DNA of 64,000 bases. It comes from Candidatus Cloacimonadales bacterium. Its GTDB lineage: Bacteria > Cloacimonadota > Cloacimonadia > Cloacimonadales > JAFGVF01. Numbering within the stretch: position 1 is the stretch's first letter; every line of letters begins with the position of its first letter. This document shows positions 1 to 64,000 of this stretch, in pieces. The stretch is from contig JBAYZI010000001.1 in NCBI GenBank assembly GCA_041672585.1, forward strand, positions 1,014 through 65,013. Reading direction: 5' to 3'. The notes under the pieces were generated by a model. The model was given only the letters and a program-made list of their open reading frames with translations. It was not told where the DNA came from and ran no database searches. A program made the position numbers and the translations under genes.

Positions 1-227
1 TCTTTTACATCAATAATCTGAAAGATGTTAGGGTTAATCTTAGCTTCTTGAGCAACCGCTGTTATTTTGTCAGCATCACCAATCATAATAGCTTCGATAA
101 AACCTTCATTAATAGCTTGGGCAATAGCTTCTATAGTGTTGGCATCTTGAGCATAAGCTACTGCTACTTTAAACTTCTTATTCAAGCCTTTAACTTGTTC
201 AACCATTTGATCTAAGGTAGTAATCAT
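1..227 (-). CDS. phosphate butyryltransferase-family protein, N-terminal fragment (gene runs off the window start)
   Basis: Not in the ORF track. Reverse-strand ATG at 225-227 followed by MITTLDQMVEQVKGLNKKFKVAVAYAQDANTIEAIAQAINEGFIEAIMIGDADKI... This is the same N-terminal pattern as the paralog at 241-1146 and as clostridial Ptb. Confidence 0.7.
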   Translation of the reverse strand, partial: MITTLDQMVEQVKGLNKKFKVAVAYAQDANTIEAIAQAINEGFIEAIMIGDADKITAVAQEAKINPNIFQIIDVK

Positions 228-240
228 GATATTATCCTCT

Positions 241-1146
241 TTATTTAGCTAGAAGGGCTGCTAAAGCGATTGAATAGAGTTTAGTCTGTTCTGAGTCACT
301 ACGAGAAGAGAGAATTGCCGGACAACTTGCTCCGCAAACATTGGCAGCTAATTCACCTTTCACTAATTTAGTAACGGTTTTGTAGAAGACATTACCGGAT
401 TCGATGTTAGGGAAGACTATACCGTCAGCATCGCCTGCAACAGGTGATTTAAAGTTCTTAATCGCTACAGCTTCTTTATCAATAGATAAATCTAGGGAGA
501 GAGGTCCATCAACTAAAGCACCTTTAATTTGACCTCTTTCTGCCATTTTAGTGATTATTGCAGCATCTGCATTGGCAGGTATTTTGTCTGTTGCTGATTC
601 TGAAGATGCTAAAATAGCAATCTTGGGAAGTTCAATATTTAAGGCCTTACAGGTCTTGATCACATTATTGGTAATCTCTATTTTCTGCTTTAAATCAGGA
701 AGTGGGATAATTGCCACATCAGAAACAACTAAGAGCTTGTCAAAATTAGGGATTTCCATCACCGTAACATGAGACAGCATTGCTCCTTGAGGAACTAAAC
801 CAGACTCTTTATTCAGAAGTGCATGCATATATATATCAGTTCCCAGCAGTCCTTTCATGATTAAATCGCCCTTACCTTCTCTGATGTAAAGACAAGCTTT
901 TTGAGCTGCTACGGTAACTACTTTTTCATCAATAATCTCAAATTTATTGATATCTATCTTCTCTTCTTCACAAGTAGCTTTAATTAAATCAATATTACCG
1001 ATTAAAGTAGCATCAACTATACCTAGGTCTATTGCTTTGCTGATAGCTCCGAGAGAATGACCATCAACAGTATAAGCACCTACTAATCTTTTCTTCTTCT
1101 TAGTTCTTAAAATATCAAACATTTGATCAAGTTTGGTTATTGACAT
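241..1146 (-). CDS. ptb: phosphate butyryltransferase (phosphate acetyl/butyryltransferase family)
   Basis: 301 aa. Full-length resemblance to clostridial Ptb (MKGL...SHV...DVAI...RGQIKGALVDGPLSLD...PNIESGNVFYK...SRSDS...SIALAAL). Confidence 0.85.
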   Translation of the reverse strand: MSITKLDQMFDILRTKKKKRLVGAYTVDGHSLGAISKAIDLGIVDATLIGNIDLIKATCEEEKIDINKFEIIDEKVVTVAAQKACLYIREGKGDLIMKGLLGTDIYMHALLNKESGLVPQGAMLSHVTVMEIPNFDKLLVVSDVAIIPLPDLKQKIEITNNVIKTCKALNIELPKIAILASSESATDKIPANADAAIITKMAERGQIKGALVDGPLSLDLSIDKEAVAIKNFKSPVAGDADGIVFPNIESGNVFYKTVTKLVKGELAANVCGASCPAILSSRSDSEQTKLYSIALAALLAK

Positions 1147-1270
1147 TGAGTTCCTCCACCATTATTCACATTTTTCTTTAACTTTTCATAGTTTACTTAT
1201 GTGTCAAGAAGTTAATCAATAATTAATAAATAATAGTTAATAATTAAAAATTAAAAGAAAAGACCTTCAC

Positions 1271-1307
1271 ACGAATTTACGCGAATTAAGACTAATTAAC
1301 ACGAATT
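1271..1307. promoter_or_regulatory. three phased direct repeats (A/G)CGAATT upstream of ptb, possible operator
   Basis: ACGAATT at 1271-1277, GCGAATT at 1281-1287 and ACGAATT at 1301-1307 start 10 and 20 bp apart, in the AT-rich region upstream of the minus-strand ptb start (1146). Confidence 0.3.
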
Positions 1308-1382
1308 AATTGCATGTTTAATCGTTGAATTTATTTAATTTGTTTAATTTGTAATTGGTAGGTATTGGCTACGAAGCCTCTT

Positions 1383-1520
1383 TACTGGGATTGCGGATGC
1401 CCACATCCGTATTCATTTCCCTTCAGCGAAGGGGAATCTTATCCTTCCTAAGCATATCTTATTTTTATCTCCTTGATGGAGACAGATTTAATACGGACGT
1501 GGGTATCCGCAATCCCAGTA
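1383..1520. repeat. 31-bp inverted-repeat pair (family A) around a 76-nt structured spacer
   Basis: TACTGGGATTGCGGATGCCCACATCCGTATT (1383-1413) versus the reverse complement of 1490-1520 matches 29/31. Each arm holds its own small hairpin CGGATG-ccca-CATCCG. The spacer contains CCCTTC-agc-GAAGGG. A third copy lies at 58661-58703. Confidence 0.8.
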
Positions 1521-1561
1521 AGAAAGACCTCATCACCTTCATTATCCTTATGAATTCTCCA

Positions 1562-1600
1562 CAAAAAGAAAAAGAGACAAGGCTAAACCCTGTCTCTTTT
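1562..1600 (-). terminator. rho-independent terminator of the minus-strand operon ending at 1630
   Basis: Minus strand reads AGAGACAGGgtttagCCTTGTCTCT followed by TTTTTCTTTTT. Confidence 0.6.
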
Positions 1601-1629
1601 AATTTATAACTTAATTAATATTATTTAGC

Positions 1630-1950
1630 TTACAACCTAATGATCAGAAAAACTAAAATTATAGCAAAGAAGACAAAATTCATAATCATGCTCATAATCA
1701 TAAAAACACGGAGAGCATCGATTCTATATCTGTTTTCTTTCACTCTTTTGTCTAATTTAAGTTGAAGATTTTCTATAACAATGAGTTTATCTTCCACTAC
1801 ATCTTGTTTTTTGATATTCTTATTATGCTGAAAATCTCTAATCCAGTTTTGAAAACCGTCAAATAGCAATTTAGAGACTATTGATGGAATAAAGGATCTG
1901 GCACCGGTATTATTATTTTCTTGGTTCTTGTTATTATCAAATTGTTTCAT
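1630..1950 (-). CDS. small hypothetical protein with a C-terminal transmembrane helix
   Basis: ORF-track ORF trimmed to the ATG at 1950, which is preceded by AAAGAGG plus 6 nt. Polar coiled N-part, then a hydrophobic tail FMIMSMIMNFVFFAIILVFLII. Starts 11 nt after the upstream barrel gene. Confidence 0.5.
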   Translation of the reverse strand: MKQFDNNKNQENNNTGARSFIPSIVSKLLFDGFQNWIRDFQHNKNIKKQDVVEDKLIVIENLQLKLDKRVKENRYRIDALRVFMIMSMIMNFVFFAIILVFLIIRL

Positions 1951-1961
1951 GTTTAACCTCT

Positions 1962-2810
1962 TTAAAATCTGCATCCAACTTGGAAGTGATGGGTAGGATC
2001 TAAATTAGAATGATAAGTGAAACCATAGTCAATATTCATACCTTTAATATTAAAGCCTACACCTGCAGAATAGACAGCAGGGTTGTTATGAACACCGGCT
2101 CTAAGTTTCATCATCTCAAATAGTTCATATTCAATACCGGCAGCAACAGAAGTATCGCCTTTCAACTCTTTAGTTAATTCTAAAGAGGTTATGACTCCAT
2201 AATATGGTTCATAAGCAATACCTGCTACCATTTTGCGTGGTAATTCAAACTGATGATCATTTCCCACATTTGGGTTGTTGATATTATGTACAGCAAATGC
2301 TATTTTTGTTCTTTGGTGCATGGTAGCAATTGCTCCCAAGTTTAAACCAAAGGCTGACTGTTTTCCGTAACCTTCGGCAAACTCAATATTATACATATTT
2401 AAAGTGTAACCAAAAGCTATGGAGCTATGCAAATCTTGCATTAATTTGAAAGCGTGAGTTAGGGCGAATGTAGATTCAGTACTTAAACTGGTATCTTCAA
2501 AGTCAACTCCCAACTGTTTAGCTGCGATACCGATGGTACCATAAATAGGTGAAAATCTATAAGAAGCAGATGCGGTATAGACTCTTAAGTACTTGTTACC
2601 AAAGAGATCGACCATTCCGAGATTGAATTGATCTTCAGCTTGGTCTAATCCGGCTGGATTATAGAAGGCTGCATCGGCATCATTAGAGAGTGTAAAGAAG
2701 GCATCACCCATTCCGCGCGCTCTGGCAGAAGATGGGTAGGTATCAAATAGGGCGTTCAAACTAAGGACTGTAAAACTGAGTAGTAAGATTAAGAATATTA
2801 TTTTTTTCAT
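1962..2810 (-). CDS. outer-membrane beta-barrel protein, PorV/PorQ/FadL-like
   Basis: Signal peptide. N-terminal motif ARGMGDAFF...DADAAFYNPAGL (FadL/PorV-type NPAGL). Alternating beta-strand pattern and a terminal aromatic residue (...VGCRF). Paralog-like to the 43172-44128 protein. Confidence 0.6.
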   Translation of the reverse strand: MKKIIFLILLLSFTVLSLNALFDTYPSSARARGMGDAFFTLSNDADAAFYNPAGLDQAEDQFNLGMVDLFGNKYLRVYTASASYRFSPIYGTIGIAAKQLGVDFEDTSLSTESTFALTHAFKLMQDLHSSIAFGYTLNMYNIEFAEGYGKQSAFGLNLGAIATMHQRTKIAFAVHNINNPNVGNDHQFELPRKMVAGIAYEPYYGVITSLELTKELKGDTSVAAGIEYELFEMMKLRAGVHNNPAVYSAGVGFNIKGMNIDYGFTYHSNLDPTHHFQVGCRF

Positions 2811-2818
2811 GATTCCCC

Positions 2819-4225
2819 CTATTTAAGCTGACCGGCTACTACAATTGGTTGATCTGTGGTATATTTATCACCGGTTGCTCTAATTACAACTTCTACCTGA
2901 CAAATATAGGTTCCGATATCTACTAATTCGCGGTTCTTATCTCTACCATCCCATTTAAGTTCTAGTAATCCGTTAACTACTTTGTTTACAGGAGTATAGA
3001 CTAATCTTCCTTTTAAATCATAGATTCTGACAATAGTCTTGGTATCAACACCATTTTTGAATCCACATTTGATTACTAATCTTTCATTGTTATAAGGATT
3101 GAAGATGTTCTTATCATTACGAGAATTTCTGATAGAGAGATAAGCTTTTTTAGAATTATAGATATTGTTATAATTAATATTAGCTGCAGTTGGGCTAGCA
3201 ATAATCCAAGTGTTATCAGCTTCATCAAAGAACTTAAAGCTGGTGAAGTTAACCTTTATTAAGCCATACTCTTTAACATCGAAAACCAAAGTAATCAATC
3301 TTGGAGTTACGTAGTTTCCGAAAGATGCTAATGGTTTATAAGTAATTTTGTAGTTATCGTCAGTAATTTCTAAATCTGCTTCTTGGTCGGCTACAGAAAT
3401 ATCACCCATTTGTGTGCTGTGAAATTTTAGATAAACAGGGCTGAAGTTAAAGTCAAACTCAAACTTATTAATGTTCCAGCTATCTTTAATATTACTGGAA
3501 TTAATATGCACATAGAATTTACTGCCAAGTTGTTCATATTCTGTATTAATAGTTAAGGTAGCAGGAGTACTGGGGATTAAGTCTGCTTGATTTCTGGGAT
3601 GAAGTACAAACTCGGTACCATCGTAAACAAGAATCCCGGAAATACTACCATAATCTTCGCCAACAGTCTGATTAACCGCATGAAAGCCTGCGCCTATTTT
3701 AAGCTCATTACCGGAACCATCAATGGCGTACCAGTTGTTAGCATCAAGAATCTCTGAACAGGCTAGGTTATTAATCTTTACCAAACTACTTTCGTACTGT
3801 TCAGCAGTTGCTTTATTTAACAAATCGGAAACAGTAACTAAGTTAGCAATGGTTTCATCTAAAGGACCAGGGTTAAGCACAGTAATAGTCGCATTAATTA
3901 ACTCTGTCATGCCGTTATTTTCTGATACAGTACCGGTAATGCTAACCATTGTTCTAAGGTTAGCTGTGTTGGTAGCGTTGTTTAAGTAGATTCCGTTCCA
4001 CAATCTATCGTTAAGATCATAAGCAAAGAGATTCTTATCTGAACCGTTGAATCCTTTAGCACCGATAGAGGCAGGACTGATAGTAACTTGTTGTCCTACA
4101 TAAAGAGAGGGGTAAGTATTATCAGCACCAGGGATATCTGTCTGTTGTATTTGCATTATTGTTTGTCCGAAAATAACTTGGGTTAGTATTAAAAGGAAAA
4201 ATATTATTATCAGCTTTCTTGGCAT
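2819..4225 (-). CDS. secreted protein with C-terminal FlgD-Ig-like / T9SS-type sorting domain
   Basis: Signal peptide (IIFFLLILTQVIFGQ). C-terminus VRIYDLKGRLVYTP...LKWDGRDKNRELVDIGTYICQVEV fits the FlgD-Ig/T9SS CTD pattern. The start overlaps the lspA stop (TAATG). Confidence 0.6.
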   Translation of the reverse strand: MPRKLIIIFFLLILTQVIFGQTIMQIQQTDIPGADNTYPSLYVGQQVTISPASIGAKGFNGSDKNLFAYDLNDRLWNGIYLNNATNTANLRTMVSITGTVSENNGMTELINATITVLNPGPLDETIANLVTVSDLLNKATAEQYESSLVKINNLACSEILDANNWYAIDGSGNELKIGAGFHAVNQTVGEDYGSISGILVYDGTEFVLHPRNQADLIPSTPATLTINTEYEQLGSKFYVHINSSNIKDSWNINKFEFDFNFSPVYLKFHSTQMGDISVADQEADLEITDDNYKITYKPLASFGNYVTPRLITLVFDVKEYGLIKVNFTSFKFFDEADNTWIIASPTAANINYNNIYNSKKAYLSIRNSRNDKNIFNPYNNERLVIKCGFKNGVDTKTIVRIYDLKGRLVYTPVNKVVNGLLELKWDGRDKNRELVDIGTYICQVEVVIRATGDKYTTDQPIVVAGQLK

Positions 4226-4743
4226 TATGCCTCCTCAAGGGATTTTTTTCGTTTATTATCTAAAATTATTGCATCTATAGCAAATAAAATCATACCAATT
4301 ACAATCATAGAATCGGCTACATTAAAGATAGGCCATCTATCAAAAGAGTAGAACCAATTCCATTCGGAAGGAATTCTCGGATAGAGGCTGTCAAAGAAGT
4401 CTGTAACTCTTCCAAATAAGACTCTATCAATAAAATTACCTATTGCACCACCTAAGATTAAACTATAGTAGAGCTTCTGAAACTTATAGCTTTGCTTTAG
4501 AATAAAATAGACAAATATCACTATTAATGCTAAAGTTAAGACAATAAATATCCAGCGAGAATAATCTCCTAGAGAAAGACTAAAGGCTGCGCCATCGTTT
4601 TCCACATGAGTTATTCTAAAATACTTACCGAACACATCAATCGAATGATAGAGAGGCATTTTCATTCTCACTATCAACTTGGTGATTTGATCAGCAATTA
4701 TAATTAAGAGAGAGATTAGAAAATACTTCCAACTCTGCTTCAT
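4225..4743 (-). CDS. lspA: lipoprotein signal peptidase (signal peptidase II)
   Basis: Four TM segments with catalytic-Asp motifs VENDGAAFS and IFNVADS. Confidence 0.9.
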   Translation of the reverse strand: MKQSWKYFLISLLIIIADQITKLIVRMKMPLYHSIDVFGKYFRITHVENDGAAFSLSLGDYSRWIFIVLTLALIVIFVYFILKQSYKFQKLYYSLILGGAIGNFIDRVLFGRVTDFFDSLYPRIPSEWNWFYSFDRWPIFNVADSMIVIGMILFAIDAIILDNKRKKSLEEA

Positions 4744-5153
4744 AGTTTTTTATTCTTATTTTTCTTTTTATTTCTGATATCTTCTGCTTCACGACAATCA
4801 ACACAATGAGAAGCATAAGGCACCATCTCTAAGCGTTTCTCGTTAATTCTCTCTCCGCAGATTTCACAAACACCATAAGTGCCGTCGTAGATGCGTTTAA
4901 GAGCTGCATTCAATCTTTTTAACAGTAGGTGTTCTTGTTCAAGCATAAAGGCTTGATTCTCTCTGTAATAAGTATCAGAACCGTGATCAGCTTGGTGAAC
5001 TGCATGAGCTGAAGCATTATCTGAATTATTACTTGCACTATTCTGTTGAGTATCATTCACCTTACGAATATAGTCAAGACTTTTTTGTCTTTCTATTAAC
5101 AGTCTTTCTTCATGAACCTTTAATTCTTCAGGGCTTAATAGTTTAACTGACAT
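4740..5153 (-). CDS. DksA/TraR-family C4 zinc-finger protein
   Basis: Coiled N-part plus CEICGERI...(17 aa)...CVDC, a typical DksA/TraR zinc finger. ATGA overlap with lspA. Confidence 0.8.
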   Translation of the reverse strand: MSVKLLSPEELKVHEERLLIERQKSLDYIRKVNDTQQNSASNNSDNASAHAVHQADHGSDTYYRENQAFMLEQEHLLLKRLNAALKRIYDGTYGVCEICGERINEKRLEMVPYASHCVDCREAEDIRNKKKNKNKKL

Positions 5154-5215
5154 ATAATCATCTCCACATTTTCATTTAAATATATATAATTAGAATCTGC
5201 TAATCTGTCAATAAA

Positions 5216-6028
5216 TTAAATCTCTTTGATAAAATCAGAAACAAGTTTTTCTAAATTACTCTTAGCAATATCTGCATTTTCTCTAATTTCTTCTTGGCTA
5301 TGTCTTGTTTTATGAATAAGATTAGAGTAGTTTGTTACGATTGAGAAAGCGAGAACTTTTAGACCGCAATGCACAGCAGCAATAACTTCGGGCACTGTGG
5401 ACATGCCTACCACATCAGCTCCAATATTGGCAAAGAATTGGCATTCGGCTTTGGTTTCAAAGCTTGGACCTGTTACGCCGATATAAACGCCTTCAGAAAT
5501 TTTAATCTTATTATTGAGGGAAATAAGCTTCATTTTGCTTCTGTACTCTTCACAGTAAGTATCATGAAGTGAAACAAAGCGTTCTCCTAAAGAGTCGTCA
5601 TTAGCACCGATTAAGGGGTTATTACCAAAGAAATTAATATGGTCTTTAAGCATAATTATGCCACCGGGAACAAATTCTTCGCGTAAGCTTCCGGCCGCAT
5701 TAGTTACAATTAAAGTATGAACTCCCAGTAATTTAAGAACGCGAGTAGGGAAGACTACTTGTTCTAAAGAGTAGCCTTCATAGAAGTGAAATCTGCCCTG
5801 TAAAACAATTACCTTTTTACGATTAATCGTGCCTGCTATTAAATTACCTTTGTGGCTAGGGGCAGTGGATTTAACAAATCCGGGAATCTCATCATAAGGA
5901 ATGACGATTTTATCTTTAACATAATCTACAAAGTTGCTTAATCCTGTGCCGAGAATAATCCCGACTTCATAGCCTGTTCCTATCTTTTCTGAAATATAAA
6001 CTTTAGCTGTTTGCATCATGCTGTTCAC
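5216..6028 (-). CDS. punA: purine nucleoside phosphorylase (trimeric PNP-I/PunA type)
   Basis: Motifs GTGLS, GRFHFYEG, TNAAGSL, GPSFET and MSTVPEVIAA. GTG start at 6028 preceded by AGGAGG plus 6 nt. Confidence 0.8.
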   Translation of the reverse strand: MNSMMQTAKVYISEKIGTGYEVGIILGTGLSNFVDYVKDKIVIPYDEIPGFVKSTAPSHKGNLIAGTINRKKVIVLQGRFHFYEGYSLEQVVFPTRVLKLLGVHTLIVTNAAGSLREEFVPGGIIMLKDHINFFGNNPLIGANDDSLGERFVSLHDTYCEEYRSKMKLISLNNKIKISEGVYIGVTGPSFETKAECQFFANIGADVVGMSTVPEVIAAVHCGLKVLAFSIVTNYSNLIHKTRHSQEEIRENADIAKSNLEKLVSDFIKEI

Positions 6029-6587
6029 TGTTTTCCTCCTGCTTTGGTTTTATATCTGCTTTAATTTTCTTAATTTCTTCTTTAACAGTTGCTTCGTTCA
6101 GTCTAGCCAGAGTAGGGTCTTTTTCAATTCTATCTAAATACGCTTTAAATTGGGAAGCTGTTTGCAATAAAAACATGCGTTTATCTTCTTTTAATTTAAG
6201 AAACTGATAATCTAATTGATTTAGATAATGCCGCGCTTCATTGATTGTTTTTTTGGCTTTAACTTCTGCTTCTCTAATGATATTTTCAGCTTCTTTGCGG
6301 GCATTACTAATCATTTCTGCTTTAGCATTTTCGGCAAATAACAGGGTTTTGTGAATCAACTCTTCACGTCTTTTAAGAGTTTCTACACCTTCCTCGGCGC
6401 GCTTAGCTTTATCAGAGATAAACTCTTTCTCTTTAGTCTCTTTTTCTTTACTTTCAGAGTGAACTAATCGGTCTTGGTAGATCTCATTAGCTACGAACTC
6501 AAGAAACTCTTTTACTTCTCTCTTGCTATAGCCAAAAGCTTTGGTGGAAAACTCTTTGTCTCTGATTTGGGGAATACTTATTGACAT
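6003..6587 (-). CDS. divIVA: DivIVA domain-containing protein
   Basis: N-terminus I..KEFSTKAFGYSKREVKEFLEFV followed by long coiled-coil sequence. Confidence 0.8.
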   Translation of the reverse strand: MSISIPQIRDKEFSTKAFGYSKREVKEFLEFVANEIYQDRLVHSESKEKETKEKEFISDKAKRAEEGVETLKRREELIHKTLLFAENAKAEMISNARKEAENIIREAEVKAKKTINEARHYLNQLDYQFLKLKEDKRMFLLQTASQFKAYLDRIEKDPTLARLNEATVKEEIKKIKADIKPKQEENSEQHDANS

Positions 6588-6604
6588 CCTATTTCCTTCT
6601 CTAA

Positions 6605-6874
6605 TTAGTGCAATAATTTTGTTTTTACTAAATTTTCGATAATTTGTAGAATAAAAAGTCCGAGCATGGGTGAAAAATCAAGTCCATTCAACGGAGGTAA
6701 TATTTTCCTGAAGATGTTTAAGTAGGGATCTGTAAGAGAATCTACAATCTGTAATTTCGAAATGAAAAATGAAAATCTATCTCCTCTTGAGAAATACAAG
6801 AGGAAGCTTTTGAATACTGCCATTATCACCATAAATTGATAGATGACAAGAGCATAATAAATAATCTTACCCAT
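6605..6874 (-). CDS. yggT: YggT-family membrane protein
   Basis: 89 aa, two TM helices, LTDPYLNIFRKILPPLNGLDFSPM motif. Sits next to divIVA, as in many division clusters. Confidence 0.75.
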   Translation of the reverse strand: MGKIIYYALVIYQFMVIMAVFKSFLLYFSRGDRFSFFISKLQIVDSLTDPYLNIFRKILPPLNGLDFSPMLGLFILQIIENLVKTKLLH

Positions 6875-7438
6875 TTAGTCTAAGACCTCATGGCAATTGC
6901 GACAGCGTGCTTCATAAATCTCTTTGGAACCGACTAAGATAGTATCTGTATCACGAACTAATCTTTGGGTGCGTGTTGCCGGGTTACCGCATTTTACGCA
7001 GATGGCACAGTTTTTGGTAATATACTCAGCTACTGCGAGAAGTTTGGGCATTGGTCCAAAAGGTTGAGCTTTGTAATCTTGATCTAATCCGGCGACAATC
7101 ACTCTTTTTCCTGCGTTAGCCAGCTTGTTACAAACATCAATTACATCATCGGTAAAGAACTGTACTTCATCAATGGCAACAACTTGTGTATCTTCTCTAA
7201 CTAAAGCTAACACTTCGTTAATGTCTTCTATTTTCACAGAAGGTGCTTTCATCATAGAGTGAGAAACTATATAATCATCTTCATAACGATTATCAATTCT
7301 TGGCTTAAAGATTTGGATTTTCTGTTTAGCGTATTCTGCCCTACGAATTCTTCTAATTAACTCTTCTGTTTTTCCGCTAAACATGCTTCCTGTGATTACT
7401 TCAATCCAACCGGTTTTATTATGAATTACATTCATCAA
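6875..7438 (-). CDS. tdk: thymidine kinase
   Basis: P-loop [14 protein letters not shown] and C-terminal zinc-ribbon cysteines (CAICVKCG...CRNCH). Confidence 0.9.
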
Positions 7439-7498
7439 ATCTTGCTCCAGTGTGTTAGTTGATAGGTAAAGTGGTTAGCTCTACCTATCTAATAAAAT

Positions 7499-9982
7499 CT
7501 ATTTTACAACTATACTAACTAGTCTATTCTTAACAACTATTATTTTCATAATCTCTTTATCTTCAATAAATTTAACAACATTTTCCACTTCTAAAGCCAG
7601 TTTTTTTATCTCTTCTTCAGGAGTATCTGCACTAACTTCTAACTTTCCTCTAAGTTTGCCATTGACTTGCACCGCATAGGTAACTTCATCTTTTACAAGA
7701 TAAGCAGGCACAAAAGTTGGGATGCCACTCTCATGAACTAAGCCTTTTTCACCAATCATATCCCACACTTCTTCACTTACATGAGGAGCGAAAGGATAGA
7801 TTAATCTAAACATGGTGGTGTTTGCTTCAGCGAAGATAATCTTGTCATTATCACTCAAGTTTTCCGGCTCTTTAATGCTTGATACATTATTAAGATGTTC
7901 CATGATAGCAGCTATGGCAGTGTTGAATTGCAATTTCTCTTCTATATCTTCATGCCACTTCTTGAGCATAATGTGAGTAGAGAAGCGTAGCTCTTTCATC
8001 TCTTTGGAAATTTCCAAGTCAGAAGTGTAAGCTTTGTTATTAGCATGGATTATTTTACCATAATTATCAGCCTGACGGTAAATTCTATTTAAGAATCTAA
8101 AAGCACCGACTACTCCTTCATCGCTCCAATCCACATCTTTCTCAGGTGGTGAAGCAAAGAGCATAAACACCCTGATAGCATCAGAACCATAACGGTCGAT
8201 ATAGGGCTGAGGATCTACTCCATTGCCTTTGGATTTAGACATTTTAGAGCCTAAATTACATACCATACCTTGGGTAAGAAGTCTGGCAAATGGCTCATCA
8301 CTTTTCACTAAGCCGATATCACGCATAAATTTATGGAAGAATCTCGCGTAAATTAAGTGCATACAGGCATGTTCGATACCACCAATATATTGATCAACAG
8401 GTAGCCACTTTTCAGCAATTTCCGGAGAGAAGGGCATTTCTGTATTCTTAGAATCTGTATAGCGTGCATAATACCAAGAGCTGTCCACGAAAGTATCCAT
8501 GGTATCAGTCTCGCGTTTGGCAGCTCCTCCACATTGAGGACAAGTTGTGTTTACCCATTCCGGGACTGAAAGCAGTGGGTTCTGGGTTGTTTTGCCAATC
8601 TGCACATTTTCAGGGAGAATAATAGGTAAATCTTCATCAGGAACCAGCACAGTGCCACACTTCTCACAGTAAACAACCGGTATTGGATTTCCCCAATATC
8701 TCTGACGGGAAACGCCCCAATCGCGTAATCTATAAGTAGTGGTCATTTTACCCATCTTATTTTCATCAATCCAATGAGAGATCTCTTTCTGGGCAGCAAT
8801 ACTTTCTAGATCATTAAATTTATCAGAATTAACTAAGAATCCTGCTTCTGTATAAGCTTCTTGCATGGTTTCCAAGACCAAACTTCTCGCTTCATTTTGA
8901 ATAACTAACTTCATGGGAATGTCATACTTTTTGGCAAACTCAAAGTCTCTTTGATCGTGAGCAGGAACAGCCATAACAGCACCTGTTCCGTAGTCCATAA
9001 GTACATAGTTAGTTACCCAAATCTGGACTCTATCACCATTGACAGGATTAAGGCAATGCTTGCCCGTAAAGAAGCCTATCTTTGTCTGTTCAACAGAACC
9101 TCTATCTTTTTTATCTTCATTTATAACTTTATCACAGAAATGCGCCAATTCTGCACTATTCTTTTCTGTTTTAAGTAAGTTTTGAATATATTCGTGTTCA
9201 GGAGGGAGAGCCATAAAGGTAACCCCGAAAATAGTGTCAGGACGGGTAGTGAATACTTTAATCTTCTCTTTGGTATTCTCTTCTATGAACTCTATTTCGT
9301 TACCGAAGCTTTTGCCAATCCAGTTTTTCTGCATGGTAATAACTCTTTCCGGCCAATCTATCATTTTAGAGAAGTCTAATAGCTCTTCAGCGTAATCTGT
9401 GATTTTGAAGTACCACTGTTCCATCTCTTTTTGTCTGACAGAGGAACCATCACGCCAGCACTTACCATCTTCTACTTGTTCATTGGCAAGCACAGTTTGG
9501 CACTGGTCGCACCAATTCACAAAGGATCTTTTCTTATAGACTAACTCTTTTTCATATAATCTTTTAAAGAGCCACTGTCCCCACTTGTAATACTCCGGAG
9601 TGGAAGTAGCAAGTGTTCTTTCCCAATCGAATCCAAAACCCATAGCTTTTAATTGACTTTGCATAATAGCCATGTTATCTTCGGTAGCAATTCTAGGGTG
9701 GGTATGGTGTTGAATAGCAAAGTTTTCTGCCGGCATACCAAATGAATCATAGCCCATAGGTTGCAGTACATTAAAACCTTGCATCATTTTATAACGCGTA
9801 ATTGCGTCGCCAATTGAGTAATTGGAAACATGACCCATGTGTAAAACGCCCGAAGGATAAGGAAACATAGAAAGCACAAAATAGTTCTCTTTTCCCGCTA
9901 CTTCATTATCTGCATTAAACACTCTTTTCTTCGTCCAAACATCTTGCCATTTTTTCTCAAATACTTCAAATGGGTATTCCAT
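7499..9982 (-). CDS. leuS: leucine--tRNA ligase
   Basis: 827 aa with HIGH-type motif (HMGHVSNY), KMSKS motif and a CP1 editing insertion. Confidence 0.95.
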   Translation of the reverse strand: MEYPFEVFEKKWQDVWTKKRVFNADNEVAGKENYFVLSMFPYPSGVLHMGHVSNYSIGDAITRYKMMQGFNVLQPMGYDSFGMPAENFAIQHHTHPRIATEDNMAIMQSQLKAMGFGFDWERTLATSTPEYYKWGQWLFKRLYEKELVYKKRSFVNWCDQCQTVLANEQVEDGKCWRDGSSVRQKEMEQWYFKITDYAEELLDFSKMIDWPERVITMQKNWIGKSFGNEIEFIEENTKEKIKVFTTRPDTIFGVTFMALPPEHEYIQNLLKTEKNSAELAHFCDKVINEDKKDRGSVEQTKIGFFTGKHCLNPVNGDRVQIWVTNYVLMDYGTGAVMAVPAHDQRDFEFAKKYDIPMKLVIQNEARSLVLETMQEAYTEAGFLVNSDKFNDLESIAAQKEISHWIDENKMGKMTTTYRLRDWGVSRQRYWGNPIPVVYCEKCGTVLVPDEDLPIILPENVQIGKTTQNPLLSVPEWVNTTCPQCGGAAKRETDTMDTFVDSSWYYARYTDSKNTEMPFSPEIAEKWLPVDQYIGGIEHACMHLIYARFFHKFMRDIGLVKSDEPFARLLTQGMVCNLGSKMSKSKGNGVDPQPYIDRYGSDAIRVFMLFASPPEKDVDWSDEGVVGAFRFLNRIYRQADNYGKIIHANNKAYTSDLEISKEMKELRFSTHIMLKKWHEDIEEKLQFNTAIAAIMEHLNNVSSIKEPENLSDNDKIIFAEANTTMFRLIYPFAPHVSEEVWDMIGEKGLVHESGIPTFVPAYLVKDEVTYAVQVNGKLRGKLEVSADTPEEEIKKLALEVENVVKFIEDKEIMKIIVVKNRLVSIVVK

Positions 9983-10119
9983 AGCATCCTCTCATTTCGA
10001 TTTTTTCTTATTTTACTATATTTTCAAGAGATATGATAAACGTCAATGTTATTTTTTTATATAGAGATAATTAATGAAAAATTAGCTTTAATTTCCAACT
10101 ATTTTAAGGTATTTAGCCC

Positions 10120-10156
10120 AATAAAAAAGGAAGGACTATTGTCTAATCCTTCCTTT
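10120..10156 (-). terminator. rho-independent terminator downstream of the flavoprotein gene
   Basis: Minus strand reads AAGGAAGGAttagacaatagTCCTTCCTT followed by TTTTTATT. Confidence 0.55.
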
Positions 10157-10183
10157 AGGTGATGAATCTCAATTAGGAGAAAC

Positions 10184-11587
10184 TTAAGTAAAGAGCTTAA
10201 TACTTTTTTTAATGAAATTAGAATCCATGACGCTCATCATCCAATCTTCTGCAACCATTTTGTTGAGCATGGAAATAGAAGGGAAGGAGTGCATCATCAT
10301 TAGGATATCGAACATACTTTTTTTATACTGAATTGCCATTGTCCATTCATGAATTAATTCGCTAGCTGCTTCACCCACAATTGTAGCACCATAAATCTTA
10401 CCTCTTTTGTTGGTAAGAATCTTGATGAAACCTTCAGGATGACCATCAGCCACAGTTCTGCCATAAGAACTATAATCTTTCTTAACCACTTGATATTTGA
10501 TACCTTTAGCAGTTGCTTCTTTTTCAGTAAGGCCTACTTGAGCAACTTCCGGCTTGGTGAATACTGACCATGGCACAACATAATTACTACGCTTCAATTT
10601 AGGGAGATTAATTGGGCTGATAGAGTGCATTAAAGCTAGCATTCCCTGGTGCATGGCTGCATGGGAGAAAAGATTATGTCCGTTGCAATCACCAACTGCA
10701 TAAATATGCGAGATGTTGGTTCGGTTATACTCATCCACAATTATCCCCTTAGGAGTATAATTAATCTTGGCATTTTCTAATTTTAAAGGTTCTAAAACTG
10801 CTTTTCTGCCTGTAGCAACTAAAATCTCGTGCGATTCTAAGATTCTATTTTCTGTGTGAGTATAAATCAATCCATCTTTTTGCTCTATCTTGAGAATCTT
10901 CTCATTATTGAAGATACCAATCCCCTCTTTAATTAAGAAGTTCTCTAAATATCTGCCGGCTTCTTCATCACCAAGCGGGATCAAATGAGCATCCATGTGC
11001 ACAAGGTTTACCCTAGTTCCTAATCTGCTAAATGCTTGAGCCATCTCAGTTCCGATTGCTCCGCCACCAATGATGGTCAGGCTTTCAGGCATCTTCTTTA
11101 TTTCGAATAAATTTACATTTGTTAATTTTGGGACATCAGCTAAGCCCGGAATGGGAGGAATAAAAGGTTCGGTTCCAGTTGCAATAAAAATATTCTTAGC
11201 TGTGTATTTTACACCATCTACTTCCACGACTTTACTATCAAGAAAGTGGGCTGTTCCCTTACCGATTATAAGATCAACTTTTTCAAAAACCTTCATGAAT
11301 TTCTTGTTGTTGATACCACTAATCTTCTCTCTGACAACTGACATCGGGTCATTACTTCTCTGATCAAGACCCATTTCAATGCCAAATTCTTTGAGATGCT
11401 TAGCTATGAAGGTTACCTCTCCGGCTTTAAGGAGAGCCTTACTAGGAATACAGCCAACATTTAGGCACTCACCGCCAACTCTGTGTTTCTCAATTGCAAG
11501 AACATCCAATCCCATGGCTGAGCCCATTGCCGAAATTGACATTCCGGCAGGACCCATTCCAATAACTATAAGATCTTTTTTAATCAT
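10184..11587 (-). CDS. class-I pyridine nucleotide-disulfide oxidoreductase (dihydrolipoyl dehydrogenase/glutathione reductase-like flavoprotein)
   Basis: FAD fold GMGPAG, redox-active disulfide GGECLNVGCIPSK, NAD fold IIGGGAIGTE and a dimerisation domain. Confidence 0.8.
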   Translation of the reverse strand: MIKKDLIVIGMGPAGMSISAMGSAMGLDVLAIEKHRVGGECLNVGCIPSKALLKAGEVTFIAKHLKEFGIEMGLDQRSNDPMSVVREKISGINNKKFMKVFEKVDLIIGKGTAHFLDSKVVEVDGVKYTAKNIFIATGTEPFIPPIPGLADVPKLTNVNLFEIKKMPESLTIIGGGAIGTEMAQAFSRLGTRVNLVHMDAHLIPLGDEEAGRYLENFLIKEGIGIFNNEKILKIEQKDGLIYTHTENRILESHEILVATGRKAVLEPLKLENAKINYTPKGIIVDEYNRTNISHIYAVGDCNGHNLFSHAAMHQGMLALMHSISPINLPKLKRSNYVVPWSVFTKPEVAQVGLTEKEATAKGIKYQVVKKDYSSYGRTVADGHPEGFIKILTNKRGKIYGATIVGEAASELIHEWTMAIQYKKSMFDILMMMHSFPSISMLNKMVAEDWMMSVMDSNFIKKSIKLFT

Positions 11588-11609
11588 ATTATATATCTGA
11601 CCTCTAAAC

Positions 11610-11966
11610 TTATGCGTTCTTTACTAAAAGTTTTTCTATGGTTTCTTTAAATGATTTCTTTGGTAAGGCACCGGCTGCCATTGAAGGTTGTCCTTCTACA
11701 GGAATGAAAAGAATTGACGGGATACTTCTGATACCAAACATAGCAGAAAGTTCTTGTTCTTCTTCAGTGTTAACTTTATAAATATCAACTTTGCCTTCAT
11801 ACTCTTTGGATAACTCTTCTATAATTGGAGCAACCATTTTACATGGTCCACACCAGTCAGCGTAAAAGTCTATAACTGCAGGTCTCTGACCTTCAAATTT
11901 CCACTCTTTATTGTTCTCGAAATTAAATACTTTTTCTTTAAAAGTCTCTAATGTTAAATGTTCCAT
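11610..11966 (-). CDS. thioredoxin-family protein
   Basis: 118 aa with a WCGPCK active site. Confidence 0.85.
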   Translation of the reverse strand: MEHLTLETFKEKVFNFENNKEWKFEGQRPAVIDFYADWCGPCKMVAPIIEELSKEYEGKVDIYKVNTEEEQELSAMFGIRSIPSILFIPVEGQPSMAAGALPKKSFKETIEKLLVKNA

Positions 11967-12062
11967 AATTACCTCTTATTTCTGTTTTATTTAAAGTATA
12001 AACTATTTGGCGTATTATGCAAATACTATTTAAAAAGATTTTGTGATTTGTGGTTTATTAAA

Positions 12063-12103
12063 TTCGGAAGCTCTTCAAATCCCGGATTTGAAGAGCCTCC
12101 GAA
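12063..12103. repeat. 41-nt near-perfect palindrome
   Basis: TTCGGAAGCTCTTCAAATCC-c-GGATTTGAAGAGCCTCCGAA pairs at 19 of 20 positions. Its AGCTCTTCAAATCCC core recurs at 58742-58756. Confidence 0.8.
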
Positions 12104-12221
12104 GACCACGTTCTAGGAGCCTAAATGGCTATCTCGATTGGTTTTCGATTGTAAATCGTGTTGGCTGTGAGTGCTGCTAGGAAGACCCTTGTAAGGCTAT
12201 GGTTAGAGTAGCTTTAAGGCT

Positions 12222-13001
12222 CTATAAATATTCGTAAGAGTTGTATTTTTCACTAATTCGCTCAAAAGCTAAATCAGTAAGTTCCTTCCTATCACTCTCG
12301 GGGGTAACTTCTATTCTTTCTAAAATAGTTATTTCAATGAGGGTCTTTTTTGTCTTGATTAATCTCATAAAATGGGGAAGAAAAGACATATCTCCATACC
12401 AGTAGAGGTTATCTCTGTTCTTATCAGTAATTGGCTCACCATCACTGCTTACATATTTAATGCAAATAGGCAGTATCGGTTTTTGGGCTTCAATGGCTAC
12501 CTGAAACAGAGATTTCTTGAATTTTCTAAGTTGCTTGCCATCGGTGGAAGTTGCTTCCGGGAAAAGCACTACATTAAATCCATCTTTAAGAAAGCCGGCA
12601 AAATTCTTGATTTCACCCATTATCCCGGTAAACTTCTGTCTATCTGTATAGAGACTTCCGCCCAACTGAGTGATTTGACCCAGGAAAGGTGTGTTCTTCA
12701 TCTCATTTGAGGTGATGAAGAGGAAAGGTCGGACAGAAGTAAGAATTGCAATGTCAAGATAGGAAACATGATTAGAAACTACCAAGAAGTTCTCTTCTTC
12801 TAGAACTTTCCAAGCCTCGGGGTTTGTTAAGGTAATCTCAAACCCCAATAATTTCTTTATCTTAAGGCATGCTCTTGATGTATTCTCTGCGTTGCGTTGA
12901 TGTCGCTTAATTCTGTCTTTAACAAACAGCATAATAAAGCCACCGCGGGCAAAGAAGCCGATAAAGTAGCAGACAGTGATAAACAATTTTACAACAATCA
13001 T
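12222..13001 (-). CDS. lysophospholipid/1-acylglycerol-3-phosphate O-acyltransferase family protein (OlsA/GlsA-like)
   Basis: HX4D motif NHVSYLD, FPEATSTDG motif and an N-terminal TM helix. Overlaps the stop of the upstream N-acyltransferase gene. Confidence 0.75.
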   Translation of the reverse strand: MIVVKLFITVCYFIGFFARGGFIMLFVKDRIKRHQRNAENTSRACLKIKKLLGFEITLTNPEAWKVLEEENFLVVSNHVSYLDIAILTSVRPFLFITSNEMKNTPFLGQITQLGGSLYTDRQKFTGIMGEIKNFAGFLKDGFNVVLFPEATSTDGKQLRKFKKSLFQVAIEAQKPILPICIKYVSSDGEPITDKNRDNLYWYGDMSFLPHFMRLIKTKKTLIEITILERIEVTPESDRKELTDLAFERISEKYNSYEYL

Positions 13002-13873
13002 TTGGAGTATTTGTCTTTATATTTCTGATTTACACTCTGAAAATCTAGCAGAGTCAAGAAGTCAAAACATTGAAAGTCTTTATCTAAGGCAGGTTCACCA
13101 ATGACTTTAGCTCCTGCTTTAATATAGCTCTTGAGGAGAGGAGGAAGTTCATCTAACATTGCAGAGTTATCTATAGTTGGGTCGAGATGTTGTGTCTTGA
13201 TAAGTTTAGTTAAACTTTTTGATCTGAATTTCCCAATTGGTTTTACATTAGGTAAATGAACCAAATTACCTGATTGCACAAGTGCGTTGTAAATATTCAA
13301 GACATAGAGATAATCCATAGATTTAATACTGGAACACCCGAAGAAGAACCTGCTTTCTGAGGTTGTCATATATTCTGAAAGTCCCTTCCATAAGAGAGCA
13401 ATGGTCATCCCATTTCGGAATTCAGAATGCACACAAGCACGACCTAATTCGACTTTCTCGCCCGGTAAATCCACAATCGCATCAATATTGAATTCGGTAG
13501 CAGAGTAGAAACTGGTGTTGAATTTTGAACAGTTTAGGCGATATGTACCAATGAGGGCATTATCGCTTTTGTTAATAATCATAAGGTGGTCACAGAGAAG
13601 ATCGAACTTATCAAAATCTACTTCAATAAGTCTCTTTTTATTTAACAACTCTTCCAAAAAAACCTGATGTCTCAAAGTAAGAACCATTTCCAGTTCTTGA
13701 GGAGAAGAAGCAGTCTTAATGATATAATTCTTCTTATTTATCTCAAAATCTACTTTTGAAGAAAAAGACTCTATTTTCTTCTTATAGCGCGCTCTTAAAA
13801 GTGCTTTTATAATATTCTTTTGATCCACAAAATTTACTCCATATTTAATAATATATTTAGAATAAAAATTCAA
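12998..13873 (-). CDS. GNAT-like N-acyltransferase (OlsB/GlsB-like aminolipid synthase)
   Basis: Motifs GTYRL, ELGRACVHSEFR, LLWKGL and FFGCSS fit the OlsB-type family. The track start is a TTG. A GTG at 13828 preceded by GGAG plus 8 nt is an alternative start. Confidence 0.6.
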   Translation of the reverse strand: MNFYSKYIIKYGVNFVDQKNIIKALLRARYKKKIESFSSKVDFEINKKNYIIKTASSPQELEMVLTLRHQVFLEELLNKKRLIEVDFDKFDLLCDHLMIINKSDNALIGTYRLNCSKFNTSFYSATEFNIDAIVDLPGEKVELGRACVHSEFRNGMTIALLWKGLSEYMTTSESRFFFGCSSIKSMDYLYVLNIYNALVQSGNLVHLPNVKPIGKFRSKSLTKLIKTQHLDPTIDNSAMLDELPPLLKSYIKAGAKVIGEPALDKDFQCFDFLTLLDFQSVNQKYKDKYSK

Positions 13874-14113
13874 AAATAACTGTCAAGAGTTAAGAATAAA
13901 ATCTTACAAAATCTCATTTATATTTTATTTTTAGAGGGAGTCAAATATCTGTAACAGTAACATTTTCTAATAACCTACGCAATTGCTTATTGAAGAGTAT
14001 TTAATTGAAAATTTATGGAAATTAAAATTCGGTTTAGAATGATTATAATAAATTCAAAAAAAAGAATTGCAATAAAATGAATGTTTTGTTAATTGTCGCC
14101 ATAAGGAGAATGT

Positions 14114-15655
14114 ATGAGAAAAATAGTTACTTCTTTAATATTAATTTATGTTATTCTTCTAATAACAAGCTGTAAATGTAAGCAGGAACCTGAATATAAA
14201 GTTATTGATGGAAAGAGAGTTAAGATAGAAAGACAAACTAACGAATTGGTTGATAAGTTTGTTGTTTCTAAACATGCAGACTTGTTTGCAGAAATAACAG
14301 CCAGAAACTTTATAAATACCGATGATATTTTGGATATCATTGGCTCTAAGATTGGGCAAAAAGCGACTGAAACCGAGAGTAGTTGTAGATTCAAGGCTAC
14401 TATTGATACACGCGAAATAACAGAAGCGTATATTGATCTTTTCAATGCTAAATACCAAATTCAAAAATGTGCAGAAGATAGTATCAGCTATTTAGTAGAG
14501 GTTAAAAAACCTATTTTGAAAGGTGGTTCTGTGTACCAAGTGCTGACTGATCTTGGTATGGAAGCACGTCATATTGGGTATTATGCCTGGAAATTAGGTG
14601 AATATATCGATGCGACAAGTATTGATGTTGGCGACACGCTCTTTGTTGATTATTACTTAGATTCGCTTAAAGTTAAGAAATTTAATAAATTCGCCTATAA
14701 AGAAGATAAGATTTCCCTGCATGAATTCTATATTCTGGGAGAGAGAGAACTTGAATATAAGCTGACAACCTATCCTTTTGAATTAGTAGAACACTACTTT
14801 ACCGGTGAAGTAACTGAAAGCTACAGATCTCTTGATCGGGCAATGGCTAATCTGGGTATAGGACCTTTTGTCAGACAGCAAGCTAATGATGCGATTGAAT
14901 CGCAACTGGCTCTTAGTGCTGATGCACGGGTGGGTGATACTTTTGAGCTGTTGGTTCAAGAAAAGGTAGTGCTGGGCGAGATAGAACCACAAGGAAAGCT
15001 TCTCTATGTAAATTATTCAGGAAAAAGAACCGGAGAGAGAAGCGCTTTTAGATTCATTGATGATAATGAAGCTTCTGCTTATAATGCTCTCTATACAGAA
15101 ACAGGAAAAGGCTTGGTGCAAGGCAATGTGAGAACTCCGCTAAATTTAATGCATATTACATCCCCTTATGGTTATAGAATTCATCCCATTTTAGGTAGAA
15201 GAATCATGCACTATGGTATGGATTTAAGAGGCAGTACAGGAACTCCGGTTTATGCTGTAACTTCCGGAACCGTGATAAAAGCAGGCAATGCCAATGATGG
15301 TTATGGTAATGAAATTAGAATCAGGCACAGTAATGGTATGGTTACCCAGTATGCTCACTTAAGTAGAATCGATATCAGAAACAACAACTTTGTGCAAAAA
15401 GGACAAGTGATAGGGAAAGTTGGTTCCACCGGCAGATCTACAGGTCCGCATTTACACTTTGGGGTGCAAATGAATGGTAAGTGGGTGAATCCGCGAACTA
15501 ATTTAAAGATGGTGGCTGCTAATAAACTGGAAGGCGAAAGAAAGAACATGTTCTTGAAACAAGTGAAAGAACTGAAAGGGAAAGTAGATCTTACTAAAGA
15601 AAGTTATAATTTGAAACTAGCTGAAGAGACAGAATCATTGGCAATTAGCAATTAA
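14114..15655 (+). CDS. M23-family metallopeptidase (peptidoglycan endopeptidase), probable lipoprotein
   Basis: Lipobox-like LLITSC. M23 motifs HYGMDL, GTPVYA, YAHLS and GSTGRSTGPHLHF. Confidence 0.85.
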   Translation: MRKIVTSLILIYVILLITSCKCKQEPEYKVIDGKRVKIERQTNELVDKFVVSKHADLFAEITARNFINTDDILDIIGSKIGQKATETESSCRFKATIDTREITEAYIDLFNAKYQIQKCAEDSISYLVEVKKPILKGGSVYQVLTDLGMEARHIGYYAWKLGEYIDATSIDVGDTLFVDYYLDSLKVKKFNKFAYKEDKISLHEFYILGERELEYKLTTYPFELVEHYFTGEVTESYRSLDRAMANLGIGPFVRQQANDAIESQLALSADARVGDTFELLVQEKVVLGEIEPQGKLLYVNYSGKRTGERSAFRFIDDNEASAYNALYTETGKGLVQGNVRTPLNLMHITSPYGYRIHPILGRRIMHYGMDLRGSTGTPVYAVTSGTVIKAGNANDGYGNEIRIRHSNGMVTQYAHLSRIDIRNNNFVQKGQVIGKVGSTGRSTGPHLHFGVQMNGKWVNPRTNLKMVAANKLEGERKNMFLKQVKELKGKVDLTKESYNLKLAEETESLAISN

Positions 15656-15830
15656 AAGAAAGATGAAAGAAAGAATCTATCCACGGATTAAAACTAATGC
15701 TGATACGCAAACTTTTGATTCCCCTCTTCATTCGCAAAGCGAATCTCTGGAGAGGGGTGGCAGCTTGCTGACGGGGTGTGGCTCTTGAGAACTAAGAAGA
15801 CGCAAAATATTGCGTCTCTACAGCATGCAT

Positions 15831-15866
15831 TAAAAAAAGGCAGAAGTAAATTCTGCCTTTTTATTA
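15831..15866. terminator. bidirectional rho-independent terminator between the convergent M23 and metK genes
   Basis: AAAAAAA-AGGCAGAA-gtaaa-TTCTGCCT-TTTTATT, a perfect 8-bp stem with an A-run and a T-run on either side. Confidence 0.65.
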
Positions 15867-15886
15867 TATGTTTAGGTTAGTATAAG

Positions 15887-16846
15887 TTATTTATCCCAAG
15901 GAAAACCATTACCAAAATGTCCCCATTCAGCAGTTTTACTGAATATAGGTTCCTTGAGCTTTAATCTTTTAATAATAGCAGTAGGGGTTAAGTCATAACC
16001 TGTTACTGTCATCTCGACACCATCTACAATAGCAGTAGCTTGCACAGGTTCTGCCACGCCAATAGCATAAGCTAATTGGACAAAGACCTCTTTGGCTTTC
16101 TTCTCACGAAGATAATCAACAGCAATTCTACGTGCCATATAAGCAGCAGACCTGTCAACCTTGGTACTGTCCTTTCCAGAGAAAGAACCTCCACCGATAG
16201 GAATTCTTGGTCCGTAGTTATCTACTATTAATTTTCTGCCCGTAACTCCTGTATCAGCATCAAAACCACCAACTTGCCATTCTCCGGCTGGATTAATATG
16301 AAGCTTAGTATTTTTGATATCTAACTTCAACTCTTTTGCCCACTGGATTACTTCTTTGGTAAGCTTTTCTGTTTTGGATAATTGGAAACTGGCAACTATG
16401 GCAATAATGTCATTGTTTTTGAGTGTAATTTGAGTTTTACCATCGGTATTATAGATTTTGTAAAGAAATCTATTTAAAGAACGGGCAAGATAGGCTTCTT
16501 GTGGGATCATTTCTTCATTCTCGCTACAAGCGTAACCAATCATGATGCCTTGGTCGCCTGCTCCGCCTGTATCAACTCCTTGAGCTATAAAGGGGCTTTG
16601 TCTGACGATATTAACTTGCACACCAGAGTTGTTTCCAACAATCTTTCTCACTGTTTCTTGAGCATTTACGTATGCTGTGGTTGTAATTTCACCTGTTACA
16701 GTAACGACATTGTGTCCACCCATAACTTCAATAGCTGCACGAGTGTCTGGGTCTTGTTTTAAACAAGCATCCAGAATGCTATCAGCAATTCTGTCACACA
16801 TTTTGTCCGGATGCCCCGGACTTACAAATTCTGCAGTTCTTAACAT
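15887..16846 (-). CDS. metK: S-adenosylmethionine synthetase, unusually compact (319 aa)
   Basis: Motifs GHPDKMCD, GAGDQG, TGRKLIVDNYG and GGGSFSGKDSTKVDRSAAY. Start moved to the ATG at 16846 (AAGGAG plus 6 nt) rather than the track start at 16897. Confidence 0.85.
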   Translation of the reverse strand: MLRTAEFVSPGHPDKMCDRIADSILDACLKQDPDTRAAIEVMGGHNVVTVTGEITTTAYVNAQETVRKIVGNNSGVQVNIVRQSPFIAQGVDTGGAGDQGIMIGYACSENEEMIPQEAYLARSLNRFLYKIYNTDGKTQITLKNNDIIAIVASFQLSKTEKLTKEVIQWAKELKLDIKNTKLHINPAGEWQVGGFDADTGVTGRKLIVDNYGPRIPIGGGSFSGKDSTKVDRSAAYMARRIAVDYLREKKAKEVFVQLAYAIGVAEPVQATAIVDGVEMTVTGYDLTPTAIIKRLKLKEPIFSKTAEWGHFGNGFPWDK

Positions 16847-17049
16847 TTGCTTCTCCTTTGTTTTGTTCCAAAGGTAGGATACGGTTTGATATTGCATTAA
16901 CTAATTTTCTTACTTAATTAGCACTTTATTTCACACTTAACATTAATAAGTGTTGGCAGTTGCAAAAAGGACAAATCATTCTACCTATTTTTCATGACAA
17001 GATTAATCTTCTAATTAATCTGTCAAACAATAAATGGGAAAACTAATTA

Positions 17050-17946
17050 TTATTCAGGGATTATTCTCACTTCCGGGTGCAGCGTTACATGGAACCTACA
17101 AAGTACAGTCTCTTTGATGAATTGAATTAAAGAGATGACATCGTTGGCAGTAGCTCCGCCTTTATTGATGATGAAGCCTGAATGTTTCTCTGAAATTTGA
17201 GCTCCTCCAATAGAATAGCCTTTTAATCCGCAATCATCAATTAGTTTCCCGACAAAATGTCCATCCGGTCTTTTGAAGGTTGAACCGGCGCTGGGGTATT
17301 CGAGTGGTTGCTTAGCTTCTCTACTTTGGGTAAATTCTAACATTTTGGCAGCAACATCTTTCTTGTTACTATGAGTTAGGGTAAATCCGGCTTGTAAGAT
17401 GAGGTAATTTCTCTGTTGATAAATACTTGTGCGATAGGAGAAGTTATGACCTGTCAATGCATGATTGCTTAATTCATGCTCATGGTTTAGATAATCAACT
17501 GAAGTGATGACATCTTTCATCTCGCCACCGTAAGCACCGGCATTCATGAAAACAGCACCGCCGACACTTCCGGGAATTCCGCAGGCAAATTCAAGTCCGG
17601 ATAAAGAGTTTTCTAAGCACAAATTAGTTAATTCTTTCAGAGTAACCCCGCATTGGGCTATAATATTATTATCATGTATCACCATGGAGTTGAGTTTCTT
17701 AGTGGAGAGAATAACACCTCTAAAACCGGCATCGGCAAAGATTAGATTATTGCCACCACCTAAGACAAAATAGCGAAAACCACTTTGCCGTAAGACAAGG
17801 AGCATCCGTTGCAATAGTTCAGGGGTATCCGGAGTTAGAAAAACATCGGCATTACCACCTATTTTGAAAGAAGTATGCTCACAGAGAGGCTCATTTTGAG
17901 AAATATGTTCGGGAGCGAAAAGTTTAAAAAGATTATTATACATCAT
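17050..17946 (-). CDS. murB: UDP-N-acetylenolpyruvoylglucosamine reductase
   Basis: Motifs FKIGGNADVF, LGGGNNLIF, GIPGSVGGAVFMNAGAYG, PSAGSTFKRP and GGAQISEKHSGFIIN. Confidence 0.9.
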   Translation of the reverse strand: MMYNNLFKLFAPEHISQNEPLCEHTSFKIGGNADVFLTPDTPELLQRMLLVLRQSGFRYFVLGGGNNLIFADAGFRGVILSTKKLNSMVIHDNNIIAQCGVTLKELTNLCLENSLSGLEFACGIPGSVGGAVFMNAGAYGGEMKDVITSVDYLNHEHELSNHALTGHNFSYRTSIYQQRNYLILQAGFTLTHSNKKDVAAKMLEFTQSREAKQPLEYPSAGSTFKRPDGHFVGKLIDDCGLKGYSIGGAQISEKHSGFIINKGGATANDVISLIQFIKETVLCRFHVTLHPEVRIIPE

Positions 17947-17954
17947 AAAAACAC

Positions 17955-20795
17955 CTACATTTGATTAAAGAATTTATTGGTTTTGTCTATTAGTTCTAAG
18001 TCTGAGTTAATGACAGTTAAGTCACAAGGTAAGATCTGTTTGAAGTATTCACCATAGCGAGTGGTAACGACTCTTTTGTCTAAGATAATAACGACGCCTC
18101 TATCTTGCTTGCTTCTGATTAATCTGCCAAAGCCTTGTCTGACTTTCAGGAGAGCGTTCGGGAGCATATAATGCATGAAAGAGTTCTTTTTCTGAGCTTC
18201 TAACTTCTCAATATAAGCCTCAACCAGCGGTTCCGAAGGCACTTGGAACGGAAGTTTAAATACTATAAGTTGGGAAAGAGATTCACCCTGCACATCTACA
18301 CCTTCCCAGAAAGAAGAGGTTCCGAGCAGAACAGAGTTCTTGTTTCTTTTGAATTCATTAAGAATAGAGTTTCTGCTACCGGAAATGCCTTGGGCAAGAA
18401 GCTTGATACCTTGTTCATAGAGAGGTTCTTGTAGCTCTTGAAAGGCGTAGTTTAAGTCTTTATAAGAAGTGAAAAGAACCATGCTTCCCTGTTTAGTTTG
18501 GGTAATGAGCATGTTGATAACTTTCAAGCACTGAGGAACATATAGACTATCTTTAGGGAAGGGTAGAAAGTTGACTAAAAAGAGTTTTGACTGCTTATTA
18601 TACTCGAAGGGAGAAGGTACAATTATCTGTTCTATGGGTCGATCTTTGAGGAGAGTCAACCCGGATTGGTTTAGGAAGAACTTAAACACTCCCCTAATTG
18701 CCAGAGTTGCAGAAGTCATTACTAGAGTGTCAATTGCATTATAGAGAATACCGTGTAGCTTCTCTTTTACTTCAATTGGTGCATAGTTCACAACCACCAA
18801 AGGGAATTCACTATTCTTAGAAGAGAATTGCTCTAACCAGAGTGCATAATCATCCCATTCCGGGTGGGCAAGTGTATTTAAAGATTCATGGATATCGCTT
18901 AGTTGTTGATAGATTCCTTCGAAGTCAGAGAGGTATTTATCATAGTTATGAATTAGTTCTCGTGATGTCGCTTTTAGTAGATCTGTTAGGTGAAAGAACT
19001 TCTGTAAAAGCTGATTCCAAATAGTATCTAGCTTGGTAAAATCTTCAGTGAAAGAGGGGAGACTTTTAGCGTCTTTGATTCTATGTTTTCCATAAGAACC
19101 TTTTTCCTCCACAACATGCCCTAATTTATCAAAGACGTCAGTGAATTCACGTTTATTATCTTCAATAAACAGAATAATAGAGTTAATAATCGTGATGAAG
19201 TTTGATTTACAGGCTTGACCATCACTTAGAGTGTTCTCAACTATGTTGAGGAAGTTAGGCAGCAGACCTATATTCTTTTTCATTTTGGTGAAGACAATAT
19301 GATTTAGAAGCTGATTAAGATCAAAATAGGTAAGACTAAAACCCAGATGTTTCCCGGCGACAGAGGGTAAGTTATGAGCTTCATCAATGATGACTCTGCT
19401 ATATTCTCCTAACGTCTTTCTTTCATTCATCAGGTCAGATAAGAGGAGTGAGTGATTCACCACTACAATCCCGGCTTCATCTAACTTCTTCTTGATAAAC
19501 ATCACATGGCAACTGCCACTATTAGGACATCTATTCATACCACCACAGAAGTAGCGTTCGGAAGCTACTAATCGCCAAGATGGCTGAAACTTACTCTTTT
19601 CAAACGCATTATTCTCGGAAATATCACCGGATTGAGTTAAGCTTTGCCAAATGACTAAATAGAGTAATCCATGGGCTTCATATCTGGTTAAAGTTTGCAC
19701 ATTGAGGATTGTCTCTTGCCAGCGGTTGAGGCAAATATAGTTTTCTCTGCCTTTCACGATAAGAGCTTTAAAACTGACCGGCATCATTTGGGCTAAGGTC
19801 GGGATATCTTTGAAGAAAAGCTGTTCTTGCAGGTTTTTAGTATTGGTAGAAATAACTATTTTGCACTTATTCTTAGTTGAATAATTTATGGCAGGAATGA
19901 GATAAGCAAAGGATTTACCAACGCCGGTTCCGGCTTCTACCAGCAGAAGTTGTTTCTCTTCAAAAGCTTTCTCTACAGAGTTCGCCATCATTATTTGCCC
20001 TTCTCGCTCTTCATAGTTAGGAAACTGTTTAGAGAAGAGTCCGGTTTGTCCTAAAACTTCTTCAATCTTAGGATGCCTGCTTTTTTCTATTTTAGAATCT
20101 ATAAAATTCACTTTAGGAAACTTAGGAAGTTCGTTTTGCGTTTTAATTAAAGCAGTTTTCTGTTGGTGCTCTGTTACTTTCACTAAGATGTTTGACAGAT
20201 CACTATCTAAACCGGCAATTGATAAAAGTTGGTAGATAACTCTGTTCTTAGGATAGGGCACTTTGTCCGCTATATAATGCAATACTTGATAGAATAACTG
20301 ACCGATTAGGTTAGCTCTCTTTTCACAATTAGAATCAATCTCCTCTTTTACATTTAAGAGTGAAACCAGTTCTTCTAGATCAAATCTCTCAGCAAAGGGA
20401 TAGTAAATCTTCATCAATTCATAGAGGTCATAATGATAATCAATAAAAGGCGTAAGATTTTGATTGAAAATATGATAAGTCAGGAAAGTAGATTGATTAA
20501 AATCATTAAAAAAGAGAACAGTATGGTCTTTGACGAAATCAGCTAACTGCGATAATGCACTCTTGATGGGTTGTCCTGAACGCTTCAAAGTGTTGAGAGA
20601 TACGTCTAAGGAGGCGAGAGAGAGGGAAGATATTTCAAAAGTCGGTTGAATGTAGGAGTGAAAACTCTTTGTAGCTTCCCCTTTCTCAAAGAGAGTTGCT
20701 CCTATTTCTACTATATTATTGGATTCAGGTTTGAGGCCGGTAGTTTTGAAATCTAGAGCCACAAAGCTGAATTCCTGTTGAAATTCTGTTAACAC
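17955..20795 (-). CDS. dinG: DnaQ-like 3'-5' exonuclease fused to a DinG-family ATP-dependent DNA helicase
   Basis: N-terminal DEDD-type motif (VALDFKTTGL...IVEIGA). Helicase motif I VEAGTGVGKSFAYL, motif II DEAHNL and a C-terminal helicase lobe (GTSSFWEGVD). GTG start. Confidence 0.8.
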   Translation of the reverse strand: MLTEFQQEFSFVALDFKTTGLKPESNNIVEIGATLFEKGEATKSFHSYIQPTFEISSLSLASLDVSLNTLKRSGQPIKSALSQLADFVKDHTVLFFNDFNQSTFLTYHIFNQNLTPFIDYHYDLYELMKIYYPFAERFDLEELVSLLNVKEEIDSNCEKRANLIGQLFYQVLHYIADKVPYPKNRVIYQLLSIAGLDSDLSNILVKVTEHQQKTALIKTQNELPKFPKVNFIDSKIEKSRHPKIEEVLGQTGLFSKQFPNYEEREGQIMMANSVEKAFEEKQLLLVEAGTGVGKSFAYLIPAINYSTKNKCKIVISTNTKNLQEQLFFKDIPTLAQMMPVSFKALIVKGRENYICLNRWQETILNVQTLTRYEAHGLLYLVIWQSLTQSGDISENNAFEKSKFQPSWRLVASERYFCGGMNRCPNSGSCHVMFIKKKLDEAGIVVVNHSLLLSDLMNERKTLGEYSRVIIDEAHNLPSVAGKHLGFSLTYFDLNQLLNHIVFTKMKKNIGLLPNFLNIVENTLSDGQACKSNFITIINSIILFIEDNKREFTDVFDKLGHVVEEKGSYGKHRIKDAKSLPSFTEDFTKLDTIWNQLLQKFFHLTDLLKATSRELIHNYDKYLSDFEGIYQQLSDIHESLNTLAHPEWDDYALWLEQFSSKNSEFPLVVVNYAPIEVKEKLHGILYNAIDTLVMTSATLAIRGVFKFFLNQSGLTLLKDRPIEQIIVPSPFEYNKQSKLFLVNFLPFPKDSLYVPQCLKVINMLITQTKQGSMVLFTSYKDLNYAFQELQEPLYEQGIKLLAQGISGSRNSILNEFKRNKNSVLLGTSSFWEGVDVQGESLSQLIVFKLPFQVPSEPLVEAYIEKLEAQKKNSFMHYMLPNALLKVRQGFGRLIRSKQDRGVVIILDKRVVTTRYGEYFKQILPCDLTVINSDLELIDKTNKFFNQM

Positions 20796-20804
20796 TAAGC
20801 TACC

Positions 20805-23800
20805 TTATTCCCTGTCTAAATTATATCTTTTTATCTTTTTGATCAAGCCTTGTCTGCTTAGTCCAAGTGCTTTAGCTGCTTGAGTCTGATTCCAGTCAGA
20901 CTCATCTAATGCTTGATTAATCATCTGAATCTCTAGCTCCTCAACTGCATCTTTAAGGAATTGCGGTTTAGAAAGTAGGTTAATTGTTGTCTTATTGGCT
21001 GCGAAGTTAATCAGTTCAGGAGAGACATCATCAGCTTTAATAAAAGCACTACTATCTGCTAAGGTAACAGCTCTTTCGATTTCATTCTCCAGCTGTCTGA
21101 CATTACCCGGCCATTCATAATTCTTCAAAATCGTCATTGCCTCATCAGTTATACCGCTGACATTCTTATTAATATGTTTATTATATTTATCCAAGAAGTG
21201 AACTGCCAAGAGCGGAATATCATCGCGACGTTCTGTTAAAGAGGGTAATTGAATTCTGATTACATTAAGTCTATAATAGAGGTCTAATCTAAACTCACCG
21301 GTTTTGACTTTATCAATTAGGGAGACATTAGTCGCACAAACTACCCTTACGCTCACAGTTTCAGTCTTGGTTGCACCTACTCTTTTCACTTCGCCTTCTT
21401 GCAAGAATCTTAATAACTTTGCTTGAGTAGAAAGGGAAATATCAGCAATTTCATCTAGGAAGAAAGTACCGCCGTCGGCAAGTTCAAGCAATCCCTTCTT
21501 ATCATAAGCAGCACCTGTGAAAGCACCTTTGACATGTCCGAATAACTCAGACTCGAGCAATGTTTCCGGCAAAGCTCCACAATATTGAGCAATAAACTGT
21601 TTGTTCCTTCTAATACTGCTATAGTGAATAGCGCGTGCAATTAATTCTTTACCTGTACCGCTTGGTCCTTCCACTAAAATAGTAGTCGGAGTATCTTTAA
21701 TTCTATTGACCAGATCAAAGATTTCTAACATCTTTTTACTTTTACCAATGATATTAAAAGGATTAGATTCTGTTATTTCGCCTCTAATCGCAGCGTGAGT
21801 CTTTTCTAAATCAGAAGTCCTAATATTCTCAATCAAAACAATAATCTGATTACACAAAGCAGAAATCATATTAATCGACTTCTCTGGGAAGTAGTGAGTT
21901 CCATGTTTAGTCATGAGAATTATCACACCTTGAGACTTATTTCTCACAGAGAGAGGGAAGGCAACAATATGATTATAGATTGGAGCAAAACTTGGTTGCT
22001 TATGATCAATCTTCTTAGCTGCCGTGAATGATTGTCTGCCAATATCCATAATTACGTCATAATATTTATCGCTCTTTTCGATATTGATAAACTTCAAATA
22101 CTGCCAACTATCTTTAATAGTTTGATTGCTGTATAAACAGACAATTGCACTATCTGCTTCGGCAAAATCAACTAATTTAGTGGAAGATTCTTCTAGCAGA
22201 GTATCAAAATTAGTAATTGTACCGAGGTCTCTGGTTATTTCATAGAATTTATTTGTAAGATGGTCTTGATTTTTATTACTCACTAATTCAGCTTTATGTT
22301 CTTTAGTAATTTTGTTTATCAGGATATCAGTTTTTTCGAGAAGTTTTATAGCTCCAAACTTCTTAATAGATTTTCTGTTATTATTAAGAATCTCCAAAGC
22401 TTGCTCCCATTCCTGTTGTTCTGATAAGAAAGTTGCAAGCAGATAATTTGCTTGAGCCAGTTCATACTGTTTGGAGTTTGATAAGAATAGCTCTATTGAT
22501 TTTAGAACATACTTCTTAGCTACTTCATAATTATCTTTTTCTAGAATTGCTTTGAGGTAATATGATTTGCCCAGTTCATTGGTGAGGTTGAGTTCCTCAG
22601 CAATAGCTAAAGCTTGATTCAAATAGTAGGAAGCACTTTCATAATTATGAGTCATAACAAAATACATTGCCTGTTTCTGATATCCTTCCACAATCTTATG
22701 TTTAGCATCCACAGATTTAAAGAAGTCCAGACTTTCCACTATATAAGAGTAAGCCTCTTTGAATTTATGCAGTTGAGTCAACACAGAACCAATATTGCCA
22801 TAGAGATCAGCTTTGATATTCTCATCTGTTATTTTAGGAAGAAGCTCCATACCTTTGAAGTATAAATCATAAGCAATATTGAACTCTCCGCGCTTTTCAT
22901 AAATCTCGCCAAGGTTGCTGTAAGAGATAATCAAGCCATCGAAATCTTCATACTCTAAACACTTATCAATTGCTTTTTGATAATACTCAATCGCTTTATC
23001 CCAATCGCCTTTAGAGTTGAACAGAGTTCCCAGATTATTATAGGTAGGAATAAGAACGCGGTAAAAATTGAAGTTTATAGCTATTTCTAAAGATTTCCTA
23101 AAGGCATCCTCAGAATTCTTATAATTCTTTTCATCCATATAGGTTACGCCCAGGTTATTGTAGATATTGGTAATCTGATATGGCTCATTTAATAGAGTTT
23201 GTATTTTCAAAGCTTCTTTGAGATAATAGATAGATTTGTTTCTATTACCTTTATCATCCATTAAACCACCTAAATTGTTATAGCAAACAGAGATTCCATT
23301 GAGGTTATATCTTTCTTGCTCGATAGCAAGGCTCTTCTGGTACATCTCTTCAGAGTTATCATATTCACCTTTAAATTGATGTAAAACGCCAATATTATTA
23401 TAAACTGCTGCTAAACCAATGAAGTTTTCAGCTTTCTTATAATATGACTCAGCTTCTCGAAACTGATCAAACGCCTTATCATAATCATTATTGAAATAAT
23501 GTAATTTACCGGTGAGTTTTTTGGTATCTGCCAGAATATTCGCTTGCATATTCTTATCTTCAATTAGGAAAGCATTCTGAATAGTCATTTCCAACATTAA
23601 ATTAGATTCGACAAATTCTTCATTGTCTATTAAAATCTCAGCTTTTAATAACATGATTTTCGTTGTCCAAAGAGTATCTATGTTTTCAGGAGAGTACTGT
23701 TTAATAATCTCTAAGGCAAAGTTAGAAGAGTTGGAGTTAAAAAGAGCTTTGGCTAAATAATAGATAATATCCGCTTCCGGTGAACTTTGTTTGCTACAAG

Positions 23801-25067
23801 TATGCAGATATTCTCTAAAGTAATCAGCAGATTTCTCAAAGTTATTTAAATCTAAGTGAGCCAAACCCAGTTGTTTTATTATTTCTAACTTCTTATCTAT
23901 TTTTTTAAGCTTCACAAACATAAAATTCAGGATAACTATCATACTTTGATAATCATATAGTAACTTTAAGTTTTCTAACGCCTGTTTAAAGAGCGGAGCA
24001 TCATAGTTATTTTGTAAGATATAGTAGTTTACGATATTATATGAATCAATATTAAAGTGTTGCAAAAGTTCCACACATCGTTCAATTTGAGGTTGGAAAT
24101 TCTTGATTGACAAATTATTAAAATAATATTGATAAGAAGAAATTTTGTGAATAAAGTAGTTACCCTTGTGATGAACGATTAAATAAGACTTTTCTAAGAT
24201 TTCCAGGTTTTCATCCAATTTTTTAGGAAAGAGAGTCTGTAAGATCTTGTACTCCGCATGTTTATCTAAGATATAAATACAGGAAAGTATCTCTTTTTGG
24301 AAATCAGTTAAAGACTCAATTCTTGCGCCGTGAATCGCGAAACTATCTAAGTTTTTATCTATGAATTCTGTAAGGTCTAACTTTCCTCTACTTTTGGATA
24401 AAGATGAAACAATATGGTTTACTATATAGAGATTACCTTTAGAGATGTTTTTAATTATTTCCGCTTCATGCAAAAAATCACTTTTCATATTAGGGAAACT
24501 TACTTCCAGTATTTTAACAATATCTTCTTGGGTAAGAAAATTCAACACGAATTGTTCAGAAAATGTGAAATTACTTACAGGAGTAAAAGCTACGATCTTC
24601 AAAGGAATTTCTGCCCAATAATTAATTATATACTGAATATAATCGCGTGTATAGGAGTCTAACAGATGGCAATCATCTATCAGCATGATGCCGGGACGTG
24701 CAAAATCGCGAAGTTTTAGCTGCTCACTGAAGAAGAAGAAGAAGTCATATTTTTGCCCGGTTTTGTATTCTTTGCTTAAATCATGAATAGTCTGGAAATC
24801 TTTGTCGCTAATCCCGGTAATTAACTGAATAAATTCCTTAAAGTGGTTCTGTCCAAAAACACTTGGAGTTAAGACATGATAGAAGCTACCTTTTTTCTCT
24901 AACCTCTGGATTAAGTTTTTAAACAACAGAGACTTACCGGTTCCCGCATTTCCTGTAACTTCTATTAAAGAACTACCCTTCTCCTCTAACTTATTTAAAA
25001 GCTCTGACAGCTTAGATATTTTCTCGACAATATATTTTTCCATAGCTTGGTTAGTACCAATTTCCAT
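20805..25067 (-). CDS. 1,420-aa sigma-54-dependent transcriptional activator with N-terminal STAND/AAA_16-type ATPase, long TPR array and GAF domain
   Basis: Walker A GNAGTGKS and Walker B IMLIDDCH near the N-terminus. About 500 aa of TPR-like repeats (YNNLG/YNNIG periodicity). A GAF-like segment. EBP AAA+ core GPSGTGKE...GAFTGA (nt 21511-21528)...FLDEI...R-finger region. C-terminal Fis-type HTH QTQAAKALGLSRQGLIKKIKRY. Confidence 0.85.
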   Translation of the reverse strand: MEIGTNQAMEKYIVEKISKLSELLNKLEEKGSSLIEVTGNAGTGKSLLFKNLIQRLEKKGSFYHVLTPSVFGQNHFKEFIQLITGISDKDFQTIHDLSKEYKTGQKYDFFFFFSEQLKLRDFARPGIMLIDDCHLLDSYTRDYIQYIINYWAEIPLKIVAFTPVSNFTFSEQFVLNFLTQEDIVKILEVSFPNMKSDFLHEAEIIKNISKGNLYIVNHIVSSLSKSRGKLDLTEFIDKNLDSFAIHGARIESLTDFQKEILSCIYILDKHAEYKILQTLFPKKLDENLEILEKSYLIVHHKGNYFIHKISSYQYYFNNLSIKNFQPQIERCVELLQHFNIDSYNIVNYYILQNNYDAPLFKQALENLKLLYDYQSMIVILNFMFVKLKKIDKKLEIIKQLGLAHLDLNNFEKSADYFREYLHTCSKQSSPEADIIYYLAKALFNSNSSNFALEIIKQYSPENIDTLWTTKIMLLKAEILIDNEEFVESNLMLEMTIQNAFLIEDKNMQANILADTKKLTGKLHYFNNDYDKAFDQFREAESYYKKAENFIGLAAVYNNIGVLHQFKGEYDNSEEMYQKSLAIEQERYNLNGISVCYNNLGGLMDDKGNRNKSIYYLKEALKIQTLLNEPYQITNIYNNLGVTYMDEKNYKNSEDAFRKSLEIAINFNFYRVLIPTYNNLGTLFNSKGDWDKAIEYYQKAIDKCLEYEDFDGLIISYSNLGEIYEKRGEFNIAYDLYFKGMELLPKITDENIKADLYGNIGSVLTQLHKFKEAYSYIVESLDFFKSVDAKHKIVEGYQKQAMYFVMTHNYESASYYLNQALAIAEELNLTNELGKSYYLKAILEKDNYEVAKKYVLKSIELFLSNSKQYELAQANYLLATFLSEQQEWEQALEILNNNRKSIKKFGAIKLLEKTDILINKITKEHKAELVSNKNQDHLTNKFYEITRDLGTITNFDTLLEESSTKLVDFAEADSAIVCLYSNQTIKDSWQYLKFINIEKSDKYYDVIMDIGRQSFTAAKKIDHKQPSFAPIYNHIVAFPLSVRNKSQGVIILMTKHGTHYFPEKSINMISALCNQIIVLIENIRTSDLEKTHAAIRGEITESNPFNIIGKSKKMLEIFDLVNRIKDTPTTILVEGPSGTGKELIARAIHYSSIRRNKQFIAQYCGALPETLLESELFGHVKGAFTGAAYDKKGLLELADGGTFFLDEIADISLSTQAKLLRFLQEGEVKRVGATKTETVSVRVVCATNVSLIDKVKTGEFRLDLYYRLNVIRIQLPSLTERRDDIPLLAVHFLDKYNKHINKNVSGITDEAMTILKNYEWPGNVRQLENEIERAVTLADSSAFIKADDVSPELINFAANKTTINLLSKPQFLKDAVEELEIQMINQALDESDWNQTQAAKALGLSRQGLIKKIKRYNLDRE

Positions 25068-25566
25068 GACAACCTCATATTTTGATTAATAAATGATTTT
25101 TCTAGTGTAAACTTTGTATAACCATCTGTAAATAGTTATTACAATTTAGTCAAGAGAAAATTTGTTTTATTAAGAGAAATATCGTAAATACTCACTATTA
25201 TAATTATCTAAACCATTCTAAGTCAGGTGAATAGATTGAAAATTATAACATCTCGATCTTCCTGATTTTATAATTCCTCCCAAAATAAAACTGTTCTTTT
25301 CCCTAAGACTCCCCTGGCACCCTCTTGACTACTCGGATTAAATGTCGCTAAAGTATCGGTAAACCTATGCAGGTCAAGCTAATGACAGAATGGCGATAGG
25401 TGTAGAAAATGAAATTAGTGGTTATTTTCTCCAAATTTAATCACTGTTTTGAACAAAGAAACACAATTTACCTGTTTACACCTGCAAACTTGGTAATCAT
25501 TGAAATTAGGTAAAATCAACAAAATAAATCTTCTTTGTCCTTTATGAATAAATTTGGGCTAAAGTT

Positions 25567-25600
25567 AATGCCATGTAGTTAGTTAGGGAATAATGGCATT
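25567..25600. promoter_or_regulatory. inverted repeat AATGCCAT-N18-ATGGCATT, candidate upstream activator site
   Basis: Perfect 8-bp arms at 25567-25574 and 25593-25600. They lie 47-80 bp upstream of the candidate -24 element. Confidence 0.3.
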
Positions 25601-25645
25601 TCTTTAGAAAGATTCTAATATTGGCAAGTTTTCAACTCAGGCATT

Positions 25646-25661
25646 TGGCATAAAACATGCT
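25646..25661 (+). promoter_or_regulatory. candidate sigma-54 (-24/-12) promoter for the giant-protein operon
   Basis: TGGCAT-aaaac-ATGCT. GG at 25647-25648 and GC at 25659-25660 have the canonical 12-nt register of TGGCAC-N5-TTGCW, on the strand of the giant gene and beside a divergent EBP gene. Confidence 0.4.
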
Positions 25662-25851
25662 TTTTATTCTCCCAATTTAAAGACTAAATAAACCCTGATT
25701 TATATAAAGACAAAAAAAGCTAAGATAAAAAATAAAAAACTTGACAATTTTTGACATTAGTTAACAAATAGGAAGAATGAACTTATATTTTGGCTAAGGC
25801 TGACTTAATTTTGAATTTCGTAATAATAAAACTAGATAGGAGAAAACGCTA

Positions 25852-26016
25852 ATGATTAGCAAGTTAGACAAGAACTTTTTGACAGTAATGAACCGTGGTG
25901 GACCATCTTTTTGGTGTGGAGAAATTGACAGAAATGCGCAAAATTTTATGAGTTTTGAAACGAGGTTGCCTGAATATTCAGGTATATCCTTACAAATATT
26001 AGAAAAAAAATTGTAA
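25852..26016 (+). CDS. unannotated 54-aa ORF directly upstream of the giant gene (hypothetical)
   Basis: AGGAGA plus 8 nt plus ATG. Encodes MISKLDKNFLTVMNRGGPSFWCGEIDRNAQNFMSFETRLPEYSGISLQILEKKL. The stop lies 17 nt before the giant ORF start. Below the track size cut-off. Confidence 0.3.
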   Translation: MISKLDKNFLTVMNRGGPSFWCGEIDRNAQNFMSFETRLPEYSGISLQILEKKL

Positions 26017-26033
26017 TTTGGAGGTTTCAAATT

Positions 26034-29000
26034 ATGTTTAACAAACATCCGATTTTAATCTTATTGTTCGTCATGCTAACAAGCCTGGCTTTTGCTGCTA
26101 CAACAGTAACTGCTACTCATGTTATTTATGATTCGAATAATGTAGTACAAGAAGTTGCTGTTGTAGGCTCAAGAGTTCACTTTATAGTGAATATGAACTC
26201 AGATGCTACAATAGACGCTGTAAAAATTAAGAGCGATAACATTATCGGGGCATCAGCTTCTATTGAGCTAGCTTTCTCAAGTAAAGCAGCTTATACATAT
26301 GAAGGTGATTATATTGTAGTTCCCGGAGATGTTAACAAGCCTATAGCAGGTGAAGTTTATCAAGTTTTTGTGTATGTTGATGGTGGAACAGACCCCATTA
26401 ATACACAAGCAAACTATTTTTTACCAATCGATAATCAAATTCCATTTATTACTAATGGATTATCAACTCTAATTGAATCGCCTGCCGGGAAAACTACTTT
26501 CGGTATTGGTGATCAAGTAAAGTTTATTTTCCGTAGAAATTGGAATGATTCAACAAAAGATGTCGTTGCAGCAACCCTTGATCTTACCTCAATAGGTGGT
26601 CCTGCTGAAGTGGTTACTACTAGAAATATTGAAATTTTCACAGCTACTTATGTACTAACTGAAAATGGAATTCTTGGTGGATATACCCCTTCAATTGTTG
26701 TACCTATCAAAATGACTGACATAAATGGTAATGTTAGTGTAGTCCACGCTTCCAATGTGATAAGCGGAGATGCAGCTAATAATCCATATCCTGCTGACAC
26801 CAGCAGACCTACTTTCGGTAACATATCTGATTTACAAGACAATGGTCAATTCAGATTTTCACCAGGCAATGATATGTTTGGTATTTGGGATACTGAGCCA
26901 AACACAATTTCAGCTAAAATTGAAATTCCTGGTTTTGGTCAAGTTGGTCAAACAAACAAATTTGTATTATTAGTGCAAAATGAAAATACAGATTCTAATG
27001 TTGGAAATATTGTCTTCACTGCCGGTGCTTCTAATGTTACTATCGCAGGTGATGTGGTTACATTCGTGTGGGATGGTAAAGTTGATGGTAGTGTTTTAAG
27101 TGAAGGCATTTATGGTTTAACCCTAGTTAAGCTTATTGATGTTGCCGGAAATGAGACAACATTAGAATCATTACCTCCGGTAATGAATCCTCAAATTAGC
27201 CAGGGACAAACAGAATTGAATGCTCTGGATTTTGTTGTGGATAATATTGCTCCACTATTTGAAAATCTTAATGGTACACCGTCAGAATTAAGAGTATTTG
27301 ATTCAGCCAGTGATAACCAAAGATACATTATTAATAGACTAATTGATGAATCAACTAATGCCGAAGGCGAAGAAAATAATTTTGGACCTGAGGACACAGT
27401 TACTTCTACAGATGCAGTCTATTTTGCTTTTTCTGTAAAAAGAGATTTTGCCAATGACTTAGAACCGGAAAGAAAAGAGTTCGTAAAGTATTGGGTTGAA
27501 GTAGCTTCTGTTGCTAACCCAACTATGAAAAGATATTTCTACCCTGCTTCTACTCAACTTGGTGGATTAGTTGAAAGTAAAATGGCTATTCCTTTTGTTA
27601 ACACTGAAGCTTATGCTACAGTGAATACAAAAGCTGAATTCTCATGGTCTCCTTCTACACTTGAATATGCAGCCGGTGATTATACTGTAACTGCTTATAT
27701 CCAAGATAATGCAGGTAATATCAGAACTTCAGTAAAAACAGTTGCGTTGGTAAATGATTATGATGGCTATGTTCCACCAATCATCCCACCGGATCCAACT
27801 GATGAATCTTTAATTACATCTTATAAAATTGCAAGCACCCATGAGGGTGGAGCTAATGCATTAGATGCAATGGAAGGCTTAATTCCTATTTTCTATGTGA
27901 ATTCATACTTCCCTGGTGGAGATATGTACTTCAGTACAGGTAGTAATCATATAGATATCGAAATAGAAGTAAGTAATGTAGATAATGCAGAAAAAGTTAT
28001 TTTCACAAGAAATAACCCTAATTTACCTGCTCAATTCAATGCTCAACTTACAACTTTCGATGCTAATAATAGAGTAACTCTGTCAGTTCCAATGTCTGCT
28101 TTTGCAGAAACTGCTACCGGATATTTCACTTATGGTAGTGCAACTTCAGATATTAAAATTGAAGTTCTTACCAGAAATCTCGAAAACGGTGAATTTAATG
28201 TATATAATGTACTTGCAGGAAACAAACAATTCAAAATCGTTAGACCGGTACAGCCTGTTTGGCCTGTGATCGTAAATGATATTGTTGATGTTGTTCCACA
28301 TTGTATTAGCCCCGGTAATCCATCATGGGCTTATGATGCTGTAACCAATCCAGCTAATGAAGCAGGAATGCCTCACAATGGTACAGACCATCCATTTAAT
28401 GACATCTCCTTTGAGATAGATGCTTCCAATGTGAATTATGCTTGGACTCTAAGAGTTTATGATCCGGATAATCCAGCTTTAGTAAAAAGTTCAACCGGTG
28501 TTAGATTAGCAGATTCAGGTGTCTTTAATGGGAGCCTCCAATTTGCCAACTTAACAAACTCAAACAATAATATAGTTGGCGTACTAGGAAGTAAGTTACT
28601 TAATGTAGAGCTAAAAGTTACTCCTGAAGGTTATACCGACACAGGTTATGTTGCTCCACAAACAGCTTACTCTTATGCCGACACTCGCGTAGATAATGAA
28701 AATCCTGTGATTTTAGGAACAGATGGTAATAAATACCTTCCTAATCCCGCCGGAAATACTTTATTCTTAGCTAATGGAATCAATAGCTTCAATTTTGATA
28801 TTGAAACTAACGAACATTTAGTTGAGAATGGTTGGTCAGCTCTTGTGTACAACGAAGATACTCTTCAGTTAGTACCGGGTGCGGGTGTTACTATTACAGC
28901 CGTTGGTTCAGGTGATACATTTACTTGTCCAAATTCAGGTAATGTCGGTTATAAAAACTTTAATATCACTGCCGAAATCCCTGCTTTTGCAGACGGCGTA

Positions 29001-32000
29001 TTAGAGAATGTTAACTATACCTTAATTCTCAGAACACCTAATGACTTTGGTGGAAACCCTGGAAGACATAACAATCCTCCATATCCTTATGATGCTGATG
29101 CTTGGCATACTGACTCTTCAGAAGCTTTCGTACACTTTGTTGTGCTAATGGAAGCTCCGGAAGTAGTAACCACTTCAGCGGCTTTCTACTTTGTTAATAG
29201 TGATAATGACTCGGTTTTAGATAAAGCTGCTCAAGCAGGTAACTTCCAATTTAATGTTAGCATTAAAGGTTATCCTGGAATTACTCCTATTGCAACTACA
29301 AGAGGCGTTGAGAGTTATCTCTGTGAAGTAGATTTCTCGAAATTTACTGGTGTAACAACCACAGCTCCTCAAGTTGTTGATCTTGCCAATGGAAATTGGG
29401 AAATCAAATATACCGGTTCATATACCGGCGTAGCTGCAGGAATCAATACCGGTGATGTTATACCCATCCCTGTTAATTTATCTCTTGGATTTACTCCTGG
29501 AGATGTAGCAGTTCATACTAATCATGATTTCACTTATAACGGTGTAATTTATGATAATGTAGCTCCTATATTTACTAATAATACAGTGCCAAACATTGTA
29601 AATGAAAATAGCGTGTTAACATTAAAATACAAGATCACTGATAATATCGCAGGAGTACAAGACGACAAAGTTACTATCAAATGTTCAGATAGTGCCTTGA
29701 TTCCTAATAATACAGTTGCTACTGCTTTAGCAGATAATGTTTATCAGTGGCTAATTACAATCCCTGCTAACTACACAACAAACACATTAACATTTAATTT
29801 TGTGGCAAAGGATATGTTAGACAATACGAAAACTCATTCTCATATTGTTGACGTAATTCCAATCCCAACTGTTAGTAATGTTGTTGTTCAAAATACCAAT
29901 CCGGCTCATCCTAACATTATTAAAAATGGGGATAAAGTTAAAGTTTCATTTAATTTAACAGACGCTGAAAGAATCGATGCTGTTAATATTACATTGAAAA
30001 ATATGCCGGTATTCCCTATCACTAATTATGTAGATGGCTATAATGAGTTAATTATTAATCCATTTAATACAGCTGGTTATGCTCAATATGAGTTCGTTAC
30101 TGCTAGTGTTGCAATTGTACACCCTTATGAGCGCTTAGCTGATAATTCATCTGCTAACAATAATGCTGCTGCAGTAAAGACATTTGTTGATAATAACCAA
30201 GTTGTTATTAGCGATCTTAAGTTCTTCGAAAATGGTGTAGAAAAAACAGATAATGTATTCTCTGCTGAAGCACATGATGATTTCTATGTAGAAGCTACTT
30301 TCGTAGCTTATGATGGACACATCAGTGCTAACAAGCTTCTTCTCAACTATGCCGGCGTTGTGGCAGGTACTCCTACCTTAATGAGTTCACCTGTTCAAAG
30401 CACACCTGTAACAGGTTTTCCTAAGAATACCTTTACTTATAGATGGGAAAAAAGTAAGTTTGATTATGCTAAATTTGTGGATTCAGTAGCTCCATTCATG
30501 GGCTATGTTGATCTCAACTTCAATTTAGAAATTACATCAGATTATGCTTTCTTTACTGAATATAATGAAGATGCAAGAGCAATTTTAGATGTTCCTACTA
30601 TTACTAATGTAGAGATATTTAATGTTACTGCTCCTGATCAGTTAGCTGATCACGGTAATCATATAGATATTCTTGAAAATAATAATAAAGTTAAAGTTAC
30701 ATTTGACTTAACTTATGCAAATAGAATTTCGGAAGCTGTTATTACTTTAAATAACGGAACTACCAAAACTATAAATGCAGGTTTAGTTAATGGTGTTAAC
30801 ACTGCCATAATCGATGATTTTGGTATTGGAAATCCAGAATATGTTACTTTAAAGGTAGATGAACTTAAAATTATCCACACTAATGAGCACTCAGTATTTG
30901 AATCAATCGATGCAAGTACTAACACCCTCGTTCCATTTGTAGATAACTACCAAGTTAATATTGTGGACTTTAGAGCATTTGTTAATGGTAGCCCAACTGA
31001 CAACTATTTCTCCATTGATTCTAACCAAACTGTTAGATTTGAGGCAGATATTATTGCTCATGCAGGTCAATTAACAACCTCTAATGTTGTGCTCAAATAT
31101 AAAGGAATCACAGCTACTTCAGCTCAATTAGATAATACAGTATTACATTCAGAACCTAAAACAGGTTTTGTTAAGAATACTTATACTTATTCATGGGATA
31201 ATGCAGATTTCGATTATGCTAATTTCTCAAATCAAATTAATGGCTTTGAAGTTGTTCCTTTTGTTATTGAAGCTAGATCAGACTTTGATTTTGTAGCTAC
31301 TCCTTATAATCAAGATGTAGTTGCTCTCAATGTTCCTGAATACACCTTCAATGGTATCTCACCTGAACGTTATAGCGGTTTTGACCCTGACGGTTGGTTT
31401 GCTCCTGAACACGATGTAAGATTAACAATGACTGTTGTAACTCCAATGAGTAACATTAACCCAAGAGCAGAGTTTGATAATATTACCAATAACTTCCCTG
31501 ATGTTAACTGGGTAGCCGGTGATGTTACAACTACTTTTGTAACTGTTGGTGGTGTTAATTATTACACTCATGTAGTTGAATGGATTGAAATACCTGATGT
31601 CCAAGCATGTTGGAATACTTATGCTGATGGAGAAACAGTTCAGGTTGAAATTCAATATAATGACTTCTACATCTCTACTCCAATATCAATATTCAGAGAT
31701 ATCAAAGTTGATTTAGAAGTTCCTACTTATGAAAGATACTCAATTGTACAAGCTGCCGGCACTATCACTGATTTTGCTACAGCCAATGCAATTCCCGGTA
31801 TAAATACCTTAGCTAACCATGTTGGTCCTCATAACTTTGACCTTAGCTTAAACAATCCTGCGGACCTTAATTCTTATGAATTTGATGGTTCTCTTTTTGT
31901 TAAGAGAATTGTTGAAGATATGAATGGTGTTTCAGTTGTTGAAGCAGGTGTAGCGTTGCCAACTATTTCCGGAAACTGGATGACACCTGAGTTGTTAGGA

Positions 32001-35000
32001 AGTGAAGTCGTAAGCCCTCACGAAATAGCCCTTATCTGGAAATTCACTCCGGTTGATCCTACCTTAGTAACTAATACTGATATAGTTGAGATTCAGTTTA
32101 ACCAGTTGGAAGACTTAGTAGGCCATCTAAACTATGCAGGTGTTTATAATTCACCTTCTGCTAGATATGCTGAAGCAGGTCCAATAACTACTATTAACTT
32201 TATCGCCAGCCAAGCTGATGTTGAAGGTATTACTGCTTTCCAATATGATGGAATTGACAGAATGAATTCTGAAACATCACCTTATATTAGTACTGGTGCA
32301 AGAATTGGTTTAATCTTAGAAGTTGAACCTCATCAAAATGATAATGCTACTGTAACTAGTGTAGAGATTCTTGCTGATAATTATAACTTAGCAACAAATG
32401 ACTGGGTTACTTTAGTTGATAACGGTAATAATCAATATTTCTTAGGCTCAGATGTTTTTGTTAATGAAACATCTTTAGGCTGGTTACCATTAGAATACAG
32501 AATTACTTATTCAACTAATGAAGTAAGTCAAAATAGTGTTTCTAATGTTTATAACCTTATTGATGTTACTTCTACTAACTTAGTAGCTATCTCAGTATGG
32601 AGTGAAACATTAGGCGAAAGTGGCATGTATTATGTTACACCTGGTGATGATGCTACTATTAAAGTAGTATTCAGCAGTAATGCTCCATTAATCGGAACAG
32701 TACTTAAACCATTCGTTACATTAACTGATTTCAGCAATATCCTAGATATGGCTGATCCTTATGTTGTTCCTCAAAGTAATATTACTTGGGATGGAACAAA
32801 TTGGGTTGCTGAAGTTACCGGTATTCTTGTAAAAGATAGCCACAGTCTAACTTCACAAGAAGTAAGTGTAACTGCTACAAACATTACAGGACAAATGACC
32901 AGTGCCTCAGGTAAGGTTATCTCTTATGCAGGTTCAGGTCCTATCGTTCCTATAATTAAACATGTTGAATTAATTACAGATAATGCAGTTAACTTGTTAG
33001 CTGTTAGTGGCACTCAAGTCGTTAATCCTGTAGTTAATGTATATATAAATACTGTATATCAAGAATTCATTAACAATGTAACTATTGACCCGATTGCCGG
33101 ATTAGCATTTAGTCCTTATACTGTTGCTTCAACAACAGATCACGACTCTAAATGGTTAGTAACTATCCCGGTTACTATTACAGATCCTACTCTTTTTACC
33201 GAAGGCGATATCGTTACACTAAATATCACATCTATCAGAGATCCGTTTGAAATTACTGCAACAGTATTCGAACACCATGAATCTCTTGATGTAGAAGTTG
33301 ATGGAGATGAATTTGATATAGTTATTAATAACCCTGGAACTCAAAATCCTATTCTTGGTGATTTTGAACTCTTAGTTGATTTTAGTAACTTCGGTGAAAC
33401 TTATGATCCAGCTTATGTTCCTGTTTTAGCTGACTTTGTTATTAGCAGTCCTCAACTTGTTAACGATCTCAATCCAACTAACATGGTTGGTGACGTAGTA
33501 AGCTTAACAATTGATGCTTCTGATTTCACAGCAGATGCAGAAACTCTTGGAAGCTTTGACATCACTGTAACTTATACTAATATCTATGGTTTCATAAAAT
33601 CAGAAACTGAAACAATCTTACTTGATGCAACTGCTCCGGTAGTTATTGCTAATGGTATCACATTTGATTCTGTTTCCGGTCCAACAAGTTATGCTTGGGG
33701 CAGTGTTATAAGTTATGACAAAAACTGGACTTCATTAACAGTAGAATTAGAAGATCCTGTTATGTTTGGTACTAATGGCGTAGGTATTGCTACTGCTAAT
33801 ATTTCAATGGCATTAGGCATTGTTACTCCAAGTACTCCTGCATTCACTAACTTAACTACATCCTTAAATGGTAATGTCCTTGAATTCAGATTCAATGGAA
33901 ATTATTCGGGATTTGATTTAGCTGAAGGCGATTACATCATCACAGTTAATGCTGTTGATGCTTTAGGTAATGCTTATAGCGATACTCAAGAATTCAGATA
34001 TGCACATTCACCTTCCGGTGTTACAGCACTTACCGATCCTTCTATTATCTTAAATAGTGGTATTGATGTTGGACTTGAATTCTTAGTAAATGATCCTGAC
34101 GGTGTAGTAAACACAGTTGAATTCCAAGTTTACTTAGACTCTAATAATGATGGAGACTATATAGATGACCTAGCAAATCTTGTTCTTCAAACAAGTGATA
34201 GTGTTTATCCTTATGGTTTTGAATGGGATTTAAGTAATTCTATTTATACATCATACCAATACAATCCAGATTATGACCTAAATAGTAATGGTGATAATTT
34301 AGATGCTGACGAAAATGTTAGAAACTACATTGTTAGAGTTTTAACAACAAGTAGCCAGATGAGAGCCGTAAGTGACACTTATTTCACTTATTCAGTCGCT
34401 GATGTTACAGCTCCTGAAGTAACTGATGTGTTAGCTGCAGGTTTTAACCCTTACCAAGTTGTTTATGATTATATCACACCAGCTAATAATAATATAGATT
34501 TCACAGCCCTTGTTGGTACTTGGACTGATGTTGACTATGTTGAATTAACTGTTAATGGTGATTTATTAACTATTGACCCGGCAACTTCTTTTGTTAACTG
34601 GGTTTATGATGCAACTGATATTGGTGAAGTTGTTATTACTGCACAAGCATTTGACTTTGTGGGTAATGTTTCAGCTGCTGCTGACTTCTCAACAGTTCTA
34701 ACAATACTTAATCCTTCTTATGATAAATTCTATAACTTAACATTAATAGATTATGATAATTATGATACAGATAATTCTATTGCTAATGGAACTGTCTATT
34801 CACCAAATAATCCATTAATCACAAATAATGTAAGATTATATGCAGAATATCCAAACGGCTTAGCCGGTATTTCAGAAATTCAATTCTATGTTAATAAAAT
34901 TGAAACTGCCACCGGTATTGTTTCTACATTACCTGTTGATAATGACGCTAGCGTTAATCCTCAGTATGGTAATGATAATATAGTATCACCAATTAACTGC

Positions 35001-38000
35001 TGGGATGAAACCGCAGGTAAATGGAATAGCTGGATTACTGTAGATCCTGCAATTTATACAAATAACGGTAATTACGATGGTACTGACTATACTTATGAAT
35101 TCTACGCAGTTCTAATTGATAGTTATACAAGTATCGAAGTTATCCAATCAGGCGTTACTAATGTTGATACTGGTTTCAGAGTAGATTACTTAAAACCAAC
35201 ACTTACAATAAACGCTGCTTCTGTAACTCACACTTCATATACTTACTATGATGCTGCTACAGATAGATTAGTATTTGATTTAGTTGATAATGATGCACTT
35301 GCCATTGATATTAATGTTATGATTGTTGATTATAACGGAATTAATGTTGCTGATAATACAAACATCATTGTTGACCCTATAACAAATACCGTATCTATTC
35401 CTTGGATCGGCCTTAATGAGATTGAAGGTGAAGGTGTAATTACTTATAATGTTACTGCTACTGATGTTAATGGTAACGTTTCTGTAGTAACTCCTATTGA
35501 TGTATTCGTTGATAACCAAGCTCCGCAAACTACTATTGCAAATTTAGCATACGTAACAGATGCTGATAATGGTGGTGCAGCAATGAATAGCTTCCATGTT
35601 TATGATGGAAACCCAATTGCTGTGATAGCTGAAAATGCTGAGAACTTAACTATCCAAATCGATAGAGCTCAGATTCTTGGTTTATCATCAGAAAATACCG
35701 CTACTTGGGCAAACAGAACTCAACCTTGGTATAACAATGCTAATGATGACATCTATCCTCCGGTAAATCTCTATAGAAATATAGATGGTGCTGGTTGGAA
35801 CTTAATCGCTTATGATCACGAAGTTGATGCAAACAATATGTATGAATTCAGTATCACTGTTGATACCGGTAATATTGTTGAATTTGCAGTAATTGCAGAA
35901 GATACTCGTGGTAATATCGAAGGTGATGTTGTGGTTAGGGATGCTTTTGGTAATGTTCTTAGACCTCTTAATGGTACTTTAGAAGATGAAGAATTAACAG
36001 ATGCAATCAACTTAACAGTTAATGTTCTCTATCCTATTGATATCACAACAACTATTGTTAATCACAATGCTGATGATGTTATCAATGGCTTAGCTTTACT
36101 AACTGCTAATGTTGCTACTCCTACTGATATTATTTCAGTAGAATTCCAATATCTTGCTGACGGAGTATGGACTGCTCTTGGAACTGATGATTCTATGTTA
36201 GATGTAGATTATAAATTCAGTATCGATAGAGATCAAATTCCTTACACTGTTATCCCTGGTGTTCATGTGGAAATTATTGATAGCAATAATATTGCTACAA
36301 TGGAAGAAATATGGGAAAATGGCGATAACTGGTCAGATACATTTACCTTATTAAGAGATAGTTACACTGTAAATTATTATGTTGATGCTAATAATGATGG
36401 TGTAATTGATGGTAATGAAATAGCTAATTATTTAATTAAAACTGAAACTATCATGGCTGATGGATATGCTTATCAATTCGATACAACTACAATCGTAGAT
36501 GGTTCTTATCTCTTTAGAGTAGTACCATTTGATGGTTTAGATGCTACCGATGATATAGCTGCTGCCGTTCCAATGAACTTAATCATTGATAACACAGCTC
36601 CTGAATATGATGTTACAGCTCTTAACTTCGTAACTATTGATGGTTATAATGTGCTTGATGAAAATGTAGAATTTACTTTAGCTTATGCTAATGCAAATGA
36701 TGTTCACATGGTACGTGCATGGTTAGTTAATATAGCTAATCCTGCAGATAACTATCGTTTAGTTTATGAAACATATGCAGCTTATGATGTAAGAACTACT
36801 GACTTCTCAGTTAATCTTACAACTCTTGCTACTCCTGTTCCTGATGGTAACTACTATCTTAAAGTAAATGTTCAGGATTTCAACAATAATGCTAATATCC
36901 AATCTCCTGTTCTTTATAATGACCTTCATGTTGATACAAATGCTCCTGTAATTACTCAGGTTGATAATGCTCTTAACATGTCAGGTATTTATACAGCAAC
37001 TCACCAATTCGAAGTAACTTATAGTGATTACTTAGCTCAATTATTAGATGTTAATAATGATGCTCTTGGTGTGAAAGAGATAGAAGCAACCTTTACTCAC
37101 AACGCTATTGTTGATGTTGTTGATGTAAAAGTTAGTGATGATGGAACTCTAGTAGTATTTGACTGGACTCCTTCACAAGCTATGATGGATGAAGTTATTA
37201 ATGGACATGACGATATTTTAGTTAATGTTGATGTTAAAGTAACAGATCATAATGATTATGTTTCTGACATCTTCAATGCAGGTACTTTTGTACTTAGAAG
37301 TGCAGAAGTTGGAGCTAAGATAATGGTTGTTTCAGACTTCAGAAATGGTGTTGAAACTTATCATCAAACAAGTGTAACTGATAACAATGAAATTCATGAT
37401 GTTATCGGTGGTAATATCCTTAATATATATGCATTCTTACCTGAAGGTAATAATGTAATAATGCCAAACAATGTTAGTTTCGAGTATTGGGATGGAACAA
37501 ACTGGGTTCAATATGCTACTAATGCTACATGGAATCCAATTGCTAGCTTCACCGGTACAGGCACAATCTCCGGTTATTCTAAATATATGGAAGTTAACTG
37601 GAATATTGCTAACCTTGATGGCGACTATACAGTAAGAACCGTTTCTGAATATGGCTTCGGCAATATTGTTAATGAAACTCACTTACATATCTGGAATAGC
37701 ACAATCGTTCCTGAAATTGTTGTAAGCACAACAGACGGTGCTGTAACCACTGAAGTTAACAGAGGTACAGAATATATCGTTTCTTTAGGAAATATTGTTT
37801 CTACACATCCAGAATTCTTAAACCAAGTTAACTACATGTATCGTTTCTTAGATGCAAATAATAATGTAGCTTCTCCTTGGAACCAATTAAGTGGCTTCAC
37901 AGCTGATGATTATAACTGGACAATTGGCATGGATTATCTCTTTGCTGAAAAAGTTCAATTAGCTGTTCAAGTTGAAAATATCTTCAATAATATAGCAGAC

Positions 38001-41000
38001 CAAGTTAGCTTCATTGCTAACGGCGGAACTCCTTATGTTGTGGATATCGTAGATAGTGAAGCTCCAATGATAACTGATCTTACAGTAACTCAAGCAGGTA
38101 ACCCTGTTGTTATAGATAGTTGGGTAGCAATTGCTAATGCTCTCGACATCGCTGTAACAGTCGATAATGCAGTACTTGATTTAAGTAGTGTTGTTATTGC
38201 TCTTGATGGTACTGAAGTTTATTCAGTTGCTTATGATACAAATAACCAAGTTGATCCAGTTGCGGTTAACTATACATTAGATATTTCCGCTTTAACAACC
38301 GGAACTTATCAAATTGAAGTTATCACATCTGACTTTGTTGGCCATACATATACTGAAGTATTTGGCTTTAGCGTAGATACTGATGTACCAACAGGTGCTT
38401 TAGTTCTTGTAGAAAATGTTAACAACGAAATCACTCGTGGAGTGGCTTACACATTCAATGCTAATGCAATGGATAATGTTACCGCTACTGATGATTTAGT
38501 AATTAACTACTTCTGGTCAGAAGCTAATGCTGCTGTTTGGACTCCTCTTACATTAGATGCTAACAACCAGTGGAATATTCCTCAAGGTTGGGTAATCGGT
38601 GCAAGTTATGACTTCAAGGCAGAAATGGAAGATGAATACAATAATGTTGGTGAAACTGTTGTTACTTACTCAGTATTTGATAACATCACTCCACTTATTG
38701 CTAATAGCACAAACAACTTAGTAGATGGTTCTATCTTCAATATGAATGATGAAATCGTTCTTACTTTTGATGTTGATGCTTCTAACATCTTAAACAATAA
38801 TATCGAACTCCAATATGCTGATGTACTTAATAATACTTGGATGTCACTCGGCACAACTCCTGCTGTTCTTAACGGCGTTGTTTCTGAAGTAACATTTGGT
38901 AACTTAGGTCTTCCAAGTGGTTTCTATGACTTCAAGGCACTTATTAGTGATCTTGCAGTTCCTGCAAATCAGTTTGATATTGACTTAGCTTCAATGGTTT
39001 ACTTTGATGCTGACGCTCCTGAAGTATTCTTTACTAACATTGATAACACTACCGAGTATGTTCTTGGTAACAATGTAAGTATTAATGCTGATGTTAACTA
39101 CACTGACGGAATAAATAATATTGCTCCTTTAGATGTGGCTTCAGTTGAATTCTTAGTAGATGGTGTTTCCCATACAGTAGTAGAAACTGCTCCTTACACA
39201 TTTGTTTGGAACACAGCTCTTCTTGCTAATGTAGGTACTTACACAATCGAAGCTATCGTAACTGACAATGATAACTTCACAAATAATGTACTACAAAATG
39301 TTGTAGTTGTTACTCCTGATGAAAACGACCCATACGCTGTTATTACCGGTTTCGAATTCAACAACGAAACAATCAGTTCTGACAAAATGTATGCCAAGGT
39401 TACTAATTGGGGTAATAATATCACTTCTGTTGTAGCACAATATACTGAAAATAATGTGGATTGGATTGAATTTGCAATCAATACAACAAACAACGATCCT
39501 CTCTATGATTTCGACTTCAACGCTGAAGCAATTCAAAATGCTATTGCTGTTAAGGTTCTTGTTAAGATGAACAACAACCAAGAATCATCACTTGTTTATC
39601 CTCTTGATGTAACTTTCAACAATGGTATGTTTGACTTAACAGATGCTAATGGAGATATCGAAATTCATGAAAATAACTTAGTAATAGTTGATACAGACAG
39701 CAGACCTAATGTCATTAGAATTGATGAAAATGGTTATGCAGGTTACGAAACTATTAATAATAACAATGAATTCAACTTAGTTGTGAATGCTAATGACGAA
39801 TTACCAGGTTACTGGTTATCAGGTGTTGCTAATAATGCAGCCTGGATTAAATTCGTAAAACTAGACACACAAATTGGTACAGCAACTAATAATGGCGTAA
39901 CAGTTACCTACAACAATCCTTTCTGGTTTGTTATGTTAGATAACGATATGCTCTTAGCTGACCATTATGCACAACTTACAGACCAAGTATTAGTAAGATC
40001 TATTACCAACGGAAACGCACTTTATACATTACCTATTACAGGTACTGTCGCAGCTGAAGGTGATATTGTAGCTCTTGCTTGGGATGCAGTTCTTGCAGAC
40101 TTTGTTGAACTTGATGTAACTTATAATCAAACTAACGCAACTATGACCTTCACAGCTCCTGTTAATACAGTAGTTACTGTTGGTCAATATGTTGGTTTCG
40201 AAATGTTCGTAACTGACTTTGCTCCTGTTAATGATGATGTATATATGAATGCTGGTACATTATGGACTCTTCCAAATGTAACAATGGACTTCACTGTATA
40301 TCATGAAGAAACAGCTCAAGGTTATCAATTACCTGCAGGTTTCGGTTTAGGAAATATTTCAATCACCCTTAATGATGGTGTTAACAATGTGAATAACATT
40401 GCACTTACTAATGGTGTTGTTAGTTTCGATTTAATAAATATGAATGCCGGTGTTAATGAATTAATGGTGAATGTAGAAATGAATGGTTTCAATGCAAACC
40501 AAACATTAACATTCAGTGTTGATAATACAATACCAACAATAGCTATCGACCAAACAGTTATTCTTTCTGCTGCACAAAGAACTCTTTCTGCAACAATGCA
40601 AGATGCTCAAACAGGTCTTGTTGATTATAACTTAGTTATTACCAACAATGCTCCTGCTGTTGCTGCAGTTATTAACGTTCCAATGAACGAAATTACTGTT
40701 GCCGGTAATGTTTATAGTTATGAATTATCTATAGAAGAGTTAGTTACTTTAGTTCCACAACCAATGAGATCAGGTAGAAACAACAGAGCTGTTGCTTCTC
40801 TTAATGTTCAGTGGACTGCTGTAAATAACCTCGACCAAATAAATGTAGTTAATGCTAATATTACAGCTAATGTAGTTGTTAATAGACCTATCATTACAAT
40901 TGATAACTCCGGATTTGAAAACGGCTGGTGGGTAAACCCTGCAATGTCTAATCAAATTCTCATGACTGTTGTTCCTGCTACAGGCAGAACAATTGCTCTT

Positions 41001-43124
41001 GAAAATATCAATGTTAGTATCCTTGCAATAACAGATGTTAACCCTGCTGGAATTCTTATCCAGACATCTAACCCTGTTCCTACCGCAAATGCTAATGAGT
41101 ATAGATTCGGTTTTGCTCAATTACAGCTTCCTAACTCACTCGGTTTGAAGATTAAAGTAAATGCAATTGATGATATCGATGTAAATAATGTTGCTGAACA
41201 AACATTCAGTTTAGATTATATGGATCCTGTTGTTACTGCTACTTCTCCTATAAACCCTGTAGTTAACTATGGTACTAACGCTCAAATCGCCTTCTCATTC
41301 ACAGACCCTCAAGGTCATTTCATTGATGACTATTTTGTACAACACTTCTCAGGTGCTTCAGGAATTGATATTTCAACTCTTGTTGTTACTCTTGATGGTG
41401 TAATTATAAATGGTGAAGTTAATAATGGTTCATTTGCTTATGCTGCTACAGACTTAATTCCTGGCGCACATACTGCAGTTGCTTCTATTAGTGACTTTGT
41501 CGGCAATACAGGTTCCGCAACAGCTAACTTTGAAGTTGTCGGTGGCCCTGCACCAGTCGTAACATTTAGCCCTCTTGCTAATGATACTTGGTGGATTACC
41601 ACTTCTCAACAATATGAATTAGGTTTAACAGTTGAATCAAACCATACAGGTACTGAAATTCATTCTGTTCTAGCTAACATCATAGAGTTACCTAACAACG
41701 AAGTTATCCAAGGACCTATCTCCGTTACTCTTGTAAACGGTGTAGGAACTATCAACTTCCACGGTGGCATCGTATCTGCTGACCAAACAGCAATTAAAGT
41801 TGTAGTTGTAGCTGTAAACGATTGGGCAATTGAAACTACTTCAAGTCAAACTTATCCAATCGATAACAGTAAACCTGAATTAACAATTGTTAACCCGGTT
41901 GAAAATTACTCAACTATAGTTGGAAATAGTGTTAATGTAAGTATTCTTGCAACAGACACAATGTCAGGCTTATTATCATCTTCAATAAAAGTTACTTCTC
42001 TTAACAGTGACTTTGAAGCTGAAGGAATTGATAGTGAAACTCCTGAATCATTTAACCTTGTTGTAACTCCTATAAAAGCTGGAACTTATGTAATCGAAGC
42101 TCAATCTAGAGACTTAGCCGGTAACGTAACTACTGTTACTAGAAACTTCGAAATCACAGCTCCTGCTCCAATCGTTACTATCTTCAATCTTGAAGAATCA
42201 AATGGTTGGGTTAACACACAAAACAATAATAGTATCACATTCACAGTTGATGGAAACGGTTCTGATTTAGATAACACATCTATTATGGCTAGCTTCATTG
42301 CTATTCCAAGTAATGTAGTTATCTATGAACCATTTACTGTTCAACCTACAAATGGTGAATATATCGTTGGAATCCACGGTGGTGTAATTCCTGCAGATGC
42401 AAGTGCAATTAAACTTGTTGTAACAGCTTCTAACGTGGCTGGTGGTAATGCTGTAGCAAACCACAGTTACCCAGTTGACTCTTACAGTCCTACTGTTGTA
42501 TTTGTATCTCCTGAAGCTAATACTGCATATACTCTTGCTGAGAATATGTTTGTAGAAGTTATGATGGAATTATCAGATGTTATGCCTACTGTAAAATCAA
42601 TGGCAACTTCAGGTTTAGACAAGTTAGAGATCATGGTCTATAACAGTGCTAACCAAGTAGTTGTTGATACTACAAAGACAAATGTCTCCAATGTTTACGT
42701 ATGCCGTGTTCCTGTAAGTGGCACAGGTCAATATCTTATTGAAGCAACCATCTATGATAGAGCTGGAAACAGAACTACCAAGATGATGAACTTCAATGTT
42801 GAAGTTGATTACTCTGCCATGAACTTAGAGTTCACTGCAAAACCTTATATGTACCCTTCACCTCTTCAAAGAGGAAGTGTTGGTACTTTCGTAATTCCTA
42901 CTACTAAAGAAGCTCAAGTTACTATTGAAATCTACGATTTCGCCGGTAAGCTTGCTCGTAAAATTAGCCATAACTCAATTGGTGGAAACACTAATAACAT
43001 GATTCAATTCGATGGAAGAACTGACGACGGCAAGAGTTTAGCTCGTGGTGCTTACTTCGCAAGAATTAGAGTGGTTGATGGTGCTTTGGAACTTAATAAG
43101 GTTGTTAAGATAGCAATTCAATAA
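26034..43124 (+). CDS. giant secreted cell-surface protein (5,696 aa) of tandem Ig-like (Big/cadherin-like) domains with C-terminal FlgD-Ig/T9SS-type sorting domain
   Basis: GGAGG RBS and signal peptide (ILILLFVMLTSLAFA). At least 17 domain-boundary motifs of the type VD-x-x-(A/V)-P, often preceded by D-x-x-G-N. Acidic, Cys-poor, N/T/V/D-rich. C-terminus VTIEIYDFAGKLARKI...FDGRTDDGKSLARGAYFARIRV. Confidence 0.85.
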   Translation: MFNKHPILILLFVMLTSLAFAATTVTATHVIYDSNNVVQEVAVVGSRVHFIVNMNSDATIDAVKIKSDNIIGASASIELAFSSKAAYTYEGDYIVVPGDVNKPIAGEVYQVFVYVDGGTDPINTQANYFLPIDNQIPFITNGLSTLIESPAGKTTFGIGDQVKFIFRRNWNDSTKDVVAATLDLTSIGGPAEVVTTRNIEIFTATYVLTENGILGGYTPSIVVPIKMTDINGNVSVVHASNVISGDAANNPYPADTSRPTFGNISDLQDNGQFRFSPGNDMFGIWDTEPNTISAKIEIPGFGQVGQTNKFVLLVQNENTDSNVGNIVFTAGASNVTIAGDVVTFVWDGKVDGSVLSEGIYGLTLVKLIDVAGNETTLESLPPVMNPQISQGQTELNALDFVVDNIAPLFENLNGTPSELRVFDSASDNQRYIINRLIDESTNAEGEENNFGPEDTVTSTDAVYFAFSVKRDFANDLEPERKEFVKYWVEVASVANPTMKRYFYPASTQLGGLVESKMAIPFVNTEAYATVNTKAEFSWSPSTLEYAAGDYTVTAYIQDNAGNIRTSVKTVALVNDYDGYVPPIIPPDPTDESLITSYKIASTHEGGANALDAMEGLIPIFYVNSYFPGGDMYFSTGSNHIDIEIEVSNVDNAEKVIFTRNNPNLPAQFNAQLTTFDANNRVTLSVPMSAFAETATGYFTYGSATSDIKIEVLTRNLENGEFNVYNVLAGNKQFKIVRPVQPVWPVIVNDIVDVVPHCISPGNPSWAYDAVTNPANEAGMPHNGTDHPFNDISFEIDASNVNYAWTLRVYDPDNPALVKSSTGVRLADSGVFNGSLQFANLTNSNNNIVGVLGSKLLNVELKVTPEGYTDTGYVAPQTAYSYADTRVDNENPVILGTDGNKYLPNPAGNTLFLANGINSFNFDIETNEHLVENGWSALVYNEDTLQLVPGAGVTITAVGSGDTFTCPNSGNVGYKNFNITAEIPAFADGVLENVNYTLILRTPNDFGGNPGRHNNPPYPYDADAWHTDSSEAFVHFVVLMEAPEVVTTSAAFYFVNSDNDSVLDKAAQAGNFQFNVSIKGYPGITPIATTRGVESYLCEVDFSKFTGVTTTAPQVVDLANGNWEIKYTGSYTGVAAGINTGDVIPIPVNLSLGFTPGDVAVHTNHDFTYNGVIYDNVAPIFTNNTVPNIVNENSVLTLKYKITDNIAGVQDDKVTIKCSDSALIPNNTVATALADNVYQWLITIPANYTTNTLTFNFVAKDMLDNTKTHSHIVDVIPIPTVSNVVVQNTNPAHPNIIKNGDKVKVSFNLTDAERIDAVNITLKNMPVFPITNYVDGYNELIINPFNTAGYAQYEFVTASVAIVHPYERLADNSSANNNAAAVKTFVDNNQVVISDLKFFENGVEKTDNVFSAEAHDDFYVEATFVAYDGHISANKLLLNYAGVVAGTPTLMSSPVQSTPVTGFPKNTFTYRWEKSKFDYAKFVDSVAPFMGYVDLNFNLEITSDYAFFTEYNEDARAILDVPTITNVEIFNVTAPDQLADHGNHIDILENNNKVKVTFDLTYANRISEAVITLNNGTTKTINAGLVNGVNTAIIDDFGIGNPEYVTLKVDELKIIHTNEHSVFESIDASTNTLVPFVDNYQVNIVDFRAFVNGSPTDNYFSIDSNQTVRFEADIIAHAGQLTTSNVVLKYKGITATSAQLDNTVLHSEPKTGFVKNTYTYSWDNADFDYANFSNQINGFEVVPFVIEARSDFDFVATPYNQDVVALNVPEYTFNGISPERYSGFDPDGWFAPEHDVRLTMTVVTPMSNINPRAEFDNITNNFPDVNWVAGDVTTTFVTVGGVNYYTHVVEWIEIPDVQACWNTYADGETVQVEIQYNDFYISTPISIFRDIKVDLEVPTYERYSIVQAAGTITDFATANAIPGINTLANHVGPHNFDLSLNNPADLNSYEFDGSLFVKRIVEDMNGVSVVEAGVALPTISGNWMTPELLGSEVVSPHEIALIWKFTPVDPTLVTNTDIVEIQFNQLEDLVGHLNYAGVYNSPSARYAEAGPITTINFIASQADVEGITAFQYDGIDRMNSETSPYISTGARIGLILEVEPHQNDNATVTSVEILADNYNLATNDWVTLVDNGNNQYFLGSDVFVNETSLGWLPLEYRITYSTNEVSQNSVSNVYNLIDVTSTNLVAISVWSETLGESGMYYVTPGDDATIKVVFSSNAPLIGTVLKPFVTLTDFSNILDMADPYVVPQSNITWDGTNWVAEVTGILVKDSHSLTSQEVSVTATNITGQMTSASGKVISYAGSGPIVPIIKHVELITDNAVNLLAVSGTQVVNPVVNVYINTVYQEFINNVTIDPIAGLAFSPYTVASTTDHDSKWLVTIPVTITDPTLFTEGDIVTLNITSIRDPFEITATVFEHHESLDVEVDGDEFDIVINNPGTQNPILGDFELLVDFSNFGETYDPAYVPVLADFVISSPQLVNDLNPTNMVGDVVSLTIDASDFTADAETLGSFDITVTYTNIYGFIKSETETILLDATAPVVIANGITFDSVSGPTSYAWGSVISYDKNWTSLTVELEDPVMFGTNGVGIATANISMALGIVTPSTPAFTNLTTSLNGNVLEFRFNGNYSGFDLAEGDYIITVNAVDALGNAYSDTQEFRYAHSPSGVTALTDPSIILNSGIDVGLEFLVNDPDGVVNTVEFQVYLDSNNDGDYIDDLANLVLQTSDSVYPYGFEWDLSNSIYTSYQYNPDYDLNSNGDNLDADENVRNYIVRVLTTSSQMRAVSDTYFTYSVADVTAPEVTDVLAAGFNPYQVVYDYITPANNNIDFTALVGTWTDVDYVELTVNGDLLTIDPATSFVNWVYDATDIGEVVITAQAFDFVGNVSAAADFSTVLTILNPSYDKFYNLTLIDYDNYDTDNSIANGTVYSPNNPLITNNVRLYAEYPNGLAGISEIQFYVNKIETATGIVSTLPVDNDASVNPQYGNDNIVSPINCWDETAGKWNSWITVDPAIYTNNGNYDGTDYTYEFYAVLIDSYTSIEVIQSGVTNVDTGFRVDYLKPTLTINAASVTHTSYTYYDAATDRLVFDLVDNDALAIDINVMIVDYNGINVADNTNIIVDPITNTVSIPWIGLNEIEGEGVITYNVTATDVNGNVSVVTPIDVFVDNQAPQTTIANLAYVTDADNGGAAMNSFHVYDGNPIAVIAENAENLTIQIDRAQILGLSSENTATWANRTQPWYNNANDDIYPPVNLYRNIDGAGWNLIAYDHEVDANNMYEFSITVDTGNIVEFAVIAEDTRGNIEGDVVVRDAFGNVLRPLNGTLEDEELTDAINLTVNVLYPIDITTTIVNHNADDVINGLALLTANVATPTDIISVEFQYLADGVWTALGTDDSMLDVDYKFSIDRDQIPYTVIPGVHVEIIDSNNIATMEEIWENGDNWSDTFTLLRDSYTVNYYVDANNDGVIDGNEIANYLIKTETIMADGYAYQFDTTTIVDGSYLFRVVPFDGLDATDDIAAAVPMNLIIDNTAPEYDVTALNFVTIDGYNVLDENVEFTLAYANANDVHMVRAWLVNIANPADNYRLVYETYAAYDVRTTDFSVNLTTLATPVPDGNYYLKVNVQDFNNNANIQSPVLYNDLHVDTNAPVITQVDNALNMSGIYTATHQFEVTYSDYLAQLLDVNNDALGVKEIEATFTHNAIVDVVDVKVSDDGTLVVFDWTPSQAMMDEVINGHDDILVNVDVKVTDHNDYVSDIFNAGTFVLRSAEVGAKIMVVSDFRNGVETYHQTSVTDNNEIHDVIGGNILNIYAFLPEGNNVIMPNNVSFEYWDGTNWVQYATNATWNPIASFTGTGTISGYSKYMEVNWNIANLDGDYTVRTVSEYGFGNIVNETHLHIWNSTIVPEIVVSTTDGAVTTEVNRGTEYIVSLGNIVSTHPEFLNQVNYMYRFLDANNNVASPWNQLSGFTADDYNWTIGMDYLFAEKVQLAVQVENIFNNIADQVSFIANGGTPYVVDIVDSEAPMITDLTVTQAGNPVVIDSWVAIANALDIAVTVDNAVLDLSSVVIALDGTEVYSVAYDTNNQVDPVAVNYTLDISALTTGTYQIEVITSDFVGHTYTEVFGFSVDTDVPTGALVLVENVNNEITRGVAYTFNANAMDNVTATDDLVINYFWSEANAAVWTPLTLDANNQWNIPQGWVIGASYDFKAEMEDEYNNVGETVVTYSVFDNITPLIANSTNNLVDGSIFNMNDEIVLTFDVDASNILNNNIELQYADVLNNTWMSLGTTPAVLNGVVSEVTFGNLGLPSGFYDFKALISDLAVPANQFDIDLASMVYFDADAPEVFFTNIDNTTEYVLGNNVSINADVNYTDGINNIAPLDVASVEFLVDGVSHTVVETAPYTFVWNTALLANVGTYTIEAIVTDNDNFTNNVLQNVVVVTPDENDPYAVITGFEFNNETISSDKMYAKVTNWGNNITSVVAQYTENNVDWIEFAINTTNNDPLYDFDFNAEAIQNAIAVKVLVKMNNNQESSLVYPLDVTFNNGMFDLTDANGDIEIHENNLVIVDTDSRPNVIRIDENGYAGYETINNNNEFNLVVNANDELPGYWLSGVANNAAWIKFVKLDTQIGTATNNGVTVTYNNPFWFVMLDNDMLLADHYAQLTDQVLVRSITNGNALYTLPITGTVAAEGDIVALAWDAVLADFVELDVTYNQTNATMTFTAPVNTVVTVGQYVGFEMFVTDFAPVNDDVYMNAGTLWTLPNVTMDFTVYHEETAQGYQLPAGFGLGNISITLNDGVNNVNNIALTNGVVSFDLINMNAGVNELMVNVEMNGFNANQTLTFSVDNTIPTIAIDQTVILSAAQRTLSATMQDAQTGLVDYNLVITNNAPAVAAVINVPMNEITVAGNVYSYELSIEELVTLVPQPMRSGRNNRAVASLNVQWTAVNNLDQINVVNANITANVVVNRPIITIDNSGFENGWWVNPAMSNQILMTVVPATGRTIALENINVSILAITDVNPAGILIQTSNPVPTANANEYRFGFAQLQLPNSLGLKIKVNAIDDIDVNNVAEQTFSLDYMDPVVTATSPINPVVNYGTNAQIAFSFTDPQGHFIDDYFVQHFSGASGIDISTLVVTLDGVIINGEVNNGSFAYAATDLIPGAHTAVASISDFVGNTGSATANFEVVGGPAPVVTFSPLANDTWWITTSQQYELGLTVESNHTGTEIHSVLANIIELPNNEVIQGPISVTLVNGVGTINFHGGIVSADQTAIKVVVVAVNDWAIETTSSQTYPIDNSKPELTIVNPVENYSTIVGNSVNVSILATDTMSGLLSSSIKVTSLNSDFEAEGIDSETPESFNLVVTPIKAGTYVIEAQSRDLAGNVTTVTRNFEITAPAPIVTIFNLEESNGWVNTQNNNSITFTVDGNGSDLDNTSIMASFIAIPSNVVIYEPFTVQPTNGEYIVGIHGGVIPADASAIKLVVTASNVAGGNAVANHSYPVDSYSPTVVFVSPEANTAYTLAENMFVEVMMELSDVMPTVKSMATSGLDKLEIMVYNSANQVVVDTTKTNVSNVYVCRVPVSGTGQYLIEATIYDRAGNRTTKMMNFNVEVDYSAMNLEFTAKPYMYPSPLQRGSVGTFVIPTTKEAQVTIEIYDFAGKLARKISHNSIGGNTNNMIQFDGRTDDGKSLARGAYFARIRVVDGALELNKVVKIAIQ

Positions 43125-43128
43125 AATT

Positions 43129-43150
43129 GGGAGGGGGTACGCCCCCTTCC
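43129..43150 (+). other. GC-rich stem-loop with a UACG tetraloop immediately 3' of the giant ORF
   Basis: GGGAGGGGG-tacg-CCCCCTTCC is a 9-bp stem including one G.U pair. It starts 5 nt after the stop codon and has no U-tract. It ends 22 nt before the next start codon. Confidence 0.6.
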
Positions 43151-43171
43151 TCTAATAATTTGGAGGAATAA

Positions 43172-44128
43172 ATGACTAAAAGTGTAAAAGTGATGATAAT
43201 TATAGCAGTGATGCTTGGTCTTGTTTCCGCTCTTATTGCTGATAATAACCATAATAACTCTGAACTCCGCATGGGGTATGGTGCAAAAGGTATGGCAATG
43301 GGTGGTACAGGTACTGCATATATGAATGATATCACAGCTGCCTACTGGAATCCTGCAGGCTTAGCTAAGATTGTGGATTATCAAGTAGGAATAGATTATA
43401 TGGACGGTATTGGCTTAGATAGAAATACAAGCTTTGCCGGCATGGGAATGAGATTTAAACATGGTTACATGGCTGTAAGCTGGCTAAACGCCGGTGCAAC
43501 TGACTTTGATGGGTACGATGATTTCGGTACTTCAACAGGTAGCTATGATTACCAAAAGAATAATATAAACTTAAGCTTAGCAACTCGCACAGGAAAGTTC
43601 CTTTGGGGTTCAAGTATTAAGATGATGTTTGATAATATCAATGATGACAAACAGAACGGCTTTGGTATTGACCTTGGCACAATGTATGAAATGAACGAAT
43701 ATATCTCTTTTGGCGCACATGTCAGAGACGTATTTAGTAAATTCAATAAAGTAAGTGTTCCAATGCAATATAATCTCGGTGTTGCAATATTCCCTGTTAG
43801 GGGTTTAACTGTATCCGGAGATTTAAGGCAAGAAGAAAGCAGCAAAGATATCACAGTGCACATGGGTGCTGAATACTGGACAAATATTGGTTCAGATACA
43901 GAAAGTGGTACCGGTTTAGGTACAATGAGAAACTCTTCTAGTAGCTCATGGGAAAATATGTTATCTGAAGTTCAGGCTGGTGTTAGAATTGGTGCTAATG
44001 ATGGACAATTTACTGCCGGATTTGGTATTAGATTTAGAGTTGTAGAAATGAACTATGCTTTTGTTAAAGAAGATTCCTCTGGAATCAACAAAGACAATCA
44101 TAGATATGGTTTAACATTCAGATTCTAA
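43172..44128 (+). CDS. outer-membrane beta-barrel protein, PorV/PorQ/FadL-like
   Basis: Signal peptide. Motif GAKGMAMGGTGTAYMNDITAAYWNPAGLA. Amphipathic beta-strand pattern and a C-terminal ...YGLTFRF. Same family signature as the 1962-2810 protein. Confidence 0.6.
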   Translation: MTKSVKVMIIIAVMLGLVSALIADNNHNNSELRMGYGAKGMAMGGTGTAYMNDITAAYWNPAGLAKIVDYQVGIDYMDGIGLDRNTSFAGMGMRFKHGYMAVSWLNAGATDFDGYDDFGTSTGSYDYQKNNINLSLATRTGKFLWGSSIKMMFDNINDDKQNGFGIDLGTMYEMNEYISFGAHVRDVFSKFNKVSVPMQYNLGVAIFPVRGLTVSGDLRQEESSKDITVHMGAEYWTNIGSDTESGTGLGTMRNSSSSSWENMLSEVQAGVRIGANDGQFTAGFGIRFRVVEMNYAFVKEDSSGINKDNHRYGLTFRF

Positions 44129-44137
44129 GATAGATTG

Positions 44138-44203
44138 TTTTGAGAGGGAATTTTCCCTCTCAAAACTTCTTTTAAGCTCTATGTGGTAGAGCTTAAAAGA
44201 AGT
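44138..44203 (+). other. two adjacent perfect hairpins in the barrel-ompA intergenic gap
   Basis: TTTTGAGAGGG-aatttt-CCCTCTCAAAA forms an 11-bp stem (44138-44165). ACTTCTTTTAAGCTCTA-tgtgg-TAGAGCTTAAAAGAAGT forms a 17-bp stem (44165-44203). Confidence 0.7.
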
Positions 44204-44240
44204 TTTGAATGAATGATAATTAATCAAAAAAGGAGATTTC

Positions 44241-46430
44241 ATGAAAACTAAACTTATTATTGCTTTGGCTCTTTTAAGTTTGTCGATCCTGTTTGCTCGA
44301 ACCGGAGTAACATACATTGAACAAGCTATGGGCTTCTTAGAGGGAGGATTTTGTAACGAAGCTGAAGTCATTATGACCAAAGCTATCGAGCAAAGTCCTA
44401 AAAATTACGAGAACTATTTAGTAATGTTTAAAGTACAGTTAGCTAAAGATAATATGTCAAAAGCTCATCAGAATTTAGACTACTATGTAAAAAACGCATC
44501 AGGAATAGATTATGATTATTACCAAGATCTACTATTCCTACTTGAAGATTCTGCAGTTAGAAAAGCCAAAGGACTTGCACAATATCAAATTGGTTTTCTT
44601 CCAACATATTTAAACAGTGAATATCCTGATTTTGCTCCTGTGCTTAGTAGTGATGGGAGTGAATTGTATTTTACTTCTGCAAGAGATAGTAAAACATTAA
44701 AAGAAAACATTTTTGTAAGCAAGAGAATCGGTGGCACTTGGGGAAAAGCAGCGCCAGTAAAAACTTTAAACTCTGATTATAATGTATCATTGAACTCTTT
44801 CTCAAATGATGGAGAGTGGGCTTATTTATTTGGTAATTATAATAATGAAAAAGGCAGAAATGACATTTATAGAGCTAAAAGAGTTCAATCTGCTTTTGCA
44901 AAACCTGAAAAGATTGTTGCACTCTCTTCTAAATATAGAGATGTACAGCCTTATGCTTTTGAAGATAGAGTTATGTTCTTCACCTCAGATAGACCTGGCT
45001 CATTGGGCGGTTTTGACATTTGGGTTTCGGAATATAACAACGGTTGGCAAGAACCTGTAAATCTCGGCTCTAAAATTAACACAATTCATGACGAACAATC
45101 ACCTTTCCTACACTGGGATGGTCAAACTCTATTCTTCGCTTCTAATGGTCATCCTTCCTTTGGTGGATTTGACATTTTTAAAGCTAAAAAGAATGGTAAA
45201 TCATGGACAGATTGGGAAACACCTGTTAACTTAGGTCCTGAAATTAATACTATCTATAATGAAAGACACTATTATGGTATAAATAACTCTAATGAGTTCT
45301 TTATTTCTTCAGACAGAAGAACAGGTAAAGGTGCTGAAGATATCTTTAAAGTAGTTATTCTTAATGAAGAGTACATGAATGGTGTTAGAGTTTATGGTGA
45401 AGTTGTAGATAATTATGGGAACCCTGTCTCTGCTGACATTAATTGGAAATACACTTTTGATAATAAAGAGATCTCTAAGGTTGCTCAGTCTAATCATAAA
45501 GGATATTATAATATATATTTACCTAAATTAGAAACAGTTTCCTTAATGATAGCAAAGCCTAACTATCAAACATATTCAAGTTCACTTAAAATTGATGAAG
45601 ATGCTAGTGAACTAATTCATGATATTCAAATTACTTTACTTGAAGAGAAGAATTATGTTATTGAAAACATCTACTTTGACTTCGATAAAGCTACTTTAAA
45701 AGAAGCTTCTTTTGAAAGCTTAGATAACTTAGCATCTACTATTCTTAATGCTCAAAATATTAACGTCTGTATTGTCGGTCATACTGATAACATTGGTAGT
45801 GCCAAGTATAATAAGAATCTCTCTGAGCAAAGAGCAAAGACTGTTTATCAATATTTAATGAATAAAAATATTGAGGCTGGTATTCTTCAATATAGAGGAG
45901 AAGGACAAGATTCTCCAAAAGTTCCTAATGATACTGAAGAGAACAGACAGCTTAATAGAAGAGTTGAATTTGGTGTAATGAAAACTGATAAACCGATTGT
46001 AACAGAAATTGAAACTCCTAAGGCATCTGAAACTCCTAAAACAACCGAAACTCCCAAGGTAACAGAACCAGTGGTGAAAGAAGTTGTTAAAGCGGTGGAA
46101 GTCGATAATTCTGCATTTTTAGACGAAGAGAGTGTAAGAGAGATTGTTCAACAATCCGAAAACTCCAAGATTCCATTCTTAAAAGAAGCTGAAATTAATA
46201 TTATCAAAAGTAGAATTCTAAAAATAGCAAATGATTATCAATTAGAAAGCAAAATACAAGTTCGTCTTGTAAATATTGATAGTAGGATTTTTGTAACAGC
46301 AGTTAATTTAGCTAATGGAAAAAAGAATGCCGATTTTGATAAAGAAGTTGGAAACTTACTTAATGGTTGGTTTATCCCCGGTGTTGAACTTACTGATTAT
46401 GTAGTTGAAGTCGATCCTTCACAACAATAA
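44241..46430 (+). CDS. OmpA-family protein with N-terminal TPR, TolB-like PD40 repeats, CarboxypepD_reg-like domain, and a C-terminal extension
   Basis: Signal peptide. Repeated PD40-type segments (DFAPVLSSDGSELYFTS, RVMFFTSDRPGSLGGFDIW, QTLFFASNGHPSFGGFDIF). OmpA_C core NIYFDFDKATL...GHTDNIGSAKYNKNLSEQRA...NRRVEF. Then ETPK repeats and about 130 further aa. Confidence 0.8.
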   Translation: MKTKLIIALALLSLSILFARTGVTYIEQAMGFLEGGFCNEAEVIMTKAIEQSPKNYENYLVMFKVQLAKDNMSKAHQNLDYYVKNASGIDYDYYQDLLFLLEDSAVRKAKGLAQYQIGFLPTYLNSEYPDFAPVLSSDGSELYFTSARDSKTLKENIFVSKRIGGTWGKAAPVKTLNSDYNVSLNSFSNDGEWAYLFGNYNNEKGRNDIYRAKRVQSAFAKPEKIVALSSKYRDVQPYAFEDRVMFFTSDRPGSLGGFDIWVSEYNNGWQEPVNLGSKINTIHDEQSPFLHWDGQTLFFASNGHPSFGGFDIFKAKKNGKSWTDWETPVNLGPEINTIYNERHYYGINNSNEFFISSDRRTGKGAEDIFKVVILNEEYMNGVRVYGEVVDNYGNPVSADINWKYTFDNKEISKVAQSNHKGYYNIYLPKLETVSLMIAKPNYQTYSSSLKIDEDASELIHDIQITLLEEKNYVIENIYFDFDKATLKEASFESLDNLASTILNAQNINVCIVGHTDNIGSAKYNKNLSEQRAKTVYQYLMNKNIEAGILQYRGEGQDSPKVPNDTEENRQLNRRVEFGVMKTDKPIVTEIETPKASETPKTTETPKVTEPVVKEVVKAVEVDNSAFLDEESVREIVQQSENSKIPFLKEAEINIIKSRILKIANDYQLESKIQVRLVNIDSRIFVTAVNLANGKKNADFDKEVGNLLNGWFIPGVELTDYVVEVDPSQQ

Positions 46431-46451
46431 AAGATTAATTAGTTATATAAT

Positions 46452-46479
46452 AGCCCTTTCTTAACGAGAGGGCTTTTTT
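46452..46479 (+). terminator. rho-independent terminator after the OmpA-family gene
   Basis: AGCCCTTTC-ttaac-GAGAGGGCT followed by TTTTTT. Confidence 0.65.
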
Positions 46480-46485
46480 GATTAA

Positions 46486-46746
46486 ATCCCCAAAGGGGAT
46501 AAGTAGTTTAGCCCGGGGTCTCATTTTGCCTTCAAGCAAAATTGACCCTGGGTATATTATCTAAAAAATAAAAGAACCCTGAAAGGGTGAAATAGATTAT
46601 AACGGATCCTGACTGACATCAATCAACTATTTAAATCTATTGATCCCTTTCAGGGATATGTTTATCTTAGGGATTCTATACCCGGGGTTAATCCTTGAAA
46701 TACAAGGATTCAACCACCGGGCTAAACTACTGATCCCTAAAGGGAT
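46486..46746. repeat. 261-bp composite palindrome made of two inverted copies of a structured repeat unit (family B)
   Basis: Each arm carries the same ordered modules. They are ATCCCnAAAGGGAT, then AGTAGTTTAGCCCGG, then an outer stem (CCCGGGGTC/GACCCTGGG-type) around a variable inner hairpin, then a CCCTGAAAGGG hairpin, then AATAGATT. A third unit lies at 57771-57845. Confidence 0.85.
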
Positions 46747-46787
46747 ACAACCTATCTTTACCATTTAACCTAAAGTTGAGCAGTTAA

Positions 46788-49055
46788 CTAACATTTTGAC
46801 CAACCACAAGCTTGGCACTTTAAGCATCCTTCTTCATGGTACACTGTTGAGCCACATTCCGGACAAGTCTTAATTGAAGTAGTAGATTGTGGGTTCTGGT
46901 GCAAGTCCGAACTCTTTTCACCTTCCAAATTAAATTCTACATGGGTGATATCATGAGTCTCTTTTAATTCAACAAACTTTTGAAGAGCTGTAGCAACAGA
47001 GTCTGAACAAGAAGTGATAAGTTTGCCCTTGTACCACATAGGGGAAGGACAACGAATACCCTTGAGCTGTCTGATAATAGACTCCATATCAATATCTGCA
47101 CGCAGAGCTAGCGAGATTAGACGTGCTTGAGCTTCTAATTGAGCTGAAGCACAGCCACCAACCTTACCCATTTGGATAAACACCTCACAAGCTCCGTGTG
47201 AATCAGAGTTAATTGTGATATACATATGCCCACAACCGGTCTCTATCTTTTGAGTTATACCACTGGTTATTTCCGGACGAATTCGTGGGGAACGTTTAAC
47301 TGTAGGAACTTCTTTCTCTTCATTAATCTTCTTGCCTACATTTAGGACTTGGAACTGACGCGACCCATCACGATAGACAGTTACACCTTTGCAACCTGTC
47401 TCATAAGCTAATTCATAAGCCATTTTAATATCTTCAGTGGTAGCATCATTCTTAAAGTTAATAGTTTTAGAAACAGCATTATCTGTATATTCTTGGAAAG
47501 CAGCCTGCATTCTGATGTGCCATTCTGGAGAGATATCATGAGAAGTAACAAAGACATCTTTTATCTTTTGCGGAATTTCAGCTAAATGAGTTAATCCACC
47601 AGCCTCTGAAATTTTTTCCATCAGTTCTTCACTATAAATACCTGCTTGTTCTAATCTTTGCTTCAAATGCTTATTTACATAGATTAGCTTTTCGCCATCC
47701 ATGACATACTTAACATAGACAAGTGAGAATTGAGGCTCTATGCCACTGGAAGTATCAGCAATCATAGATATTGTGCCTGTAGGAGCAATTGTGGTTACAG
47801 TTGCGTTTCTCATCCCGTTTTGTCTAATAGCACCTTTCAACTTACTCCAGTCAAACTTATTATCTCTTCTAATTAGAGTAGCATTATCATAAATACTACC
47901 TATAAAGTTAGGGAAAGAACCTTGAGCTTGGGCTAATTCCATTGATCTTACTTTACCATGATAATCTATAAACTCCATAATCTCAGCGGCAAATTCTATA
48001 GCCTGATCACTGTTGTAAGGGATATTCATTTGATAAAGCAGGTCAGCCCAACCCATCACACCAAGCCCGATTTTACGGTTAGCTTTAACCATTTCATCGA
48101 TTTCGGGAAGAGGGAAGTCTGAAACATTAATCACATCATCTAAGAAATCCACAGAATCATAAATAACCTGTTTAAGCTCATCCCACTTAAATCCGTCAGG
48201 GGAGTAGAAGTTATCTAAGTTAATAGAACCGAGGTTACAAGCTTCATTTGGCAATAAAGGTTGCTCTCCACACGGGTTGGTTGATTCTATTTCACCAATA
48301 TGAGGGGTGGGGTTATGTTTATTGATTCTATCTAAAAAGACAATACCGGGTTCACCGTTTTTATGAGCTTTATCTACAATTAGAGAAAATATATCTTTAG
48401 CTTTGAGAGTCTCTTTAATCTGGTGATCGTGAGGAGAGATCAGCGGGAAGTCATCGTTGTTTTTCACAGCTTTCATGAAGTCTTCAGTAACTCCGACCGA
48501 TAAGTTAAAGTTATTAAGCTCGGTGGTATCTTCTTTACAGGTGATGAAGTCTAATATCTGAGGATGCTGAACACTCAAGATTGCCATATTAGCACCTCTT
48601 CTTGTTCCGCCCTGTTTTACAGCATCAGTTGCACTGTTAAAGACTTTTAAGAAACTGATAGGTCCTGAGGAAACACCATTAGTAGAGCGAACGCGGGCAT
48701 TAGTTTCTCTTAGTTTACTAAATGAGAAGCCTGTACCACCGCCACTTTTATGAATCATCGCAGCATTCTTGATAGTAGTGAATATTCCTTCCATACTATC
48801 TTCTAAAGGAAGTACAAAACAGGCAGAAAGCTGTTGTAAATCATTTCCTGCATTCATCAAAGTTGGAGAATTTGGGAGAAAATCACCTGAATCCAACAAC
48901 TTATAATATCTATCATATTTATCTTTATCACCTTGTGAAATGTTATTTACGACTCTATCAATCAGTTTATCCCAATTCTCAATTATCTTGCCTTCACTAT
49001 CTTTCTTGTAGTATCTTTTTTCTAAAACTACTTTCGCATTATCTGTTAATTTCAT
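46788..49055 (-). CDS. nrdJ: adenosylcobalamin-dependent ribonucleotide reductase (class II)
   Basis: 755 aa. Catalytic region [22 protein letters not shown] and C-terminal zinc ribbon CPECG...CLKCQACG. Confidence 0.85.
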
Positions 49056-49082
49056 ATATATTCCTCTTTCTTTTAATTAAAT

Positions 49083-50564
49083 TTATTTTATTTCTAAGTT
49101 ATCAGCTGAATTACTTTTCTTTGTTTTATTAATCCAAAATTCATAAAGGTCATCGATTGAGCAGACCCAGCCGTTATTCTTCTTCGCGTATCTTATTAAA
49201 AACCAATAGAGCCAGCCCCATCCGGGGTAATCAATCTTATCGAAAGTACTGTTATGCCATAATATTGAAATATGGGAGCGGAACTTTCTTGCCCTGATAA
49301 TTAACTTGGCTAAACGGTAAGAAGCGGTGAAAGGGTTAAGCTGCATTCCTGCTTCGGAAATAAGAGTAGTATCCATCACAACCAAGGGGATTTCTAAAGT
49401 CTCAAAGGGTCTATCATTCTCTATATCATAGGGATAGAAAGGAAAAGATATTCCTGCTCTAAAACCGATGTGTTCCCAATACCCTAGAGAAGAATCATAT
49501 TTAACCTTCATTTTATCCAAAGTGTCAAAAGTTATCCTATATTCAAAAGATAATTTATGAGATCTATAGCCGAGGGGTTGAGGGAAAAGTTTATTTAGTT
49601 TCTCTAGCTCCTTCTTAGTCTCTTTGATGTAATATGCAGATTCAGGCGAGCCATGCAAGCCTACATCAGAGGAGATAAAGACTTTTTTGAGTTGTTCTCT
49701 ATATTTATCATTAGCAAAATATGCTCTTCTGGCATCATCGGAAATATCCTGAACTAAGATGAAATTAGTACTTCTTACTTGTTCTTTTTGCTCTTTTCTC
49801 AATATCTTATGCATTGCTCGCACAGGAGAAAATTGCTTTTTAGTGAGAAAGTGTCCCATTATTTTGTATAAAGATTTTATCGGGGTATTTTTAAATCTAC
49901 TCTTGTTATACTTCATGATCTCAGAAAAGTGTTCTTTACTCCACACATCCCAATAGTCGATATCATGAGAAAGTGACATGGAAAAACTCTTATCATGCTT
50001 CCACTTGAACCCTTTTTCATAGTTAGGTAAGCTTATTTCCAAGATGTTATCCAGAATGTCACAATAGGCATCAACAACCGGAACCTCTGTAAAATCCCAT
50101 TTATACTGCATAGATTTTTTAAATCTAAACCTATTGTCAGGATTACTAATCTTTTTATTAATATGCTCTTTCCAACATGATAAGAAGTAAAACCCGGAAG
50201 CAATAATATCTTTGTTGATTCTTACGGTCTTTTCTCCGATAGAATAAATACTACCGGGAGCTGAAAAGAAGAAGGGAATCTTCTCATTTTTATAGTTATT
50301 GAATCTAACTTTAAACTGAGGATAGAACTTATCATCTAAGAAAAAGTCATTAGCTCCATGGTTATATTTTATCGTTAAGGGATAACTGTTATTTAGGTTA
50401 CTTCCATAATAAATATCAACATGTTTGCGCGTTGTTCCATAATAGAAAGTAGGAATTAATTCGAGAATATAGCAGTAGGTTCTAAACACATACTCTGCTT
50501 TATTATAAAATTCTTTTTCTACATCTAAGAGAATACTAACTTCTTCAACTATAAAATCTCTCAT
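49083..50564 (-). CDS. hypothetical protein, possibly polysaccharide-deacetylase-fold
   Basis: 493 aa with no signal peptide. SLSHDIDYW and GLHGSPESAY segments resemble deacetylase-type metal and acid motifs. The assignment is weak. Confidence 0.35.
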   Translation of the reverse strand: MRDFIVEEVSILLDVEKEFYNKAEYVFRTYCYILELIPTFYYGTTRKHVDIYYGSNLNNSYPLTIKYNHGANDFFLDDKFYPQFKVRFNNYKNEKIPFFFSAPGSIYSIGEKTVRINKDIIASGFYFLSCWKEHINKKISNPDNRFRFKKSMQYKWDFTEVPVVDAYCDILDNILEISLPNYEKGFKWKHDKSFSMSLSHDIDYWDVWSKEHFSEIMKYNKSRFKNTPIKSLYKIMGHFLTKKQFSPVRAMHKILRKEQKEQVRSTNFILVQDISDDARRAYFANDKYREQLKKVFISSDVGLHGSPESAYYIKETKKELEKLNKLFPQPLGYRSHKLSFEYRITFDTLDKMKVKYDSSLGYWEHIGFRAGISFPFYPYDIENDRPFETLEIPLVVMDTTLISEAGMQLNPFTASYRLAKLIIRARKFRSHISILWHNSTFDKIDYPGWGWLYWFLIRYAKKNNGWVCSIDDLYEFWINKTKKSNSADNLEIK

Positions 50565-50615
50565 TATTTCCTTTCTAAACTTAGATTAAAAGAGTAATTT
50601 AACTTCAATAATATA

Positions 50616-52931
50616 TTAGTCTATGAGCATCTTTTTAAGAATCTCATCAACATTTTTCACAAACTCTATCTTCATACCCGATTTAATATAATCAGGTAAC
50701 TCTTCAATACTATCTTGATTTTCTGCAGGTACCATTACTTGATTAATCCCGGCACGCTTGGCAGCTAAGATTTTCTCGCGGAGTCCACCTATAGGCAAAA
50801 CTTTTCCATGAAGTGTAATTTCGCCTGTCATAGCAATATCATGTTTAACTTTTTTATTCATTAAGACAGAAGCAATGGAGGTTGTTAAGGTTACTCCGGC
50901 AGAAGGACCATCCTTAGGGATAGCTCCTGCAGGGAAGTGAATATGCAAAGAGTTTTCCGTAAATAACTCGGGTGCAATCTTATATTTCTTATGATTCGCG
51001 TGTAAGTAGCTAACAGCTATCTGTGCCGACTCTTGCATCACCTTACCTAACTGTCCGGTAAGCTTAATTGTGCCTTTACCTGGCATCTGAATAGCCTCAC
51101 AGAAGAGTATTTCACCACCAAAGCTAGTCCAAGCCAAGCCGGTAGTTATCCCAATTTCAGGTTTTCTGTTTTTCAACTCTGTAGAGAATTTTCGATAACC
51201 CAGAAACTCTTTGATATTCTTGTCAGTTACTGTTACTAACTCTTCATTTCCTTCTGCAACCTTGCGGGCTATCTTCCTCATGACAGTCCCAATAGTGCGT
51301 TGTAGAGACCTTACTCCGGCTTCGCTAACATAATATCTGATTATTTCTTGAACAGCAGATTTTGTCATTTTGACATGCTTCTTGCTAAGACCATTATTAA
51401 TAATCTCTTTGGGAATGAGATATCTTCTGGCAATCTCAACTTTCTCCTCTTCAATATAACTGGAGAAATCGATTATTTCCATTCTGTCCAGCAAAGGGTG
51501 AGGAATAGAACCTAAAGAGTTAGCAGTAGTGATGAACATTACGTCAGAGAGATCGTAAGGAAGATCGACATAGTGATCAACAAAGGAGAAGTTCTGTTCA
51601 GGATCTAAAACTTCTAAGAGGGCAGAAGCGGGATCTCCACGAAAATCGCTTCCCAACTTGTCTATTTCATCTAACATAAAGACAGGATTAGACGAGCCTG
51701 CGCGTTTTAGCTCATTAATAATCTTACCTGGCATAGCTCCGATATATGTTCTTCTATGACCTCTAATCTCGGCTTCATCATGAACACCACCCAGGGACAT
51801 TCTGATAAAGTTCTTATTTAAAGCACGTGCAACAGATTTACCAATGGAGGTTTTACCTACCCCGGGAGGTCCTGTAAAGCACAAGATAGGACTTTTAGCT
51901 TCTTGTCTAAGCTTTTTAACAGCAATGAATTCAATGATTCTCTCTTTGGCTTTTTCTAAACCATAATGATCTTTGGTGAGAATTTTCTCTATTTTTACTA
52001 AATCATAATTATCTTTTGTCTTTTTACTCCAGGGAATATTAACTATCCACTCTAAGTAATTACGAATCACGCTATATTCACTGGAAGCCGGTTGCATAGT
52101 TTTCATTTTAGCCAGCTCTTCTTCAGCAGCCACAAGCACATAATCAGGAAGCTTAGCTTTGGCTATTTTCTCTTCCCAATTCTCTATCTCTTGCTCAACT
52201 TCATCAAACTCGCCCAGCTCTTTTCTAATTGCTGAGAGCTGTTCGCGGAGGTAATATTTCCGCTGATCTTCAGAAATCTCTAATTCAACATTACTTCTGA
52301 TTCTATTCTCTAATTGAAGCTGTTTAATCAAGGCAGCCAGATATTTATTGAGCTTTTCTAATCTGAATACTAAGTCCATGGTTGAGAGAATGTCTTGTTT
52401 TTCTAAAGTTCGGATATCAGTATTTTCAGCTATTAAGTCAGCTACTCTGCTTGTTTGTGGAATCTGTTTAATAGAAGGCAAAAACTCTTTGCCCGGCATA
52501 TTGCTCTCAATAGCGACTGTTTCTAATAACTCTAAAGCTATTTTTCTAAAGGCACGAATCTTAGGTGTATCATCAGTTCTTTCTACCAGCGACTCCACTT
52601 CCACCATAAGAATTGGCTCATGTTGAATTATTTTCTCAATTCTAATACGTGAATTCCCTTGTAAAAGAACAGATAAGGATCCATCTTTATTTCGCACCAT
52701 CTTGATAATTGACGCAGCTGTGCCATACTCATAAACTTCAATATCATCATCTTCCTGGTACTCTTTTTGTAAGAATAACCCAATTGATTTATCATGACTT
52801 AAAGCATAATCAATCACGGCTATCCTTTCTGGCTCTGCTACTATCAGTGGCATTATCATAAAAGGAAACAATACTAAATTAGGATTTACCAAAACAGGTA
52901 AAGTCCGCGGAATTTTATTTTCATCTTGCAT
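50616..52931 (-). CDS. lon: ATP-dependent Lon protease (endopeptidase La)
   Basis: LON N-domain, Walker [10 protein letters not shown] and protease Ser motif KDGPSAGV. Confidence 0.95.
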
Positions 52932-52974
52932 AGATAATCCCCTTTAAGCTAAAATTCTAAATTATATTCTATCA

Positions 52975-55833
52975 TTATTTGAGAATCAACAGCTTTTTAA
53001 TTTGACTTCTCTTCTCATTATAAATTTTAACAAAATAAACTCCATTTGCCAATTGTTTTTTACTGAGATCAAGTTTTAGGTTACCGGCTTTCATCTCTTG
53101 TTGATTATAACTTATTACCTTTTGTCCTTTTATATTATAAAGAGAAATATTTATTATTTCATCTCCTCTGGCATCGGATTTGAGTTGAAGAAAATCTTTT
53201 GCCGGATTAGGATATAAAACTAAGTTTTGTGGAATTATTTCCACATTATGGTCATTTTCCACAGGCGGTGTAGTGTTGCTAAGTATCCCTAGAATCACAC
53301 TTCTCACCTGTTCAGGCTGAAAGTAGTAAAGTGGGAAGCCAAAGAAATAAGTTTCCCAGATATTACCGGAAGTACTACTAACCGCTACTGCTGTATCTGA
53401 ATCATTCATAGTATAGAAACTATTTTCAGCTTCAGGAAAAGTAGTAACCATCGATAAGTTTCCATCCCAAATTCCCGGTAATAAGCTGCTGTTAGGAGTT
53501 AAATCACTAAAAGTAGAGTGAGTGTGCACTGCATTAGCTAACACCGGTGAATTAATAACCTGGTAAGCTGATACCTCAAAGAAAAGCTCTCTAAAGCCGG
53601 GTGATAAATCTAAGATTGTCTTCCAACCGGATAAGATTAGCTTACCTCCGGAAAGAAGATAATTACCTAGCAACTCTTCATATTGAGCTAAAGAACTTAC
53701 GGCTGCAGTGTCGTTATGCCAAATTAAAACTTCATAATCTGAGATAATATCTAAAGTTAACACTTCTTGGTTCAGATCTATGTTGCCTACTTCATAACCG
53801 CCAAAAACGTCAGTGTTGTAAAAGTTATCTACAGCTTCATCGGTCGGACTTAATAAAACCCCGGCACCATCAGCACTATCATCAACTATTAAAATTGCTT
53901 GCATAGGCACAATAATATTAGGGGTAACAATCATCTCTAAGCTATTGGTAGGATAAGTTTCAAACCCCTCTGAATCTGTAATTACTACATAGAAATGATA
54001 GGCTTCACCATTTTCTAAATCATAAACAGAATAGCTTGTTCCCTGAATTGGCTCTTGATTTGCTAAGCTCCATGTATTCTCACTAACTTTCTTCTGATAA
54101 ACATTATAGCCTAAAAAGTCAGTTTCATCAGCAAAACCAGTCCAACTTAAAATTGCTTGATTGCTTCCTGCAAACACATTTTGCATTTCTAAAGTAAGTT
54201 CATTAGAAGATTTAACTAAGTTCCAGTTATCCGGATCAACAGTAATAGGAGCATCGATGTTTGTTACATTTAGAGGAGAAGTTTTGCTCCATCCGGGGGT
54301 GAAATTAGTTCTTAAAGAATCAGAAGCTTCACCCACAAAGAAGGGGATTGTTAAGTAGAAATCAGTGTTGGTATCAGAAGTTACTCTATTATAAAACCTA
54401 ATCTGATTAGTAGTCGGGTTTCGCAAAACTGCATATTCATAAGAGGGAATCCCGGATGCATAAATCCATTGATGAAAGAATTGCTCCAAGTCTAAGCCTG
54501 AGGCTGCTTCACAATGAGCTTGAAACTCTGCTGTTACCACATTGCCATTAATATTGTTAGCATACCAGGAACGAATAGTTGACCAGTATAATTCATTACC
54601 CAGCTCCAATCTCAGCATGTGTAGCACGGAAGCAGCTTTCTCATAAGAAGGAGGGGTGAAGTAAGAGAGGTAGGCAGGATCGTAAATTACCTTGGGGCCA
54701 TTTGAATTTTGCCAATTCTTATAATAGTTTTGAATACTGCTATTTACATAGCTAATCATTGCGTCATATCCAAGCAGATGATTAGCCCACACTGCTTCTG
54801 AATAAACAGCAAAGCCTTCTGATAGCCAGACATCTTTCCAGGTTAAAGGAGTAAGACAGTTGCCAAACCAGTGATGAGAAAGTTCATGGGCAACAGTATA
54901 TGAAGGGTCATTAGGATTGCCATTAATATAAGATGTACCCAAGGTTGTCATTGTCTGATGTTCCATTGCCCCATAAGTTTGCATGGTTACTAAGGCTTGT
55001 CCATATTTTTCAAATTGATATTCTCCGTAAGCATCGGTGTAGGCTTGCATCATTTCCGGTACGCGGGCAAAGTTTATTAAGCAATTATTGTAGTAGGAGC
55101 TTTGGACAAAATGTTGAATAGGAATGACTTCACCATTGGTTTTGGTAAAAGTCTGTTCTATTAATTGATAAGGAGCAATATGAATTACAGCTAAGAAAGT
55201 AGCCATCGGATTCTCACCAATCCATTCATAGCTCTTGGTGCCGTTACCGTTATTTACTGTATTTCCCTGTAAGCCATTGCAGGCTGCCACCCAATCATCT
55301 CGGCAAGTAACATTGAAGCTAACTTTTGCTTTATCCCAAGGGTGATCATAGCACGGATACCAATTTCTGGCAGCATTGGGATCTGAAATAGTAAAGACCA
55401 TAGCAGGTCTAAAAATCATGCCGATATTATAGCCGTCTGTTGTTAACTGCGGATTGCCTGAATAGTTTACTTTTGTCGTGAACTGTTGATTATTTTCTAC
55501 ACTTACCGGAATAGTTATCAGATTATTTTCATAACTATAAGCAGTTGTTATACCGTTAACCTCTACGCCGGCAACATCTAAGCCAACCAAGTTATATTCA
55601 ACATGGGTTAAATTGGCTTGAGCCACGACAACCGCTTCAACAAATCCTGAAATATAATGATTGCTATCATCAATCTCAATATCTATATAATAACTTATTA
55701 CATCAAATCCGTGCAAAGAATCGATTCTGGAGCTATAGTTAGCTACCATGCTTTCGCTTAAATCGACCTTTGGGTGAGCATAGACATTTATTAACACAGT
55801 AATAATGGACATAAGTAATAATATTCTTTTCAT
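52975..55833 (-). CDS. secreted M1-family metallopeptidase (aminopeptidase N-like) with FN3-like region and T9SS type-A C-terminal sorting domain
   Basis: Signal peptide. HELSHHWFGN (HEXXH) plus WLSEGFA. C-terminus LYPNPAKDFLQL...ISLYNIKGQKV...ANGVYFVKI is the classic T9SS CTD pattern. Confidence 0.85.
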   Translation of the reverse strand: MKRILLLMSIITVLINVYAHPKVDLSESMVANYSSRIDSLHGFDVISYYIDIEIDDSNHYISGFVEAVVVAQANLTHVEYNLVGLDVAGVEVNGITTAYSYENNLITIPVSVENNQQFTTKVNYSGNPQLTTDGYNIGMIFRPAMVFTISDPNAARNWYPCYDHPWDKAKVSFNVTCRDDWVAACNGLQGNTVNNGNGTKSYEWIGENPMATFLAVIHIAPYQLIEQTFTKTNGEVIPIQHFVQSSYYNNCLINFARVPEMMQAYTDAYGEYQFEKYGQALVTMQTYGAMEHQTMTTLGTSYINGNPNDPSYTVAHELSHHWFGNCLTPLTWKDVWLSEGFAVYSEAVWANHLLGYDAMISYVNSSIQNYYKNWQNSNGPKVIYDPAYLSYFTPPSYEKAASVLHMLRLELGNELYWSTIRSWYANNINGNVVTAEFQAHCEAASGLDLEQFFHQWIYASGIPSYEYAVLRNPTTNQIRFYNRVTSDTNTDFYLTIPFFVGEASDSLRTNFTPGWSKTSPLNVTNIDAPITVDPDNWNLVKSSNELTLEMQNVFAGSNQAILSWTGFADETDFLGYNVYQKKVSENTWSLANQEPIQGTSYSVYDLENGEAYHFYVVITDSEGFETYPTNSLEMIVTPNIIVPMQAILIVDDSADGAGVLLSPTDEAVDNFYNTDVFGGYEVGNIDLNQEVLTLDIISDYEVLIWHNDTAAVSSLAQYEELLGNYLLSGGKLILSGWKTILDLSPGFRELFFEVSAYQVINSPVLANAVHTHSTFSDLTPNSSLLPGIWDGNLSMVTTFPEAENSFYTMNDSDTAVAVSSTSGNIWETYFFGFPLYYFQPEQVRSVILGILSNTTPPVENDHNVEIIPQNLVLYPNPAKDFLQLKSDARGDEIINISLYNIKGQKVISYNQQEMKAGNLKLDLSKKQLANGVYFVKIYNEKRSQIKKLLILK

Positions 55834-56260
55834 AGTGGCAACTCCTAAACTTCTTCTTGACTTAAGAATATTAAAAGGCTCATATTTGGCAAGAAAAGAT
55901 TAAAATGAAATGGGTTTTAGTCTTACACGTCTGAATTTAAGAGGTTTTATCGCTTATTTATAATCCGCGTTAATCAGCGTAATCTACCAATAAATTCGTC
56001 ATTCTTCTTACTCTGAGGAAAATAAAAAGAATAATTATTTTTGCTTCTTAAAGTGAACCATAGCAAGCAGTTGAGTTTCTCTACAAAAGTTCTGTATCTC
56101 TTCCTAAATAAATATAAATTGTTATATAGAGGGAAGTTGCCAAGTTTGTTAATAATTTGAGTTAAAATATCGTTGCTTGACAAGATAAATCACTTCAATA
56201 AACTTTACCTTACCCACTTAAAAGAAGAGTTTGCCTTTGAGTGGAGAAACCATAAATAAT

Positions 56261-56380
56261 TGTGGATAAGTTAATTGTTCACTTTTAGTATAATTAAATA
56301 AATACTTAGTAATTATAGCTTTAGCCTATAACTATGGTGTATTGTACAAAAACTAATAGTTGTCCACACCGTGTGGATAA
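56261..56380. promoter_or_regulatory. DnaA-box cluster / dnaA promoter, probable part of oriC
   Basis: TGTGGATAA at 56261-56269 is a perfect box. TTGTCCACA at 56360-56368 has one mismatch. TGTGGATAA at 56372-56380 is perfect and convergent with the previous box. All sit in an AT-rich 578-bp gap upstream of dnaA. Confidence 0.6.
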
Positions 56381-56411
56381 CATAATAATAAATTTGAAAC
56401 AAAAGGTAGCT

Positions 56412-57746
56412 ATGGATCAAGACATTTGGCAAAATATTTTAGATGAATTAGAAGATCATGTCGCTAAGCAGAGTTTTGATACTTGGTTTAGTGAGACTCA
56501 ATTAGTCAAATTTGAGGATGAGACTCTTTTTATAATGACTCCCACCAAAGTAGCGTCTGAGTTTTTGAATAAAAACTATGCTACAATGATCTCAGAGGTC
56601 GCGTTTAATCTTTATCAAAGAAAGTTTGAAATCAGGTTTTTCAACGATGATGCCTCATTAAAGAAAAGACCTACCCAGAAAAATAAAAAAAGCGGTCTTG
56701 GAGATTCCTATGATTTGCCACCATTAAATGAATATTATACATTTGAACAATTTGTGGTCGGCAAAAACAACAATTTTGCTTATTCTGCAGCTATGGCAGT
56801 AGCAGAGTCACCCGGTTCAACTTACAATCCCCTCTTTATTTATGGTGAATCAGGCATGGGGAAGACCCATCTTATGCAAGCTGTTGGGCATTATCTATTG
56901 CAAGTTGATAAGAATAAAACTATTTATTATATTAGCTCTGAAGAATTTACTAATCAGATGATTGAATCTATTCGTGGAAATAGTATGATGGCTTTCCGTC
57001 AGAAGTTTAGACATGTTGATGTTCTCTTAGTGGACGATATTCACTTCTTGGCTCGGAAAGAAGGAACTCAAGAAGAGTTTTTCCATACTTTTAACGCTCT
57101 TCTTGCTTCTAAGAAACAGATTATTCTGACCAGTGATCGTCCTCCTAAAGATATTTCTGATCTGGAAAATAGATTAGTTACCCGGTTTGAATCAGGCTTG
57201 ATAGCGGATTTAAAGAACCCTGATTTTGAAACGCGCGTAGCTATCTTGAAGAAAAAAGCTGATAATCAGAACATCGAACTTCAATCTGATATTTTTGAGT
57301 ATATAGCTCATGGGATTAAGAGTTCTGTAAGGGCTTTAGAAGGGTCTTTAATCAGAATCTTAGCTTATGCGTCGTACAATAGACTTAATCTTTTGGATAT
57401 CACTAAACCTATGGTGTTGGATATTTTAGGTGATATGATTACGGATAAACCAAAAGATATTACGATGGATGCAATCACTGATAAAGTGTGTAAATTCTAT
57501 AACATTACGCGTAAACAGGTAATGGATAAAACCCGTGTTAAGAACATATCTTTTCCACGACAAGTTGCAATGTACCTGATTTGCTTACTTATTCCTCAGA
57601 TATCGCTGAAAGATGTAGCTGTCTATTTTAATCGGAAAGATCATACCACTGTCTTGCATGCCAAACGCATGATTGATAATAAATTCAATAAAGATAATGA
57701 TTTGCGAATAGATTTAGAAACGCTGATTAAAGAACTAAAGAATTGA
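56412..57746 (+). CDS. dnaA: chromosomal replication initiator protein DnaA
   Basis: Walker A GESGMGKTHL, Walker B LLVDDIHF, and domain IV ...ISFPRQVAMYL...DHTTVLHA. Start set at the ATG at 56412 (MDQDIWQNILDEL...), because the track's 26-aa N-terminal extension spans two DnaA boxes. Confidence 0.9.
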   Translation: MDQDIWQNILDELEDHVAKQSFDTWFSETQLVKFEDETLFIMTPTKVASEFLNKNYATMISEVAFNLYQRKFEIRFFNDDASLKKRPTQKNKKSGLGDSYDLPPLNEYYTFEQFVVGKNNNFAYSAAMAVAESPGSTYNPLFIYGESGMGKTHLMQAVGHYLLQVDKNKTIYYISSEEFTNQMIESIRGNSMMAFRQKFRHVDVLLVDDIHFLARKEGTQEEFFHTFNALLASKKQIILTSDRPPKDISDLENRLVTRFESGLIADLKNPDFETRVAILKKKADNQNIELQSDIFEYIAHGIKSSVRALEGSLIRILAYASYNRLNLLDITKPMVLDILGDMITDKPKDITMDAITDKVCKFYNITRKQVMDKTRVKNISFPRQVAMYLICLLIPQISLKDVAVYFNRKDHTTVLHAKRMIDNKFNKDNDLRIDLETLIKELKN

Positions 57747-57770
57747 TAATTTGAATTAATAACTGTTTAA

Positions 57771-57880
57771 TTCCCTGAAAAGGATAAAATAATTTAGCCC
57801 AGGGTCTCATTCTGTTTGCAGAATTGACCCTGGGTACGATTCTACCCCCAGTATTGCCCCATTCCTCAGGAATAGGGCAA
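57771..57880. repeat. single family-B repeat unit plus adjacent hairpin
   Basis: TCCCTGAAAAGGA...TTTAGCCCAGGGTC-tc-ATTCTG-tttg-CAGAAT-t-GACCCTGGGTA matches the 46.5-kb units. It is followed by TTGCCCcATTCCTcAGGAATaGGGCAA. Confidence 0.8.
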
Positions 57881-57927
57881 GTTTAATTGGTACATTTTAA
57901 CTATTTTCTCTGAGAATCAAAAAAAAC

Positions 57928-57964
57928 TTGACTAATTTTAGCAGTCTGAAAATATGTTTGCTAA
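57928..57964 (+). promoter_or_regulatory. groES promoter (-35 TTGACT) overlapping a degenerate CIRCE-like inverted repeat
   Basis: TTAGCAGTC-N9-GTTTGCTAA (57938-57964) versus the CIRCE consensus TTAGCACTC-N9-GAGTGCTAA has 3 mismatches in 18. TTGACT lies at 57928-57933. Confidence 0.5.
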
Positions 57965-58012
57965 TAAGAGATTTTTAACACATAAATAAATTTAAAAAAT
58001 GGAGAGATTAAG

Positions 58013-58285
58013 ATGATACTTAAACCTATTGATGATCGTGTAGTTATTAAGTTAGATCAAAAACCAACAGAGAAGAAAGTCGGTAATTTATATATTCCAG
58101 ATAGTGCAAAAGAAAAACCACAAATGGGAGAAGTTATTGCAGTTGGTAATGACAAAGAGTTACAAGAAATTGTAAAAGTAGGTGATGTTGTACTTTATGC
58201 TAAATATGGCGGTAATGAAGTTGAATTAGATAATGAAAAGTACCTTATTATTTCACGTACAGATATTTTGGCGATAGTGGAGTAA
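58013..58285 (+). CDS. groES: co-chaperonin GroES
   Basis: 90 aa. LKPIDDRVVIK...GNLYIPDSAKEKPQMGEVIAVG...VGDVVLYAKYGG. Confidence 0.9.
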   Translation: MILKPIDDRVVIKLDQKPTEKKVGNLYIPDSAKEKPQMGEVIAVGNDKELQEIVKVGDVVLYAKYGGNEVELDNEKYLIISRTDILAIVE

Positions 58286-58287
58286 AT

Positions 58288-58602
58288 ATGATTGAAGTAA
58301 CTGAAGCCAACTTTGCTGAAGTTGTAGAGAAGTCTGAAATGCTTGTGCTAGTTGACTTTTGGGCACCCTGGTGTGGTCCTTGCAAAGCCTTAGCACCTAC
58401 TATTGATAAAATAGAAAAAGAGTATGAAGGACAACTTAAAGTAGTGAAAGTCAATATTGATGAATCTCCAGGGTTAGCCGGAAAGTTCTCAGTAATGTCT
58501 ATTCCTACTGTTATCTTGTTCAAAGATGGACAGGTTAAAGAACAGTCCATAGGATTAGTTAACAAATCTAAATTATCTAAGAAGATTCAACCATATTTGT
58601 AA
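58288..58602 (+). CDS. trxA: thioredoxin
   Basis: 104 aa with DFWAPWCGPCK and SIPTVILFKDG. Starts 2 nt after the groES stop. Confidence 0.9.
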   Translation: MIEVTEANFAEVVEKSEMLVLVDFWAPWCGPCKALAPTIDKIEKEYEGQLKVVKVNIDESPGLAGKFSVMSIPTVILFKDGQVKEQSIGLVNKSKLSKKIQPYL

Positions 58603-58636
58603 AGCCAGAACTTTCAATTAACAATTGAAGAGAATT

Positions 58637-58672
58637 ATAGGGGTATCCATATTTTGGGTACCCTATTTTATT
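58637..58672 (+). terminator. rho-independent terminator of groES-trxA
   Basis: ATAGGGGTATCC-atatttt-GGGTACCCTAT forms an 11-bp stem with one bulge, followed by TTTTATT. Confidence 0.55.
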
Positions 58673-58756
58673 GGGATTACGGATGCCCACATTCGTATTC
58701 ATTCACTCTCTTTTACGAGGACAGCGGATGCCAAAATAGAGAGCTCTTCAAATCCC
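58661..58756. repeat. family-A repeat copy plus the 15-nt core shared with the 12.06-kb palindrome
   Basis: TGGGATTACGGATGCCCACATTCGTATTCATT (58672-58703) matches 1386-1417 at 30 of 32 positions. AGCTCTTCAAATCCC (58742-58756) is identical to 12069-12083. Confidence 0.8.
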
Positions 58757-60037
58757 CTATTTCCCAGTCTTCTCCAACTGCTTCTTCTTCAACTTTTCCC
58801 ACCACTCCAACCTCTTTTGAATATCTTTCTCAAATCCGAAGGGAGATGGTGTGTAAAAAGCTGTTTCTTCTAATTGATCAGGGAAATATCTTTGGTAGTG
58901 GTAACCATAGTCATAATCATGCGAATATTTGTACCCTTCATTATAACCTAAATCTTTCATTAATTTGGTAGGAGCATTGCGAATATGCATCGGAACGCCC
59001 AGGTGAGAAGTCTTGACTGCTAACTCTTTAGCACTATTATAGGCTTTGTAAACAGCATTACTCTTAGGAGCAGTCGCCAAATAGACAACTAATTGAGAAA
59101 GTGCAGTGTTAGCTTCCGGCATGCCCAGAAAATGCACAGCTTCTTTACAGGCAATAGCCTGTGTAATAGCATTGGGGTCTGCTAAACCAACATCTTCTGT
59201 GGCAAATCTTACCAATCTTCTCACAATATACATTGGCTTTTCACCAGCTTCTAACATTCTTGCCAACCAATAAAGTCCGGCTTGTGGGTCGCTGCCGCGT
59301 AATGATTTATGCAAGGCAGAAATCACATTGTAATGCTCTTCTCCATCTTTATCATATACCATACTCTTTTGTTGCAGAATAGTCTCAACTTGCGTAATAT
59401 CCAAAGTTTCCAGATTACCATAACCACGAAGCATGTCTAAGTTGTTCAAGGCTTTTCTGCCATCTCCACCGGATATTTGGATTAAATATTCAATAACTTC
59501 TTCTTTTAATTCAGGAAGATAAAGCTCCTTCGCTTTTAAAATTAATTCTTTAATATCATTGTTATCCAGAGAATCAAGAACAAAGACGGTACAGCGCGAA
59601 AGCAAAGCAGGAATCACCTCAAAAGAAGGGTTTTCGGTTGTGGCGCCCAGCAGAATGATAGTGCCGGACTCCACATAAGGCAGAAACGCGTCTTGTTGCG
59701 ATTTGCTAAATCTATGAATCTCATCAATAAAGAGAATAGTCTGCTCGCGGGTAAGATTAAACTTCTGCTCCGCTTCTTGCATTACCTGCTTCACCTCTTT
59801 AATCCCGGTTAAAACAGCACTAAACTGAACAAATTCACGATTTGTGTTATTCTGAATAATCTTGGCAATAGTAGTTTTACCACAGCCGGGTGGACCCCAC
59901 AAGATAATGGATTTGAGGTTATCATTCTCAATCATTTTGGTAAGCATAGATCCGGGATAAAAGAGATGTTGCTGTCCAATAATCTCATCTATCTGCTGCG
60001 GTCTCATCTGTTCAGCTAAAGGGATATTTGTTTCCAT
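58757..60037 (-). CDS. rarA: replication-associated recombination protein A (RarA/MgsA AAA+ ATPase)
   Basis: WGPPGCGKTT, Walker B LFIDEIHRF, and the MgsA C-terminal domain (YDKDGEEHYNVISALHKSLRGSD). Start set at the ATG at 60037; the track start at 60052 is a TTG. Confidence 0.85.
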   Translation of the reverse strand: METNIPLAEQMRPQQIDEIIGQQHLFYPGSMLTKMIENDNLKSIILWGPPGCGKTTIAKIIQNNTNREFVQFSAVLTGIKEVKQVMQEAEQKFNLTREQTILFIDEIHRFSKSQQDAFLPYVESGTIILLGATTENPSFEVIPALLSRCTVFVLDSLDNNDIKELILKAKELYLPELKEEVIEYLIQISGGDGRKALNNLDMLRGYGNLETLDITQVETILQQKSMVYDKDGEEHYNVISALHKSLRGSDPQAGLYWLARMLEAGEKPMYIVRRLVRFATEDVGLADPNAITQAIACKEAVHFLGMPEANTALSQLVVYLATAPKSNAVYKAYNSAKELAVKTSHLGVPMHIRNAPTKLMKDLGYNEGYKYSHDYDYGYHYQRYFPDQLEETAFYTPSPFGFEKDIQKRLEWWEKLKKKQLEKTGK

Positions 60038-60041
60038 AGTT

Positions 60042-61049
60042 TTAGTACCCAAGACCTAAGTCTAAGCCTTCTAAATCAGGGTTATTTAGCATTCTAGTTA
60101 AGAGTTTGGTCAGCTCTTCTATCCGAAATTCTTCATTCTCTGCCATGCCCAAACCACCGGCACGATGTGGACTCATGATCACATTATCAAGAGTATGGAA
60201 AGGGTAATTTGCCGGAGGTGTATTCTTTCTATCTGCTTCGGAAATAGGGTAGTTGTACCACACATCAAGAGCAGCCCCGGCTATTCTTTTCTCATTAAGA
60301 GCACTAAATAGGGCAGACTCTTCCACTGTGGAAGCACGACCCACATTAATAAAGTAGCAGCTTGGTTTCATTCTGGCAAATACAGCCTGGTCAAACACTT
60401 GCTTAGTCTCTTCTGTAGCCGGGAGAATATTAATAACAATATCGTAATTCTCCACAATGTTAGGCAGATCAGCAAGAAAATAAACACCTTGTTCTGCATC
60501 TAAATTATTGCGTTTAATCTTATCAATCACGATTTGATAGGGCTCCAAAAATGAAGCCAGTAGCTTGCCAATATGACCAAAGCCACAGATTAGAATCCTC
60601 TTCTGATAGAGTAGGGTAGAGGGGTTTATGCCATATCTGAACGACCAATCGTGGGTGCGAAACTCTCTATCACCCTGAATAATATGCTTTATCCCGGTGA
60701 GTAGCATAGCCATCACGGTCTCGGCAACTACACGTGAATTATGATGAATATTAAAGACTTTAATGTCAGGATACTTTTGCAACAAGACTCTTGTTTCTTC
60801 GGGAATCCCCACAAAAGGAACAATTAAATATCTCAAATTTGGCGCGATACTTAGCTTTTCTTTAGTTGGATAAGCAAGAACCAAAACTTCAATATCACCG
60901 GGTATCTTTTTGCTTACTGTGATTCTGTGTGAATCTCCCAGAACAGTTTGCAATCTGTTCTCTAGATCATATTCGTTTTCGCGATAATAGTGAGTTTTAA
61001 GCTGTTTCACTGATCTCCCTTTTTTTTCTATAATAACAGAATACGCCAC
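60042..61049 (-). CDS. D-isomer-specific 2-hydroxyacid dehydrogenase family protein
   Basis: NAD fold GFGHIGKLLA, GRASTV...ALDVW and SPHRAG. The track start is a GTG that overlaps the upstream gene by 53 nt. A GTG at 61010 preceded by AAGGGAG is an alternative start. Confidence 0.75.
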   Translation of the reverse strand: MAYSVIIEKKGRSVKQLKTHYYRENEYDLENRLQTVLGDSHRITVSKKIPGDIEVLVLAYPTKEKLSIAPNLRYLIVPFVGIPEETRVLLQKYPDIKVFNIHHNSRVVAETVMAMLLTGIKHIIQGDREFRTHDWSFRYGINPSTLLYQKRILICGFGHIGKLLASFLEPYQIVIDKIKRNNLDAEQGVYFLADLPNIVENYDIVINILPATEETKQVFDQAVFARMKPSCYFINVGRASTVEESALFSALNEKRIAGAALDVWYNYPISEADRKNTPPANYPFHTLDNVIMSPHRAGGLGMAENEEFRIEELTKLLTRMLNNPDLEGLDLGLGY

Positions 61050-63411
61050 CAGCTAAGATTATGATAGATAATAGAATACCTGCTAAGGATAACTTTGTGC
61101 TTAGATAATAACTGTCAGGAGCAAACACCATTTCTAAGGTTTTTGTTCCGGCAGGAAGCTTTACACCTCTCAGAATATGGTTCACAGGGTAAATCTCAGT
61201 TTCTATGCCATCGACAAAGGCTTTCCAGCCGGCAGGGTAATAAATTTCACTCACCACTAAGAAGCCAGCGTTGGTTAAATCATTAATTGCGAAAGAGACT
61301 TTATGCATATAGTCTTCTTGGGGGAGTTGTACAACTCTGCCCATGCCTAAGTCTCCTGCGAAGCCTAAATCAGATTCTACAATAGCCAGTTGACGTGGTC
61401 TGAATTGAGGATTGTTTAAAAAGTCAATTCTCTCATCTGAGTTTTCTATAACTTTAAGTTCATTCACAAACCACGCTCTTTCTAAAGCCTCTTGATTGAA
61501 GTAAAGTCCGACAACCTTATTATCTTTTTTGATAGTAGCTAAAGGTGATTCGCCTATATTCTCTTTTGTGATAAAGAACTTAGTATTCAGCATATTAATC
61601 ACATTTAAGTTCATGGCGTTATTAAGTACATCATTGTAGCGTTGTAACTTAGCTCCATGATAACCACCAATTGATTGCAGGTGTGAAGCCCAAGAGACAT
61701 CGTTGACATTATCCACTGAGAAGATACGGTAACTACCTGTCGGATAATTTTTATGCAGATATTTATCAATCCCGTTCATTGGTAGTTCTTGATTTTTCTT
61801 GCTTGGCGTGAGATTCTTGAAGTAAGCATTATTTACCACGGCAATGTCTGTTAATAAGGCAAGTCCGATTAAAATCATAAACAACTCTTTGGATAACATT
61901 CTTTTGGAGTAAAAAAAGATTAAACCAATGCCCAGAGCTAGGAAGAAGAGTCCGTTGCGAACAGAATGAACTGTCAGATTAAGACGATTGCTCATCAAAT
62001 TATCGATGTGATTATTAAGCTCTGCTCCCGGCGGGTAGTTCTGAAACTGGGCTATTTCGGCTCCTGAAACAAACTTCATCCCCTTGAAAATAGATGAGCC
62101 GGTAACAGTATTAACCATGAAAAGAGCGATTACAACGATGAGAGCCAGTTTCATTACTTTACTGAATTTATCATTACCAACGCTTTTTAAAACCTCTTTT
62201 AAGCCAATAGCAGCCAGTGGAATAAGAAGCAGTTGAGCAATTACGAGATGTGTTGCCGGCACCCTAAACTTATTGAATCCGGGCAGATAATCATGGAGTA
62301 AGTTCGAGACAAGAGGGAAATATTTACCGAAAGACATTATTACAGCAACTAAGATGCCTATGCCAAATATCTTGGTATATTTATCTTTAGATAAAAACAG
62401 GGCTAAGATGGCTAAGAGCAAGATGATAACTCCGGCATAATGATACGCTTGGGTAAAGCTCATCCAACCCCAATAATCTTGATTTATTCCGCCAAAGAAG
62501 TTAGGGAAAACAAGAGATATTAGCTCAGCAGGGTGCATTGACCAGCCCTGAGCATACTCTTTGGTAAGTCCTGTTTCGCCTCCGCGCATAGAAAATTCGG
62601 CATATTCCAGATTGGAAAGATGAGGATTGGCAACAGCGAGAGCTGCAATTCCTACCCCTATGATTAAGAGAAGAGTAAATAAAGCGAAGGCTTTACTCTC
62701 TTTGCTTCTGATACTTACCACTAGTTCGTAAATCCAGAAGATTCCTAAAAACAAGAAGAAATAATAGGTGATTTGGAGATGATTAAGTCTTAATTGGGTT
62801 ATTAACGCTACAATAAAAAAGCCTAAACCTAACAGATTTTTCTTATCTTTAAGATAAATAAAAGCATAGAGTAGCCATGGCAACACCATAATTGCCTGAA
62901 ACTTAGTGTTATGTCCCATTTCGATCAGAGCTACGAAATGAGAAGAGATTGCAAAAGCTAAGCCTAAAAATGTTGACGTAAGTGTACCCATTTTTAGGTA
63001 TTTAAGCAAGAAGAAAGCTCCTAATGCTCCTAATATCAAGAATGACAGCTTCCAGTTTATCACTGAATTTATCGACATGATAGCATTATTAATGTAGGGG
63101 TATTTAGTAGGGAAACTGATTAAATAGTTTGGCATCCCGGAAAAGATATTGCTGTTCCACAAGGCAGGATCTGAATGTGTTTTGTTATATTCAATAGATT
63201 CGTTGGCAGTAGCTTTCCATTGGTTAGTATCGTGTGCAATAGGTTCATAGCCTAAGAAACCTAATTTGAAGAACATTACGGAGAGAAAAACCACTATTAT
63301 AGCTATTCCTATCCATTTGTATTTCAAGAGGTTATCATCAAGATTAGCTTTTTTAAGCGATATCTCTGTCGCCTGTTTATTGCCTTTAATTCTTTTTACC
63401 GGCTTAGCCAT
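60997..63411 (-). CDS. YfhO-family polytopic membrane protein (putative glycosyltransferase)
   Basis: 804 aa, more than 12 TM helices, N-terminal ...ALWNSNIFSGMPNY motif and a large C-terminal extracytoplasmic domain with a final TM. Confidence 0.55.
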   Translation of the reverse strand: MAKPVKRIKGNKQATEISLKKANLDDNLLKYKWIGIAIIVVFLSVMFFKLGFLGYEPIAHDTNQWKATANESIEYNKTHSDPALWNSNIFSGMPNYLISFPTKYPYINNAIMSINSVINWKLSFLILGALGAFFLLKYLKMGTLTSTFLGLAFAISSHFVALIEMGHNTKFQAIMVLPWLLYAFIYLKDKKNLLGLGFFIVALITQLRLNHLQITYYFFLFLGIFWIYELVVSIRSKESKAFALFTLLLIIGVGIAALAVANPHLSNLEYAEFSMRGGETGLTKEYAQGWSMHPAELISLVFPNFFGGINQDYWGWMSFTQAYHYAGVIILLLAILALFLSKDKYTKIFGIGILVAVIMSFGKYFPLVSNLLHDYLPGFNKFRVPATHLVIAQLLLIPLAAIGLKEVLKSVGNDKFSKVMKLALIVVIALFMVNTVTGSSIFKGMKFVSGAEIAQFQNYPPGAELNNHIDNLMSNRLNLTVHSVRNGLFFLALGIGLIFFYSKRMLSKELFMILIGLALLTDIAVVNNAYFKNLTPSKKNQELPMNGIDKYLHKNYPTGSYRIFSVDNVNDVSWASHLQSIGGYHGAKLQRYNDVLNNAMNLNVINMLNTKFFITKENIGESPLATIKKDNKVVGLYFNQEALERAWFVNELKVIENSDERIDFLNNPQFRPRQLAIVESDLGFAGDLGMGRVVQLPQEDYMHKVSFAINDLTNAGFLVVSEIYYPAGWKAFVDGIETEIYPVNHILRGVKLPAGTKTLEMVFAPDSYYLSTKLSLAGILLSIIILAGGVFCYYRKKREISETA

Positions 63412-64000
63412 TAACTTACCTCCCAGTCACAGAAGTTAATAATTACTAATTGATTCTGCTCGGTTAGTTTACCATCAGGACAATCATAATTAGCGAATTT
63501 CTCTACCCTATCATCTTCGACTAAGTTTCTCTCTAACATTTTACTGCCTTCATCCCAATTTAATTCAGGATGAAACTGCACGCCCCAAATTGGGAAATCT
63601 TTCCACTGAAACGCCTGTATTTTGATATTATCATTAGAGGCAATTACTTTGAAAGAGCTATCAAGGTTAACCACTTCATCAAAGTGAGATTGCATAAAAT
63701 AAGGGTTTTTAATGCCTTTGAAAAGAGGATTGTCCACAATCTTTATCTTAGTGAACCCAAATTCAGGAGTCTTGGCTGCCACGCAACTGTCATCGCTACC
63801 TAAGAGTCGGGCTAACATTTGATGACCATAACAGATGCCTAAGATGGGCTTACCGGTAAAGACAAACTCATTGATTACGCTAAACACATCAGCTTGCTCA
63901 ATATGCTGGGTGGAAGCGGATAACTCGGAACCTGATATGATTAGCCTATCATACTTTGTGTAATCTAAATTTAAGTTATTATCGAATATCCTTTTGAAAG
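63411..64000 (-). CDS. class-I glutamine amidotransferase-like protein (5' end beyond the window)
   Basis: GKPILGICYGHQ nucleophile elbow and VQFHPE. The reading frame stays open upstream of the track's GTG to the window edge (...DRLIISGSELSAST...). Confidence 0.7.
   Translation of the reverse strand, partial: FKRIFDNNLNLDYTKYDRLIISGSELSASTQHIEQADVFSVINEFVFTGKPILGICYGHQMLARLLGSDDSCVAAKTPEFGFTKIKIVDNPLFKGIKNPYFMQSHFDEVVNLDSSFKVIASNDNIKIQAFQWKDFPIWGVQFHPELNWDEGSKMLERNLVEDDRVEKFANYDCPDGKLTEQNQLVIINFCDWEVS

Follow-up and report, generated by a model that had tools for sequence, protein, structure and literature searches.

The DNA analysed, a window of 64,000 nucleotides, belongs to a Candidatus Cloacimonadales bacterium of the phylum Cloacimonadota, not Bacteroidota, and the host is thus no relative of Flavobacterium, the genus used for comparison in an initial annotation of the sequence. 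The locus consists of a sigma-54 activator gene on the minus strand and, across a leader of 966 bp, a divergent plus-strand block encoding a small protein, a giant secreted surface protein, a PorV/PorQ-family barrel and a PorE-like OmpA protein (Table 1). The gaps after the giant and barrel genes were 47 and 112 nt, respectively, and the positions given initially for the ORFs, gaps, terminator and palindrome were all reproduced. The flanking genes had been called housekeeping, and MurB, a DinG-like helicase and a B12-dependent ribonucleotide reductase were indeed identified there.

Table 1. Features of the locus and of the second cargo-barrel pair (positions are those of the window).
Feature	Position	Strand	Basis or remark
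Second, smaller cargo-barrel pair	1962-4225	-	cargo 2819-4225, barrel 1962-2810
Sigma-54 activator	20805-25067	-	ORF, 1420 aa
Initial sigma-54 candidate site TGGCATAAAACATGCT	25646-25661	+	TGGCAT-N5-ATGCT, 9/12 match
Best-conserved promoter-like element of the leader	25740-25769	+	A-tract, CTTGACAAT, (T/A)(C/G)AAAT
Small ORF	25852-26016	+	ORF, 54 aa
Giant secreted surface protein	26034-43124	+	ORF, 5,696 aa
Sec signal peptide of giant, MFNKHPILILLFVMLTSLAFAA	26034-26099	+	translation read by eye
C-terminal sorting/anchoring domain (CTD) of giant	42822-43121	+	T9SS type A-like, FlgD_ig 'W/F-D-G' variant
Two stem-loops 3' of the giant's stop codon	43132-43167	+	RNA folding
PorV/PorQ-family barrel	43172-44128	+	ORF, 318 aa
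Double hairpin, barrel-OmpA gene gap	44137-44207	+	hairpin search and RNA folding
PorE-like OmpA protein	44241-46430	+	ORF, 729 aa
Intrinsic terminator closing the block	46452-46474	+	9-bp stem, 5 GC pairs, then TTTTTT
Palindromic element	46480-46750	.	arms 46496-46516 and 46717-46737

Composition analysis of the giant protein found it to be acidic, rich in V, N and T, and all-beta by prediction. It had been described as an Ig-repeat protein, a label that is weakly supported: a match to Big_7 (28 bits, the sole Pfam match above threshold, all others being subthreshold) and 6-10 occurrences of an Ig-type closing motif point to a few Ig-type modules, but internal sequence repetition was almost absent. 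Domain searches, including Pfam, found no recognisable adhesin domains in the body of the protein, a point against an adhesin role. Orthologues were colinear, with 68% identity in L014 and 47% in L002. The best-conserved region was the CTD, at 78% identity compared to 39-47% elsewhere in the protein from the L001/L010 genome. The initial view of this domain as FlgD-Ig-like rather than type B agreed with our searches, in which the CTD alone scored 29.1 bits against the type A model TIGR04183 (cutoff 23) and 26.3 bits against FlgD_ig, and the type B model matched only 3 of 14 relatives. When the cargo tails were aligned, the PorU-CTD model matched 14/14 and the PorZ-CTD model 13/14; PDB matches of the giant's CTD were PorU (6za2, E=6.5e-11) and PorZ (5m11, E=3e-6). 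Closest to it are the CTDs that PorU and PorZ retain.

The barrel possesses a signal peptide, an NPAGL hatch motif and a C-terminal ...TFRF. It matched the PorV/PorQ family model NF033709 with 73.3 bits, which is below the NCBIfam cutoff of 90, and the PorV_fam, PorQ and PorV2 models matched 34/34 of its relatives. An AF2 model had 14 strands (pLDDT 78.8), and its top Foldseek matches were the PorV chains 8gl6_F and 6h3i_F from SprA complexes (TM 0.63-0.65). The earlier assignment to PorV/PorQ, and not to PorP/SprF, was therefore upheld. The family is very large, with 34,319 representative clusters, and extends to Elusimicrobia and KSB1. Among the best 150 clusters, 13 were fusions of barrel and OmpA domain, and other clusters carried TPR or SH3 extensions.

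The OmpA partner reported downstream of the barrel was likewise recognised, by Pfam matches to PD40, CarboxypepD_reg and OmpA. The predicted order of this putatively periplasmic protein is a helical TPR-like N-terminus, a PD40 beta-propeller, CarboxypepD_reg and OmpA_C, after which come a linker rich in TPK and one more C-terminal domain. The PorE profile NF052230 matched with 203 bits (E=7e-60, positions 90-601 of 648), under the NCBIfam cutoff of 600 for PorE, and the CHU_0125 model matched with 206 bits. PDB matches of the OmpA domain included PorE itself (6top, E=1.4e-14), and a peptidoglycan-binding motif, NLSEQRAKTV, was readable. Unlike PorE and its homologues, the protein has no lipobox cysteine in its sequence and does have the additional C-terminal domain.

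The order of giant, barrel and PD40/OmpA gene recurred at 66%, 47% and 40% barrel identity. A metagenome scan combined with look-ups yielded 13 further distinct loci of the barrel subfamily. A CTD-bearing ORF ended just upstream of the barrel in 13/13; it was usually giant, and most of these cargo ORFs exceeded 3,200 aa and extended beyond the 10-kb flank. An OmpA domain was also present in 13/13, either in a separate next gene (5 loci) or fused to the barrel (8 loci), and T9SS core genes were found beside the barrel in none of the 13. The conserved unit is three genes: the giant CTD cargo, the PorV/PorQ-family barrel and the PorE-like protein. This synteny supports the functional module, analogous to SprB/SprF, that had been proposed initially.

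The barrel and the OmpA protein could instead be the general housekeeping PorV/PorQ and PorE that serve all CTD cargo and lie beside the largest cargo gene by chance. In P. gingivalis, PorE and PorV belong to the core and are each encoded once (PMC9143113, PMC10947112), the two proteins here match the general models for PorV/PorQ and PorE, and no further PorE-like gene was found within the window. However, the window contains a second pair, made up of a secreted protein of 468 aa whose CTD is of the WDG type (CTD profile, E=1.4e-8) and, 8 nt downstream of it, a PorV/PorQ-family barrel of 282 aa (72.7 bits against PorV_fam) with no OmpA partner after it. The window's two barrels share 25% identity, and each lies directly 3' of WDG-type cargo, whereas an M1 peptidase in the same genome, whose CTD is plain type A, has no adjoining barrel. 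The invariable company of CTD cargo, and never of T9SS core genes, at the 13 subfamily loci also argues against a housekeeping role, as does the cargo CTD identity to the window, which falls roughly in parallel with barrel identity. We consider this explanation unlikely.

The activator has the architecture STAND (AAA_16)-TPR-GAF-sigma54 AAA+-HTH_8, with a Sigma54_activat match of 228 bits. Its C-terminal half (GAF, Sigma54_activat and HTH_8) resembles enhancer-binding proteins of the NifA/NorR type, the NifA model aligning with residues 940-1417; it differs from them in about 930 extra N-terminal residues comprising the STAND NTPase and a TPR array, and in a full-length family seen only in Cloacimonadota. 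The gene heads a tightly packed regulator-dinG-murB array, and the family was syntenic with dinG-murB in 10/10 loci examined.

Contrary to the initial description, the leader was not wholly non-coding, although its length stood. The 54-aa ORF, which ends 17 nt before the giant's ATG and encodes no signal peptide, was intact in 6/6 close genomes, with exactly 54 codons, no indels and its own TAGGAGA Shine-Dalgarno sequence; variable columns numbered 22/26/36 by codon position. It was degenerate in L010, and domain and profile searches gave no family match. This ORF is probably a real gene confined to the close clade. Upstream of it, the promoter-like element, in which CTTGACAAT holds a -35-like TTGACA with (T/A)(C/G)AAAT exactly 17 nt on, was invariant in 6/6 leaders, at position -293±1 relative to the ATG of the giant gene. 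Transcription most likely starts from this conserved, putative TTGACA-type promoter about 290 nt before the ATG.

These data bear on the four-part unit proposed initially, in which the adjacent activator would be a dedicated regulator that switches on an operon of the giant, barrel and OmpA genes from a -24/-12 promoter at about 25.65 kb. The activator is a genuine enhancer-binding protein in which a GAFTGA motif can be read, the window has the 9/12 site TGGCATAAAACATGCT 388 nt before the giant's ATG, and the giant gene lay beside the activator at 6/6 loci with at least 65% regulator identity, the divergent layout being found in every assessable genome in that range (the window, L010, L014 and L016-L019). 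On the other hand, orthologues at 41-44% regulator identity had no giant gene nearby (0/3 loci) and always had dinG (and murB) tightly downstream, and the long contigs on which the trio occurs with barrel identities of up to 47% (214, 216 and 316 kb) appear not to be among the regulator-family contigs. None of the five close leaders had the TGGCATAAAACATGCT site, nor did L010, and 3/5 close leaders (L014, L017, L019) had no GG-N10-GC on the same strand. We rejected it as a singleton, the TTGACA-like block being conserved instead. Sigma-54 gating by the neighbouring regulator is thus quite improbable. Of the four proposed parts, giant, barrel and OmpA protein recur together; the activator adjoins the giant gene only in the close clade and is not among the conserved components of the cassette.

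Our preferred reading, to which we assign a probability of roughly 65%, is a T9SS-type three-gene surface-anchoring cassette made up of the giant, a private barrel and a PorE-like tether. The transcript would run through the small conserved ORF, and the hairpins that follow the giant gene and the barrel gene would modulate downstream expression. The Sec pathway would carry the giant across the inner membrane, and the T9SS, described in Cloacimonadota only as possibly present (PMC11285876), would export it by virtue of its type A/FlgD_ig-like CTD. The private 14-strand barrel, and not the general sorting pathway, would then capture and hold the CTD, comparable to PorQ with PorZ and PorV with PorU, and the PorE-like protein would staple the barrel to peptidoglycan, a task that the barrel-fused OmpA domain would serve in other lineages. 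The outcome would be a giant surface filament that is statically anchored and load-bearing, and presumably acts as an adhesin.

This arrangement had been thought undescribed, which is only partly so. Five substrate-shuttle-PorE operons, Fjoh_3952/3951/3950 among them, are described in F. johnsoniae (PMC12618676), in which a large CTD surface protein is followed by its cognate FadL/PorV-like barrel and then by a TPR/beta-propeller/CRD/OmpA_C protein, and P. gingivalis has a PG1035-PorP-PorE complex (PMC9143113). As proposed for those systems, a private shuttle would hold the cargo CTD and a PorE-like protein would tie it to peptidoglycan for static anchoring. The cassette differs from these systems in its PorV/PorQ-family rather than PorP/SprF barrel, in its type A/FlgD_ig-like rather than type B CTD, in its host phylum, Cloacimonadota, and in sister lineages that fuse the OmpA domain to the barrel. 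A form that combines a PorV/PorQ-family barrel with a type A-like CTD appears to be undescribed. In the attachment complex of P. gingivalis, PorQ holds PorZ on the surface (PMC10947112), and the PorU and PorZ CTDs stay on PorV and PorQ (PMC10202324). By analogy, the barrel here may hold its cargo at the surface via an uncleaved, type A-like CTD, although PorZ and PorU are machinery components and not giant adhesin-like cargo, and their genes are not in cargo-barrel-PorE cassettes and have no dedicated peptidoglycan tether. SprB of Flavobacterium is also a giant surface protein encoded with its cognate barrel, SprF, directly downstream, but its CTD is type B and SprF resembles PorP. This adhesin is mobile and, notably, a PorE-like partner is missing (PMC9143113). 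The tether in the cassette argues for a static, non-gliding giant.

It is very unlikely that the barrel and peptidoglycan tether form an autonomous, T9SS-independent device that anchors (or exports) proteins with FlgD_ig-type tails in lineages possibly without a T9SS. In favour of such a device, the T9SS is unproven in Cloacimonadota, Elusimicrobia and KSB1, across which the large barrel family reaches, and cargo-barrel pairs with the same CTD type are common (14 of about 59 distant PorV/PorQ-family barrels from environmental metagenomes). Against it, the giant's CTD shares homology with true type A CTDs of the T9SS, ordinary Por_Secre_tail cargo is encoded in the same genome, and, as FadL/PorV structures show, a barrel of 14 strands could not accommodate the passage of a protein of 5,696 aa.

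Because terminator-like hairpins lie between the cassette genes, co-transcription is unproven. The second stem-loop after the giant includes a CCTCT that pairs with the barrel's GGAGG ribosome-binding site; in RNA folds, the stem at this place was GC-rich in the window, L001 and L003 alike, with differing sequence. A strong double hairpin after the barrel gene had been overlooked initially. Its first hairpin has a 13-bp stem followed by TTCTTTT, the two-hairpin layout is also present in L001, and the element may be a partial terminator or may stabilise the mRNA. The terminator and palindrome reported at the end of the block are both present, but the palindrome is a dispersed repeat and not specific to the module, with copies at 57767-57836 of the window and in L014, L010, L001 and L002.

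The ORF map of the window reproduced exactly the gene layout that the initial annotation had given for 20805-46430, and the flanking genes were those it had named: murB, a DinG-like exonuclease-helicase and a B12-dependent ribonucleotide reductase.

Coordinates of the giant-protein locus and of other features in the window
Feature	Position	Strand	Details
Regulator	20805-25067	-	1,420 aa; ORF map
Regulator-DinG-like helicase-MurB array	17050-25067	-	gaps of 9 and 8 nt
Leader, regulator to giant block			966 bp; ORF map
54-aa ORF	25852-26016	+	ORF map
Giant	26034-43124	+	5,696 aa; ORF map
Barrel	43172-44128	+	47 nt after giant; ORF map
OmpA-family gene	44241-46430	+	112 nt after barrel; ORF map
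Terminator	46452-46474		3' end of block
Palindromic element arms	46496-46516 and 46717-46737		3' of terminator
468-aa secreted protein, WDG-type CTD	2819-4225	-	second cargo
282-aa PorV/PorQ-family barrel	1962-2810	-	72.7 bits; 8 nt after 468-aa cargo
M1 aminopeptidase, plain type A tail	52975-55833	-	Por_Secre_tail 59 bits; TIGR04183 48.9 bits

The three plus-strand cassette genes, which encode the giant protein, a barrel and a PorE-like OmpA protein, are a real and conserved module. Loci with 66%, 47% and 40% barrel identity had the same order of giant, barrel and PD40/OmpA, and the genes downstream of it differed from one locus to the next. At 31-35% identity, the OmpA domain was fused to the barrel, and the gene immediately upstream still encoded a FlgD_ig-tailed protein, either giant (7,321 aa) or large (1,942 aa). 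Look-ups and an 80-locus metagenome scan, with scripted ORF and HMM analysis, yielded 13 further distinct loci of this subfamily. A CTD-bearing ORF ended just upstream of the barrel at all 13 (most of these cargo ORFs exceeded 3,200 aa and overran the 10-kb flank), and every one of the 13 also had an OmpA domain, encoded by its own gene at 5 and joined to the barrel at 8. Of about 59 more distant barrels of the PorV/PorQ family, 14 likewise lay behind a CTD-bearing ORF, but none had an OmpA domain. The initial annotation had posited a four-part unit; giant, barrel and OmpA protein do recur together, but the regulator is not conserved with them.

By exhaustive profile search, the barrel family comprised 34,319 representative clusters. 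The best 150 of these included 13 barrel-OmpA fusions, and others carried TPR or SH3 extensions; the extensions are varied periplasmic or cell-wall modules. C-terminal extensions other than OmpA on related PorV/PorQ-family barrels (P0186-P0327) were TPR (8 of 44), SH3_3 (4), TSP_3 (4), DUF748 (3) and FlgT_C (2), and FlgD_ig fusions were also observed on some PorV/PorQ-family barrel matches. A relationship of the fused barrels to Myxococcus TraB was considered and dropped, the likeness being confined to the OmpA domain.

Judged by its sequence, the window's barrel is a divergent member of the PorV/PorQ family or a sister subfamily. It scored 73.3 bits against the family model NF033709, below the curated cutoff of 90; its relatives all matched PorV/PorQ models at E<=1e-3 (34 of 34), and two fused relatives, P0032 and P0036, exceeded the NF033709 cutoff at 123 and 117 bits. 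An AF2 model built with 34 homologues had 14 strands (pLDDT 78.8), and its top Foldseek matches were PorV chains 8gl6_F and 6h3i_F (SprA translocon) at TM 0.63-0.65, with FadL/TodX-type channels ranking after them. The hatch motif AYWNPAGL was invariant, and the barrel combines a 14-strand FadL-like fold with an N-terminal NPA-type hatch. PorP/SprF (TIGR03519 / PF11751) gave no match to the barrel at E<=0.01 in NCBIfam or Pfam and was not among the leading families of its 34 relatives. The PorV/PorQ-type assignment made initially agrees with both family model and fold.

The downstream protein matched the PorE profile (NF052230) over positions 90-601 of 648 (E=7e-60) with 203 bits, which does not reach the curated cutoff of 600. 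Pfam recognized a PD40 propeller, CarboxypepD_reg (CRD) and OmpA; a TPR part is suggested by a helical N-terminus and by a weak ANAPC3 match in the orthologue at a related locus, L003, and we counted the four-domain PorE architecture (TPR, beta-propeller, CRD, OmpA_C) as present. There is also an extra C-terminal domain. No lipobox cysteine follows the signal peptide (MKTKLIIALALLSLSILFA, then RTG), and the protein does not qualify as an outer-membrane lipoprotein on this feature. Its OmpA domain aligned to PorE 6top and other OmpA_C structures, and contains the motif GHTDNIGS...NLSEQRAKTV, which is predicted to bind peptidoglycan.

The giant protein has a Sec signal peptide, as read from the sequence, is acidic and rich in V, N and T, and has almost no internal sequence repetition. 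Big_7 was the sole Pfam domain over threshold, PDB sequence searches with both halves of the protein returned no relatives, and a single-sequence AF2 model of residues 5236-5473 was unusable (pLDDT 37). The sequence GxYxφxφx3Dx2GN, a closing motif of Ig type, was counted 6-10 times; the expected number was about 0 for its strict form and about 1.5 for its loose form. The name "Ig-repeat protein" that had been given to the giant therefore says more than can be shown.

The tail is the best conserved part of the giant, with 78% identity to the L001 genome compared to 39-47% for the rest of the protein. When scanned alone, the last 100 aa exceeded the cutoff of TIGR04183, the T9SS type A model (29.1 bits against 23); within 999 aa the same tail scored only 21.7 bits. 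The giant pairs a C-terminal domain over the type A cutoff with a Sec signal peptide. Por_Secre_tail of Pfam did not reach its threshold (20.5 against 27), FlgD_ig narrowly missed its cutoff (26.3 against 27), and the type B model TIGR04131 had no match in the tail and weak matches in 3 of 14 relatives. These scores support the earlier description of the CTD as FlgD-Ig-like and not type B. Cargo tails had in common the pattern (Y)PNP…IYDFxG…W/F-D-G…G…ARGxYFARI…VKIA. The nearest solved relatives of the giant's CTD were the CTDs of PorU (6za2, E=6.5e-11) and PorZ (5m11); by analogy with these proteins, we predict that the CTD is kept and does not undergo PorU cleavage with A-LPS attachment. The giant is one 5,883-aa gene in L002, and is divided into 4,068 and 1,741 aa in L001, a genome of the same species-level lineage; a frameshift, phase variation or misassembly may explain the split.

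Other cargo is encoded in the window. The 468-aa secreted protein is followed by a PorV/PorQ-family barrel, and no OmpA partner was found at this second pair (1962-4225). The tail of the M1 aminopeptidase shows that ordinary T9SS-type cargo is present in this Cloacimonadales genome, and no barrel lies beside the aminopeptidase gene. The second cargo-barrel pair and the barrel-less peptidase together argue that PorV/PorQ barrels here are cargo-specific and not general machinery.

The best-supported mechanism, to which we assign a probability of about 0.65, is that the giant's CTD would be retained by its private barrel and that this barrel would be tethered to peptidoglycan. The barrel, which is genomically linked to CTD-bearing cargo, would bind the T9SS cargo CTD and may dock on SprA/Sov, and the cassette would depend on a T9SS, a system so far only suspected in Cloacimonadota (PMC11285876). 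PorV and PorQ retain the CTDs of PorU and PorZ, and a review has hypothesized that cognate PorV-like barrels shield CTDs from cleavage (PMC10202324); PorQ holds PorZ on the surface (PMC10947112). In F. johnsoniae, five operons each combine a type B substrate with its cognate SprF-like shuttle and a homologue of PorE (PMC12618676), and PG1035-PorP-PorE of P. gingivalis is a biochemical precedent (PMC9143113). The cassette shares the logic and gene order of these systems, but it differs in its PorV/PorQ-family barrel, its type A/FlgD_ig-like CTD, its phylum and the fused barrel-OmpA forms of its sister lineages. The arrangement had been put forward as undescribed. That no longer holds for its logic and order, known from F. 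johnsoniae; however, literature searches returned no description of such an arrangement in Cloacimonadota, nor of the version with a PorV/PorQ barrel and a type A-like CTD.

T9SS biology comes almost entirely from Bacteroidota, in which private shuttle barrels are regarded as a peculiarity of type B CTDs and PorP/SprF proteins. Cloacimonadota, which abound in anaerobic digesters, are a little-known phylum. Judging from this locus and its relatives, the cognate-barrel principle would be wider and would take in PorV/PorQ-family barrels and type A-like CTDs in that phylum. A bolder reading, offered tentatively and, taken whole, one we would sooner bet against, is that the cassette represents a third class of sorting, large and so far undescribed. 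In it, proteins whose CTDs are of the W/F-D-G FlgD_ig type would bypass the general PorV-PorU route, and a PorV/PorQ-family barrel encoded for each of them would catch and keep it; where the cargo is giant, a PorE-like partner or a fused OmpA (or SH3/TPR) domain would fasten the barrel to peptidoglycan. Such a class would occur in Cloacimonadota and other non-Bacteroidota without experimental T9SS study and, if real, would contradict what is to our knowledge the current statement, that PorV handles all type A CTD cargo. The natural barrel-OmpA fusions are independent gene-fusion evidence for the barrel-peptidoglycan link proposed for PorP-PorE, and the single-chain barrel-OmpA protein and the 100-aa CTD are compact structural candidates for giant-protein anchoring.

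The regulator has an AAA_16/STAND N-terminus, a TPR array, a GAF-like region, Sigma54_activat (228 bits), a lid and HTH_8, and a GAFTGA motif is readable. The GAF-like region lay within a NifA model match, and orthologues had GAF Pfam matches. This full-length family was seen in Cloacimonadota only. Its neighborhoods do not support the proposal that it is a dedicated part of the unit. The giant gene was divergent from the regulator at 6 of 6 assessable loci with at least 65% regulator identity but at 0 of 3 with 41-44%, whereas linkage was always to dinG-murB: dinG directly followed the regulator at 10 of 10 related loci, with murB next wherever the contig allowed. The regulator-dinG-murB array persists in Cloacimonadota at regulator identities as low as 41%; oddly, it puts an enhancer-binding protein next to genes for DNA repair and the cell wall. 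We infer that no regulator-family member lies on the long contigs in which the trio occurs with a less similar barrel; the upstream neighbors of distant giants were assessed indirectly only.

Sigma-54 gating of the block, an attractive regulatory story, is corrected here as unsupported. The candidate site TGGCATAAAACATGCT at 25646 matched at 9 of 12 positions, lay in sequence that was unconserved on footprinting of six leaders, and was absent from six related leaders. A GG-N10-GC scan and alignment of six close leaders gave no conserved site, and the leaders of L014, L017 and L019 had no GG-N10-GC site at all on the same strand as the candidate. The leaders of the window and of L010, a related locus, do not align, which makes that comparison uninformative for a promoter site. 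No rpoN was found in the 64-kb window; the GAFTGA-bearing enhancer-binding proteins point to one in the genome. A strongly conserved block at 25105-25158, which contains the palindrome TGTAA-N7-TTACA, adjoins the regulator's start codon and is probably the regulator's own promoter or operator.

Six leaders shared an A-tract and CTTGACAAT at an invariant -293±1 from the giant's ATG, with the conserved hexamer (T/A)(C/G)AAAT exactly 17 nt further on. No Rfam family was found in the window, and hence no known riboswitch in the leader. The 54-aa ORF was intact in six genomes, with exactly 54 codons, no indels, its own Shine-Dalgarno and variation that peaked at third codon positions; in L010, which belongs to the 65%-identity clade, it was degenerate. 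Among the close genomes it seems to be a genuine ORF. Its conserved motifs are VKNRGEP...FETR...FLQILEKKL; the ORF matched no family, and its product may serve as leader peptide, chaperone or regulator. Conserved stem-loops 3' of the giant gene and of the barrel gene suggest that the three genes may have graded expression and not simple co-transcription.

The palindrome 3' of the block was rejected as a module boundary because it belongs to a dispersed repeat. Copies were found at 46480-46750 and 57767-57836 in the window, at 18412-18482 in L014 and at about 9581-9614 in L010; the repeats are MITE/REP-like, intergenic in these genomes, with hairpins CCCC-AAAGGGG and CCCTGAAAGGG. The barrel was 100% identical to a protein from a Candidatus Cloacimonadales MAG and the nearest regulator loci were Cloacimonadales chromosomes, which places the host in Cloacimonadota and not Bacteroidota. 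The window also lies close to the replication origin, since it contains dnaA (56334-57746) with DnaA boxes upstream. The region around the dnaA start, 55834-56400, is probably oriC; it holds perfect DnaA boxes (TTATCCACA) at 56261 and 56372 and a one-mismatch box at 56360. Over the whole window there were 42 DnaA-box-like 9-mers (20 expected) and 57 matches to TGGCAC-N5-TTGC with at most 2 mismatches (34±6.5 expected from shuffles), with one-mismatch sigma-54-like sites at 7003 and 54049; the excess may reflect codon bias.

Follow-up and report, generated by a model that had tools for sequence, protein, structure and literature searches.

A probable sigma-54 activator with an N-terminal STAND-type module encoded in Candidatus Cloacimonadales

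The window analysed here, a stretch of 64,000 nucleotides from a Candidatus Cloacimonadales bacterium (GCA_041672585.1 JBAYZI010000001.1:1014-65013), contains a long reading frame for which a preliminary description had proposed an unusual regulator, with a STAND ATPase, a TPR array and a GAF domain fused to a sigma-54 activator. The locus raises the question of whether one gene encodes all of these parts, what the N-terminal module might contribute, and which genes the protein might control. Coordinates are collected in Table 1.

Table 1. Features of the STAND-EBP locus; positions are counted from the first letter of the window and residue numbers refer to the STAND-EBP.
Feature	Position	Strand	Basis
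Whole STAND-TPR-GAF-sigma54 activator gene	20805..25067	(-)	1,420 aa; single ORF, domain matches, orthologues
NOD, aa 1-320	24108..25067	(-)	AF2 model, Foldseek, AAA_16/AAA_22 scores
NOD Walker A GNAGTGKS, aa 39-46	24930..24953	(-)	translation; conservation
NOD Walker B IMLIDD, aa 127-132	24672..24689	(-)	translation; conservation
Arm and TPR sensor, aa 321-935	22263..24107	(-)	TPR_12, TPR_MalT, all-helical model, 40-residue register
GAF domain, aa 940-1095, long linker helix at its end	21783..22250	(-)	AF2 model, Foldseek
Sigma-54 AAA+ core and lid, aa 1106-1359	20991..21752	(-)	Sigma54_activat, AAA_lid_14, motifs
AAA+ Walker A GPSGTGKE, aa 1134-1141	21645..21668	(-)	translation
GAFTGA, aa 1181-1186	21510..21527	(-)	translation
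Fis-type HTH (HTH_8), aa 1375-1415	20823..20945	(-)	HTH_8, 50.5 bits (Pfam)
DinG-like helicase (946 aa), DnaQ-type exonuclease at its N-terminus	17955..20795	(-)	NF005981 DinG, 554 bits; TIGR01407, 435 bits
murB, third in the conserved gene string	17050..17946	(-)	MurB_C, FAD_binding_4
Inverted repeat AATGCCAT-N18-ATGGCATT, upstream of the candidate promoter at 25646	25567..25600	(+)	sequence
Candidate -24/-12 element TGGCATAAAACATGCT	25646..25661	(+)	pattern match; weak, strain-specific
Giant gene, 5,696-aa ORF	26034..43124	divergent to EBP	largest ORF of the window

The frame starts with ATG and runs without an internal stop, as the claim of one regulator gene would have it. The encoded domains follow in the order P-loop NOD, about 600 aa of TPR, GAF, sigma-54 AAA+ core and Fis-type HTH, and each element of this proposed architecture was recovered using Pfam, AF2 models and Foldseek. 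Full-length single-frame orthologues (about 1,416-1,483 aa) were found in 122 of 151 sampled Cloacimonadota genomes, one copy each, and more than 115 full-length homologues with 41-86% identity are present in the protein database. An assembly or frameshift artefact that merges two genes, the fusion that would have undone the preliminary description, is therefore refuted and its probability is negligible, since closed genomes show the equally uninterrupted frame, as do more than 100 independent assemblies. The orthologues belong to 122 of the 130 genomes of one order, and none was found in the 21 genomes of other families in the class. The STAND-EBP is a single-copy core gene of this Cloacimonadota order, so that "unusual" is apt in comparison with textbook enhancer-binding proteins (EBPs) but not within the order, where the gene is near-universal.

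The C-terminal part carries a Sigma54_activat domain (PF00158, 228 bits, aa 1106-1273) and AAA_lid_14 (92 bits), with a Walker B motif (FFLDE at aa 1202) in addition to the Walker A motif, an intact copy of the GAFTGA loop that contacts sigma-54, and a DNA-binding HTH at the C-terminus. Across the homologue family the loop reads G-[AS]-F-T-G-A, and the GAFTGA, AAA+ core and HTH are near-invariant. The gene for sigma-54, rpoN, lies on contig C41 of the host genome and is likewise kept in minimal genomes, and the host also has an excess of candidate -24/-12 promoters, as described below. Upstream of the core, the AF2 model of aa 925-1105 (pLDDT 88.4) folds as a GAF domain; its top 50 PDB matches in Foldseek are nearly all GAF domains, including that of the Aquifex aeolicus EBP Nlh1 (4g3k, TMt 0.79). 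The Pfam score of GAF_3 on this protein alone is sub-threshold (23.2 bits, cut-off 27), and GAF_2 is above its cut-off in the homologue P0130 (31.1 bits). The TPR sensor was matched by TPR_12 (150 bits) and TPR_MalT (49.9 bits, cut-off 45), NN[LI]G repeats recur at 40-residue intervals from aa 557 to 757, and the protein is all-helical from aa 321 on in the AF2 model.

The N-terminal region was assigned to STAND by fold rather than by Pfam, where its scores are marginal. The AlphaFold model of aa 1-540 (pLDDT 89.3, pTM 0.86) shows a five-stranded NBD (about aa 30-175), a helical domain (HD, 180-236) and the STAND-specific winged-helix domain (WHD, 242-317) with a beta-hairpin at aa 297-306, followed by TPR. 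Among PDB structures, Foldseek placed 6mfv_A first (E 3.7e-11 over 574 columns), which is PH0952, a protein of the STAND-TPR type, and then plant NLR NB-ARC and ORC/Cdc6. For the whole protein AAA_16 reaches 44.3 bits (cut-off 32.6), a value that takes in a second stretch within the C-terminal AAA+ core; restricted to aa 1-390 it gives 30.1 bits, slightly below the cut-off, and AAA_22 gives 28.6 bits, above its cut-off of 27. The nSTAND and NB-ARC sequence models gave sub-threshold matches only. GNAGTGKS provides the Walker A and IMLIDD the hhhhD[DE]-type Walker B, and the NOD is followed by a repeat sensor (TPR) and then by the GAF-AAA+-HTH part as an effector at one end of the protein. The preliminary description had made its STAND assignment depend on a match to STAND or AAA_16 models, and the assignment stands on the likeness to PH0952. 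On balance, the evidence favours a genuine bacterial EBP (bEBP) whose C-terminal half is a complete NifA/Nlh-type sigma-54 activator and whose N-terminal 935 residues are a STAND module, with the switch and regulon proposed below. No studies of any member of the STAND-EBP family were found in the literature.

Small genomes offer a route to possible targets. Four minimal genomes (G003, G007, G089 and G108) have just two Sigma54_activat genes each, and the second product is a receiver-type, NtrX-like EBP. At the GAFTGA position this second EBP has GINGLL or GIGGKD in G007, G089 and G108; in G003, whose genome is closed, it has GSFTSA and to judge by the motif might still act on sigma-54. In the smallest genomes no EBP other than the STAND-EBP bears GAFTGA, and in the one genus in which the NtrX-like EBP has no GAFTGA the sequence of the STAND-EBP marks it as the sole canonical sigma-54 activator, an elimination that presumes MAG completeness (99, 95 and 90%) and a requirement for GAFTGA. 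Candidate promoters were searched using the relaxed pattern TGGHAY-N5-WTGCW with the reversed pattern as a control, which gave 46 against 9 matches in G003, 55 against 7 in G007 and 57 against 8 in the host genome (G000). By spacer, 12 intergenic matches were found at 5 nt, against 1-5 each at 3, 4, 6, 7 or 8 nt.

The intergenic candidate sites of these three genomes lie 19-176 nt upstream of genes for proteins with signal peptides. They precede three Peptidase_C25 genes, one M14 gene and pgsB in G003; pgsB, a C25-like gene, an M14-like gene and genes for four other secreted proteins in G007; and genes for a C25 protein with a T9SS tail, a T9SS-tail protein and an M14 protein in G000. The candidate pgsB site was found again in all three genomes, and upstream of the C25 gene that follows glnA the core TGGAATAAT is kept in G003 and G007 with diverged flanks. 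Conservation of sites across genomes was seen only for pgsB and this one C25 gene, and most C25 paralogues in G000 have no -24/-12-like site. A search for a common enhancer (UAS) motif in front of the candidate promoters, 12 from G003 and G007 and another 12 from G000, came out negative. The assignment of targets is indirect because no sigma-54 promoter adjoins the EBP gene in any genome examined, except for the candidate at 25646 in the window. By elimination in the genomes with a sole canonical activator, together with the recurring -24/-12-like sites, the putative regulon probably comprises the poly-gamma-glutamate synthase gene pgsB as well as genes whose products are secreted or carry a T9SS tail, above all those for Peptidase_C25 and M14 carboxypeptidases. 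The putative targets make up extracellular protein-degrading and cell-surface apparatus of Cloacimonadota bacteria.

A possible mechanism combines the STAND switching model from work on PH0952 and MalT (PMC6468293, PMC4381067) with the control of AAA+ by GAF known from NorR (PMC2941729). At rest, the NOD would hold ADP with the arm and TPR folded back on it. A conserved cytoplasmic ligand would then bind the TPR, and a peptide or protein is the likelier kind because the TPR surface is very highly conserved. The NOD would open, exchange ADP for ATP and multimerise; multimerisation, passed on through the GAF domain and the long linker helix, would give an active AAA+ ring on enhancer DNA, where the second ATPase would remodel the sigma-54 holoenzyme. 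We infer NOD switching, the signal and the enhancer sites in this scheme, and the protein may reasonably be read as a two-ATPase signal integrator. The full reading, put forward tentatively and at less than even confidence, makes the STAND-EBP the order's ancestral master activator for sigma-54: its STAND NOD would control whether the AAA+ ring assembles when the TPR array detects a conserved cytoplasmic peptide or protein, and the regulon would consist of secreted C25 and M14 peptidases, T9SS-type cargo and poly-gamma-glutamate synthesis. If true, bEBP control by two oligomerising ATPases in series would not have been described before, and the protein would be key to regulating how bacteria that are abundant in anaerobic digesters degrade protein.

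A competing reading takes the NOD as a degenerate scaffold without a nucleotide switch, with regulation by TPR partner binding and GAF only, as in ordinary GAF-EBPs. No other part of the protein is as poorly conserved as the NOD, which is 27-35% identical between families where TPR, GAF and AAA+ are near-invariant, and homologue alignments likewise show the TPR region to be better conserved. In the NOD Walker B motif, position 132 is either D or N (N in several lineages), and the G049 orthologue no longer has this motif, so hydrolysis by the NOD may not matter; the existence in Zixibacteria of a colinear TPR-GAF activator with no NOD (P0178) implies that the chassis can work without one. Against this, G39, G42, G44 and K45 of Walker A are invariant in alignments of 48 and 117 homologues, D131 is conserved to about 90%, the predicted NBD-HD-WHD fold is of high confidence, and a full-length NOD is retained in about 120 genomes. 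Weak hydrolysis is in any case compatible with switching, since STAND proteins act chiefly via ADP/ATP exchange (PMC6468293), and a purely structural NOD is judged unlikely.

The surroundings of the gene suggest two other functions. The preliminary description had noted that the gene lies divergent to the largest ORF of the window, which is correct; the giant gene adjoins the EBP only within the genus and family. Divergent pairs of EBP and target genes are common, and in a local scheme the EBP would bind the inverted repeat and fire the element at 25646, driving a small ORF and the divergent gene for the 5,696-aa surface protein. The element lies on the strand of the giant gene with correctly spaced GG/GC, has the 8-bp inverted repeat 47-80 bp upstream, and counts among just 12 intergenic matches to the pattern in the host genome; like other candidate sigma-54 targets, the giant protein carries a signal peptide, and its C-terminal domain matches the FlgD_ig type at a sub-threshold score. 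The element is missing, however, from the equivalent region of five congeners that keep the giant gene and have an EBP about 72-84% identical, it lies 372 nt upstream of the giant gene's ATG rather than at the 19-176 nt of the other candidates, a conserved TTGACA-type element is nearer to the giant gene, and the repeat was not found upstream of other candidate promoters in the host genome, all of which leaves local action doubtful. The conserved partner of the EBP is instead the downstream DinG-like gene, which starts 9 nt past the EBP stop in the window. In all ten of the diverse genomes compared, which span several families, it comes directly after the EBP on the same strand at a gap of -23 to +16 nt, with murB next in 6 of 10. 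Such an arrangement could suggest that the EBP serves a DNA-damage or envelope checkpoint together with the exonuclease-helicase and murB instead of controlling secreted proteins. Both are housekeeping genes, so co-transcription need not imply a common function, none of the ten loci has a -24/-12-like site near the EBP-dinG operon, and no feature of the EBP points to DNA-damage sensing; a checkpoint role is thus highly improbable.

Among known systems, PH0952 shares the NBD-HD-WHD NOD followed by an arm and TPR sensor, and the resting state proposed above, ADP-closed and autoinhibited, is modelled on it; it differs in having neither GAF nor a second ATPase, and the likeness is structural only, with no detectable similarity at the sequence level. 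In a phmmer search with aa 1-520 among 1.84 billion representatives, only three non-family proteins were matched, two of which (P0144 and P0146, AAA_16 fused to adenylate/guanylate or diguanylate cyclases) show very weak similarity (E 1e-6 to 1e-5) and have different effectors. Very large cytoplasmic inputs ahead of GAF, AAA+ and HTH are likewise found in uncharacterised Cloacimonadota activators (G069, 1,625 aa; G031, 1,440 aa), which, unlike the STAND-EBP, start with a Ser/Thr kinase domain. That of G069 aligns over aa 1016-1414 only (41% identity), and these activators form paralogous families, not orthologues. The Zixibacteria activator P0178 (960 aa) is colinear with aa 555-1417 (31% identity, E 4e-98).

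Two known kinds of regulator are also close to the STAND-EBP: MalT of Escherichia coli with the LAL proteins (large ATP-binding LuxR), and the GAF-type bEBPs. MalT/LAL proteins also have a STAND NOD, a repeat sensor and a C-terminal DNA-binding effector, and are activated by inducer- and ATP-dependent multimerisation; their effector is a LuxR-type HTH acting on the sigma-70 holoenzyme, whereas the STAND-EBP has a sigma-54 AAA+ motor and a Fis-type HTH, with an additional GAF domain. MalT is not among its top structural or sequence matches, and membership in MalT/LAL was rejected, as Pfam gave no LuxR/GerE match and assigned Sigma54_activat and HTH_8 to the C-terminus; by analogy the protein would nevertheless work like MalT. 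With the GAF-type bEBPs (NifA, NorR, FhlA and A. aeolicus Nlh1/Nlh2) it shares the order GAF, AAA+ with GAFTGA and Fis HTH, and the alignment to the NifA model spans aa 940 to the C-terminus; the STAND-EBP has 935 additional N-terminal residues. Scores under every equivalog cut-off (NifA, TIGR01817, 351.6 against 528.85; NorR, NF003451, 329.3 against 476) mean that it is none of the named GAF-bEBP regulators. The STAND-EBP unites these two known kinds of regulator in one variant.

STAND-EBP, the 1,420-aa regulator transcribed divergently from a 5,696-aa giant gene, is almost certainly a genuine and conserved STAND-type bacterial enhancer-binding protein (bEBP; sigma-54 activator). Coordinates are collected in the table below. 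The motifs quoted in the preliminary description were located in the translated protein where it had placed them. Pfam scores on the whole protein were 228 bits for Sigma54_activat, 92 bits for AAA_lid_14, 50.5 bits for HTH_8, 150 bits for TPR_12, 49.9 bits for TPR_MalT (cut-off 45), and 44.3 bits for AAA_16 (cut-off 32.6). On aa 1-390 alone, AAA_16 scored 30.1 bits, slightly below the cut-off, the whole-protein score being raised by a stretch of the second ATPase. Over the GAF region, GAF_3 reached no more than 23.2 bits, and the NCBIfam NifA model aligned from aa 940 to the C-terminus with a score below its cut-off. Within the TPR array, NN[LI]G recurs at 40-residue intervals from aa 557 to 757.

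Coordinates of STAND-EBP, its motifs and neighbors, and related regulators in other sampled Cloacimonadota genomes
Feature	Source	Coordinates	Strand	Residues	Remarks
STAND-EBP ORF	window	20805..25067	-	1,420 aa	uninterrupted, ATG start
N-terminal Walker A GNAGTGKS	window	24930..24953	-	aa 39-46
N-terminal Walker B IMLIDD	window	24672..24689	-	aa 127-132
AAA+ motif GPSGTGKE	window			aa 1134-1141
GAFTGA	window	21510..21527	-	aa 1181-1186
Fis-type HTH	window			aa 1375-1415
DinG-type helicase	window	17955..20795	-		N-terminal DnaQ-like exonuclease; next gene 3' of STAND-EBP
Candidate -24/-12 element TGGCATAAAACATGCT	window	25646			GG/GC register correct; 372 nt from giant-gene ATG
54-codon ORF	window	25852..26016	+		good RBS; directly 5' of giant gene
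NtrX-like receiver-AAA+-HTH regulator	G003, L080	2115..3530			in G007, G089, and G108: L081-L083
Kinase-GAF-sigma54 protein	G069, L126	383..6603		1,625 aa	followed by CsgG/LpoB-like lipoprotein gene
Pkinase-TPR-GAF-sigma54 protein	G031, L128	1460..5782		1,440 aa

The N-terminal nucleotide-binding module (NOD) was modeled within aa 1-540 using AlphaFold2 with 48 family sequences as input (pLDDT 89.3, pTM 0.86). The model consists of a five-stranded P-loop domain, a three-helix domain, and a winged-helix domain with a beta-hairpin, followed by unbroken helical repeats. Its closest PDB match was 6mfv_A, the STAND-TPR protein PH0952 (E 3.7e-11, 574 columns), and the next were plant NLR NB-ARC modules and ORC/Cdc6, which is the structural neighborhood expected of a STAND NOD (PMC6468293). 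The model of aa 925-1105 (pLDDT 88.4) matched GAF domains almost exclusively, including that of the Aquifex EBP Nlh1 (4g3k, TMt 0.79). The two weak domain calls are thus settled by predicted structure: the N-terminal P-loop region described earlier as STAND-type is sub-threshold for AAA_16 on aa 1-390 but folds in the model as a STAND NOD, and the GAF-like domain proposed before the AAA+ core matches GAF domains in predicted fold despite its weak GAF_3 score. Searching the NOD family profile against PDB chain sequences returned P-loop and TPR fragments only, recovering neither MalT nor PH0952.

More than 115 full-length homologues (1,410-1,450 aa, 41-86% identity) are present in the protein database, and those that are named all belong to Cloacimonadota (Cloacimonas, Syntrophosphaera, and Cloacimonadaceae). 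In a phylum-wide sample, the N-terminal 520 aa were found in 122 of 151 genomes at about one copy each, and open frames of the orthologues measured 1,416-1,483 aa wherever the contig was complete. A fusion artefact was rejected on the basis of these homologues and the single full-length frames across sampled genomes. The survey of phylogenetic distribution that the preliminary description had proposed showed STAND-EBP to be near-universal within one order of Cloacimonadota (122/130 genomes of the window's order, 0/21 from other families of the class). When 1.84 billion representatives were searched with aa 1-520 by phmmer, 27 matches were obtained, all but three from the same family, so the NOD is without close relatives outside the order; two of the three exceptions were AAA_16 modules fused to cyclases. 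Walker A of the NOD (G-x-x-G-x-G-K) is invariant within the family, D131 of Walker B is ~90% conserved, and D132 alternates with N; the NOD is much less conserved than the TPR, GAF, AAA+, and HTH parts. One orthologue (G049, L026) has lost Walker B, with LIVMEGDF replacing hhhhDD at aa ~127-134, and its Walker A reads GTGKY; the protein is still full length.

Of the neighboring genes, which had been put forward for comparison, the downstream one held up, and the divergent giant gene is a neighbor only within the same genus and family. A DinG-like orthologue directly follows STAND-EBP on the same strand in 10/10 genomes of several families, the two being -23 to +16 nt apart, and murB comes next in 6/10. 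This pairing is fixed throughout the order, with stop and start overlapping in some cases. There was no conserved upstream neighbor, as the upstream genes vary among the compared genomes. Just 5' of the STAND-EBP start (25106..25154) lies the block TGTAAACTT.GTA...CA..TGTAAA.A...GTTACAA....GTCAAG. Its conservation in the window, one congener, and one sister genus suggests that it is probably the promoter or operator of STAND-EBP itself.

STAND-EBP very probably activates sigma-54 transcription. In the window's genome, there is an rpoN gene along with about ten Sigma54_activat genes. rpoN is also retained in the smallest genomes of the order (G003, a closed genome of 2.2 Mb, G007, G089, and G108), which have two Sigma54_activat genes each, STAND-EBP and a receiver-type gene of 471-473 aa with NtrX as its best NCBIfam match. 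At the GAFTGA position, the NtrX-like protein reads GINGLL or GIGGKD in G007, G089, and G108, which belong to one genus, and GSFTSA in G003, which belongs to another. GAFTGA is the sigma-54 contact of EBPs, and homologues without it act with sigma-70, VpsR reportedly being an example. With rpoN kept and a second EBP gene without GAFTGA, elimination leaves STAND-EBP as the only canonical sigma-54 activator predicted in the genus of G007, G089, and G108, assuming MAG completeness. The NtrX-like gene of G003 adjoins two uncharacterised ORFs.

Putative sigma-54 promoters were called by pattern, using TGGHAY-N5-WTGCW for the -24/-12 element and the reversed pattern as control, and occurrences were 46 versus 9 in G003, 55 versus 7 in G007, and 57 versus 8 in the window's genome. 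Intergenic sites in the window's genome numbered 12 with the correct 5-nt spacer versus 1-5 with other spacers. Those in G003 lie 37-85 nt 5' of three Peptidase_C25 genes, an M14 carboxypeptidase gene, pgsB (TIGR04012, 403 bits), and a gene for an unknown secreted protein. The G007 sites lie in front of pgsB, a 1,817-aa C25-like gene, an M14-like gene, and genes for four other signal-peptide proteins. In the window's genome, they precede genes for a C25 peptidase with a T9SS sorting tail, another T9SS-tail protein, an M14 peptidase, and an LVIVD lipoprotein, as well as the giant gene. A candidate pgsB site was found in all three genomes (TGGAATGTTAATTGCA, TGGAATAGATTTTGCA, and gGGAATGTAACTTGCA), and TGGAATAAT..TTGCT at the C25 gene 3' of glnA is kept in G003 and G007 with divergent flanks. 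From these predicted sites and the elimination, which rests on MAG completeness, the chance that the peptidase and pgsB genes form the STAND-EBP regulon is put at about even. No shared enhancer motif rose above the null in 12 G003/G007 promoters (dyad and k-mer enumeration versus shuffles), and inverted-repeat listing gave no common one in 12 promoters of the window's genome. Two G003 sites, L052 and L053 (973201 and 999937), have an identical 16-nt -24/-12 element, ~15 identical nt upstream, and a near-identical ~30-nt downstream leader (2 mismatches); pgsB follows one, and the other stands 324 nt ahead of a Cas6-like gene.

A minor rival to this regulon is that STAND-EBP controls the giant gene locally through the element at 25646. 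The element has the proper GG/GC register, with an 8-bp inverted repeat 47-80 bp ahead of it; however, it is far from the ATG, and five congeners retaining both genes lack it in the corresponding intergenic region. As neither element nor repeat is kept there, sigma-54 control of the giant gene was rejected as the main reading, and no relevant sigma-54-like site was found near STAND-EBP in ten other genomes. The giant protein has a signal peptide, no Pfam match across residues 1-4,196, and, near the C-terminus, Ig-like domains (Big_7) and a sub-threshold FlgD_ig-type domain, with no others. It is followed (stretch 26034..46430 (+)) by genes for a 318-aa protein without a Pfam match and an OmpA/PD40 protein. 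The 54-codon frame is open in five congeners (50-60% amino-acid identity), so it is probably a genuine small gene that lacks annotation. In the congener G046, a perfect 20-bp tandem array, GTAGAGACCTTGCATGTTAA (L024 7372..7608; 11.8 copies, 99% matches), is inserted within the STAND-EBP/giant-gene intergenic region; the window is without it.

A STAND switch modeled on PH0952 and MalT (PMC6468293, PMC4381067) is proposed by analogy, with about even odds of being correct. The resting NOD would hold ADP in a closed state, the arm and TPR being folded back. A ligand bound by the TPR would allow ATP exchange and multimerisation, which the GAF domain and long linker helix would relay to the AAA+ ring, as likened to NorR and Nlh1 (PMC2941729; 4g3k). 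The ring, with its own ATPase and GAFTGA loops, would then open sigma-54 promoters. Because the TPR surface is very highly conserved, a conserved partner is a likelier ligand than a variable small molecule. The family is tractable: each genome has a single copy, the sigma-54 regulon is small, and the smallest genomes have no competing canonical activator. Given the abundance of Cloacimonadota in anaerobic digesters, control of secreted peptidases and a capsule-like polymer by this regulator would, if confirmed, be of ecological and applied interest.

Kinase-headed giant EBPs also occur in sampled Cloacimonadota (G069 and G031). They were rejected as STAND-EBP orthologues and represent separate families, because only the C-terminal GAF/AAA+ part can be aligned, as seen for the G069 protein. 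Two open frames of 2,210 and 2,332 aa with a sigma-54 domain are present in G092 (C12 and C87). A 960-aa protein from Zixibacteria is colinear with aa 555-1417 of STAND-EBP but, unlike it, is without the NOD. Our literature searches found no relevant paper on a STAND-sigma54 architecture or on sigma-54 in Cloacimonas, and no published bEBP with a STAND nucleotide-switch/oligomerisation input. Known bEBPs are controlled by phosphorylation, small-ligand domains (GAF, PAS, V4R, and ACT), PTS domains, or anti-activators. A STAND input would place two multimerising ATPases in one signaling chain, and STAND-EBP would carry the MalT paradigm over from sigma-70 to sigma-54 promoters.

Follow-up and report, generated by a model that had tools for sequence, protein, structure and literature searches.

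The giant open reading frame (ORF) at 26034..43124 of the window (the whole 64-kb stretch of Cloacimonadota DNA analysed here; features lie on its forward (+) strand unless the reverse (−) strand is given) probably encodes a surface fibre or adhesin of ~0.2 µm that is mounted via the T9SS (type IX secretion system) and has its own outer-membrane barrel and PorE-like anchor. We put the probability of this reading at roughly 60%. The mature product, with a predicted mass of ~618 kDa, would cross the inner membrane via Sec and pass the outer membrane via the T9SS, with a C-terminal sorting domain (CTD) as guide. At least ten Ig-like domains are shown in it by sequence comparison, and some 45–50 β-sandwich domains would stretch into a fibre of order 0.2 µm. 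The C-terminus would sit at the membrane and the fast-evolving N-terminal half at the far end, in possible contact with a ligand, a partner cell or a particle. The order of the neighbouring genes suggests that the fibre is held by a PorV/PorQ-family barrel, which in turn would be tied to peptidoglycan by a PorE-like OmpA protein.

The reading frame is open throughout, as the first-pass annotation of this DNA had claimed, with 5,696 codons plus a stop in 17,091 nt and zero internal stops. The concern raised there that the ORF could reflect an assembly collapse or expansion can be rejected. The ORF is free of tandem repeats, no direct DNA repeat in it exceeds 46 nt, a separate 19.4-kb SPAdes metagenome contig gives a product of identical length (5,696 aa), and the 3′ 2 kb differs by 0–2 mismatches in four independent assemblies. 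Misassembly is unlikely because long repeats are absent and independent assemblies match. In long contigs, some relatives are called as a pair of ORFs (4,068+1,741, 5,740+1,301 and 4,988+2,038 aa), as would fit an artefact of assembly, several genes fused into one or a pseudogene in decay, but in the window the ORF is unbroken, intact orthologues of 5,634–7,038 aa exist, and dN/dS lies far under 1 over the full length. The artefact or pseudogene reading is largely refuted, and we give it a negligible probability.

Collinear orthologues of 5,795, 5,634 and 5,959 aa are found in three other Cloacimonadota-type loci, at 73%, 61% and 25–30% identity. Codon comparison gives a dN/dS of ~0.26 for the giant gene, ranging from 0.19 to 0.32 per 400-codon window except in the final 96 codons, where it is 0.41 and dS is low, and shows purifying selection acting over the full length. 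Divergence is unevenly distributed along the chain: relative to the orthologue in locus L002, the N-terminal half is only ~43% identical and the C-terminal half ~70%, and the housekeeping neighbours are 85–88% identical to those of both L001 and L002. The distal (N-terminal) end of the predicted fibre thus appears variable. The surrounding synteny is conserved and comprises the housekeeping genes murB, metK, RNR, lon, dnaA and leuS. The protein family itself is very small: a search of 1.84 billion representative proteins matched only 11 clusters. Seven giant relatives were looked up, and not one of them has a functional name.

Upstream of the giant ORF, a consensus scan and a three-way DNA alignment converge on a promoter-like site at 25751..25778, where a TTGACA −35 hexamer lies within the block AAAAAATAAAAAACTTGACAATTT that is conserved in three genomes. 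This conserved element is sigma-70-like, and inspection by eye found no good sigma-54 site (TGGCAC-N5-TTGC) on which the neighbouring sigma-54 activator could act. This divergent neighbour (20805..25067, − strand) encodes a 1,420-aa STAND-ATPase/TPR/sigma-54 activator that also adjoins the giant gene in L001 and is not seen beside it in L004 and L005, which are distant loci; it may regulate the giant gene. An Rfam scan of 24900–26200 detected no riboswitch, its sole match being a chance miRNA. Between the promoter-like site and the giant gene lies a 54-codon ORF with its own AGGAG (25852..26016), whose stop is separated by 17 nt from the ATG of the giant ORF. It is found in the window, L001 and L002 and is not evident in L003, and its pN/pS of ~0.8 indicates a barely constrained peptide sequence; it may serve as a leader ORF or just form a piece of a conserved 5′ UTR. 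The Shine-Dalgarno sequence of the giant ORF noted earlier is present as GGAGG at 26020..26024, 9 nt ahead of the ATG, and L001 and L002 have the identical sequence. Inspection of the N-terminus likewise upholds the signal peptide that had been proposed. It reads as a Sec/SPI signal at aa 1–21 (26034..26096) in which MFNKHPILILLFVMLTSLAFA, with K4, a hydrophobic core at aa 7–18 and a terminal AFA, precedes an A at the predicted cleavage site, and the hydrophobic core is kept in the orthologues.

The composition is as acidic, Cys-poor and N/T/V-rich as had been described (V 11.3%, N 10.4%, T 9.4%, D+E 12.2%, K+R 3.5%, 7 Cys, calculated pI 4.05). The first-pass annotation had also counted at least 17 domain-boundary motifs. 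This number depends on the definition, since (V/I/F)-D-x-x-(A/V/K/S)-P taken literally has 12 matches, allowing Y or L at the first position, in keeping with the examples listed there, gives 15 (2.2±1.5 in shuffled sequences), and hydrophobic-D-x-x-x-P gives 26 (8.1±2.8 in shuffles, with a shuffle maximum of 17). The approximately threefold enrichment of the last pattern is real, and its D...P pattern is kept at ~14 of the 26 boundary sites in the orthologue of 25–30% identity. The pairing of these boundaries with a preceding D-x-x-G-N strand motif was also correctly seen: D-x-x-G-N occurs 12 times against 2.6±1.6 expected, and about half of the copies stand before a boundary motif.

Domain libraries recognize little of this chain. 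In the window protein a single Ig domain exceeds its Pfam threshold (Big_7, 28.3 against a cut-off of 24.1), and Big_13 falls just short of its own (26.4 against 27) while reaching E 6e-13 in orthologues. Iterative HMMs recover ~10 Big_13-like domains, and the recognized Ig domains cover <20% of the chain. Of the Ig-like and cadherin-like folds that had been invoked, Pfam finds the former, whereas the cadherin families give no match at E≤0.1; RTX matches are also absent from the Pfam results. Whole-protein self-BLAST was uninformative, and self-similarity was examined by tiled BLAST and all-against-all profile-profile comparison with hhalign, which confined it to aa ~1200–1740 and ~4920–5600. 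A ~245-aa module is tandemly duplicated (aa 1277–1538 and 1520–1781; 29862..31376) with copies 36–40% identical, one of which is missing in the L002 orthologue. Towards the C-terminus, two-domain modules of ~205 aa form an array of three to four (aa ~4965–5600; 40926..42833), each with a Big_13/Big_3_2-like Ig domain ending in D-x-A-G-N. The earlier description of an Ig-repeat protein thus holds for the Ig-like or β-sandwich modules and their D-x-x-x-P boundaries, but not for sequence repeats, and detectable Ig domains are few. The N-terminal half has no Pfam match and no PDB match, and when both halves were compared with the PDB as single sequences and as four-orthologue profiles, nothing was retrieved except the CTD of PorU. 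A word-indexed protein search with aa 1–1200, 1760–2100 and 4497–5696 returned no match, not even the query itself, probably because the Asn/Thr/Val-rich composition swamps the index.

Structure prediction was informative for one part of this sequence 'dark matter'. For the conserved core block at aa 1760–2460 (31311..33413), which has family-invariant WFAPEH and PDVQ motifs, AlphaFold2 with a nine-sequence alignment built from exhaustive-search matches gives an all-β model of approximately five consecutive β-sandwich domains (mean pLDDT 73.5); single-sequence prediction of aa 22–1200 was unusable (mean pLDDT 32.7). The confident model covers only ~12% of the protein, and the β-sandwich fold outside aa 1760–2460 is an extrapolation from this one block. 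On this basis, the >4,000 residues of dark matter appear to be β-sandwich domains too diverged for current domain libraries. Foldseek aligns the modelled block, at E 1e-9 to 1e-6, with Ig heavy chains, C3/A2M MG domains, the EA1 S-layer protein, GhpA (stem fragment 9flw_A, E 1.3e-6), cadherins and MpIBP. Among these matches the cadherins do not stand out above Ig heavy chains and the MG domains of complement, and the cadherin resemblance of the model is one of fold level only, common to Ig and MG domains. The Ca2+ binding that the first-pass annotation had suggested for the linkers is hypothetical. Like MpIBP (PDB 4p99) and other RTX adhesins that are stabilized by Ca2+ and have BIg domains in tandem, and like the cadherins, the giant protein would be an extended β-sandwich chain, and its D-N-x-A-P-x-F linker-like motif and very acidic composition recall theirs. 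However, RTX adhesins such as LapA and MpIBP use type I secretion without a Sec leader and have C-terminal RTX sequences and near-identical repeats, whereas export here would be by Sec and T9SS and the domains are highly divergent.

The presence of the EA1 S-layer protein and the heptameric GhpA stem among the fold matches could also be taken to indicate that the protein is released or multimeric outside the cell and forms a sheath, a lattice like that of an S-layer, a floc matrix scaffold or a GhpA-like heptameric hook rather than a monomeric adhesin, and the strongly acidic, Asn/Thr-rich composition would fit a hydrated matrix. Nevertheless, the sequence is devoid of any pointer to oligomerization, it has only 7 Cys and lacks the disulfide pattern described for GhpA, and the conserved anchor-type neighbours favour cell attachment. 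We therefore consider such a structure very improbable.

The sorting-type C-terminus recognized in the first-pass annotation can be specified as a T9SS type A CTD of FlgD_ig-like subtype (42849..43121), which occupies the last ~90 aa and exceeds the NCBIfam cut-off of 23 for TIGR04183 (25.3 bits with the half-protein as query and 29.1 bits with the last 100 aa). Its motifs are YP(S/N)P, LARGxYF and KVVKIAI, and it can be aligned to the canonical CTD that an M1 peptidase encoded in the same window has (YPxP, GxY, C-terminal K). PF18962 matches three of four orthologues (best E 7.7e-7), and the orthologue profile finds the PorU CTD (6za2_A, E 3.3e-4) as its sole PDB match. The type B CTD model TIGR04131/CHU_C gives weak matches in two orthologues (E 9e-4). 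The T9SS-related genes within the 64-kb window are the PorV/Q-family gene, the PorE-like gene and the M1 peptidase as a second CTD cargo; the core genes PorK/L/M/N, Sov and PorU are absent from it. Cloacimonadota are among the phyla that may possess a T9SS (PMC11285876).

The best clue to mechanism is provided by this T9SS context and by two downstream anchor-type genes. The spacer of ~47 nt between the giant ORF and the first of them is near-identical throughout in three genomes and includes a conserved, GC-rich intercistronic hairpin, GGAGGGGG-TACG-CCCCCTTCC (43130..43150), with no T-run 3′ of it. The first gene (43172..44128, 47 nt 3′ of the giant ORF) encodes a 318-aa outer-membrane β-barrel of the PorV/PorQ (FadL-like) type with a signal peptide. 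It matches NF033709 over the full length (E 2.5e-20, 73.3 bits, cut-off 90) and PorQ (E 3e-15, 56 bits, cut-off 220), in both cases below the cut-off, and its best PDB match is PorV (6h3i_F, E 0.03). Its orthologues show weak Pfam matches to Toluene_X and PorV, and neither the barrel nor its orthologues match PorP_SprF in Pfam. Canonical PorV, at ~390–400 aa, is longer. We read the 318-aa protein as a divergent member of the PorV/PorQ family, of undefined subtype. A stem-loop (44137..44166) whose stem measures 13 bp and has TTCTTTT after it, resembling a terminator or attenuator, separates it from the second gene (44241..46430), whose 729-aa PorE-like product combines a PD40 β-propeller repeat (Pfam E 1.7e-12) with an OmpA peptidoglycan-binding domain (5e-21). 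This product aligns with positions 90–601 of the 648 in the PorE profile NF052230 (E 7e-60, 203 bits, below the cut-off of 600) and with CHU_0125_OmpA (E 8e-61, below the equivalog cut-off), and its orthologues in L004 and L005 also contain CarboxypepD_reg. An intrinsic-terminator-like hairpin with a T-run (46452..46474) closes the three-gene unit. The first-pass annotation had overlooked both anchor-type genes and the T9SS context.

The order of giant gene, ~318-aa PorV/Q-like barrel gene and PorE-like OmpA gene is kept in six of six loci (the window and L001–L005), with a barrel-position product of 318–319 aa in L001–L005, and it holds across giant proteins of 25–100% identity. It is because this order is conserved that a dedicated anchor is inferred. 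We propose, from the gene neighbourhood, that the barrel is the cognate anchor of the giant protein and the PorE-like protein the periplasmic tie of that anchor; the two neighbouring genes probably anchor the giant protein. Because it adjoins two probable anchor genes, the giant protein would be related by design to the giant bacterial 'fibre' adhesins, in line with the earlier likening of this protein to gliding or biofilm adhesins: the proteins most analogous to it are giant adhesins for gliding or attachment.

The layout parallels GhpA-GhpB-GhpC and SprB-SprF. In Aureispira sp. (Bacteroidota), GhpA (5,898 aa) is encoded with the PorP-like GhpB and the PorE-like GhpC and forms 240-nm hooks (bioRxiv 10.1101/2024.01.29.577165). 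Both loci have three genes, for a giant protein (5.7–5.9 thousand residues) that has both a Sec leader and a sorting domain for the T9SS, a barrel and a PorE-like OmpA protein, and both giant proteins are chains of Ig-like domains. They differ in that the present barrel is of the PorV/PorQ family rather than the PorP family of GhpB, and in that the giant protein has 7 Cys while many disulfides are described for GhpA. Aureispira also belongs to another phylum and has another lifestyle than Cloacimonadota, which are anaerobes. Searches for GhpA homology with phmmer and with profiles against the PDB, which holds GhpA fragments, gave no GhpA match and nothing outside the CTD. The heptameric hollow stem, the N-terminal hook head and prey capture are features of GhpA that would be hypothetical here. 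The protein described here is as yet unstudied, and appears to be a relative of the known giant fibre adhesins at the level of design, not a detectable sequence homologue of GhpA.

Cargo-barrel complexes are also represented by PG1035-PorP-PorE of Porphyromonas gingivalis and by SprB-SprF of Flavobacterium johnsoniae (PMC9143113). These resemble the present locus, as it is proposed to work, in having a T9SS cargo, a cognate barrel encoded alongside and a PorE tie to peptidoglycan, and SprB is itself a giant Ig-like fibre. However, SprB and PG1035 pair a type B CTD with a PorP-like barrel, as opposed to a type A CTD with a PorV/Q-like barrel here. A SprB-type mobile gliding adhesin, moved over the surface by a gliding machinery, would share with the giant protein a size near that of SprB (6,497 aa), an Ig-like chain, T9SS secretion and an adjoining outer-membrane barrel gene. 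Yet SprB-repeat matches are lacking in the window protein at E≤0.1 and in Pfam scans of the orthologues at E≤0.01, the type B matches are weak and confined to two orthologues, the barrel is not PorP/SprF-like, and gliding genes are absent from the window. We know of no report of gliding in Cloacimonadota and regard a motility adhesin as very improbable.

A more serious alternative to the anchored fibre is that the giant protein is an ordinary T9SS cargo of type A, from which PorU takes off the CTD and which is then linked covalently to anionic LPS as a surface coat or adhesin, with the neighbouring genes being general T9SS components that share an operon with the largest cargo of the organism by chance. 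The CTD fits the type A model and aligns with that of the M1 peptidase, and cleavage by PorU with replacement by anionic LPS is the documented, normal fate of type A CTDs in P. gingivalis (PMC9143113). If the type A CTD were cleaved and linked in this way, a protein anchor would be needless, which counts against our preferred reading. In Porphyromonas, PorE and PorV/PorQ belong to the core or the attachment machinery, and the attachment complex there comprises PorQ, PorU, PorV and PorZ (PMC11285876). The barrel and PorE-like protein could likewise be the genome's only, general-purpose T9SS copies, and this too would count against a dedicated anchor. Their scores below the NCBIfam cut-offs and the lack of core T9SS genes in the window weigh on the same side. 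On the other hand, survival of the three-gene order at 25–30% identity of the giant protein is more typical of a functional unit, and the barrel, at only 318 aa, scores under both the PorV and PorQ equivalog cut-offs. Moreover, the best structural-database match of the CTD is to PorU, and both PorU and PorZ are reported to retain their CTDs while bound to PorV/PorQ-family barrels. We consider ordinary cargo a real, though minority, possibility.

The PorZ-PorQ and PorU-PorV pairs of the Porphyromonas attachment complex also come close to the present system. Their barrels belong to the PorV/PorQ family, and the CTD profile of the giant protein finds that of PorU; the difference is that PorZ and PorU are machinery components of ~80–130 kDa as compared to a 618-kDa fibre. 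The documented cognate barrel anchors are all PorP-like and paired with type B CTDs (PMC9143113), and none is PorV/Q-like, which weighs against our preferred reading. The locus may represent a third, independent mode of mounting giant fibres on the surface of a diderm, in which the type A CTD stays in place and docks on a PorV/PorQ barrel of its own and a PorE paralogue ties the assembly to peptidoglycan, a proposal that we advance only tentatively.

If this third mode is real, the rule of cognate barrel anchors would reach beyond PorP-like barrels, type B CTDs and Bacteroidota. The combination of type A cargo, PorV/Q-like barrel and PorE-like protein makes the locus a T9SS test case, and the pairing, if confirmed, would generalize the anchoring model of SprB/SprF, PG1035/PorP/PorE and GhpA/B/C. 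At 618 kDa and conserved beside its own anchor genes, the giant protein is a candidate for the main surface appendage of Cloacimonadota, which are abundant in anaerobic digesters. These bacteria are abundant, uncultured fermenters and syntrophs of anoxic waters (PMC8542988). The giant protein may bear on how they attach to partners or substrates: if the third mode is real, a ~0.2-µm appendage whose distal half diversifies rapidly could be the means by which these uncultured syntrophs catch hold of particles or partner cells in anaerobic digesters.

The giant gene is a single open frame on the + strand (26034-43124) that starts with ATG and encodes 5,696 aa, with no internal stop on translation, as the first-pass annotation had claimed. 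The Shine-Dalgarno site reported with it is present as GGAGG at 26020-26024 (+), ahead of the ATG, and two related genomes carry the surrounding 40 nt of the start region unchanged. Judged by eye, MFNKHPILILLFVMLTSLAFA|ATT at the N-terminus looks like a Sec/SPI leader, in keeping with the signal peptide proposed earlier, and the sorting-type C-terminus proved to be a T9SS type A sorting domain (CTD) that covers the last ~90 aa and scores above the NCBIfam cut-off. The description of the protein as acidic, Cys-poor and N/T/V-rich also holds (D+E 696 residues vs K+R 200; 7 Cys; N 10.4%, T 9.4%, V 11.3%), with a calculated pI of 4.05 and a calculated mature mass of ~618 kDa. Although D, T and V are abundant, the protein has few copies of the Bacteroidota O-glycosylation sequon D-(S/T)-(A/I/L/V/M/T): 13, where residue shuffles give 28.8±5.1. 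Immediately upstream (25852-26016, +) is a 54-codon ORF that has an AGGAG of its own, stops 17 nt before the giant-ORF ATG and is found in three genomes (also L001 7692-7856 and L002 816-980, the loci of two relatives). Its pN/pS of ~0.8 indicates a barely constrained peptide; its last ~50 nt and the giant-gene ribosome-binding site are identical in all three genomes. A leader or coupling ORF is one possible reading of it, a conserved 5′ UTR another.

The giant-ORF region contains neither tandem repeats nor direct DNA repeats >46 nt or >76% identical, so that an assembler would meet no repeat there to collapse or expand. The called product on a 19.4-kb SPAdes contig is also 5,696 aa, the final 2 kb of the ORF recurs in four assemblies with 0-2 mismatches, and the exact 318-aa protein encoded downstream occurs on 11 contigs from independent metagenomes. 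The misassembly that the first-pass annotation had wanted checked is thereby all but ruled out. Intact, collinear orthologues are encoded at L001 (5,795 aa, 73% identity; complete chromosome OY759729.1, labelled Candidatus Cloacimonadales) and L002 (5,634 aa, 61%; a Cloacimonadota MAG), and a third, of 5,959 aa on a 49%-GC metagenome contig (L003), aligns end to end at 25-30% identity. Against L001, dN/dS (Nei-Gojobori) is 0.26 overall and 0.19-0.32 in every 400-codon window except the last 96 codons, where it is 0.41 and dS is unusually low; the giant ORF is thus coding and constrained over its full length. Although long contigs show several relatives as two separate ORFs, these results essentially exclude an assembly artefact or pseudogene. 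The split members lie on megabase-scale contigs (locus L005 and the clusters of search matches P0002, P0004 and P0005). At L005, ORFs of 5,740 and 1,301 aa overlap by 32 nt (8001-8032), with an intact close relative of 7,031 aa; others read 4,068+1,741 aa and 4,988+2,038 aa, with intact close relatives of 5,883 and 7,038 aa. Either indel errors of long reads or real frameshift or phase variation could explain the splits.

Big_7 is the sole Pfam domain above threshold in the giant protein, with sub-threshold matches to Big_13, Big_3_2, FlgD_ig and Y_Y_Y all in its C-terminal half. In orthologue scans Big_13 reaches E 6e-13 and Por_Secre_tail also appears, and an iterative HMM seeded on aa 5487-5600 converged on 10 Big_13-like domains. 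The N-terminal 2,850 aa are essentially blank in Pfam scans of all four proteins, and PDB sequence searches of the giant protein (single-sequence and profile) returned nothing beyond the PorU CTD. Tiled BLAST and an all-against-all profile-profile comparison of 93 windows detected internal similarity in two places only, a duplicated ~245-aa module (aa 1277-1781, one copy absent in L002) and an array of ~205-aa modules (aa ~4965-5600). The earlier term Ig-repeat protein therefore stands for its Ig-like domains, which the domain scan that it called for did recover, but not for repetition: it is no repeat protein as the term is normally used, and from its sequence it reads as a chain of mostly unique, strongly diverged modules. 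A 6,492-aa relative (P0003) carries a ~670-aa core block, corresponding to aa 1760-2430 of the window protein, twice (aa 928-1659 and 1886-2573), which argues that the family grows via duplication of large blocks.

The number of domain-boundary motifs varies with the definition of the pattern. At least 17 had been counted, but the literal pattern gives 12; their enrichment is real, with 15 vs 2.2±1.5 in residue shuffles once Y or L is also allowed first, as among the examples originally listed, and 26 vs 8.1±2.8 expected for hydrophobic-D-x-x-x-P. At ~14 of these 26 sites the D...P pattern is kept in a 25-30%-identical orthologue, which places the boundary motif under selection. The strand motif D-x-x-G-N, also noted earlier, occurs 12 times vs 2.6 expected. 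Ca2+ binding is plausible from the linker-like motif D-N-x-A-P-x-F and a net charge of ~-500. Against this, cadherin families gave no match to the giant protein in the Pfam scan, and cadherins form just one class of several among the fold matches below.

An exhaustive HMMER search of 1.84 billion representative proteins with aa 1760-2959 yielded 11 clusters at E≤1e-3, 7 of them giant relatives (members of 5,506 to 7,038 aa, none with a functional name); the family is very rare in sequence space. One search match, P0006 (NCBI MFA7097355.1), is a 2,005-aa N-terminal fragment similar to the L003 protein, on a 6-kb contig of a MAG labelled 'Gammaproteobacteria bacterium' in GenBank, probably a binning error. 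Segments of the HMMER matches supplied a 9-row alignment, from which AlphaFold2 predicted aa 1760-2460, the most widely conserved block of the family with invariant WFAPEH and PDVQ motifs, as all-beta (mean pLDDT 73.5), in ~5 consecutive domains of roughly 115-150 aa. For this model Foldseek gave 134 PDB matches at E≤0.001. Highest among them rank multi-domain beta-sandwich chains of several fold classes: IgE, IgA and IgM heavy chains, complement C3/C5 and alpha-2-macroglobulin, the Bacillus anthracis EA1 S-layer, a stem fragment of the Aureispira grappling-hook protein GhpA (9flw_A), cadherins and protocadherins, and the Ca2+-stabilised ice adhesin MpIBP (4p99). The low TM-scores are what whole-chain superposition of flexible bead chains would be expected to give. 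Structure prediction, proposed earlier as a check, thus supports a beta-sandwich chain for aa 1760-2460; a single-sequence model of the N-terminal tip (aa 22-1200), at pLDDT 32.7, is too poor to read. Extrapolation at ~115-130 aa per domain would give the giant protein ~45-50 domains.

The window is chromosomal, with murB, metK, class II ribonucleotide reductase, lon, dnaA and leuS among the neighbours, whose order matches that in L001 and L002. Since dnaA (56334-57746, +; TIGR00362 E 7e-151) is ~13 kb downstream of the giant gene, the locus lies near the probable replication origin. The 318-aa protein (43172..44128, +) starts 47 nt after the giant stop and has a signal peptide. It matches the PorV/PorQ family NF033709 over its full length (E 2.5e-20; 73 bits, below the cut-off of 90) and the PorQ model at E 3e-15, and PorV (6h3i) is the best PDB match of its orthologue profile; in Pfam it shows weak FadL/Toluene_X and PorV matches and none to PorP_SprF. 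The next gene (44241..46430, +) encodes a 729-aa PD40 and OmpA protein that matches PorE and CHU_0125-type OmpA models at ~1e-60, below equivalog cut-offs. An 18-nt tandem repeat within it, TGAAACTCCTAAGGCAAC (3.2 copies, 46010-46067, +), encodes a short peptide repeat in a C-terminal extension after the OmpA domain. All five loci examined in relatives (L001, L002, L003, L004 and L005) keep the order of giant gene, 318-319-aa barrel and 730-911-aa propeller/CRD/OmpA protein, which therefore holds across the whole known family.

Synonymous divergence falls at the giant-gene/barrel-gene junction (42834-43500): the final 96 giant-gene codons have a pS of 0.18-0.29 and the opening third of the barrel gene one of 0.25-0.35, vs ~0.37-0.64 elsewhere in both. 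In the 47-nt spacer, which includes the hairpin GGAGGGGG-TACG-CCCCCTTCC (43130-43150), hardly a position varies; together these suggest a constraint on the RNA or recent gene conversion. A gene at 20805-25067 (-), divergent from the giant gene and at the same place in L001 (84% identity), encodes a 1,420-aa protein in which an N-terminal STAND/AAA_16 NTPase and many TPR repeats are joined to a sigma-54 activator AAA+ domain and a Fis-type HTH; by eye, no clear sigma-54 promoter was found between the two genes. Upstream of the giant orthologue, the intergenic region of L001 (~6810-7060) carries ~10-12 tandem copies of the 20-nt motif GCAAGGTCTCTACTTAACAT, an array absent from the window and L002. 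A second T9SS cargo, a 952-aa M1 metallopeptidase (52975-55833, -), has a type A CTD (Por_Secre_tail E 4.9e-16) that aligns with the giant-protein CTD at YPNP, GxY and the C-terminal Lys.

Giant Ig-like fibres that the T9SS secretes, served by a cognate outer-membrane barrel and a PorE-like tie, are already known as a kind of system. Aureispira ghpA encodes a 5,898-aa, 240-nm protein with an Ig-like stem and a T9SS sorting domain; the genes after it, ghpB and ghpC, encode homologues of PorP and PorE respectively, which are the proposed basal body (bioRxiv 10.1101/2024.01.29.577165). By this analogy the extended giant protein would be of the order of 0.2 µm. Complexes of PG1035-PorP-PorE (P. 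gingivalis) and SprB-SprF (F. johnsoniae) have been demonstrated (PMC9143113). Our locus likewise sets genes for a giant T9SS Ig-like protein, a barrel and a PorE-type protein in series, and the likeness to giant adhesins drawn at first reading is apt for the design, a putative T9SS-secreted Ig-like fibre with a barrel that parallels GhpA and SprB. Its family comes from a different phylum and has no detectable sequence relationship to either. An SprB-like gliding adhesin is very unlikely, the family-defining features tested not having been found. Unlike in the GhpA and SprB systems, a type A CTD is paired here with a PorV/PorQ-family barrel, for which PorZ-PorQ and PorU-PorV are the only analogues; this pairing, and a sequence mostly invisible to current domain libraries, also set the family apart. 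PorZ and PorU keep their CTDs. The PorU CTD, as the only PDB match of the giant-protein CTD profile, agrees weakly with the analogy. The standard type A route, in which the CTD would be cleaved, the giant protein linked to A-LPS and the neighbours be general machinery, is a less likely alternative.

The giant gene is intact and constrained, encodes a Sec-type leader, Ig-like/beta-sandwich modules and a type A CTD, and belongs to a conserved three-gene unit whose other members encode the PorV/Q-like barrel and the PorE-like OmpA protein. We favour a retained fibre: the giant protein would be exported by Sec and then the T9SS and stand out from the cell as a long fibre, its C-terminus lying at the membrane, where the adjacent barrel would hold it and the PorE-like protein would couple the barrel to peptidoglycan. 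That it forms a multimeric or matrix structure is improbable. Relative to L002 the N-terminal half is ~43% identical and the C-terminal half ~70%, and flanking housekeeping proteins are 85-88% identical to both L001 and L002. The much faster evolution of the N-terminal half, distal in a retained fibre, would fit an end that is exposed or binds a ligand and on which diversifying pressure or recombination acts. Given Cloacimonadota ecology, a natural guess is that the protein attaches the cells to partner cells, to flocs or to particulate substrate, and the locus, as read from sequence and synteny, offers a useful and testable lead for researchers of the T9SS and of syntrophy.
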